Origin: an archaeon
GTDB taxonomy: Archaea; Asgardarchaeota; Thorarchaeia; Thorarchaeales; Thorarchaeaceae
Assembly: GCA_024275415.1 (NCBI GenBank)
Contig: JAJRZD010000060.1
Span: 1 to 15,702, forward strand
Direction of reading: 5' to 3'
Length of the DNA stretch: 15,702 bases
In this document: positions 1 through 15,702 of the stretch, in pieces
Numbering within the stretch: the first letter of the stretch is position 1
How the letters are laid out: the number at the start of each line of letters is the position of its first letter
Program-made: the position numbers and the translations under genes
Notes under the pieces: model-generated
The model's input: only the letters and a program-made list of their open reading frames with translations
Database searches by the model: none
What the model was told of the DNA's origin: nothing

Positions 1-89
1 CCCTGGTGGACATGCGCGTCCACGACGTCAACGTGGTAGCAGACCTCGACTAGCACGACCCGAACAACCCCTCTGCTCCACCGCCGACA
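1..89 (+). repeat. Conserved cassette anchor repeat, copy 1 (type A; cut by window edge; in-frame TAG at 51-53)
   Basis: Frame +3 reads LVDMRVHDVNVVADLD*HDPNNPSAPPPT. Positions 1-60 match 10981-11040 at 55/60 nt. Confidence 0.95.
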
Positions 90-122
90 GGGGACTCTTC
101 CGATGGGAAGGGCTTATTTGCA

Positions 123-881
123 GTGGAGAATGATGGAACTGCGATGCAAGCTCCAGAGCAAGACCCATTTGTTGATACAAATGCCGACAATGCGGCTTTA
201 TCAACTACCTCATGGTGGACTGGTTGGTGGCCCGTTCTTCATGTCAAGTCTACTCAAGTATTGTCGACAGGTTCCTACACAGTAGAGGTTTCTCTAGATT
301 TGCTTGGTGCATTCAAACTGGTGAGTTTTGATATCTGGGTTCCTCAACTTGATATCCTGAATGAGGATGGAATTGCGGTGGCTACCCAGTCTGCGAATGA
401 TGCCTTTTGGTCAGATGCTCTCCCACAAATCAAATTGCCCAAATATATCGCAGAAGGATGTTTACTTGCTTTAGAGGTGCTTGTAGTTATGGCAACCCCA
501 GCAGATCCTGTCATTTATGGTGTTATGATAGGTCTACTGAGTGCATGGCTTGTGTCATCATTGGTCTTCCTTTATGCCATTGGCGAGGCAGTGAAGATGG
601 GCTTGATGTCGCCGGGTGCGGCATTCAGTGAGTTGTTTGAAATGCTTTTATTCACCGTAGGAGCATCTTTAGTGGATGGATATTTCATGGCAAAGAGGTT
701 CTATGATGTGATATGGTCAAAGATTGCAGTTGGAACTCGCAAACTGGTCGTTTGGGGACTTGTCTTCAATATCTTGAACCTTGTGTCCAAGATTGCAATG
801 ACTGGGCTATTATTGAGCATGATGACATATTATCTGTATAATCACCTCGAACCATATACGCAGAATCCCGCATATACATGA
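123..881 (+). CDS. Cassette 1 variable C-terminal module (putative polymorphic toxin/recognition CT), hydrophobic
   Basis: In frame with repeat copy 1 but separated from it by TAG 51-53. Motifs NDGT, WWTGWWPVLH, LDLLG, followed by several hydrophobic helices. The start at 123 is probably not native. Function is inferred from architecture only. Confidence 0.75.
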   Translation: MENDGTAMQAPEQDPFVDTNADNAALSTTSWWTGWWPVLHVKSTQVLSTGSYTVEVSLDLLGAFKLVSFDIWVPQLDILNEDGIAVATQSANDAFWSDALPQIKLPKYIAEGCLLALEVLVVMATPADPVIYGVMIGLLSAWLVSSLVFLYAIGEAVKMGLMSPGAAFSELFEMLLFTVGASLVDGYFMAKRFYDVIWSKIAVGTRKLVVWGLVFNILNLVSKIAMTGLLLSMMTYYLYNHLEPYTQNPAYT

Positions 882-891
882 GGAATGGAAC

Positions 892-1431
892 ATGAATACG
901 TTAATATCATCGATAATATCGAGTATGTTGGCTGTTTTTTCAGTCAGTTCCCTTTATTTTGGATCAAATACGAGGGGACCAATGATATTGCAGCAGTTTG
1001 GAAAAACAGTTCTCAAGAGAACTTGGCGTCTTCTTGCACTAGCCGAACTAAACGTTGCTACAATCTCATGGTTCTGCTTCTTCTTCCTACTAGAACTGCC
1101 TTTCGATACATCAATAAATTCGGCGACGACAACGGCCCTAGATATTTTCCTCTTTTTGTCCCTTCTATCTGTACTTGTTATATTTGTTGAACGAGGTCAC
1201 ATTAAAGCCCCTTATCGAACTATTAGATCGGATGCTGATTTATTTGCTCTCGAGATGGAACGATCAGAGAACCAATTGAAAACTCTTGAGGATATCATTG
1301 TACGAATCGAAACTAACCCAAGAATCTCCAAAGAGAGTGCCAAGGACTTCCTATTGAACCTAAGCACTAGGAACGATGAAGTGGGTCTGAGATCTCGGAC
1401 ATATTTGGAATCTATGGAACGGAGTCAATGA
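892..1431 (+). CDS. Cassette 1 partner membrane protein (putative immunity), TM helices plus C-terminal helical domain
   Basis: ATG 892 with GAGGA at 880-884 overlapping the upstream stop. C-terminal LSTRNDEVG resembles LLNRTDEVG in the cassette 6 partner. Confidence 0.8.
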   Translation: MNTLISSIISSMLAVFSVSSLYFGSNTRGPMILQQFGKTVLKRTWRLLALAELNVATISWFCFFFLLELPFDTSINSATTTALDIFLFLSLLSVLVIFVERGHIKAPYRTIRSDADLFALEMERSENQLKTLEDIIVRIETNPRISKESAKDFLLNLSTRNDEVGLRSRTYLESMERSQ

Positions 1432-1453
1432 GATAAACCGAGTTCTTGGATTA

Positions 1454-2311
1454 TTGCAAGTCCTCGACACCATCGTCATTGGAGCTGGGAGGTTCTACTC
1501 CTCTGGGCTGAGCGAGATGCGCCTCCACGACATCAACGTCGTCACTGACCTCAACGAGCACGATCCCAACTCGTCTACTCCTGATGAGCCTGTTGAATAT
1601 GATGAGACTGGGATACCAACAGAAATTGAAAAGCGCAGAACAGATTTGATTCTTGAACCAATAGCTGTATCTGTTACAGCGGTCTGGCAAGTGGTTGATT
1701 TATTGCCTTGGCTAGTGTTATCTTTCACTACTGATAGTATTGATTTCATCATGAAAGTGGATCTTTTAGGTACCATTCAGCTTGATACATTGGCAATATC
1801 AATACCAATCATCGAAGCCATGTCACAAGCAGAGCTTGATGTGACTGCCGAAAAGGTGAATGACTACACAAGATTGGTATTCTCCTTTACTGTGCCGTTC
1901 ATAGTCGGACAGCTCGTGGTTCAGAGTTTGAGATTTCTCGAGAATATGAGTTGGGATCCTGTAAAGATGGGAATTGGAATGATGGCATGGCTTGCACTAT
2001 GGCTTAGCTACATCACCATCCTTGAGAATCTCGTTCGTGATGGAGAACTGCATCCGTGGGGTGTAGCCTATAACTTTCTGGGAATCGCAGTATCGCTTTT
2101 GCCGGGACTACGCAGCGGACTATCAACGGCAGGTAATCTTGTTAGGACTCTTCAGAAATTTTACTTGGGCAGCCTGCTCGAGTCTGTATATACAGGTGGG
2201 AGAATAAGAAGCGCTATATGGACTACTGCAATTGCACTCTTGAAGGTATTTGCATTTGCTACATGTTTGACCATGTATGTACAATTGATATCTCATGGAT
2301 TCAATGTGTAG
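1454..2311 (+). CDS. Cassette 2 ORF: anchor plus divergent variable module
   Basis: 285-aa ORF from TTG. Motifs YDET, a degenerate W..VDLLPWL in place of WTGWWP, and VDLLG, then a hydrophobic C-terminal half. Confidence 0.8.
   Translation: MQVLDTIVIGAGRFYSSGLSEMRLHDINVVTDLNEHDPNSSTPDEPVEYDETGIPTEIEKRRTDLILEPIAVSVTAVWQVVDLLPWLVLSFTTDSIDFIMKVDLLGTIQLDTLAISIPIIEAMSQAELDVTAEKVNDYTRLVFSFTVPFIVGQLVVQSLRFLENMSWDPVKMGIGMMAWLALWLSYITILENLVRDGELHPWGVAYNFLGIAVSLLPGLRSGLSTAGNLVRTLQKFYLGSLLESVYTGGRIRSAIWTTAIALLKVFAFATCLTMYVQLISHGFNV
1463..1604 (+). repeat. Cassette anchor repeat, copy 2 (type B)
   Basis: Encodes LDTIVIGAGRFYSSGLSEMRLHDINVVTDLNEHDPNSSTPDEPVEYD. 1577-1604 is identical to 13543-13570 (28 nt). 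Confidence 0.92.
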
Positions 2312-2317
2312 AGGTGA
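2311..2317 (+). promoter_or_regulatory. Shine-Dalgarno GAGGTGA for cassette 2 partner
   Basis: GAGGTGA overlaps the cassette 2 stop and ends 4 nt before ATG 2322. Confidence 0.7.
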
Positions 2318-2321
2318 CAAA

Positions 2322-2633
2322 ATGGATGCAATATTGCTGTTCGCGATGGTCATTGTGATATGTATAACTCTTTTAGTCACATCAACCTACTACGCACAAA
2401 ACTTGGATAGAATCCCGCAAGGACTGAAGCGGATGGGTGCCTACCTCTTTGCATCACAAAGAAGAGAGATAATAGTTTGGGAATCTCTTGGCATCTTGAT
2501 CCTTCTCGTTTTTGTGGTTCCCGCAGCATTCGTTTTTAGTGTTTCCGTGTTACCGTTGGTGGTTATTGCATGCATCTTTCTTCCTATAATGATATTTCTA
2601 ACCATTTCCCTGGGGGAGGAAAGACACTATTAA
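2322..2633 (+). CDS. Cassette 2 partner small membrane protein (putative immunity)
   Basis: The RBS favours ATG 2322 over 2295. About 103 aa with ~3 hydrophobic segments. Confidence 0.78.
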   Translation: MDAILLFAMVIVICITLLVTSTYYAQNLDRIPQGLKRMGAYLFASQRREIIVWESLGILILLVFVVPAAFVFSVSVLPLVVIACIFLPIMIFLTISLGEERHY

Positions 2634-2747
2634 CGGCACGATGGAGAACCTTCACAAGCTGCTCTCGAAACAATGGCTACTCAAGAATGAAATTCTATGA
2701 TAGGACTGTCTTCCACGGCTCCAGTTTGACCTTGTGCTCCATAGGGG

Positions 2748-2911
2748 GACAATGTCTTTCGGGTCATCAAGTACGTGGGGGTCCTGGGCTACCGCATGGA
2801 CAGCTACACCCTCGTGGACATGCGCGTCCACGACATCAACGTCGTCACAGACCTCGACCAGCACGACCCGAACTCAGCTACTCCGCCACCGACGCAGGAT
2901 CCGCCCGCTGG
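2748..2911 (+). repeat. Cassette anchor repeat, copy 3 (type A)
   Basis: Encodes DNVFRVIKYVGVLGYRMDSYTLVDMRVHDINVVTDLDQHDPNSATPPPTQDPPA. 2760-2842 matches 5966-6048 at 81/83 nt. Confidence 0.95.
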
Positions 2912-3731
2912 GGGAGAGCCAGAACCCGTGGTGTATGATGGTACAAAAGGAACTCCAAAACTAGGAAGCACGTTTATGGTGGAAGATTTCTTTGAATCAA
3001 ACTCCCAAGATGTTCAGGCTTATTGGACAGGATGGTGGCCTGTGTTGCACATTCGATTCTCATTCTATCCTATACCTGAAATCAATTTGATTTTGCATTT
3101 TACTATTGATATACTTGGTTCCTTCTCCATTGACCCAGAAACTGTTCTAAACATCCTGAATCCAGTGTTGATGACATATGGAGTCAAGAACGCTCAGAAT
3201 GTTGACAATGTGTATCAAATGGTCATGCGTGATATCGTAGATTATCTGTTTGGCATGGGAGGCGTTGCTTGGCGTGTTGCATGGGCTGCCGCCCTGACAC
3301 TGAAACTGACATCCTTAGTTATGGATACGGGCCCATGGGGTGCAGCCTTATTTGCGGCAAATACATTAATCTATGTGGGGGCCTTGATTGCTGGCGCCGC
3401 TCAGGTCGTTCAAGACGCCCTTGACGGGATTTTGCATCCTCTCGTTGCAGCATTCATTCTTATCCTGAATGCCTTAGCAATAGCTGTGGATGGCTTAAAC
3501 AAACTATATTCGTCTGCTAAAGGTGATACAGAACTCAATAGACTACAGGAAGCGGGAAACCTATTAACCGAGACCGAAATAGAGAACAAACATCGTGGAG
3601 TCTGTTTCAGATATGCTGCCGGCCTTGTGCTGATGATAACCGCTTGCGGTTTAGTGACTGCAGGTGTTGGACTCCTAGTGTGGTTCTTGGCACAAGGAAT
3701 CGATATAACATATGACACAGTAGCTACATAA
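2775..3731 (+). CDS. Cassette 3 ORF: anchor plus variable module
   Basis: 318-aa ORF from GTG, with in-frame TAG at 2742 upstream. Motifs YDGT, YWTGWWPVLH, IDILG, then Ala/Gly-rich hydrophobic helices and a C-terminal TM segment. Confidence 0.82.
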   Translation: MGVLGYRMDSYTLVDMRVHDINVVTDLDQHDPNSATPPPTQDPPAGGEPEPVVYDGTKGTPKLGSTFMVEDFFESNSQDVQAYWTGWWPVLHIRFSFYPIPEINLILHFTIDILGSFSIDPETVLNILNPVLMTYGVKNAQNVDNVYQMVMRDIVDYLFGMGGVAWRVAWAAALTLKLTSLVMDTGPWGAALFAANTLIYVGALIAGAAQVVQDALDGILHPLVAAFILILNALAIAVDGLNKLYSSAKGDTELNRLQEAGNLLTETEIENKHRGVCFRYAAGLVLMITACGLVTAGVGLLVWFLAQGIDITYDTVAT

Positions 3732-3745
3732 GGAGAAATACAAGA

Positions 3746-4120
3746 ATGCTAGAGGTTTTCATTCTCTTCTGTTTAGGATTACTTCTATTGCTCCCACCAC
3801 AGGTGTTCCTAATCTCTGGAGAATCTCAACTTATGTCCTTTTACAGATATGGAATTCCAATAGAAGATGAAAATGCAATCAGACTAAAGCGCATCGTTGA
3901 GAGGAAGGGTGGTTTGCTACTCCTCGCTCTGATTCTTTATCTGCCATATTTGGGGCTCCCGTTATTTGCATTAATAGTATTTTCTGATGCAGTTAATCTA
4001 TATTTGTTTCCTGCTTTATTGTTTGCAGGATTCTTAATATATGCCCAAAATACAGGAACGATTCTTGCATTCCTCATCAAACTAAAACAAGCGAAGTCAA
4101 CCAGTCAAGAACCAGCTTAG
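3746..4120 (+). CDS. Cassette 3 partner membrane protein (putative immunity)
   Basis: AGGAG at 3731-3735 overlaps the upstream stop. 124 aa, Leu-rich, ~3 TM segments. Confidence 0.8.
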   Translation: MLEVFILFCLGLLLLLPPQVFLISGESQLMSFYRYGIPIEDENAIRLKRIVERKGGLLLLALILYLPYLGLPLFALIVFSDAVNLYLFPALLFAGFLIYAQNTGTILAFLIKLKQAKSTSQEPA

Positions 4121-4230
4121 ATCCGTCCTTTCTCAGGTAGTTTCTATCCCTTTTAAGGACATAAATAGGGTGACCTCTGCCGGATGGCATTAGGCTTCTC
4201 CCCTGATGGCAATGTGAGCCCGTGCTGTAG

Positions 4231-4400
4231 GAGGTGAACAGCGCCTCAAGAATCATCGATACCATTGCAATCCGAGCTGGGCGCATTACTCATACGGCTT
4301 GAGCGAGATGTGCGTCCATGACATCAACGTCGTCACTGACCTCGACCAGCACGACCCGGACTCGTCAATCCCACCCCCAACGAAGGATCCACCTGCGGGA
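4231..4400 (+). repeat. Cassette anchor repeat, copy 4 (type B; 1-nt deletion at ~4285)
   Basis: EVNSASRIIDTIAIRAGR (frame +1) shifts to YSYGLSEMCVHDINVVTDLDQHDPDSSIPPPTKDPPA (frame +3), colinear with copy 2. Confidence 0.9.
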
Positions 4401-5226
4401 CAAACTCAACAAACCATCACGCATGATGGAACCCTGGATAGCAAAACTGAGGTCACGAAATATAAAAGCCAAGCAACTGTAGGTTCGAAGTTTGAAGAAA
4501 CGAGCAACATGATTTCAGTTTACTGGACTGGTTGGTGGCCATTGCTTCATTTTGAGATACCGCAGGAGACCATCCCAGATGTTGCTTTATCAATTTACAT
4601 CACATTGGATATACTAGGCAACATTCAAGTTCAATCCTTCAATATTCAATTCCTAGGCCTTGAAGATATGAATGCCTCTGAAGGCGATCAACTCGTATCT
4701 GCTATTCGACCCTCAAGCAATAGTATTGTCGGAACAGCATCGTCTTGGAGTTACCTCTTGACTATTTCAGGCATCTTCTACTCGACTGCTAAACTCATTT
4801 CGCTATACATGGTTCTTGGCAATACATGGCAGGAGCTAGCTTTTTGGGCTGCGATAGGTTTGTGTATTGCTACATTATTACCCGGACTATTTCTTCTTGC
4901 ACAAGCTGTAGCGGGTGTAATAGCAGACCCACTTCATTCAGCTCTTTACTTCTTTGGCGCTGCACTTGCTGCTCTATATACATTCGGTGCCAATAGCAAG
5001 GCAATAGATGATTATGGGCTCGAAGAGTGAAGGTGCATCCAGATTTCTTCGATTCTTCAAGGATGATTCTAGGAGTCCCTATCAAGCAGATCAACGGTGG
5101 CAGAATGCAGGATTGAAAGGTCGAGTGCATTTTGGGATAATGATGGTCCAACTCTCTGCGTTGGTAGCATTAACTATAATAGCTACAGGCTTCTTTCTAG
5201 GATGGGTTCGGTCATGGTTTGTGTAG
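4231..5226 (+). pseudogene. Cassette 4 module, frameshifted (ORFs 4299-5030 and 5008-5226)
   Basis: Motifs HDGT, YWTGWWPLLH, LDILG. FGANSKAID joined to MIMGSK...GLKGRVHFGIMMVQL aligns with uninterrupted cassette 9 IGANKAAVDKMI...GFEGRTHIGLMVAQL. The shift lies within 5006-5028. Confidence 0.8.
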
Positions 5227-5244
5227 TTGGAGAGAATAGTTTAG

Positions 5245-5703
5245 ATGAATGAAACGAGAAATACAATGGAGATGTTAGAATTACTGCAGTCAATCACTGA
5301 AAACGTTATCTTCCTATCTATTGCCTTTGGTGCAGCTGGACTGCTATGGTTGCTTGGAGCCCTTTACAGGTATCGAGGAACAGTCCTTCTAAGTCAACTG
5401 TCGCGAGATCAAATCGACCAAGCTAGGGGATTTGGGTCATGGTATGCAAAAAACATCACAGGAAATCCGAGGTCTGTTCTCTATTCAATGGCACATTACA
5501 CATTGATCCCTTTGACTTTCTTGATAGCTGGGTTCATATTTGCGCCATTCGAATTCGATTTGGTGCTCGAGCGCATCTTGCCCGTCTTTCCATTCTTTGT
5601 GATTCTGGGGCTAGTATGTGGCATAGATTTCCGGTATCGATGGTGGGGGACGGGTAAACCAGAACCTATGGAAAGTGCTACCCACGAAAACCATGAAGGC
5701 TAA
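5245..5703 (+). CDS. Cassette 4 partner membrane protein (WYxxxI family, putative immunity)
   Basis: 152 aa with TM helices. GFGSWYAKNITGNPRSVLYSMAH is similar to the partners of cassettes 5 and 9. Confidence 0.82.
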   Translation: MNETRNTMEMLELLQSITENVIFLSIAFGAAGLLWLLGALYRYRGTVLLSQLSRDQIDQARGFGSWYAKNITGNPRSVLYSMAHYTLIPLTFLIAGFIFAPFEFDLVLERILPVFPFFVILGLVCGIDFRYRWWGTGKPEPMESATHENHEG

Positions 5704-5773
5704 CATTTGTCACCTGCTTGGAGAGAATTACTTGAATATGGTTCTTTAGCAATCGCCTACAGTAGCCTCTGGT

Positions 5774-5950
5774 ATGAAGCACTTTTATGTCTATCAAGAC
5801 ACCCAGAACGGAGGCTCGTACTCGGAACTCATGCTACCTGTACAAATCCTTCACCAAGACGGGGAAGTTGTGGTGGGGCCCGTACCAGGGCGGTGACGGT
5901 GCCGTCTTCGCAAGCATCGACGGGTAGGGTCGTCCCAACCCATCGGTGAG
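5774..5950 (+). pseudogene. Degraded remnant of the upstream constant (trunk) region of the parent protein
   Basis: High-GC3 reading MKHFYVYQDTQNGGSYSELM / YLYKSFTKTGKLWWGPYQGGDGAVFASID / VGSSQPIGE runs into cassette 5 if frameshifts at ~5834 and ~5921 are allowed. Confidence 0.5.
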
Positions 5951-6112
5951 GTGGAGAACGCCTCCCGGGTCATCACGTACGTGGGGGTCCTGGGCTACCG
6001 CATGGACAGCTACAACCTCGTGGACATGCGCGTCCACGACATCAACGTGGTAGCAGACCTGAACGAGCACGATCCCAATAACCCCTCAACCCCGCCGCCA
6101 ACCCATGACCCG
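5945..6112 (+). repeat. Cassette anchor repeat, copy 5 (type A)
   Basis: Encodes GEVENASRVITYVGVLGYRMDSYNLVDMRVHDINVVADLNEHDPNNPSTPPPTHDP. Confidence 0.95.
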
Positions 6113-6892
6113 GACGAATCATTGGTCCATGATGGAACTACTGTTGGAACGAGCGATGAGGCTCTTTGTGTTCTAGGGGGATATATTGATGACCTATTTG
6201 CTTCGATTGCAGGTGAGATTTCTGTTTGGTGGACAGGATGGTGGCCGACTTTACATATCCAAATCTCGAAAGTGATAACAAGTGCTATCACGATAGACCT
6301 ACACATTACAGTTGATATTCTAGGCAACCTAGAATTCGATACTATTGACTATAAAATAAGTGGATATGAATCGCTGAGTGAAGATGATTCTGAAGCAGCT
6401 GCCCACGCTGTTGTTGAATCTTCAAGATGGGCATTGGATACCGCCATTGTATTATCCGCTGCTTCCATGACTCTTGCATGGTTGGCAGTTGATATCCTAG
6501 CAGATATAGCCACACCATTGACTGAAAACATCTTCTGGGTGACACTTGGTATTGCAATGGTTTCAACTTTCACAGCTTGGGGTCTAATTATCTGGAAAGC
6601 ACAACAACTAGGTGTCCCAAAGTGGGTTCGAGCGTTAGGATTTCTTGCGTCTGCATTAACACTTCTGTGGTCGGGGAGTCGGAACTATAATACAGCTGCT
6701 GCGTTAGTAGATGAGTGTCACTTCACAAGAAAGGTTACTGACTACTTTGGAGATCTTTGGTCTTGGGATTTCATAAGGAATAATTATAACAATGTGCGAG
6801 TTCGGACTCATGTTGGTTATGCTTTTGCGAGGATTGTCTGTGCTGTGTCCGCATTTGTTATATTTGCAGGATTATGGATGGGATGGATATAG
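5951..6892 (+). CDS. Cassette 5 ORF: anchor plus variable module
   Basis: 313-aa ORF from GTG. Motifs HDGT, WWTGWWPTLH, VDILG, hydrophobic helices, and RVRTHVG before a terminal TM segment. Confidence 0.82.
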   Translation: MENASRVITYVGVLGYRMDSYNLVDMRVHDINVVADLNEHDPNNPSTPPPTHDPDESLVHDGTTVGTSDEALCVLGGYIDDLFASIAGEISVWWTGWWPTLHIQISKVITSAITIDLHITVDILGNLEFDTIDYKISGYESLSEDDSEAAAHAVVESSRWALDTAIVLSAASMTLAWLAVDILADIATPLTENIFWVTLGIAMVSTFTAWGLIIWKAQQLGVPKWVRALGFLASALTLLWSGSRNYNTAAALVDECHFTRKVTDYFGDLWSWDFIRNNYNNVRVRTHVGYAFARIVCAVSAFVIFAGLWMGWI

Positions 6893-6936
6893 ATGCAGTA
6901 TTGCTGCTACATTTTCTTCTTAGATTATCAATTATC

Positions 6937-6943
6937 AGGAGGT
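6937..6943 (+). promoter_or_regulatory. Shine-Dalgarno AGGAGGT for cassette 5 partner
   Basis: AGGAGGT ends 8 nt before ATG 6952. Confidence 0.7.
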
Positions 6944-6951
6944 ATGATGAG

Positions 6952-7341
6952 ATGTACGGAGTTCTTATAACGGCAATCACTGGGTGCTTCATCGTATTCT
7001 CTATAACAGGGTTCTACCTTTATAGAAAAGGTTGGGAGTCTGCACAAGATTCGATTCTCTCAAATGGGAACATTCCATTGAATGCTAGAGGCTTGTGGTA
7101 CATCAGGAACATCTCCACAGTTCCTCGTGCAATAGCCTATCATGTCATTGAGGGGTCATTTCCAATTCTTGGATTTCTCATCATTTGCTATTTAGCAATC
7201 TACGAGTATTTCTATATCATTTTACTGACAACAGGATGGCTAGTGATTGTAAGCATATCTAGAGGGATAATTCAAGGAAATATCCATTATAAGCGAAATA
7301 AGGAGGTTCTTGATAAATTACGTCAATGTCAGTCTTGTTAG
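6952..7341 (+). CDS. Cassette 5 partner membrane protein (WYxxxI family, putative immunity)
   Basis: Start moved from 6874 to 6952 on RBS evidence. Contains RGLWYIRNISTVPRAIAYH and ~3 TM segments. Confidence 0.8.
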   Translation: MYGVLITAITGCFIVFSITGFYLYRKGWESAQDSILSNGNIPLNARGLWYIRNISTVPRAIAYHVIEGSFPILGFLIICYLAIYEYFYIILLTTGWLVIVSISRGIIQGNIHYKRNKEVLDKLRQCQSC

Positions 7342-7364
7342 TATCGGCGTAGTAGCAACTTGAC

Positions 7365-7917
7365 ATGAGTTTACTTGATTCATTTTGAGTCACGCTCTTG
7401 ACTTTCTTCGTGTGGGATTTGCTTGGACCTCTATGATTGATGAGTCTTAGCCCAGTCAAATTCTTCAGCACAGTGTCGACAGAAATTATGGTATCAGCAA
7501 AGTTTTGGACTGCGTCCATATGCAAGGGATCTGTTCACTGCTTCACTAATAGCTTATACGCTTTCTTCATTGGCGGTGATATACTTTATCGCACAAGCAT
7601 ATCTTGACGGCTCATTGTACTATCTGGATGCATTCATTGGACTGGTGGTAATGATATGAGGAATTCTCTTCGCTGGCAATGCCATCTCGACGCAATCCAT
7701 TTATGGAACAGTAATGATCTTCTTTTGGCTCCCCATTCTATCTGTTGGAATCCTTTGGCCAGAATAGCTGACTTCGTTTGTATCAGGCCTCCAATTCTGG
7801 ATTCTACTTTCGTTAACACTGGCTTTTCTAAGCGTCATGTGCAGCAGCCCCGATTCAGCTGGATGTTTCGAAGAGGCATATGACCTACTGATAAAGGATG
7901 ACGAGGAGGTTCAGTGA
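7365..7917 (+). pseudogene. Degraded polytopic membrane-protein gene (extra partner-like)
   Basis: Frame +3 reads MSLLDSF*VTLLTFFVWDLLGPL*LMSL. Frame +1 then reads ...LWYQQSFGLRPYARDLFTASLIAY...VVMI*GILFAG...ILWPE*LTSF...KDDEEVQ*. Hydrophobic coding character continues across the stops at 7386, 7434, 7657 and 7765. Confidence 0.6.
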
Positions 7918-8009
7918 GTCCGGTGCAGCGACCGTCACCCTCCGTAGCATCGACTCGAACTTTGACAGGGACGCTCTGGTGATACTCATGACCAAGCGGG
8001 GATGAAGCC

Positions 8010-8863
8010 ATGTTCACAGACCTCGACCAGCAGGATTCCAATCCACCTGCCCTACCTCCTCCAACACAAGATGACGATGTAGTAATTGAAGCAGATGGCA
8101 CTACTCAAGGTGCTCCACCTGCGAATAATCCATATTTGGCTCAGTTAAACCAAGTTATTGTCGATCTAACATCTACAATTGTGATGTATTGGGAAGGATG
8201 GTGGCCTGTCCTCCACATCTTGATAGATATGGCACTACCCGACTCTAGTTCCTGTGCTTTACATCTCACCATAGATCTACTAGGATTCAAAAACATGAAA
8301 TCCTTATCGCTAGATATCCTAGGGTTGAATGATATGCCTGAGAGCGATGGGGATGCGATAGTTAGTGATATCGACTCAGAATTTGCTGACTTGGTAGGTA
8401 TTATCGCTGCGGCCGTTGGAGTAGCTATGCAAGTTGCCTATTTCGCTCTAAAAGCTTTAGTGCAAATACTTCGGAGAAGGAATGGGTCTTCTGGGCAGCC
8501 TTGGTTGGCTATACTTTATTATATGTAAGCTATGTGGGATTGAGCTGGTACTATGCTCGTCTAACAGCAGCTAACGCGTTGTGTCAGGCGGTAATTTTCT
8601 TCGGAATGGCATTGATGTGTATCCTTAGTTTTGGCTGGGAGAATCATCTTACAACTCAATTCATGAAAGGAAAGGCTGCAGGCAGGATATGGAATTACTT
8701 TGATGACTTCTATAAGAACAACAAGTTAGCGAACATCAACAAATCCGGTTTTGAGGGTAGATCTCATGCAGGATTGCTGGTGATGAATGTGATTTGTTTT
8801 GCGTCCATAGTAGCCATTACATGTGGTATTGCATTCCTGGGGGGTGATAAGAACGATACATAG
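8010..8863 (+). pseudogene. Cassette 6 module, frameshifted (ORFs 8010-8528 and 8501-8863)
   Basis: Motifs ADGT, YWEGWWPVLH, IDLLG. Frame +2 from ~8462 reads ANTSEKEWVFWAAL (compare cassette 4 GNTWQELAFWAAI) through GFEGRSHAGLL. Implies a net 1-nt loss near 8450-8465. Confidence 0.78.
8014..8070 (+). repeat. Cassette anchor repeat, copy 6 (5'-truncated)
   Basis: TCACAGACCTCGACCAGCA (8014-8032) is identical to copy 3. Encodes TDLDQQDSNPPALPPPTQD. Confidence 0.85.
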
Positions 8864-8913
8864 TAATATGATTGCAGAAAACAGGACAATTGGAGGAATT
8901 TGAATTGAGTGAA

Positions 8914-9480
8914 ATGGAACTAATGTACCTATTCTGGTTGTTTTGTGCGACTCTGATAGTGTTCTTGCCAATTATCTACTATGTGATGGCTGGAACTGCA
9001 ATGAGAGGAAACTTGAAAGAAGAGGCTGTACCGAAATCTACTGATTTCGGCAGGAAGTATGGCGGCTTTCTTGAAAAACAAACTTGTTCAAGACAAAAAC
9101 TGACCAATATTCTTGCTTTCACAAGCCCTCTTACTGTCTATTGGGTTCTTTCCTTCCTTCTAGTTCCCCAGGCTTTCATAGAGCTTCTCAGCTACTCATG
9201 GTGGTTTTGGCCTGTTCTTGCCCTCTTTGGATATATAAGTATCACATCATCAGAAATTGAGTATTACGAAGAGCTTGGTGAATCAACATATCAACAAATC
9301 CTACAACAAGAAAATCCCGTTGAAGAAGCACTCGTACTTGTAAGGCATTACGAAAAGAAACCTATACACCAGAACTATGCGAGGGCGAAGGAACATCTTC
9401 TGAATAGGACTGATGAAGTTGGTGATGTCTTCCGCGAGGCCTATGCAAGATTGGAAGTTGAATCCATTGATTCGGACTAG
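8914..9480 (+). CDS. Cassette 6 partner: membrane protein with C-terminal helical domain
   Basis: GGAGGA at 8892-8897 suggests a start at TTG 8905 or ATG 8914 (ORF open from 8872). About 3 TM segments, then LLNRTDEVGDVFREAY. Confidence 0.8.
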   Translation: MELMYLFWLFCATLIVFLPIIYYVMAGTAMRGNLKEEAVPKSTDFGRKYGGFLEKQTCSRQKLTNILAFTSPLTVYWVLSFLLVPQAFIELLSYSWWFWPVLALFGYISITSSEIEYYEELGESTYQQILQQENPVEEALVLVRHYEKKPIHQNYARAKEHLLNRTDEVGDVFREAYARLEVESIDSD

Positions 9481-9551
9481 AAACGAAAGGTTGACGCAGG
9501 CATCTTCTTAAGCGGCTAAACCAGGCAATTCGGGCGAAGTAGTGCATATGC

Positions 9552-9650
9552 CGTGGACATGCGCGTCCACGACGTCAACGTGGTCGCCGATTTGAACGAG
9601 CAAAATCCAAACTCGTCCACCCCACCGCCAACGCAGGACCCGCCCGCTGG
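9552..9650 (+). repeat. Cassette anchor repeat, copy 7
   Basis: Encodes VDMRVHDVNVVADLNEQNPNSSTPPPTQDPPA. Confidence 0.93.
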
Positions 9651-10420
9651 AACAGATTATACGATGACTGGACCTGACGGTACAACAGAAGGTCTGGGTG
9701 AATACATCAATGAGGAGATGGATGAGAATATGCCAAGAATCATATCTCCTGAAGAGGTGAATGGTGAGGTTACTCAGTGGTGGACAGGACCCTGGCCTCG
9801 TCTTCATTCCAAAATCGATTATATGACAGAAGATGGCTATAGGGCAAAATATCACATCAGTAATGATTTGCTTGGAAATGTGCAGGTGGAGGAGGAGATG
9901 CAGCTAACGACCGAGTTGGCTGACGATCCAATTAATGACCCCGGCTTTTCAGCGTCTATTGCCGACGTTTACTTCAATACGCTAGTGACATTGTGGAGTG
10001 TTGAAATGGTTCTAATCATAACTGACATATTCACTGTCTGGGCTTGCGTTGCGTGGGAAAAGAATCCCTCATGGTGGCCACTGGCAGCAATTACCGGAGC
10101 TGCTTGGACAGCGGCTTTCAGCATCTACCTCGGATTGATGATTAATGAGATCCTATCCGAAACAGACAACCCGTTTGTACGTTTTTGGGCAATTGCACTA
10201 CTAGGCATCTCAATGGTCTTTGGATGGTCTATGACAGATTTCCTAAAAGACCTCGGAGTGTACCTCATCCAAAAGGGGATTCATTCATTCATTCACTGAG
10301 TTCTTTCTTGAACGAAATGCGCCGTCTTTAAGTTGGATGCTCTGGAAATTACTATGCACATTGATAGTGTTCATCATGGCGGGTCTAGTACTGACGATAA
10401 CTCTTCTGGAGATACTGTAG
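9553..10420 (+). pseudogene. Cassette 7 module, C-terminus out of frame at (ATTC)4 (ORF 9553-10299 plus 10295-10420)
   Basis: Motifs PDGT, WWTGPWPRLH, NDLLG. Removing one ATTC unit extends the ORF through TEFFLERNAPSLSWMLWKLLCTLIVFIMAGLVLTITLLEIL to TAG 10418-10420. Confidence 0.78.
10279..10294 (+). repeat. Tetranucleotide microsatellite (ATTC)4
   Basis: ATTCATTCATTCATTC read directly from the sequence, immediately before the premature TGA at 10297-10299. Confidence 0.9.
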
Positions 10421-10468
10421 AAACACCGATGTAAGAGAATAAATAGTTGAAAGAGGGACAAGTGCAAG

Positions 10469-10795
10469 ATGCAAACCATAGATCTCGATCCAGTGTCGAT
10501 GTACTTGATTGTATGTGGGATTCTAGTGTTCATATTGCCAATGCTTCTTGCGGGTTCTATTCTGCATTGGGTTCGAAAAGACTCGGTAGCACAGGAGATG
10601 ACCCGCAAGGCGGAACGTCTCATCAGCATGACCACGGGTAGCGTTGGAGTCCTGTTCCTGTTAGGATCAATCCCTATATTCAGCAACAAAGTAACAGGAT
10701 TTCATCTGATATCTGGCTTTGCTATATTGGCAATATCGACATGGACTGGAACATGGTATGCCATGAAACGAGTGCGTGACGCAAACGGAAGATGA
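10469..10795 (+). CDS. Cassette 7 partner small membrane protein (putative immunity)
   Basis: 108 aa with ~3 TM segments. Follows the restored cassette 7 stop by 48 nt. Confidence 0.78.
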   Translation: MQTIDLDPVSMYLIVCGILVFILPMLLAGSILHWVRKDSVAQEMTRKAERLISMTTGSVGVLFLLGSIPIFSNKVTGFHLISGFAILAISTWTGTWYAMKRVRDANGR

Positions 10796-10934
10796 TTATG
10801 AATCACCATTTTCACAAGGTTCAGGTCCAGCCCCTGACTGGTCGCCGCTGATAATGATATCGCCTGGCCCGGTGTCTGGGAGCAGCTATTTGTCAATTCA
10901 TGCTCTGGTAAGATGGAGAGTGATCTGATGCAAC

Positions 10935-11831
10935 TTGCATGGGAAACTGGGAATCCTTGGCTATCGGTACAGTAGCTACACCCTCGTGGACATGCGCGTC
11001 CACGACGTCAACGTGGTAGCAGACCTCAACGGGCACGATCCTGACTCTTCCACTCTGCCACCGACGCAGGATCCACCTGCTGGTGAAGAGCAAGCTGTGC
11101 AGGATTACGATGGTACACAAAATGGAGGTACGTCCACGGGATACCACATGCAGGCTGCAGATACTAGTCTAAGCGATGGTATGAATGATCTTCAATTATA
11201 TTGGACAGGTTGGTGGCCTCTATTACATGTCGTGTATAGTATTCCAATATCTGGTGATGGAGTTCAGTTGACTCTTAGCTTTCACATTGCCAAGAATCTT
11301 TTAGGGATAAGTGAATACACTGCTTTGCAGATTAGTGGGGATGAGTCATTTTATACTGATGCAGTTCCAGTCTTGTTGGCGTTGGCTTTTGAAAACATAT
11401 TTGCGCTAGTAATGATAAATGCAGTTCTTGTCGCATCCAATATTCTTGAGGCAGTTGTGAATTCAGCAAGTTACATTCCGGGAGCACTCATTGGCGCAAT
11501 TTCATTAGTTGTGGCAACCGTTACAGTATCATATCTTGCACCTGTCCATTTCATTCAAGGAGAAATCGAAGCAGGAAGAGCCAGTAACATAGTAGCGTTT
11601 GGTTTCCTATTGGAAGTAGCCTGGGCATGGCTAAATTTGGGAATGGATATGAAAGGTATCTATCAAACAGGCGGCTTATTCTTGCATAGCAAATTAATGA
11701 TAAGCAACTATTTGCCAGCATGTAGGCTAAAAGACTTCCTGAAAATCACGAAACTTGCCTACGTATTGGTTCTAAGCATCGGAGTTGCATTGCTTGCCAC
11801 AGCCATCTGGTATCTTCTGAACTCCTTTTAG
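10935..11831 (+). CDS. Cassette 8 ORF: anchor plus variable module
   Basis: 298-aa ORF from TTG. Motifs YDGT, YWTGWWPLLH, KNLLG, hydrophobic helices and a terminal TM segment. Confidence 0.82.
   Translation: MHGKLGILGYRYSSYTLVDMRVHDVNVVADLNGHDPDSSTLPPTQDPPAGEEQAVQDYDGTQNGGTSTGYHMQAADTSLSDGMNDLQLYWTGWWPLLHVVYSIPISGDGVQLTLSFHIAKNLLGISEYTALQISGDESFYTDAVPVLLALAFENIFALVMINAVLVASNILEAVVNSASYIPGALIGAISLVVATVTVSYLAPVHFIQGEIEAGRASNIVAFGFLLEVAWAWLNLGMDMKGIYQTGGLFLHSKLMISNYLPACRLKDFLKITKLAYVLVLSIGVALLATAIWYLLNSF
10947..11083 (+). repeat. Cassette anchor repeat, copy 8 (type A variant)
   Basis: Encodes LGILGYRYSSYTLVDMRVHDVNVVADLNGHDPDSSTLPPTQDPPA. Confidence 0.95.
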
Positions 11832-11903
11832 GGGATATTCTCGGAAACGAACCTCGTACACTAGGGAATAATCAATATAAGTGAAGTGAGATGAGAGCCT
11901 ACC

Positions 11904-12476
11904 ATGCAGGTATTCGATATCTTTGGCAGTGATCTAATAGAAGGCATTGCATTCGCAACGCTACTATCTGTTTCAGTAATTGTCAATCACCTCTCCAAAA
12001 GAATTGTAAAAGAGTCAATCGAATACGAGAGGACTGGCATTGAGAACATATCTTCTATGATATCCCGATTTGCCAACAAGCTAACAGTAGTGGGTTCTAA
12101 TGATTATCTCGCATCGAGACGAACTTTTCTGCGGCTTCATTTAGCAATCACTGTCCTTTGTCTAGGATTAATCCTGCTATTTACGTTCACTCCACTTGCG
12201 ATTGTGACATTCATTTTCTACCTATGTGTTTTCTCGGAAATGCTATACGACTTCCGCAACCGAGGGTACTTGGAAGACACAGTCGAATATCTTGTACAGA
12301 GAGTAGATGAATCGGCTAATGGTGTGCGTGAACTTGAAAAGATTCGCATGGAGATGCAGGATTTGATAGCCTACAACAAAGATGCCTTTGCTGAATTCCT
12401 AGAAATCCTAGCTCATAGAAGTGATGCTGTCAGCGAAAAAGCAAGAGAGATATCAAGATGTGTTAGAGAATCATGA
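11904..12476 (+). CDS. Cassette 8 partner 1: membrane protein with C-terminal helical domain
   Basis: 190 aa with ~3 TM segments. C-terminal LAHRSDAVSEKAREI resembles the partners of cassettes 1 and 6. Confidence 0.8.
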   Translation: MQVFDIFGSDLIEGIAFATLLSVSVIVNHLSKRIVKESIEYERTGIENISSMISRFANKLTVVGSNDYLASRRTFLRLHLAITVLCLGLILLFTFTPLAIVTFIFYLCVFSEMLYDFRNRGYLEDTVEYLVQRVDESANGVRELEKIRMEMQDLIAYNKDAFAEFLEILAHRSDAVSEKAREISRCVRES

Positions 12477-12492
12477 GTGTTGGGAGGGTCTC

Positions 12493-12939
12493 ATGGTGAG
12501 TGATTTACTTACATTTTCTCTTCTCGCTGTGCTATTACTCCTGTACTTTATCACTCTCCGTGTATTCTGTTTCCTCATATTGGTATTGTTATATCGATTT
12601 ACAGGACTTGGCATGTCTGCTGACTCGATCAAGTACTTCAAAGAACACCAGCTCCGTATGACATTGATATACTTCCTCGTGCCTGTGTTGGCAACTATCG
12701 GCATTGGAGTTTTCTCCTATATGATGCTCCTTATACCCTTAGCCAATGGAGACTTATGGCCCTTCTATTGGGCGAGCGGTGGAGTGCTTATCACTGATGC
12801 AGCACGTCAGTTTCTTCTATCTGTTATTTCACTTATCGGGATAGTTATGAGCTCGGTGTTCAGTCTAATGCGGTTGGGTCTTCCAAATCCATTGAAGTTG
12901 GGTCAATACTGGTGTGGATACAAACCTATGAGATTGTAG
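12493..12939 (+). CDS. Extra membrane protein (orphan partner-like)
   Basis: GGAGGGT at 12483-12489 favours ATG 12493 over 12421. About 3-4 TM segments. Confidence 0.75.
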   Translation: MVSDLLTFSLLAVLLLLYFITLRVFCFLILVLLYRFTGLGMSADSIKYFKEHQLRMTLIYFLVPVLATIGIGVFSYMMLLIPLANGDLWPFYWASGGVLITDAARQFLLSVISLIGIVMSSVFSLMRLGLPNPLKLGQYWCGYKPMRL

Positions 12940-12958
12940 TTGGCACCTATGGAGACGG

Positions 12959-13513
12959 ATGAATATGCTTTCCCTCTTTGCATTTATCGTATTAGCCATT
13001 ACATTCGGAATCTCATTACAGCTCGGTATTCTATGGACGGGGGATATTGGCGAAACCGAAATGGGATTCCTTCGACGAATTCTTTTTGGATCAAAAAAAG
13101 CATCCATTTTGACTTCGAACACCATCCTCATTGGGGGCTTTCTTGCGGTGCTCATTTTTGACTCACAGACAAATCATCTTGAGGTTATCATTTCCATCGT
13201 TCTCCTTGAATTAGCATTCCTCCTCATCGGGTCACATGTATTCCTGAATTGGCATATTGGATCTTATTGTGTCGCAGGGAGGAACAAGATGCAAATCCGT
13301 CTTCTTCGTGCTCAGACTGATCCTGCTCTCAAACAAATAGTCGCCAGACATACCATGTTGTCAGTGATAAATGAGATTCGCCAAGGGAATCGAGCCTCAG
13401 CGCAAGTGCTAAGGGATGCCATCACTTGTGGAGATTCTGAAAGTGAACTCCTTTTAAGACAAGGACTGGAGATTGATGAAGACCTTGTTAGAAGCATCCT
13501 AGACGAGTCCTAG
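12959..13513 (+). CDS. Extra membrane protein with soluble C-terminal tail (orphan partner-like)
   Basis: GGAG at 12951-12954. 184 aa with ~3 TM segments followed by a charged helical tail. Confidence 0.77.
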   Translation: MNMLSLFAFIVLAITFGISLQLGILWTGDIGETEMGFLRRILFGSKKASILTSNTILIGGFLAVLIFDSQTNHLEVIISIVLLELAFLLIGSHVFLNWHIGSYCVAGRNKMQIRLLRAQTDPALKQIVARHTMLSVINEIRQGNRASAQVLRDAITCGDSESELLLRQGLEIDEDLVRSILDES

Positions 13514-13521
13514 TCATCCAT

Positions 13522-13570
13522 CAGCACGACCCGGACTCGTCCACTCCTGATGAGCCTGTTGAATATGATG
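13522..13570 (+). repeat. Cassette anchor repeat, copy 9 (strongly 5'-truncated)
   Basis: 13522-13541 is identical to 4347-4366, and 13543-13570 is identical to 1577-1604. Encodes QHDPDSSTPDEPVEYD. Confidence 0.9.
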
Positions 13571-13608
13571 GAACTCCCGGGGGATTAGAATACAGACCGC
13601 AAACCAGA

Positions 13609-14361
13609 ATGAAGGACACTGTAAATCAACTTTTCAATGACATGGCTGGATATATCTCAATTTATTGGACAGGTTGGTGGCCCGAATTGCATTTCGTGAT
13701 TAATCATGAGATAGCCACCGATATCACAATTTTCTCGGACTTGCCAATCGATGTTCTTAGTGTCATTCATTTGAGGAGTTTCAATCTTGAGTTTCTGGAT
13801 ATCAAGAACAAAACCGATGATGCGATCTCTATCCTCATTGTAGATATTCAATCAGTCACTAATAATACAATCTCCGGATCCACTGCTGACTATTATCTGG
13901 CAGGAGCAGAAATATCTTGGGTTTCTGCTGAGGTGATTGCTATGTGGGCGCCACCAACCACTGCCTCAGAAATTGCATTTTGGGATGCACTGGCAATATT
14001 TACCGCTCTAGCAATCGCAGGTCTTGTGTTCTTAGCACAGGATGTGGCCAACTGCAACGCCGGCCCATATCTTTCTGCGATGATATTCTTTGCAATGGCA
14101 CTTGTGTCCATGAAAGAGATTGGAGCGAATAAAGCAGCAGTTGATAAGATGATCACAGAAAGTCCTAAGACAGTAAGAGACTTTAACCTATTCAAAGACA
14201 AACGCTTTCGAACCTCATGGGCAAAGAAAGGGTTTGAAGGTCGGACGCATATCGGTCTTATGGTCGCTCAATTGTTGGTTCTTCTTACCATCATCACGAT
14301 TGCATGGGGTTTCATGGCTGAATGGGCGTTTGATGTGTTCCGATCAACGAGTCCATCCTGA
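13609..14361 (+). CDS. Cassette 9 variable module (homology starts at 13522, same frame)
   Basis: YDGT lies just upstream of the ATG. Motifs YWTGWWPELH, IDVLS, EIAFWDAL, GFEGRTHIGL and a terminal TM segment. Confidence 0.8.
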   Translation: MKDTVNQLFNDMAGYISIYWTGWWPELHFVINHEIATDITIFSDLPIDVLSVIHLRSFNLEFLDIKNKTDDAISILIVDIQSVTNNTISGSTADYYLAGAEISWVSAEVIAMWAPPTTASEIAFWDALAIFTALAIAGLVFLAQDVANCNAGPYLSAMIFFAMALVSMKEIGANKAAVDKMITESPKTVRDFNLFKDKRFRTSWAKKGFEGRTHIGLMVAQLLVLLTIITIAWGFMAEWAFDVFRSTSPS

Positions 14362-14403
14362 GAGAGAGAATCGTAGTAACGATAAGAAAGGAGAAGTGAA
14401 CTC

Positions 14404-14758
14404 ATGGTGATGACGGGGTTGATGACGATGACATTTCTCATAGCCGGGGCTATTTGGCTTGTATTGCTAAAAGCCATCATGGACGGTAAGAAGATTCAAG
14501 ACCGGGGATTGGATGAAAAACCTCTTGGTTTCGAATAGAACCGAAACGTGGTACGCGAAGCATATAACTAATGTGAAGCGTTCCATTCTGTTCTCCGTTT
14601 TTCATTTTGCCACAATCCCTTTCGTATTCCTGTCTTGTGTCCTGTTGTTCGAACCAGACTATTTCCAGCAATTGAGTCCTTCGATATTGCCATTACTCCT
14701 CTTTTTTGTGTTAGTAGGAATAGGTTCAGGTTTTGACAGGCGATATACAAAACGGTAA
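14404..14758 (+). pseudogene. Cassette 9 partner (WYxxxI family), frameshifted
   Basis: AAGGAG at 14388-14393. ATG 14404 reads MVMTGLMTMTFLIAGAIWLVLLKAIMDGKKIQDRGLDEKPLGFE*. Deleting 14536-14545 gives GFETWYAKHIT, colinear with GFGSWYAKNIT of the cassette 4 partner. Confidence 0.75.
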
Positions 14759-14968
14759 GTGTTTCCTACTACATCGTTCACGGCATCGATTCAGGGATGG
14801 ATGGTGCAGGCAAGGATAGTCTTTCTCATGGTTCCGTCCGGGGTTCCCCCAGAATACCAACTTGAACTGTCCATAGAGATATTGAAGAATTTTGCTGCTG
14901 CTTTTTCTTTGGGTCCTTTTGTCTATATAGTTCTATCACGAAGGAGATCAAAGATGAATATGGATTGA
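14759..14968 (+). CDS. Possible small membrane protein or gene fragment
   Basis: 69 aa from GTG abutting the previous stop, with hydrophobic stretches. No recognisable motif. Confidence 0.35.
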   Translation: MFPTTSFTASIQGWMVQARIVFLMVPSGVPPEYQLELSIEILKNFAAAFSLGPFVYIVLSRRRSKMNMD

Positions 14969-15010
14969 AAACTATTCAATGTAATAATAGGGTTGCATAG
15001 GATTCGGTAG

Positions 15011-15220
15011 ATGGCTGTTGCTGAACGAGTCGAGTACATCGAAAGTCAGCAGCCGGTTGTCTCGCATTTCAATATGACTGAGAATCCACTTATGCGCTGG
15101 TGGATCATAGTTGCTTCGATGATGGTGCTGGTTCTCGGATGGCTTGGTTGTACAATTCTGGTTCTCTATCCAAACTATTTGGCTGCTCAACAGGTACTGG
15201 CAATGGGAACGACTCCATGA
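15011..15220 (+). CDS. Small single-TM membrane protein
   Basis: 69 aa from ATG with one strongly hydrophobic segment (WWIIVASMMVLVLGWLGCTILVL). Confidence 0.55.
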   Translation: MAVAERVEYIESQQPVVSHFNMTENPLMRWWIIVASMMVLVLGWLGCTILVLYPNYLAAQQVLAMGTTP

Positions 15221-15273
15221 GATCCTATTGTGTCATGATGACCTGATGAGGAATGTCTTATCGAATCTATATG

Positions 15274-15312
15274 AACACCTACACGAGAATGTCGAGGTTT
15301 TGCGTAGGTGTT
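15274..15312. terminator. Inverted repeat between convergent genes (possible terminator or boundary element)
   Basis: AACACCTAC (15274-15282) and GTAGGTGTT (15304-15312) form a perfect 9-bp stem, with partial inner pairing. Confidence 0.35.
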
Positions 15313-15330
15313 AGAAACACATGCTAGATG

Positions 15331-15702
15331 TCAGCTCTTTCGAAGGGGACGGCGCAACGTAATGAGAGTGACTCCCTCTTTCTCCAACAACTCTGTTGCC
15401 TCATCCCTGATGTCAGGTACTATGGTATAGGTGATGAACAACCTGTACTCAGCCTTCCGCTCAAACGCCTTCTCGAAGAACTTGACCTTTCTCAGGAATA
15501 TGGTGACCTTGTCGATGCTCCGTACGATGGCTGTGACCTCCCCGAGGACGAAGGGGTCCTCGTTGAACAGGTCAATCTCCACATCCTTGGAGTGAGCGAA
15601 CACCGTGTACTCGTTGTCAACGAAATGTCGTTTCTGGACACGAACCTTGGGATACCCTTGCTCGACAAGGAAGGTCTCTAACCAGTAGCTGTTGAACTCC
15701 TC
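15331..15702 (-). CDS. Archaeal DUF3782-like PD-(D/E)XK nuclease-fold protein, C-terminal part (5' end outside window)
   Basis: The frame is open from 15702: EEFNSYWLETFLVEQGYPKVRVQKRHFVDNEYTVFAHSKDVEIDLFNEDPFVLGEVTAIVRSIDKVTIFLRKVKFFEKAFERK...ELLEKEGV. The EIDL...GEV...FLRKVKFFEK pattern is recalled from DUF3782-type archaeal proteins and was not verified by search. Confidence 0.6.
   Translation of the reverse strand, partial: EEFNSYWLETFLVEQGYPKVRVQKRHFVDNEYTVFAHSKDVEIDLFNEDPFVLGEVTAIVRSIDKVTIFLRKVKFFEKAFERKAEYRLFITYTIVPDIRDEATELLEKEGVTLITLRRPLRKS

Follow-up and report, generated by a model that had tools for sequence, protein, structure and literature searches.

Orphan CT/immunity arrays occur in the CdiA-CT/CdiI, Rhs and MafB systems, and immunity collections typically include partner-only arrays and orphan reservoirs. 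The pore-forming colicins A, E1 and Ia with Cai and Cei, as well as TspA/TsaI, pair depolarising effectors with small polytopic immunity proteins, and the pore-forming domain of colicins packs ten helices into a globular bundle that buries a hydrophobic hairpin. In Proteus mirabilis, the adjacent membrane proteins IdsD and IdsE vary within or close to their transmembrane (TM) segments, and these variable regions must match; Ids is a single matched pair, uses a type VI secretion system and is not known to have orphan arrays. An overview of polymorphic toxin systems (CdiA-CT/CdiI, Rhs, MafB) is given by Zhang et al. (2012, cited in PMC6393860). In the Thermococcales, the VARTIG module, which varies an Ig domain, has a large secreted protein with a C-terminal part made hypervariable by recombination, followed by variable downstream genes for diverse secreted proteins; its authors leave roles in conflict versus self/non-self recognition open and report no VARTIG-like modules outside the Thermococcales (PMC8416519).

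The window analysed here, the entire contig C39 (15,702 nt) of a 127-contig Thorarchaeota MAG, belongs to a system that shares with CdiA, Rhs and MafB a long conserved trunk with an abruptly variable C-terminus past a conserved motif, a cognate small gene just 3' of it, 5'-truncated cassettes of tail plus partner that stand in tandem and retain trunk homology, and a patchy distribution with variable copy number. The split between trunk and variable module, the co-varying downstream gene (putatively protective) and the orphan truncated cassettes are those of a polymorphic-toxin architecture. Unlike CdiA, Rhs and MafB, the present trunk lacks FHA, YD, VENN and DPxGL features (Pfam models of these matched neither the long protein nor its 17 homologues), the archaeal host lacks an outer membrane and has no recognised secretion machine, and the tails, which share one homologous membrane fold instead of being unrelated enzymes, resemble resident polytopic anchors. 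The many unrelated toxin folds of polymorphic toxins are absent, one tail architecture being found throughout.

An array of truncated units, each with a small membrane gene

The initial annotation had placed nine co-oriented units in the window, each with an anchor, a hydrophobic tail and a single small membrane gene, in a layout like that of orphan CT/immunity arrays. Nine same-strand units were confirmed, with anchors near 12, 1517, 2820, 4308, 6026, 8014, 9559, 10992 and 13522, and a degraded tenth was added (Table 1). Tails and partners are found in all of the nine units, but the anchor core in only seven: a 26-nt pattern, with up to 3 mismatches allowed, matched the + strand at 12, 1517, 2820, 4308, 6026, 9559 and 10992 (zero expected from 200 shuffles), and units 6 (8014) and 9 (13508/13522) retain the distal part of the anchor alone (repeat family D3, 9 copies). 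The WTGWWP-coding motif is present in 8 copies versus 0.14 expected and is absent from unit 2. Each tail has 3-5 predicted TM helices and is followed 3', at a gap of -18 to +170 nt, by a same-strand small membrane ORF with 2-5 TM helices. One such gene per unit is the general case, but unit 8 has three.

The window units are 5'-truncated copies of the 3' end of a long gene, each with its own small membrane gene. Their truncation points vary, all falling inside the last lectin domain of the parent described below, and out-of-frame domain remnants lie upstream of short ORFs. Together with the co-variation of tails and partners, this upholds the annotated likeness to orphan arrays. The modules are less intact than first read: the anchor of unit 1 contains an in-frame TAG (51-53), its tail nevertheless being intact, frameshifts interrupt the tails of units 4 and 6, and the partner of unit 9 appears to be frameshifted near 14500, as suggested by a TM-like stretch that sits upstream in another frame. 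Assembly errors could account for several of the array lesions (three frameshifts, one stop). The last of the three genes after unit 8 is regarded as a solitary partner because it clusters with partners of a tail type absent from the window. The whole genome holds ~25 units.

Table 1. Features of the window, in nucleotides from its first letter
Feature	Position	Strand	Description
Unit 1	3..881	+	Anchor cut by contig start; WTGWWP 216-232; tail ORF 123-881
Unit 1 partner	892..1431	+	179 aa; 3 TM helices and C-terminal helical region
Unit 2	1424..2311	+	Divergent 'GLSEM' anchor subtype; without WTGWWP; tail with 5 predicted TM helices
Unit 2 partner	2295..2633	+	112 aa; 2 TM helices; 17-nt overlap with tail ORF end (2295-2311)
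Unit 3	2694..3731	+	Lectin-domain remnant from 2694 (parent aa 131-185); intact ORF 2775-3731; modelled
Unit 3 partner	3746..4120	+	124 aa; 3 TM helices
Unit 4	4290..5226	+	'GLSEM' anchor subtype; tail frameshift near 5020-5030, giving 4299-5030 and 5008-5226; tail related to that of unit 9
Unit 4 partner	5245..5703	+	152 aa; relatives are the partners of units 9 and 5
Unit 5	5762..6892	+	Intact ORF 5951-6892; lectin remnant out of frame upstream of 5951, the longest such remnant (parent aa 80-184)
Unit 5 partner	6874..7341	+	155 aa; 19-nt overlap with tail ORF end (6874-6892)
Tenth unit, decayed	7437..7908	+	Tail remnant 7437-7713 (aa 27-122 of 168, frameshifted) joined to cognate-partner remnant 7711-7908 (aa 72-137 of 142, internal stop); same tail type as C102 orphan and L008 full-length gene
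Unit 6	8010..8863	+	Distal anchor only; tail frameshift near 8470-8500
Unit 6 partner	8872..9480	+	202 aa; in largest partner cluster (13 members); 57% identity to C110 L002:11536-12108
Unit 7	9535..10299	+	ORF 9553-10299 begins at anchor; tail relatives are orphans in L006 and L023
Unit 7 partner	10469..10795	+	108 aa; 2 TM helices; 170 nt past tail
Unit 8	10935..11831	+	ORF intact
Three small membrane genes 3' of unit 8	11904..13513	+	11904-12476, 12421-12939, 12959-13513
Unit 9	13516..14361	+	Anchor lost, linker left; tail ORF 13609-14361
Unit 9 partner	14404..14758	+	Called ORF 14513-14758, 81 aa, without first TM helix
Two more small ORFs	14759..15220	+	69 aa each; one TM helix each

The long parent gene encodes a surface protein

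The long anchor-bearing gene that the initial annotation had proposed to look for is present on contig C119 of the same genome (L001:10544-12625 and 12595-13959; 693 and 454 aa) and in related genomes, with an N-terminal signal/anchor helix. Its two halves on C119 are split by a 1-nt shift in a GGG run; intact long versions in other Thorarchaeota MAGs have 1060-1320 aa, the usual product being about 1100-1300 aa, and intact orthologues of 1057-1123 aa align across the frameshift junction. The N-terminal part consists, in order, of a hydrophobic helix, a caspase/CHAT-like domain, a Pro-rich linker, a beta-sandwich and two ConA-like lectin domains, and the C-terminal part of the anchor, an acidic Pro-rich linker, a WxGWWP...LH...DLLG beta-meander and a hypervariable bundle of four TM-like helices. 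The anchor itself is formed by the final beta-strands of a ConA-like lectin domain, and the demarcation region has the consensus MR(V/I)HD...HDP...DGT...WxGWWP.

The trunk had been put forward as a new family, and it is new as a family but known as folds, namely caspase/CHAT-like and ConA-like lectin: trunk, tails and partners matched no Pfam, NCBIfam or PADLOC family. The first ConA-like copy matches 5ly8 (phage Dit CBM2; Z 18.6, rmsd 3.2, 206 aa) and also GH16 enzymes, calreticulin and L-type lectins (Z 11-14), the second copy shares 30-34% identity with the first, and the domain type that ends in the anchor has the beta-jelly-roll fold of the ConA-like lectin/glucanase superfamily. The N-terminal domain of the trunk matches the SAVED-CHAT protease 8tl0 (Z 11.5, rmsd 3.8, 160 aa) and has the clan CD fold, a caspase-like alpha/beta domain with His-Gly and then Ala-Cys after hydrophobic strands: SHGG comes directly after strand 109-113 and ACSS after strand 144-148, and SHG and AC are unchanged across all 16 homologues. 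No CHAT, Peptidase_C14, C11, C13 or C25 model in Pfam or NCBIfam matched this domain; an Atlas feature search returned CHAT at rank 49 (score 0.87), which is a lead only. We take the parent to be a large surface protein of Thorarchaeota (Asgard archaea) with lectin-like and caspase-like domains.

A variable membrane tail is inherited together with its partner

Among 18 long homologues, the consensus is conserved through MRIHD...DGT and variable beyond, and identity between full-length genes is 60-75% as far as the anchor but drops to 12-30% past it. All tails, those of the window included, are 165-205 aa long and share a common architecture of a beta-meander and four TM-like helices, many tail types being linked at E <= 1e-3 by weak homology. 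Instead of mixing unrelated toxin folds, the tails are all distant homologues of one membrane fold. Among solved and predicted folds, the tail model matched nothing more specific than generic helical bundles, and no part of the system matched a toxin, immunity or defence family. The loop between the last two tail helices is rich in K/R (12.4 per 100, versus 2.5-4.8 in the acidic N-flank), a positive-inside pattern that fits resident N-out/C-out insertion in the producer's own membrane.

A tail and its partner travel together, in inheritance as well as in exchange. Across 53 tail-partner pairs, with gaps mostly of -40 to +40 nt, the tail and partner similarity matrices correlate (Mantel r 0.82, 0 of 5000 permutations as high), similar partners accompanying 22 of the 39 tail-similar pairs but none of the 1339 others. 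For four tail types, one genome has the tail at the end of a full-length gene and another has it as an orphan. Solitary partner arrays exist in L024, in L026 and after unit 8.

Linkage and shared ancestry would likewise lead neighbouring genes to co-vary. Complex prediction for the unit 3 tail and its partner gave a score of 0.35 against 0.00 for the best control (the controls are probably soluble proteins, and hydrophobic packing is uncontrolled), the runs having a contact agreement of at least 52% and a partner pLDDT of at least 59. Of 80 solved complexes, 58 attained the mark used in such predictions, as did 2 of 110 mismatched pairs; at scores <=0.60, it was attained by only 7 of the 80 solved complexes, and both passing mismatches also lie in that range. 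The prediction hints that the unit 3 tail may bind its partner.

The anchor is homogenised at synonymous sites and consists of near-identical DNA, with a same-codon fraction of 0.66 versus 0.34 expected and of ~1.0 in the core. To judge from dN/dS, orphan tails are under purifying selection (0.06-0.21; partners, 0.17-0.32).

Possible functions of the array

We regard the system as having a polymorphic effector/immunity architecture whose function may be that of a toxin or of an identity determinant. Tentatively, and with a confidence that falls a little short of even, we propose that the window may be a reservoir of orphan cassettes of a Thorarchaeota-specific polymorphic surface-protein system, in which the tail would be a membrane effector neutralised by its partner. 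Homologous recombination at the anchor or linker would transfer a silent cassette of tail plus partner to the expressed gene, the previous pair being displaced downstream. The lectin domains would recognise glycans of other cells, a conserved Asp-Gly in the linker ahead of the tail may be where the caspase-like domain processes the protein, and the tail would act on membranes, most likely by forming a pore or leak. Within the bilayer, the small membrane protein that co-varies with the tail would bind and neutralise it, and surplus partner genes would guard against the tails of neighbouring cells.

Like the pore-forming colicins and similar depolarising effectors, the system sets a helical C-terminal module of ~170-200 aa beside an immunity-like protein of 100-200 aa with 3-4 TM helices, and it has extra copies of the small gene. 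Unlike the colicin pore domain, the tail is far more hydrophobic and has four TM-like helices versus one buried hairpin, and neither sequence nor fold gave a match to it (no Pfam match to colicin, and no colicin chain among the fold matches listed), which leaves room for a distant relation. Against the proposed effector stands the fit of the tails to ordinary insertion in the producer's membrane, with no route to another cell evident; the topology signal speaks for an identity pair like IdsD/IdsE and for a delivered toxin to about the same degree.

Such an identity (allorecognition) module, which we consider doubtful but worth weighing, would have the long lectin protein reside in the membrane through its variable four-helix tail, with the cognate partner pairing in the bilayer; match or mismatch between neighbours would govern adhesion, membrane exchange or fusion, and cassettes would change the identity of a lineage. 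It would account for the signs of residence in the membrane (positive-inside charges, N-out/C-out topology), for tails of one homologous fold that differ in sequence only, for the lectin domains of the trunk, for the tight tail-partner co-variation and for fold searches that gave no toxin fold; the locus resembles IdsD/IdsE in having two adjacent membrane proteins that vary in TM regions. Unlike IdsD/IdsE, to which no homology was detected, it has orphan arrays; these reservoirs and the solitary partner arrays without tails are as in immunity collections, and we know of neither for identity pairs. Moreover, the variable part is mostly intramembrane and would be unreadable between cells without transfer. 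The broader claim of allorecognition in Asgard archaea, by a lectin-bearing surface protein with an exchangeable membrane identity module matched to a cognate small membrane protein and with dozens of silent alleles for switching, strikes us as unlikely; if true, Thorarchaeota would tell kin from non-kin at cell contact, membrane exchange or fusion.

It is quite improbable that the short units form an ordinary paralogous family of stand-alone two-gene membrane modules with their own starts, with the long genes as fusion variants and no cassette switching. Most units are ORFs with possible start codons, short forms outnumber long ones about 10 to 1 (203 representative clusters), and the purifying selection on short forms would be expected. 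However, the 5' ends fall at many points within a beta-sandwich domain that would be unable to fold from its last strands alone, the remnants upstream of ORFs are out of frame, and unit 1 combines a stop inside the anchor with an intact tail. The short forms also lack a signal peptide, although the predicted topology needs an N-terminal piece of 100-150 aa outside the cell, and both the homogenised synonymous sites of the anchor and the tail types found full-length in one genome and orphan in another speak against a merely paralogous origin.

Very remote is a self-directed regulated pore, in which a latent tail pore in the producer membrane, shut by the partner, would be released when the lectin/caspase part senses virus or damage, leading to abortive infection or programmed death, with viral inhibitors driving diversity: the intact His/Cys dyad of the caspase/CHAT-like domain, the Asp-Gly before the tail and the resident topology would suit it, but the protease domain is predicted to lie outside the cell because it follows an N-in signal/anchor helix, the PADLOC search was without matches, and the orphan reservoirs and solitary partner genes are, to our knowledge, no feature of such systems.

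We retain a reservoir of effector-and-partner cassettes as the preferred reading. Like VARTIG, the system is archaeal, lineage-restricted and hypervariable at its C-terminus, probably by recombination; unlike VARTIG, it varies in a TM bundle that has one small membrane partner, and its orphan arrays are long. Of 400 Asgard genomes, 29 have the family, all within a single GTDB family, and in >12 other MAGs the full-length gene is followed by a small TM gene and then by 0-4 orphans, each with its partner.

A cassette array of truncated gene copies

The window spans the whole of contig C39 (15,702 nt), which belongs to a MAG of 3.53 Mb in 127 contigs that is 92.9% complete. Tandem units, each with a membrane tail preceded by all or part of an anchor, linker and WTGWWP motif, all lie on the plus strand of the window. 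The tails have three to five predicted transmembrane (TM) helices, and the small ORF following each tail (henceforth the partner) has two to five. Inspection of the sequence revealed seven copies of the anchor core at no more than three mismatches, with none expected by chance, all located exactly where the initial annotation had placed anchors. The WTGWWP-coding motif occurs eight times versus 0.14 expected. The distal anchor/linker (repeat family D3, nine copies) is all that remains of units 6 and 9. The annotation's proposal of nine co-oriented units holds, and a tenth, decayed cassette is also present. An assembly artefact can be ruled out as the source of the array, since the tails differ strongly between units and the layout recurs in independent MAGs.

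Features of the array, with the stretch of the long parent protein kept by individual units
Feature	Position in window	Strand	Detail
Unit 1 lesion	51-53	+	in-frame TAG
Tails of units 4 and 6		+	both frameshifted
Unit 9 partner		+	probably frameshifted
Small membrane genes (three)	after unit 8	+	
Tenth cassette, decayed	7437-7908	+	tail remnant fused to remnant of its own cognate partner
Unit 5			parent residues 80-184 kept, partly out of frame
Unit 3			parent residues 131-185 kept
Unit 2			parent residues 144-185 kept
Unit 8			parent residues 154-185 kept
Unit 7			parent residues 167-185 kept
Units 6 and 9			linker only

The window units are 5'-truncated copies of a long gene, and the stretch of lectin domain that they keep varies among them. 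In a family survey yielding 203 representative clusters from 1.84 billion proteins, about 15 of the clusters exceed 850 aa, and most measure 240-400 aa, with starts scattered along the anchor or linker.

Units 2 and 4 carry an anchor subtype of their own, with GLSEM in place of LVDM (window 1505-1530 and 4296-4320). No long gene of the GLSEM subtype is assembled in this genome, and foreign long genes match the unit 2 remnant about as well as the genome's own does, which suggests that the subtype derives from a second parent gene or from import from another lineage. The sole window gene outside the array is an ORF on the minus strand (15331-15702), open at the contig end, with a weak match to a PD-(D/E)XK nuclease (PF07788, E 0.0049, below cut-off). 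Scans of the window for tRNAs and Rfam families gave no match, and hence no integration landmarks. No degraded partner was detected in the stretch that separates the unit 7 tail from the unit 7 partner.

The long parent gene and its trunk

On contig C119 of the same genome, a 454-aa ORF has about 165 extra N-terminal residues, ending in the anchor, and is preceded by a 693-aa gene that ends in a homologous domain. The two ORFs overlap and connect through a frame change of one base at a GGG run. Thorarchaeota MAGs also encode intact proteins of 1057-1123 aa, which align through this ORF junction at 63% identity. Thus, the long anchor-bearing gene predicted by the initial annotation does exist, split on C119 and intact elsewhere. 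The annotation's failure to recognise a family for the anchor or the WTGWWP module is likewise borne out, as scans of units, partners and long protein against Pfam, NCBIfam and PADLOC returned nothing above cut-off. The unit 2 partner (window 2295-2633) gave matches to DUF1430 (E 0.0096) and to TIGR01218, 'tandem five-TM protein' (E 0.0026), both far below the cut-offs. The 1-nt shift (L001:12560-12600, the C119 locus) splits the only long parent gene of the genome. It may reflect an error in sequencing, a true pseudogene or a site prone to slippage.

In an AlphaFold model of the 693-aa part (pLDDT 72.5), an N-terminal helix is followed in turn by an alpha/beta domain (51-310), a Pro-rich linker, a beta-sandwich and a ConA-like jelly roll (440-654). 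The jelly roll resembles CBM2 of the phage J-1 Dit protein (Z 18.6, rmsd 3.2, 206 aa), as well as GH16 enzymes, calreticulin and L-type lectins (Z 11-14), and the anchor constitutes the last strands of a second ConA-like domain. The alpha/beta domain resembles the SAVED-CHAT protease (Z 11.5, rmsd 3.8, 160 aa). An SHG and an AC motif in this domain, each placed directly after a beta-strand, are unchanged across 16 of 16 homologues; such an arrangement is the signature of clan CD. The domain had no match among curated family models, and a PDB sequence search with the 693-aa part found nothing.

Some long trunks in other MAGs (proteins P0011, P0102 and P0143) reach 1300-2100 aa through inserted DUF2341 and Glce_b_sandwich domains, so that the trunk itself is modular. 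Another C119 product is a surface protein longer than 2071 aa (L001:3-6218) with Big_1, Big_3_5, Filamin and macroglobulin MG2/MG4 domains and, at its C-terminus, a TM helix. Its gene precedes the parent gene by 4.3 kb, with housekeeping genes between, and has no conserved placement beside the system in other MAGs.

Tails co-vary with partners and are exchanged between trunks

More than 12 other Thorarchaeota-labelled MAGs and one labelled Hermodarchaeota share the same order: a long gene, a small TM gene and zero to four orphan units (units lacking the long trunk), each followed by its own small TM gene. The long genes are 60-75% identical to one another up to the anchor and 12-30% beyond it. 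Across 53 tail-partner pairs, the similarity matrices of tails and partners correlate at r = 0.82, with none of 5000 permutations as high, a correlation to which linkage and shared descent contribute. Partners were similar in 22 of 39 tail-similar pairs versus 0 of 1339 others.

Each of four tail types ends a full-length gene in one genome and forms an orphan in another, for example the long gene of locus L008 and an orphan on C102 of the window's genome, or the long gene of L023 and an orphan on C110. Between pairs of the same type, similarity is lower in the anchor/linker (44%) than in the tail (48-56%), indicating that tails have been re-joined to different trunks. Synonymous sites of the anchor are homogenised, with a same-codon fraction of 0.66 where 0.34 is expected; within the VDMRVHDIN core it is about 1.0. 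With dN/dS values of 0.06-0.21 for orphan tails and 0.17-0.32 for partners, both are kept as proteins and are not just decaying, even though some window cassettes carry lesions.

Predicted structure and topology of the tail

The unit 3 tail model (pLDDT 74.7, from an alignment of 53 rows) predicts a disordered acidic linker, a four-strand beta-meander carrying WTGWWP...LH...DILG, two polar helices and four long TM-like helices. No library searched gave a meaningful fold match: Foldseek against the PDB returned nothing at E <= 0.001, and every ESM Atlas match fell below TM 0.31. The best VIA wide match (Z 12.9), to designed helical repeats, was rejected as being within the range for any helical bundle. 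AlphaFold DB clusters gave only two rows at E <= 0.001; these are uncharacterised proteins without a name, perhaps belonging to the family.

Throughout the family, K and R are abundant in the loop that joins the last two helices (12.4 per 100), while the N-flank of the tail is acidic and K/R-poor (2.5-4.8 per 100). This charge pattern fits a resident N-out/C-out topology, continuous with an extracellular trunk. At least 90% of the 53 sequences conserve the Pro of HDP, a linker Asp-Gly and W..xWP. The Asp-Gly(-Thr) (window 2930-2941 and equivalents) precedes WTGWWP in an otherwise variable disordered linker, with conservation equal to that of WxGWWP; we propose, by inference, that the trunk's caspase-like domain may process the protein there.

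Structure prediction weakly supports a complex between the unit 3 tail and its partner. The pair scored 0.35 versus 0.00 for the best of the controls, which are probably non-membrane proteins; the mark for this score was attained in 58 of 80 solved complexes and in 2 of 110 mismatched pairs, yet at scores up to 0.60 in only 7 of the 80, plus both passing mismatches. Contact agreement between runs was at least 52%, and partner pLDDT at least 59.

A polymorphic system in one family of Asgard archaea

The genomic logic is, with good support, that of a polymorphic effector/immunity system with an orphan reservoir. At two loci in other MAGs (L026:6200-10030 and L024:680-3940), runs of five to seven small membrane genes from different partner clusters, devoid of tails, lie upstream of a single orphan unit and resemble collections of partner genes that stand alone. 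As for the tails themselves, such solitary partner arrays and the orphan reservoir lead us to place an effector/immunity role first, if tentatively. That the tail is instead an identity module has a smaller chance of being correct, but would agree with the resident topology and with a membrane fold that is homologous among all tails. It is improbable that the units are simply stand-alone paralogues, and a self-directed, regulated pore is very improbable.

The family is present in 29 of 400 sampled genomes of the phylum, all within one GTDB family (28 of its 85 genomes, 13 genera), and absent from the 315 genomes sampled from other families. One carrier in that GTDB family, G313, is the Thorarchaeota-labelled source of locus L007, which assigns the window's genome to it as well. 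With hypervariable tails, co-varying cognate partners, some 25 cassettes in one genome and a patchy range within one family, the system shows all the genomic hallmarks of a locus for conflict or recognition. Its parts, a trunk that combines a caspase-like domain with two lectin domains and a tail of four membrane helices, are undescribed. Asgard archaea are the closest prokaryotic relatives of eukaryotes, and to our knowledge almost nothing is known of competition or mutual recognition among them. Such a locus with such parts therefore offers a concrete, testable way of studying how Asgard cells interact, and may also represent a new class of effector/immunity pairs that act on membranes. The literature searched, on Thorarchaeota or Asgard archaea in combination with hypervariability, polymorphic toxins or self/non-self, held no description of the system. 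VARTIG, the nearest analogue among archaea, is not the same system; its authors detected no VARTIG-like modules beyond Thermococcales (PMC8416519).

Family copies elsewhere in this genome

A search of the genome revealed about 25 family copies on C39, C110, C102, C119, C53 and C96, mostly at contig ends; they probably represent one or two large loci fragmented by repeats. The first 141 nt of C53 equal the last 141 nt of C39 (window 15562-15702), and the C53 unit lies on the opposite strand relative to C39, in convergent orientation. The start of C102 is nearly identical to the end of C119, and the same lectin-domain remnant ends both C110 and C102.

Follow-up and report, generated by a model that had tools for sequence, protein, structure and literature searches.

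Trunk-derived anchors with mosaic signal and independently inherited tips in a cassette array of a Thorarchaeaceae archaeon

Here we report that an array of short cassettes in a Thorarchaeaceae archaeon very probably serves as a silent reserve of C-terminal ends for a large, presumably secreted protein of Thorarchaeota, shuffled by recombination between the anchors of the cassettes. The window analysed is the whole 15,702-nt stretch of contig JAJRZD010000060.1, read on the forward strand, from assembly GCA_024275415.1 (127 contigs, 93% complete, 4.5% contamination). It holds nine anchor copies, and each cassette is made of an anchor, a variable tip and a small partner gene directly 3' of the tip.

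Results

Organization of the cassettes

All features of the array lie on the forward strand. Anchor copy 1 (1..80), truncated at the contig start and carrying an in-frame TAG at 51-53, is followed by tip 1 (123..881) and by partner 1 (892..1431), a small membrane protein; tip 1 is 81% identical in protein to an orphan tip of genome G006 and partner 1 is 62% identical to the partner of that tip. Anchor copies 2 (1461..1604) and 4 (4253..4396) both have a 5' part of type B. Anchor 2 and tip 2 lie in one frame (1454..2311) ahead of partner 2 (2322..2633), and tip 4 (4299..5226), whose frame is split by a frameshift near 5010-5030 and which is 45% identical to a full-trunk tip of G021, precedes partner 4 (5245..5703). 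Between them, anchor copy 3 (2743..2912) belongs with the frame of anchor 3 and tip 3 (2775..3731) and with partner 3 (3746..4120). The longest trunk remnant is anchor copy 5 (5781..6112), with frameshifting deletions near 5816 and 5925; the frame of anchor 5 and tip 5 (5951..6892), modelled as a small β-sheet with a hydrophobic helical bundle, is followed by partner 5 (6952..7341). Anchor copy 6 (8014..8070) is diverged and short, tip 6 (8010..8863) is split by a frameshift near 8500-8528, and partner 6 lies at 8872..9480. Anchor copy 7 (9552..9650) stands in the frame with tip 7 (9553..10299; tip 42% identical to that of full trunk P0002), upstream of partner 7 (10469..10795), and anchor copy 8 (10947..11083) in the frame with tip 8 (10935..11831; tip 35% identical to a G020 full-trunk tip), upstream of partner 8 (11904..12476). 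Finally, anchor copy 9 (13522..13575) retains the linker part only, and is associated with the open frame of tip 9 (13492..14361), which shares 36% identity with the tip of the G021 trunk, and with partner 9 (14404..14758), split over two frames.

The anchors are 3' fragments of a trunk gene

The nine window anchors correspond to 3' fragments of a trunk gene located on another contig of the same genome (C119:102,585-105,955, about 1,120 residues), and 12 further copies on five other contigs bring the anchor alignment to 21 copies. The anchor comprises the last two β-strands of the trunk lectin-like domain and a linker rich in proline, which extends to a conserved Asp-Gly-Thr motif. Its 5' end is staggered among copies and GC3 steps from 0.88 to 0.39 at the anchor/tip junction; both features fit the Rhs displacement model (PMC2935791), in which recombination between core copies was proposed, and shown in Salmonella (PMC2935791; PMC3967940). 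Among 40 trunk homologues the body is conserved and the last ~250 residues are divergent, and other Thorarchaeota also carry cassette arrays. At the level of sequence comparison, these data show that the anchors are trunk fragments and that one trunk family bears many tips. It should be noted that the only trunk found in this genome is frameshifted near C119:104,590 in the assembly, so that any present-day activity of the system is presumptive.

Anchors and tips have separate histories

The anchor of copy 7 matches that of the C119 trunk gene at 95 of 98 nt, including codons absent from every other copy, yet their tips are only 26% identical. Similarly, copy 5 and a copy on contig C53 have two frameshifting deletions in common and tips that are 24% identical, and the 28-nt linker of anchor copy 2 is identical in four copies whose tips are unrelated. 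The window tips are ~24% identical to one another in protein (median). Across nine genomes, the nearest anchor lay in the same genome for about 36 of 45 copies (36.3), compared with 5 of 45 for the nearest tip, where 7.3 were expected by chance: anchors cluster by genome and tips do not. Identity at synonymous sites of the anchors reached 78% within this genome; it was 58% when genomes were compared with one another, codon bias alone would give 54%, and the conserved tip motif had 34%.

Cassette 1 aligns with a G006 cassette over 1.4 kb, partner included, at 58-86% DNA identity (50-nt bins), but its anchor is 64% identical to the G006 copy and matches copy 8 at 46 of 47 nt. Full trunks elsewhere carry four of the window tip types: 4 and 9 in G021, 8 in G020 and 7 on P0002. 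Related tips were accompanied by related partners in 5 of 12 pairs, against 5 of 849 otherwise (permutation p 1e-4); the remaining 7 of the 12 had no detectably related partner. Taken together, these comparisons show that anchors and tips have different histories.

Mosaicism of the anchors is a property of the set

An earlier note on this DNA had described the anchors as patchworks made by repeated recombination or gene conversion, a proposal that is supported here, with the discordance between anchors and tips as its strongest evidence rather than the examples then quoted. The matches behind these examples are all exact as described. Copy 3 agrees with copy 5 at 81 of 83 positions (2760-2842 vs 5966-6048) and then has the GTCGTCAC variant, as in copies 2 and 4, and copy 2 is identical to copy 5 over 17/17 nt (1553-1569 and 6062-6078). 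Taken singly, however, the mosaic examples are not significant (triplet p 0.08-0.20), and no triplet of window anchors passes Bonferroni correction (best 0.08). The match between copies 1 and 8 (1-47 vs 10981-11027) marks recent sharing rather than a breakpoint. Copy 9 does equal copy 4 over 20/20 nt (13522-13541 and 4347-4366) and copy 2 over 28/28 nt (13543-13570 and 1577-1604), but a chimera of these two is not required and was set aside, since closer whole-length relatives lie on other contigs: a C96 copy identical over 43 nt and a C110 copy ~94% identical over 54 nt. Part of the synonymous identity is due to the strong GC3 bias of the anchors (0.88), which the note had left out of account.

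The PHI test that the note had proposed, run with codon-block permutation on the window anchors, gave p values of 0.0003-0.03. Site incompatibility climbed with distance, from 0.27 for near to 0.55 for far sites; a purpose-written codon simulation served as clonal null, and under each of its three settings a single run out of 150 attained such a rise. None of 300 clonal simulations (three settings, 100 runs each) showed triplet mosaicism as high as that observed, and multi-nucleotide anchor haplotypes are present in all four combinations. PHI on third positions alone was not significant, nor was a one-breakpoint ILD test on the anchors (p 0.31-0.42). AU tests of left versus right anchor trees were mutually rejecting, but such tests are biased on alignments this short and, the calibrated ILD test being not significant, they were left unused. 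In other genomes, the nine anchors of G018 showed high incompatibility (0.51) but without decay over distance (p 0.31-0.75), and PHI was not significant in G018, G029 and G025, the last two offering few sites. Recombination among the anchors is thus supported collectively, from the copies as a set, and may have proceeded by gene conversion, reciprocal crossover or circle integration, all of which are compatible with these data.

Predicted folds of the trunk, tip and partner proteins

The trunk model contains a caspase/CHAT-like domain and two sandwich domains of lectin-like type (Z 18.2 and 13.6). In this predicted model, residues 41-215 superimpose on the CHAT domain of 8tl0 (Z 11.9, rmsd 3.8, 158 aligned), and His104-Gly105 and Cys139 are invariant in 23 trunk sequences; the trunk is thus modelled as a caspase/CHAT-like fold with invariant His/Cys and a putative peptidase role. 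A hydrophobic helix (7-39) at the N-terminus resembles a signal or signal-anchor, and the trunk protein is presumably secreted. The 66 aligned tips form a single fold family with 3-5 hydrophobic segments, and the tip variants fall into 236 clusters at 50% identity. The partner genes encode small membrane proteins, some of which also occur without tips.

Searches of Pfam, NCBIfam, PADLOC, PDB sequences and the Atlas gave no name for trunk, tips or partners, the Atlas lead DUF6345 scoring 0.89, below the useful mark. No Rhs match was obtained for the intact trunk in Pfam or NCBIfam, its model consisting of alpha/beta and beta-sandwich domains. The 66 tips have no known family in common and no recognised toxin fold or family; fold searches returned generic helical bundles at most (best Z 10.4), which does not establish a new fold. 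When tip 1 and partner 1 were predicted as a complex, the score was 0.56, versus 0.00 for the best control, which gives weak support to the pair: 58 of 80 solved pairs and 2 of 110 mismatched ones attain the mark, and scores at or under 0.60 include only 7 of the 80 solved pairs, yet both passing mismatches. Contact agreement between runs was at least 0%, and partner pLDDT at least 58.

Discussion

We propose that homologous recombination in an anchor zone of 50-330 nt would shift tip-partner modules among the trunk, the silent cassettes and other genomes. Every crossover would fuse the left part of one anchor with the right part of another, and repeated crossovers would thereby leave fine-grained anchor patchworks, anchors alike within a genome and tips that are ancient and diverse. 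The exchanges would be of the RecA/RadA type, possibly through excised circles as proposed for Rhs, and the direction of any individual exchange is presumptive.

Could the patchwork have arisen by ancient tandem duplication, the anchor being held by strong purifying selection and codon bias and mutating recurrently at its few variable sites? The high anchor GC3, the synonymous identity expected from codon usage alone, the non-significant third-position PHI and ILD tests and one recurring two-base haplotype (Asp-Gln vs Asn-Glu) that could be compensatory speak for such a history. We judge it very improbable, as synonymous identity within the genome exceeds both that between genomes and that at the tip motif, selection on the protein cannot hold shared frameshifts, the stop in anchor 1 or short upstream frames, the closest relatives of the tips lie in other genomes, and the mosaicism exceeds that of the clonal codon simulations; at the level of the sequences, it is largely refuted by the anchor/tip discordance. 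Hardly less improbable is an origin of the short shared blocks as chimeras of short-read assembly or of co-assembled strains. The fragmentation and contamination of the assembly would allow it, contigs C39, C53, C102, C110 and C119 end within anchors or trunk arms, and the longest exact matches between anchors, two of 114 nt, are at contig ends, so that the copy on C53 may represent the copy 5 site of another strain; such an allele, with another tip behind the same arm, would be a tip swap in itself. Exact shared blocks within the window are moreover at most 42 nt, far under the 141-nt contig overlaps, so that single reads span the blocks plus unique flanks, and eight further genomes, each assembled independently, display the same genome-specific pattern of anchors. 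A cassette array with a repeated 5' motif might also suggest a dedicated diversifier, either a diversity-generating retroelement or an integron-like site-specific recombinase, but we hardly entertain this: no reverse transcriptase (PF00078) match was found in the 93% complete genome, every tyrosine recombinase is encoded either 53 kb or more away from the trunk or on a different contig, the staggered 5' ends and the third-position variability of the Asp-Gly-Thr motif are unlike a fixed DNA site, and the anchor differences involve all bases, not adenines alone.

Recombination may also be real and the protein a variable surface adhesin or kin-recognition tag, with the hydrophobic tip as membrane anchor or identity domain. 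This reading concerns function only and fits the same recombination mechanism. The two lectin-like sandwiches, the membership of all 66 aligned tips in one fold family rather than many unrelated enzyme folds, and the precedent of VARTIG in Thermococcales, of unknown function (PMC8416519), make it a serious possibility, about which we nevertheless have considerable doubt: a plain membrane anchor would not call for >200 variants, each with its own small membrane gene, tipless partner genes exist, and caspase-like domains typically accompany toxin release (PMC3482391).

Shuffled C-terminal cassettes have several known counterparts. As in Rhs (PMC2935791; PMC3967940), an intact gene is accompanied by strings of dissociated tips behind core fragments of variable length, there is a GC step where core and tip meet, the evolution of the two is decoupled and the tips are older than the carrier strains. 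Unlike Rhs, the array protein is without Rhs/YD repeats and without the PxxxxDPxG motif, its trunk combines a predicted signal peptide with caspase-like and lectin-like domains, its tips have one hydrophobic fold, the host is an Asgard archaeon and the anchors go down to 50 nt. With polymorphic toxin systems, including CdiA-CT/CdiI and MafB/MafI (PMC3482391), it has in common a constant N-terminal body with a variable C-terminus, stand-alone cassettes homologous to the 3' end of the body, probable cassette-body recombination, a small co-varying gene after the tip in what would be toxin-then-immunity order, a predicted caspase-like domain in a putative processing role and extra tipless partner genes. 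It differs from them in the N-terminal position of the caspase-like domain, far from the tip, in the lack of any recognised toxin or immunity family and in partners that are membrane proteins. VARTIG (PMC8416519) is likewise a large archaeal protein, lineage-specific and secreted, as the trunk presumably is, with one tip fold family, whose hypervariable last ~200 residues are swapped with shorter downstream genes. However, it is built of Ig domains, whereas here the tip is a β-sheet with a hydrophobic helical bundle and the body is lectin-like, the folds being unrelated; its authors saw no recombination within loci, and the present anchors are homogenised within the genome, with one partner gene per tip. 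In the Vibrio cholerae T6SS effector-immunity arrays (PMC5361080), modules are also inserted serially behind a homologous anchor and orphan immunity genes occur, but there the old effector is mostly lost, whereas whole tip-partner cassettes are kept here.

The presumably secreted protein could thus change its membrane-type tip in the manner of bacterial polymorphic toxins. The tip may be a membrane-active toxin or an identity tag and the partner an immunity or receptor protein; we lean, with modest confidence, towards toxin and immunity. More tentatively, and with somewhat less conviction than doubt, we consider that Thorarchaeota may possess a so far undescribed polymorphic toxin or kin-recognition system of their own, in which a glycan-binding secreted trunk would carry a caspase-like domain that cleaves the protein at the Asp-Gly-Thr linker, releasing a membrane-inserting tip of new fold that would be neutralised or read by its cognate membrane partner, while recombination at the anchors would shuffle >200 tip variants both inside a genome and from one genome to another.

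Of the 36 other genomes sampled from one Asgard family, 21 have the system, as against 0 of 24 genomes outside the family. A literature search found no paper linking Thorarchaeota to polymorphic toxins, a mention in Makarova et al. 2019 (mBio, archaeal polymorphic toxins) being possible, and nothing relevant on Asgard archaea with hypervariable or caspase-like proteins. Mosaic anchors are predicted by the Rhs displacement model, and the mechanism is therefore not new; the novelty lies in the setting, a lineage-specific system within one Asgard family. The array offers direct sequence evidence that DNA is exchanged in Asgard archaea and that an interaction protein is reshuffled there by homologous recombination across very short stretches of homology, and its tip/partner pairs are testable candidates for conflict or self-recognition in relatives of eukaryotes.

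Organization of the array and its trunk gene

The window is one whole 15.7 kb contig of a 3.5 Mb assembly in 127 contigs (completeness 92.9%, contamination 4.5%); the names attached to related loci and proteins are Candidatus Thorarchaeota. It contains nine cassettes, numbered in window order and each composed of an anchor, a hydrophobic tip of ~250 residues and a partner gene encoding a membrane protein of 100-200 residues. Several cassettes are decaying: frameshifts split tips 4 (5008-5030) and 6 (8501-8528), tip 7 ends prematurely after an ATTC repeat (10279-10299) and anchor 1 has a stop at 51-53. Two tipless partner-like membrane genes (12959-13513 and 12421-12939) resemble orphan immunity genes, the second being 36% identical to a gene of an array in genome G001 (L007:5278-5856). 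At 15331-15702 the minus strand holds the terminal part of a multi-copy gene, which weakly matches PD-(D/E)XK (PF07788, E 0.005) and has coiled-coil repeats on the adjoining contigs; the assembly is broken there by that gene. On other contigs, MNT-HEPN toxin-antitoxin-like gene pairs were seen by eye among cassettes (L002:3436-4091, L004:984-1727, L005:526-1360).

Twelve further anchor copies lie on contigs C102, C110, C119, C53 and C96. The C119 anchor forms the 3' portion of a long gene (102,585-105,955, or L001:6586-9956), the sole trunk found in this assembly. It has one frameshift near 104,590 within a short TC repeat, which could reflect a genuine off state, strain variation or faulty assembly. 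Intact trunks, mostly of 1,060-1,470 residues, are common among relatives. The source-named members of 40 trunk homologues are nearly all Thorarchaeota, and matches occur in 21 of the 36 other genomes of the family and in 0 of 24 outside it. In the model of an intact trunk (pLDDT 78), an N-terminal hydrophobic helix precedes an alpha/beta domain that resembles the CHAT protease in 8tl0 (158 aligned, Z 11.9, rmsd 3.8). The model also has two sandwiches of jelly-roll type, one matched by a carbohydrate-binding module from a phage (Z 18.2) and the other by GH16 (Z 13.6). His104-Gly105 and Cys139 do not vary in 23 sequences. Trunks are modular (L065:5017-11376, L082:8455-12291, L061:256-4104, L081:9418-13374), some reaching 2,100 residues with a third sandwich domain, DUF2341-type domains, repeats or fibronectin-like segments.

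The anchor codes for the final two strands of the second sandwich, followed by a linker rich in proline that ends at Asp-Gly, found there in 113 of 126 sequences. The cassettes start at staggered points, with clear trunk homology beginning between ~150 and 14 nt ahead of the reference codon, or past it; copy 5 extends back ~275 nt, across two deletions. The variant 5' parts of copies 2 and 4 (type B; 1461-1520 and 4253-4310) resemble another trunk lineage, with residues 505-538 of protein P0034 as best match, and a lone tipless remnant lies at C38:39,964-40,038.

The anchor patchwork exceeds chance

An earlier note had read the anchors as patchworks made by repeated recombination or gene conversion. 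The five matches that it quoted are all present exactly as given. Taken singly, its examples reach p 0.08-0.20, and copy 9, described as a join of copies 4 and 2, is closer over its full length to the C96 and C110 copies than to such a chimera. Taken as a set, however, the patchwork is more than chance. Incompatibility affects 38-45% of the informative site pairs among window anchors, and the PHI test proposed as a check is significant (p 0.00005-0.014), also when whole codons are permuted and within-codon pairs left out (p 0.0003-0.03). Incompatibility rises from 0.27 for near sites to 0.55 for distant ones, a contrast that one clonal codon simulation in 150 attained under each of three settings, and triplet mosaicism exceeds that of 300/300 clonal simulations. 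Where three or four changes are linked in a block, all four combinations of such blocks are seen; the Gly-Tyr-Ser variant, for instance, is found with either downstream haplotype. No single triplet test was significant after Bonferroni correction, third positions alone gave no PHI-type signal, a one-breakpoint ILD test was not significant and the G018 anchors showed incompatibility without decay with distance; the mosaic is therefore fine-grained, and named parents cannot be assigned. Four cassettes whose tips are unrelated (1577-1604, 13543-13570, C96:1546 and C110:75809) have an identical 28-nt linker with the AT-rich codon use of tips, so exchange reaches as far as the Asp-Gly motif.

Anchors and tips have different histories

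Comparison of anchors with tips provides stronger evidence than the patchwork tests. Copy 7 equals the trunk anchor at 95/98 nt, including codons absent from every other copy; identity ends at the linker, and the tips are 26% identical. Copy 5 and the C53 copy have in common two frameshifting deletions in the arm, not maintainable by selection on the protein, whereas their tips are 24% identical and their distal anchors differ. Across nine genomes, whose cassettes are not independent, a cassette's own genome held its nearest anchor in 36.3 and its nearest tip in 5 of 45 cases (7.3 by chance). Cassette 1 and a G006 cassette share 81% protein identity, with DNA likeness continuing through the partner gene, but the anchor of cassette 1 resembles the G006 copy at 64% and copy 8 at 46/47 nt. 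At positions of amino-acid agreement, this genome's anchors use identical codons in 78% of cases; the figure is 58% between genomes, against an expectation of 54% given trunk codon usage, and 34% at the conserved tip motif. Tips silent here have relatives on full trunks: 4 and 9 in G021 (45%, 36%), 8 in G020 (35%) and 7 on P0002 (42%). In genomes G025 and G029 (L010:7311 region and L077), a common tip of 99% protein identity follows anchors of 85% DNA identity, the outcome either of recent transfer or of recent replacement of an anchor.

Several contigs end within anchors, 141-nt contig overlaps suggest short-read graph assembly and two 114-nt matches sit at contig ends. We consider misassembly as the source of the shared blocks very unlikely, since exact shared blocks in the window are at most 42 nt, well within read length, and the genome-specific anchor pattern is repeated in eight other assemblies. 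The position of the 114-nt matches means that the C53 copy may be an allele of another strain, which would be a tip swap all the same. Tips are ~24% identical to one another; the earlier note had described those next to the anchors as highly diverged. The discordance and the patchwork together support repeated recombination.

The array anatomy fits the excision/insertion model proposed for Rhs, in which two core fragments recombine to release a circle that contains a tip together with the genes following it; this circle enters another core copy by single crossover, displacing the old tip downstream (PMC2935791). Each such step would create anchors of hybrid origin and 5' ends that vary. In Salmonella, an orphan tip has been shown to fuse to the main gene (PMC3967940), and new units may alternatively arise by homology-facilitated illegitimate insertion (PMC5361080). 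Gene conversion, expected to give the same local patchwork, could also have acted. No reverse transcriptase was found in this 92.9% complete assembly and no tyrosine recombinase near the loci; we infer recombination from sequence comparison, assigning neither enzymes nor direction.

Possible function of tips and partners

All tips belong to a single family (236 clusters at 50% identity), modelled as a small sheet with hydrophobic helices (pLDDT 86); fold searches of the tip gave no clear known fold. Related tips have related partners in 5 of 12 pairs, compared to 5 of 849 otherwise, and partner genes occur also on their own. Complex prediction for tip 1 and partner 1 (0.56, best control 0.00) gives weak support, with contact agreement between runs of at least 0% and partner pLDDT of at least 58; of the pairs used for calibration, 58 of 80 solved and 2 of 110 mismatched ones attained the mark, 7 of the 80 and both mismatches doing so with scores at or under 0.60. 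As a first guess, the tip is somewhat more probably a membrane-active toxin, and the partner a membrane immunity protein, than not; the main rival is a kin-recognition or adhesion tag, a role discussed for VARTIG (PMC8416519). In bacterial systems, toxins are set free by caspase-like domains (PMC3482391); one may speculate that cleavage takes place at Asp-Gly-Thr here.

A literature search, whose coverage left out one relevant survey, found no paper joining Thorarchaeota and polymorphic toxins. The array differs from Rhs and VARTIG by domain content and, as judged from sequence, operates in the manner of polymorphic toxin loci that undergo C-terminal displacement. Such displacement is already known from polymorphic toxin loci.

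What the first reader, a model, noticed from the sequence alone, without database searches (positions are those of the whole stretch)
4299..14758. Tip subfamily co-varies with partner subfamily, supporting cognate pairing
Tips 4, 6 and 9 share GLKGRVHFG / GFEGRSHAG / GFEGRTHIG, and tip 5 has RVRTHVG, just before the last TM helix. Tips 4, 6 and 9 also share E[LWI][AV]FW[AD]A. Partners 4, 5 and 9 independently share SWYAKNITGNPRSVLYSMAH / LWYIRNISTVPRAIAYH / TWYAKHITNVKRSILFSVFH. Tips outside this group have partners without the motif. Related tips therefore travel with related partners despite being non-adjacent, as expected for co-evolving effector-immunity or receptor-ligand pairs.
Basis: partly seen in the sequence, partly recalled or inferred. 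Interest (0 to 1): 0.72.

Follow-up and report, generated by a model that had tools for sequence, protein, structure and literature searches.

The report
Matched membrane tails and partner genes
In this Asgard (Thorarchaeota) archaeon, spare swappable membrane "tails" of a large surface protein each travel with their own type of small membrane partner gene, as toxin-immunity pairs do in bacteria; the pairing holds across 25 genomes, but neither binding nor toxicity has been shown.

Summary
The window is a whole contig. It carries nine "tip + partner" cassettes and one decayed cassette.

I collected 104 tip/partner pairs from 25 genomes of one Thorarchaeota family. Tip similarity and partner similarity are strongly linked: Mantel r = 0.68, against a permutation maximum of 0.08. 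A partner tracks its own upstream tip (r = 0.69) but not the next tip downstream (r = 0.00). Tip and partner trees are congruent.

- Tips 4 and 9, tip 5 and tip 6 are three separate matched types.
- Tip 6 has a partner without the WY motif. The same partner type recurs with tip-6-type tips in two other places.
- The motif-to-motif link is not one-to-one.
- 18 of 77 very similar tip pairs have unrelated partners.

Inheritance of each cassette as a block would give the same pattern. Binding has only a weak predicted-complex pass. Every evaluable intact tip has a partner, while at least 32 partner-like genes stand without a tip of their own, which favours an immunity-like role.

This scan has already noted the same system on other DNA (e1-5445711, e1-5456125 and others).

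The parts
3..881 (+). Cassette 1 tip. The junction is cut by the contig start and carries an in-frame TAG at 51-53. WTGWWP motif at 216. Variable membrane tail follows.
   Evidence: The nearest tip is C110 84206-85216 (z 13). DNA block 126-1413 is 73% identical to a cassette in G015.
892..1431 (+). Partner 1: a membrane core plus the C-terminal 'R.DEVG' helical module.
   Evidence: Partner z is 10 to the partner of the related C110 tip.
1391..2311 (+). Cassette 2 tip. It has no WTGWWP motif. Its tail carries GGRIRS before the last helix, making it a distant member of the GR superfamily.
2295..2633 (+). Partner 2. Its start overlaps the tip's end.
2745..3731 (+). Cassette 3 tip, intact.
3746..4120 (+). 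Partner 3.
   Evidence: The similar tip in G013 has an unrelated partner.
4218..5226 (+). Cassette 4 tip, in two frames (4218-5030 and 5008-5226) with a frameshift near 5010-5020. GLKGRVHFG at 5110-5136.
   Evidence: Tip subfamily 20, together with tip 9 and G009 L039:1976.
5245..5703 (+). Partner 4, intact. WY block at 5437-5496.
   Evidence: Partner subfamily 53.
5897..6892 (+). Cassette 5 tip, intact. RVRTHVG at 6797-6817. Modelled as a three-stranded sheet plus four long helices.
   Evidence: Tip subfamily 21, together with tips from G034 and G037.
6874..7341 (+). Partner 5, intact. WY block at 7093-7143. Modelled as all-helical, with the WY block on a short helix between membrane helices 1 and 2.
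   Evidence: Partner subfamily 54 in all three genomes.
7437..7908 (+). Decayed cassette '5b'. A remnant of a C102-type tip (7437-7713) is fused to a remnant of that tip's own partner type (7711-7908).
   Evidence: tblastn 54-61% and 56% identity, E 4e-25 and 2e-19.
7992..8863 (+). Cassette 6 tip, in two frames (7992-8528 and 8390-8863) with a frameshift near 8470-8480. GFEGRSHAG at 8747-8773.
   Evidence: Tip subfamily 19, together with the tip of the 2120-codon open frame that holds G009's main gene.
8872..9480 (+). Partner 6, intact. It has FGRKYGG..R (9046-9102) where the others have the WY block, plus a C-terminal R.DEVG module (9406-9453).
   Evidence: The same partner subfamily (43) follows the G009 tip and a tip remnant in C110.
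9520..10299 (+). Cassette 7 tip. Its tail is shorter than the others.
10469..10795 (+). Partner 7.
   Evidence: The similar tip in G052 has an unrelated partner.
10929..11831 (+). Cassette 8 tip, intact.
11904..12476 (+). Partner 8, with the R.D.V module.
12421..13513 (+). Two further partner-like genes with no tip of their own (12421-12939 and 12959-13513).
   Evidence: 12959-13513 matches the partner of a G036 cassette, E 4e-16. Also.
13492..14361 (+). Cassette 9 tip. The junction is degenerate. GFEGRTHIG at 14230-14256.
14513..14758 (+). Partner 9, which lacks its first membrane helix. WY block at 14546-14605.

Best explanation
The window is a row of promoter-less spare 3' ends ('tips') for a large surface protein. 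Within the 400 Asgard genomes searched, the tip family occurs in one family only. Earlier notes of this scan name the lineage Thorarchaeota; I did not test that.

Anatomy:
- Each tip begins with a shared junction (..VDMRVHDINVV..HDPNSSTPPPTQDPP.. followed by WTGWWP).
- After the junction comes a variable tail of about 205 residues, modelled as a small sheet plus four long membrane helices.
- Each tip is followed at once by a small partner gene, modelled as three membrane helices with a short helix between the first and second.

Shown here:
- Tip plus partner is one inherited and shuffled unit.
- Tip type predicts partner type across genomes, while the order of cassettes is scrambled.

Inferred:
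- Recombination at the shared junction replaces the active tip and brings its partner along.
- The partner acts specifically on its own tip inside the membrane, most likely as an immunity-like neutraliser of a membrane-active tail.

Within this picture, tips 4/9, 5 and 6 and their partners are three related but distinct matched types of one tip superfamily (invariant Arg before the last helix) and one partner superfamily.
For: Co-variation:
- 104 pairs from 25 genomes give Mantel r 0.68, against a permutation maximum of 0.076. The relation is graded: the share of similar partners rises from 1.3% when tip z is below 3 to 88% when tip z is 50 or more.
- In the 43 cassettes that have a following cassette, the partner correlates with its own tip (r 0.69, 0 of 2000 permutations), with the next tip at r 0.00, and tip i with tip i+1 at r -0.02.
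- Cluster agreement is ARI 0.60-0.68, against a permutation maximum of 0.08. Of 26 tip subfamilies with two or more members, 14 have a single partner subfamily, and 13 of those span two or more genomes.
- For 20 cassettes of the GR superfamily, patristic distances correlate at r 0.62 (0 of 5000 permutations), and the two trees share 6 splits against 0.22 expected.

The three matched types:
- Tips 4 and 9, with G009 L039:1976, go with partner type 53.
- Tip 5, with tips from G034 and G037, goes with partner type 54.
- Tip 6, with the tip of G009's main gene, goes with partner type 43.
- A remnant of a tip-6-type tail lies just upstream of a tip-6-type partner in C110. The decayed cassette at 7437-7908 holds a matched tip remnant and partner remnant.

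Block inheritance: DNA homology to a G015 cassette runs from 126 to 1413, that is from the variable tip to the end of the partner.

Asymmetry expected of immunity genes:
- 101 of 108 intact tips have a partner, and the other 7 are cut by contig ends.
- 33 extra open frames resemble partners, and 32 of them do not also resemble a tip tail.
- Four frameshifted tips keep a partner reading frame downstream: full-length for three, and 167 aa against 191 aa in its relative for the fourth.

Partners diverge faster than tips: median identity 32% against 44%, and lower than the tip's in 57 of 69 comparisons.

Predicted complex of tip 5 with partner 5, verdict weak support:
- The median score was 0.57 (runs 0.57, 0.67, 0.00), and the best of 3 controls scored 0.00.
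- The mark was reached by 58 of 80 solved complexes and by 2 of 110 mismatched pairs.
- Scores of 0.60 or under came from only 7 of those 80 solved complexes and from both mismatches that passed.
- My own alignments were used, so these counts hold only roughly.
- The runs agree in at least 0% of their contacts, and the partner's pLDDT is at least 63.
Against: - Block inheritance alone predicts the co-variation. The only shared sequence to recombine on is the junction, so tip and partner would stay together with or without selection.
- Pairing is not strict. 18 of 77 tip pairs with z of 35 or more have partners with z below 6. One example is the G000 main tip against a G073 tip: 49% identical over 206 residues, with no detectable partner similarity.
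- The quoted motifs are not a one-to-one code.
- No part matches a known toxin, immunity or any other family, by Pfam, NCBIfam or Foldseek.
- A tail of four hydrophobic helices behind an exported domain should anchor in the producer's own membrane. How it would reach another cell is unknown.
- The complex prediction is only a weak pass, and one of its three runs scored 0.00.
Confidence: 0.5

Rival explanations
1. Linkage only. Tip and partner co-vary because each cassette is duplicated, transferred and recombined as one DNA block between junction repeats. The partner has a general role, or none tied to the tip type, and there is no type-specific interaction.
For: - The homology block runs from the variable tip to the end of the partner.
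- Recombination has only the junction to act on.
- Many similar tips have unrelated partners.
- The motif link is not one-to-one.
Against: - Every evaluable intact tip keeps a partner, while partners persist without tips. This points to selection on the partner in relation to tips.
- Partner reading frames persist beside frameshifted tips: full-length for three, and 167 aa against 191 aa in its relative for the fourth.
- Partner similarity follows the tip's C-terminal half (31%) more than its N-terminal half (7%), although physical proximity could also explain this.
- The predicted complex gave a weak pass: 0.57 against a best control of 0.00. The mark was reached by 58 of 80 solved complexes and 2 of 110 mismatched pairs. 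Scores of 0.60 or under came from only 7 of the 80 and from both mismatches. My own alignments were used. Run agreement was at least 0% of contacts, and partner pLDDT at least 63.
Confidence: 0.2
2. Self-recognition pair. Tip and partner form an allele-specific membrane complex that marks kin, in the manner of IdsD/IdsE of Proteus mirabilis (recalled from my own knowledge, not read here). Neither protein is a poison.
For: - The variable part is membrane-embedded in both proteins.
- Many types are present per genome, and arrays are shuffled between genomes.
- There is no toxin-like domain.
Against: - Partner-only genes and whole reserve arrays fit collecting immunities better than carrying an identity.
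- The tip would have to reach the neighbour's membrane, and no transfer route is known.
- There is no homology to Ids proteins.
Confidence: 0.15
3. Obligate subunit. The partner is an assembly factor or second subunit of the membrane anchor or channel formed by the tip. Diversification would be driven by viruses or other agents that target the surface protein.
For: - Gene pairs are tight and often overlap, which suggests coupled translation.
- Both proteins are helical membrane proteins.
- The complex prediction gave a weak pass, with the counts given.
Against: - This does not explain the partner genes that persist without a tip.
- It does not explain why the variable part is the buried tail while the exposed domain upstream of the junction stays conserved.
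Confidence: 0.1

Closest known systems
Polymorphic toxin systems with orphan toxin/immunity cassettes (CdiA-CT/CdiI, Rhs, MafB), as defined by Zhang et al. 2012, PMC3482391
   Same: - A constant 5' gene body carries a swappable 3' tip.
- A conserved junction serves as the recombination point.
- Arrays of stand-alone tips each carry an adjacent small gene.
- The paper gives the same logic: cassettes occur as pairs so that one recombination event brings in both the new tip and its cognate gene.
- Extra partner-only genes are present.
   Different: - No part belongs to a known toxin, immunity, pre-toxin or trafficking family.
- The tip is a four-helix membrane tail, not an enzyme.
- No secretion apparatus was identified.
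- The host is an Asgard archaeon, and the paper describes such systems as generally rare in archaea.
- Toxicity and protection are untested.
Pore-forming colicins (A and E1 types) and the CdiA-CT of E. coli EC93, with their small membrane immunity proteins (my own knowledge)
   Same: A helical, membrane-inserting effector paired with a small immunity protein of several membrane helices that recognises it within the membrane. Specificity follows the effector type.
   Different: There is no sequence or fold similarity. The best Foldseek E-values are 0.055 for the tip and 2.2 for the partner. Here the tail is fused behind an exported surface domain, and the delivery route is unknown.
IdsD/IdsE self-recognition of Proteus mirabilis (my own knowledge)
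   Same: Two membrane proteins whose variable stretches decide allele-restricted pairing.
   Different: There is no homology, no type VI secretion context and no cassette array of this form.
VARTIG module of Thermococcales (Makarova et al. 2021, PMC8416519)
   Same: An archaeal hypervariable module laid out like a polymorphic toxin system, with a large surface protein, a recombining C-terminal part and variable downstream genes.
   Different: In VARTIG the variable part is an extracellular Ig domain. Here it is a membrane tail with a matched small membrane partner. The lineage differs as well.

Membership tests
Polymorphic toxin system (Zhang et al. 2012) | A full-length gene with a constant 5' body for export and presentation and a variable 3' tip. 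| tested here: met
   C119 carries a 693-aa gene with an N-terminal hydrophobic signal-like segment. It is followed, with an overlap, by a 454-aa frame that ends in junction plus tip. Other genomes have single frames of 1040-2120 codons ending the same way.
Polymorphic toxin system (Zhang et al. 2012) | Stand-alone tip cassettes that share the junction with the full gene. | tested here: met
   There are nine junction copies in the window, 23 matches in the genome, and 152 junction hits in the loci from 29 genomes.
Polymorphic toxin system (Zhang et al. 2012) | Each tip is followed by its own small gene, with roughly one-to-one mapping of types. | tested here: met
   101 of 101 evaluable intact tips have a partner. 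ARI is 0.60-0.68, and 14 of 26 multi-member tip subfamilies have a single partner type. There are exceptions: 18 of 77 very similar tip pairs have unrelated partners.
Polymorphic toxin system (Zhang et al. 2012) | The tip is a toxin domain. | tested here: inconclusive
   No known toxin family or fold was matched. Toxicity itself cannot be tested with these tools.
Polymorphic toxin system (Zhang et al. 2012) | The small gene protects specifically against its own tip. | not testable with these tools
   The only evidence is a weak predicted-complex pass for tip 5 with partner 5: 0.57 against a best control of 0.00, with the counts given. No non-cognate comparison was possible.
Polymorphic toxin system (Zhang et al. 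2012) | A dedicated delivery route (type V, VI or VII secretion, PVC and the like). | not tested
   Only the neighbourhood of the C119 gene was read, and nothing recognisable was seen there.
Pore-forming colicin / membrane immunity pair | A colicin-type helical pore-forming domain. | tested here: not met
   Foldseek against the PDB gave no match with E of 0.001 or less. Alpha-pore-forming toxins appear only as rows at E 0.17-1 with TM of 0.26 or less.
VARTIG (Thermococcales) | A hypervariable C-terminal Ig domain in an arCOG07710-type protein. | tested here: not met
   The variable part is modelled as a small sheet plus four membrane helices. There is no Ig or any other Pfam match.

The most novel reading that the evidence does not exclude
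One family of Asgard archaea runs its own polymorphic effector/immunity (or identity) system. Specificity lies in membrane-embedded helices: a four-helix tail and a three-helix partner that diversify together into dozens of matched types. The types are kept as reserve cassettes and exchanged by recombination. Nothing in the system is homologous to the bacterial systems.
Probability: 0.45. Interest if true: 0.8.

Novelty: new variant of a known kind. Interest (0 to 1): 0.6.

Why it matters
Very little is known about how Asgard archaea, the closest known relatives of eukaryotes, compete with or recognise each other. Classical polymorphic toxin systems are described as generally rare in archaea (PMC3482391).

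If these matched tail/partner modules are real effector-immunity or identity pairs, two things follow:
- They give a testable handle on the social biology of Thorarchaeota.
- They give a set of natural, type-specific helix-helix recognition pairs inside membranes.

It also shows that pairing is not absolute.

Tried and rejected
- **Family and fold searches.** Pfam and NCBIfam on tips, partners and the main gene found nothing above threshold. Foldseek on the tip and partner models (PDB for both, ESM Atlas for the tip) found nothing significant.
- **Literature.** I found no description of this system. The mBio 2019 survey of archaeal polymorphic toxins could not be fetched.
- **Sequencing runs.** None was listed for 4299-9480, so nothing can be said about expression.
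- **Idea that tip 6 lost a WY partner.** I rejected this. The same partner type follows tip-6-type tips in G009, and follows a tip remnant in C110.
- **Idea that the GR.H motif pairs with the WY motif as a contact code.** This is not supported. H-type tips have WY partners in 6 of 10 cases, and WY partners also follow GR.N tips.
- **Single-linkage clustering of partners.** It chained half of them into one cluster. I replaced it with average linkage.
- **Re-calling partners by best homology.** This wrongly picked the next tip in two cases, so I kept only one correction, for C110.
- **Cognate versus non-cognate complex predictions.** These could not be run because only one job was allowed.


Full report
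**What is in the window.** The window is the whole of contig C39 of a 3.5-Mb, 127-contig genome. Earlier notes of this scan call the organism a Thorarchaeota (Asgard) archaeon; I did not test the taxon.

All the coding is on the + strand, in nine repeats of one plan:
- a conserved junction (..VDMRVHDINVV..HDPNSSTPPPTQDPP.., then WTGWWP);
- a variable hydrophobic tail of about 205 residues (the "tip");
- a small hydrophobic gene (the "partner") that starts within a few bases of the tip's stop, or overlaps it.

The full-length gene lies on another contig, C119. It consists of a 693-aa frame with a signal-like N-terminus, overlapped by a 454-aa frame that ends in the same junction plus a tip and is followed by a partner. 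More arrays lie on C110, C102, C53 and C96. Nothing here matches Pfam or NCBIfam.

**Checking the observation.** The similarities are far above what shuffled sequences give:
- tips 4-9, 4-6 and 6-9 have z of 21-43, and tip 5 against these has z of 8-16;
- partners 4-9 have z of 26-38, partners 4-5 z of 5-9, and partners 5-9 z of 6-7.

On the nine window pairs alone the tip and partner matrices correlate at r = 0.55, reached by 322 of 20000 permutations. That is suggestive but thin.

Tips 4 and 6 are frameshifted. Partner 9 lacks its first membrane helix. Partner 6 has no WY block. A decayed tenth cassette lies at 7437-7908.

**Widening the sample.** A search with the junction found matches in 29 of 87 genomes of the class. 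A search with the tip alignment found the family in 25 of 86 genomes of one family, and in none of 314 genomes of other Asgard families.

I fetched the arrays and called tips with a junction profile. I took the next open frame as the partner. This gave 104 intact pairs from 25 genomes. I then scored all tip-tip and partner-partner comparisons by Smith-Waterman z-score against shuffles.

**The co-variation is real and specific.**
- Tip and partner matrices correlate at r = 0.68, against a maximum of 0.076 in 2000 label permutations.
- The relation is graded. Partners are similar (z of 6 or more) in 1.3% of comparisons when tips are unrelated, in 16-26% at tip z of 10-25, in 51% at 25-50, and in 88% above 50.
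- The key control uses the 43 cassettes that are followed by another cassette. The partner correlates with its own upstream tip (r = 0.69), not with the tip that follows it (r = 0.00). Neighbouring tips are uncorrelated (r = -0.02).

So arrays are shuffled between genomes, and tip plus partner is the unit that stays together.

Average-linkage clusters agree at ARI 0.60-0.68, against a permutation maximum of 0.08. Of 26 tip subfamilies with two or more members, 14 have a single partner subfamily, and 13 of those span at least two genomes.

At the DNA level, homology between cassette 1 and a cassette of another genome of the same genus runs from 126 to 1413. That is from the start of the variable tail to just before the partner's stop.

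Tips 4, 5, 6 and 9 belong to one superfamily of about 20 sampled tips. An arginine before the last helix is invariant across the 16 of them that were aligned.

Within the superfamily there are separate matched types:
- tips 4 and 9, with a G009 cassette, go with partner type 53;
- tip 5, with cassettes from G034 and G037, goes with type 54;
- tip 6, with the tip at the end of the 2120-codon open frame that holds G009's main gene, goes with type 43.

Type 43 has FG(R/K)Y where the others have the WY block, and adds a C-terminal helical module. In C110 a 28-residue remnant of a tip-6-type tail (79% identical) lies just upstream of an intact tip-6-type partner. Tip 6 is therefore not a broken pairing. 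It is a third cognate type.

The decayed cassette at 7437-7908 holds a tip remnant and a partner remnant of the same C102 type.

Maximum-likelihood trees of the 20 tips and of their 20 partners share 6 splits, against 0.22 expected. Their patristic distances correlate at r = 0.62, reached by 0 of 5000 permutations.

**Limits of the pairing.**
- The two motifs are not a code. Of ten tips with R.H.(G/A), 6 have a WY..(N/H)(I/V) partner, and three such partners follow other tips. The 2x2 table is 6/4/3/91; the rows are not independent.
- Of 77 tip pairs with z of 35 or more, 18 have partners with z below 6. One example is the G000 main tip against a G073 tip: 49% identical over 206 residues, with no detectable partner similarity. 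Tips 3 and 7 of the window also have close relatives whose partners are unrelated.
- Partners evolve faster than tips. Median identity is 32% against 44%, and the partner's is lower in 57 of 69 comparisons. Some of these cases may therefore be divergence, but some look like replacement.

**Does co-variation mean cognate function?** Not by itself. The junction is the only shared sequence to recombine on, so anything between two junctions is inherited together.

Three further observations lean towards a functional tie:
1. All 101 evaluable intact tips have a partner; the other 7 are cut by contig ends. In contrast, 33 extra open frames resemble partners, and 32 of them do not also resemble a tip tail. 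Two of these lie in the window, at 12421-13513.
2. Four frameshifted tips keep a partner reading frame downstream: full-length for three, and 167 aa against 191 aa in its relative for the fourth.
3. Partner similarity follows the tip's C-terminal half (31% when only that half is similar) more than its N-terminal half (7%).

Partners that can stand alone beside tips that never do is the asymmetry expected of immunity genes and toxins.

The one complex prediction allowed, tip 5 with partner 5, gave weak support:
- the median score was 0.57 (runs 0.57, 0.67, 0.00), and the best of three controls scored 0.00;
- the mark was reached by 58 of 80 solved complexes and 2 of 110 mismatched pairs;
- scores of 0.60 or under came from only 7 of those 80 and from both mismatches that passed;
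- my own alignments were used, so the counts hold only roughly;
- the runs agree in at least 0% of contacts, and the partner's pLDDT is at least 63.

**Structure.**
- The tip model (pLDDT 78) is a three-stranded sheet followed by four long helices. A disordered loop precedes the last helix, and the invariant arginine sits at that helix's start.
- The partner model (pLDDT 84) is all-helical, with the WY block on a short helix between membrane helices 1 and 2.
- By the positive-inside rule both motifs would lie on the cytoplasmic face. This is my inference from the sequences and from the hydropathy profile.
- Neither model has a significant match among solved structures, nor does the tip model among Atlas models.

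**Comparison with what is known.** The layout is that of polymorphic toxin loci. Zhang et al. give the same logic for why cassettes come as pairs (PMC3482391). The functional analogy closest to a helical membrane tail with a small membrane partner is the pore-forming colicin or EC93 CdiA-CT with its membrane immunity protein. An alternative is the IdsD/IdsE identity pair (both from my own knowledge). VARTIG is an archaeal module with a similar layout but an Ig-type variable part (PMC8416519).

None of the defining families is matched, and toxicity, protection and delivery are all untested. I therefore file this as a new variant of the known kind, not as a member of any named family.

I found no paper describing the system. 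The scan itself has noted the same system before on other contigs and genomes, including the co-segregation of tip and partner types. My counts were made independently of those notes and agree with them.

**Verdict.** Matched tip/partner modules are real, and this was shown with a proper control. A specific interaction remains an inference.

Noticed in passing
window 7437-7908: A decayed tenth cassette lies between cassettes 5 and 6. A remnant of a tip (residues 51-146 of the C102 1513-2337 type) is joined directly to the C-terminal half of that type's partner, as if an internal deletion had removed the tip's tail and the partner's start.
   Followed up: yes
window 9406-9453, 1330-1428, 12370-12473, 13400-13510; also L073 second gene after the tip at 2540-3526: Many partners end in a shared helical module of about 55 residues with the pattern L..L..R.D.VG...R, which looks like a HEAT-type repeat. 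It is present or absent within one partner superfamily. In G007 it sits on a separate small gene after the partner.
   Followed up: partly
window 51-53: An in-frame TAG interrupts the junction of cassette 1 (..VADLD*HDPNN..). The contig itself starts inside this junction, so the assembly broke at the repeat.
   Followed up: no
window 15562-15702; G000 contigs C53 and C125: The last 141 bases of the window are identical to the start of C53 (+) and of C125 (-). This is a branch in the assembly graph inside a minus-strand gene for a repetitive coiled-coil protein. What follows the array is therefore ambiguous, and C53 carries another tip/partner cassette on the opposite strand.
   Followed up: partly
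window 2570-2938 and 5707-5949; L011 4650-5135: Long open frames in other reading frames across the G+C-rich stretch upstream of junctions 3 and 5 repeat alternative-frame ORFs of the main gene. Some cassettes therefore carry 130-250 extra bases of the constant body (repeat family D4: 2743, 5949, 10915).
   Followed up: partly
L011 2544-5959 (G000 C119 102543-105958): The main gene of this genome is in two overlapping frames (693 aa and 454 aa), whereas relatives have single frames of 1040-2120 codons. This may be a frameshift, an assembly error or a real split.
   Followed up: no
G000 C96 1423-1872 and flanks: A truncated tip cassette sits between genes whose products look like nucleotidyltransferase/HEPN-type pairs when read by eye. 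No search was run.
   Followed up: no
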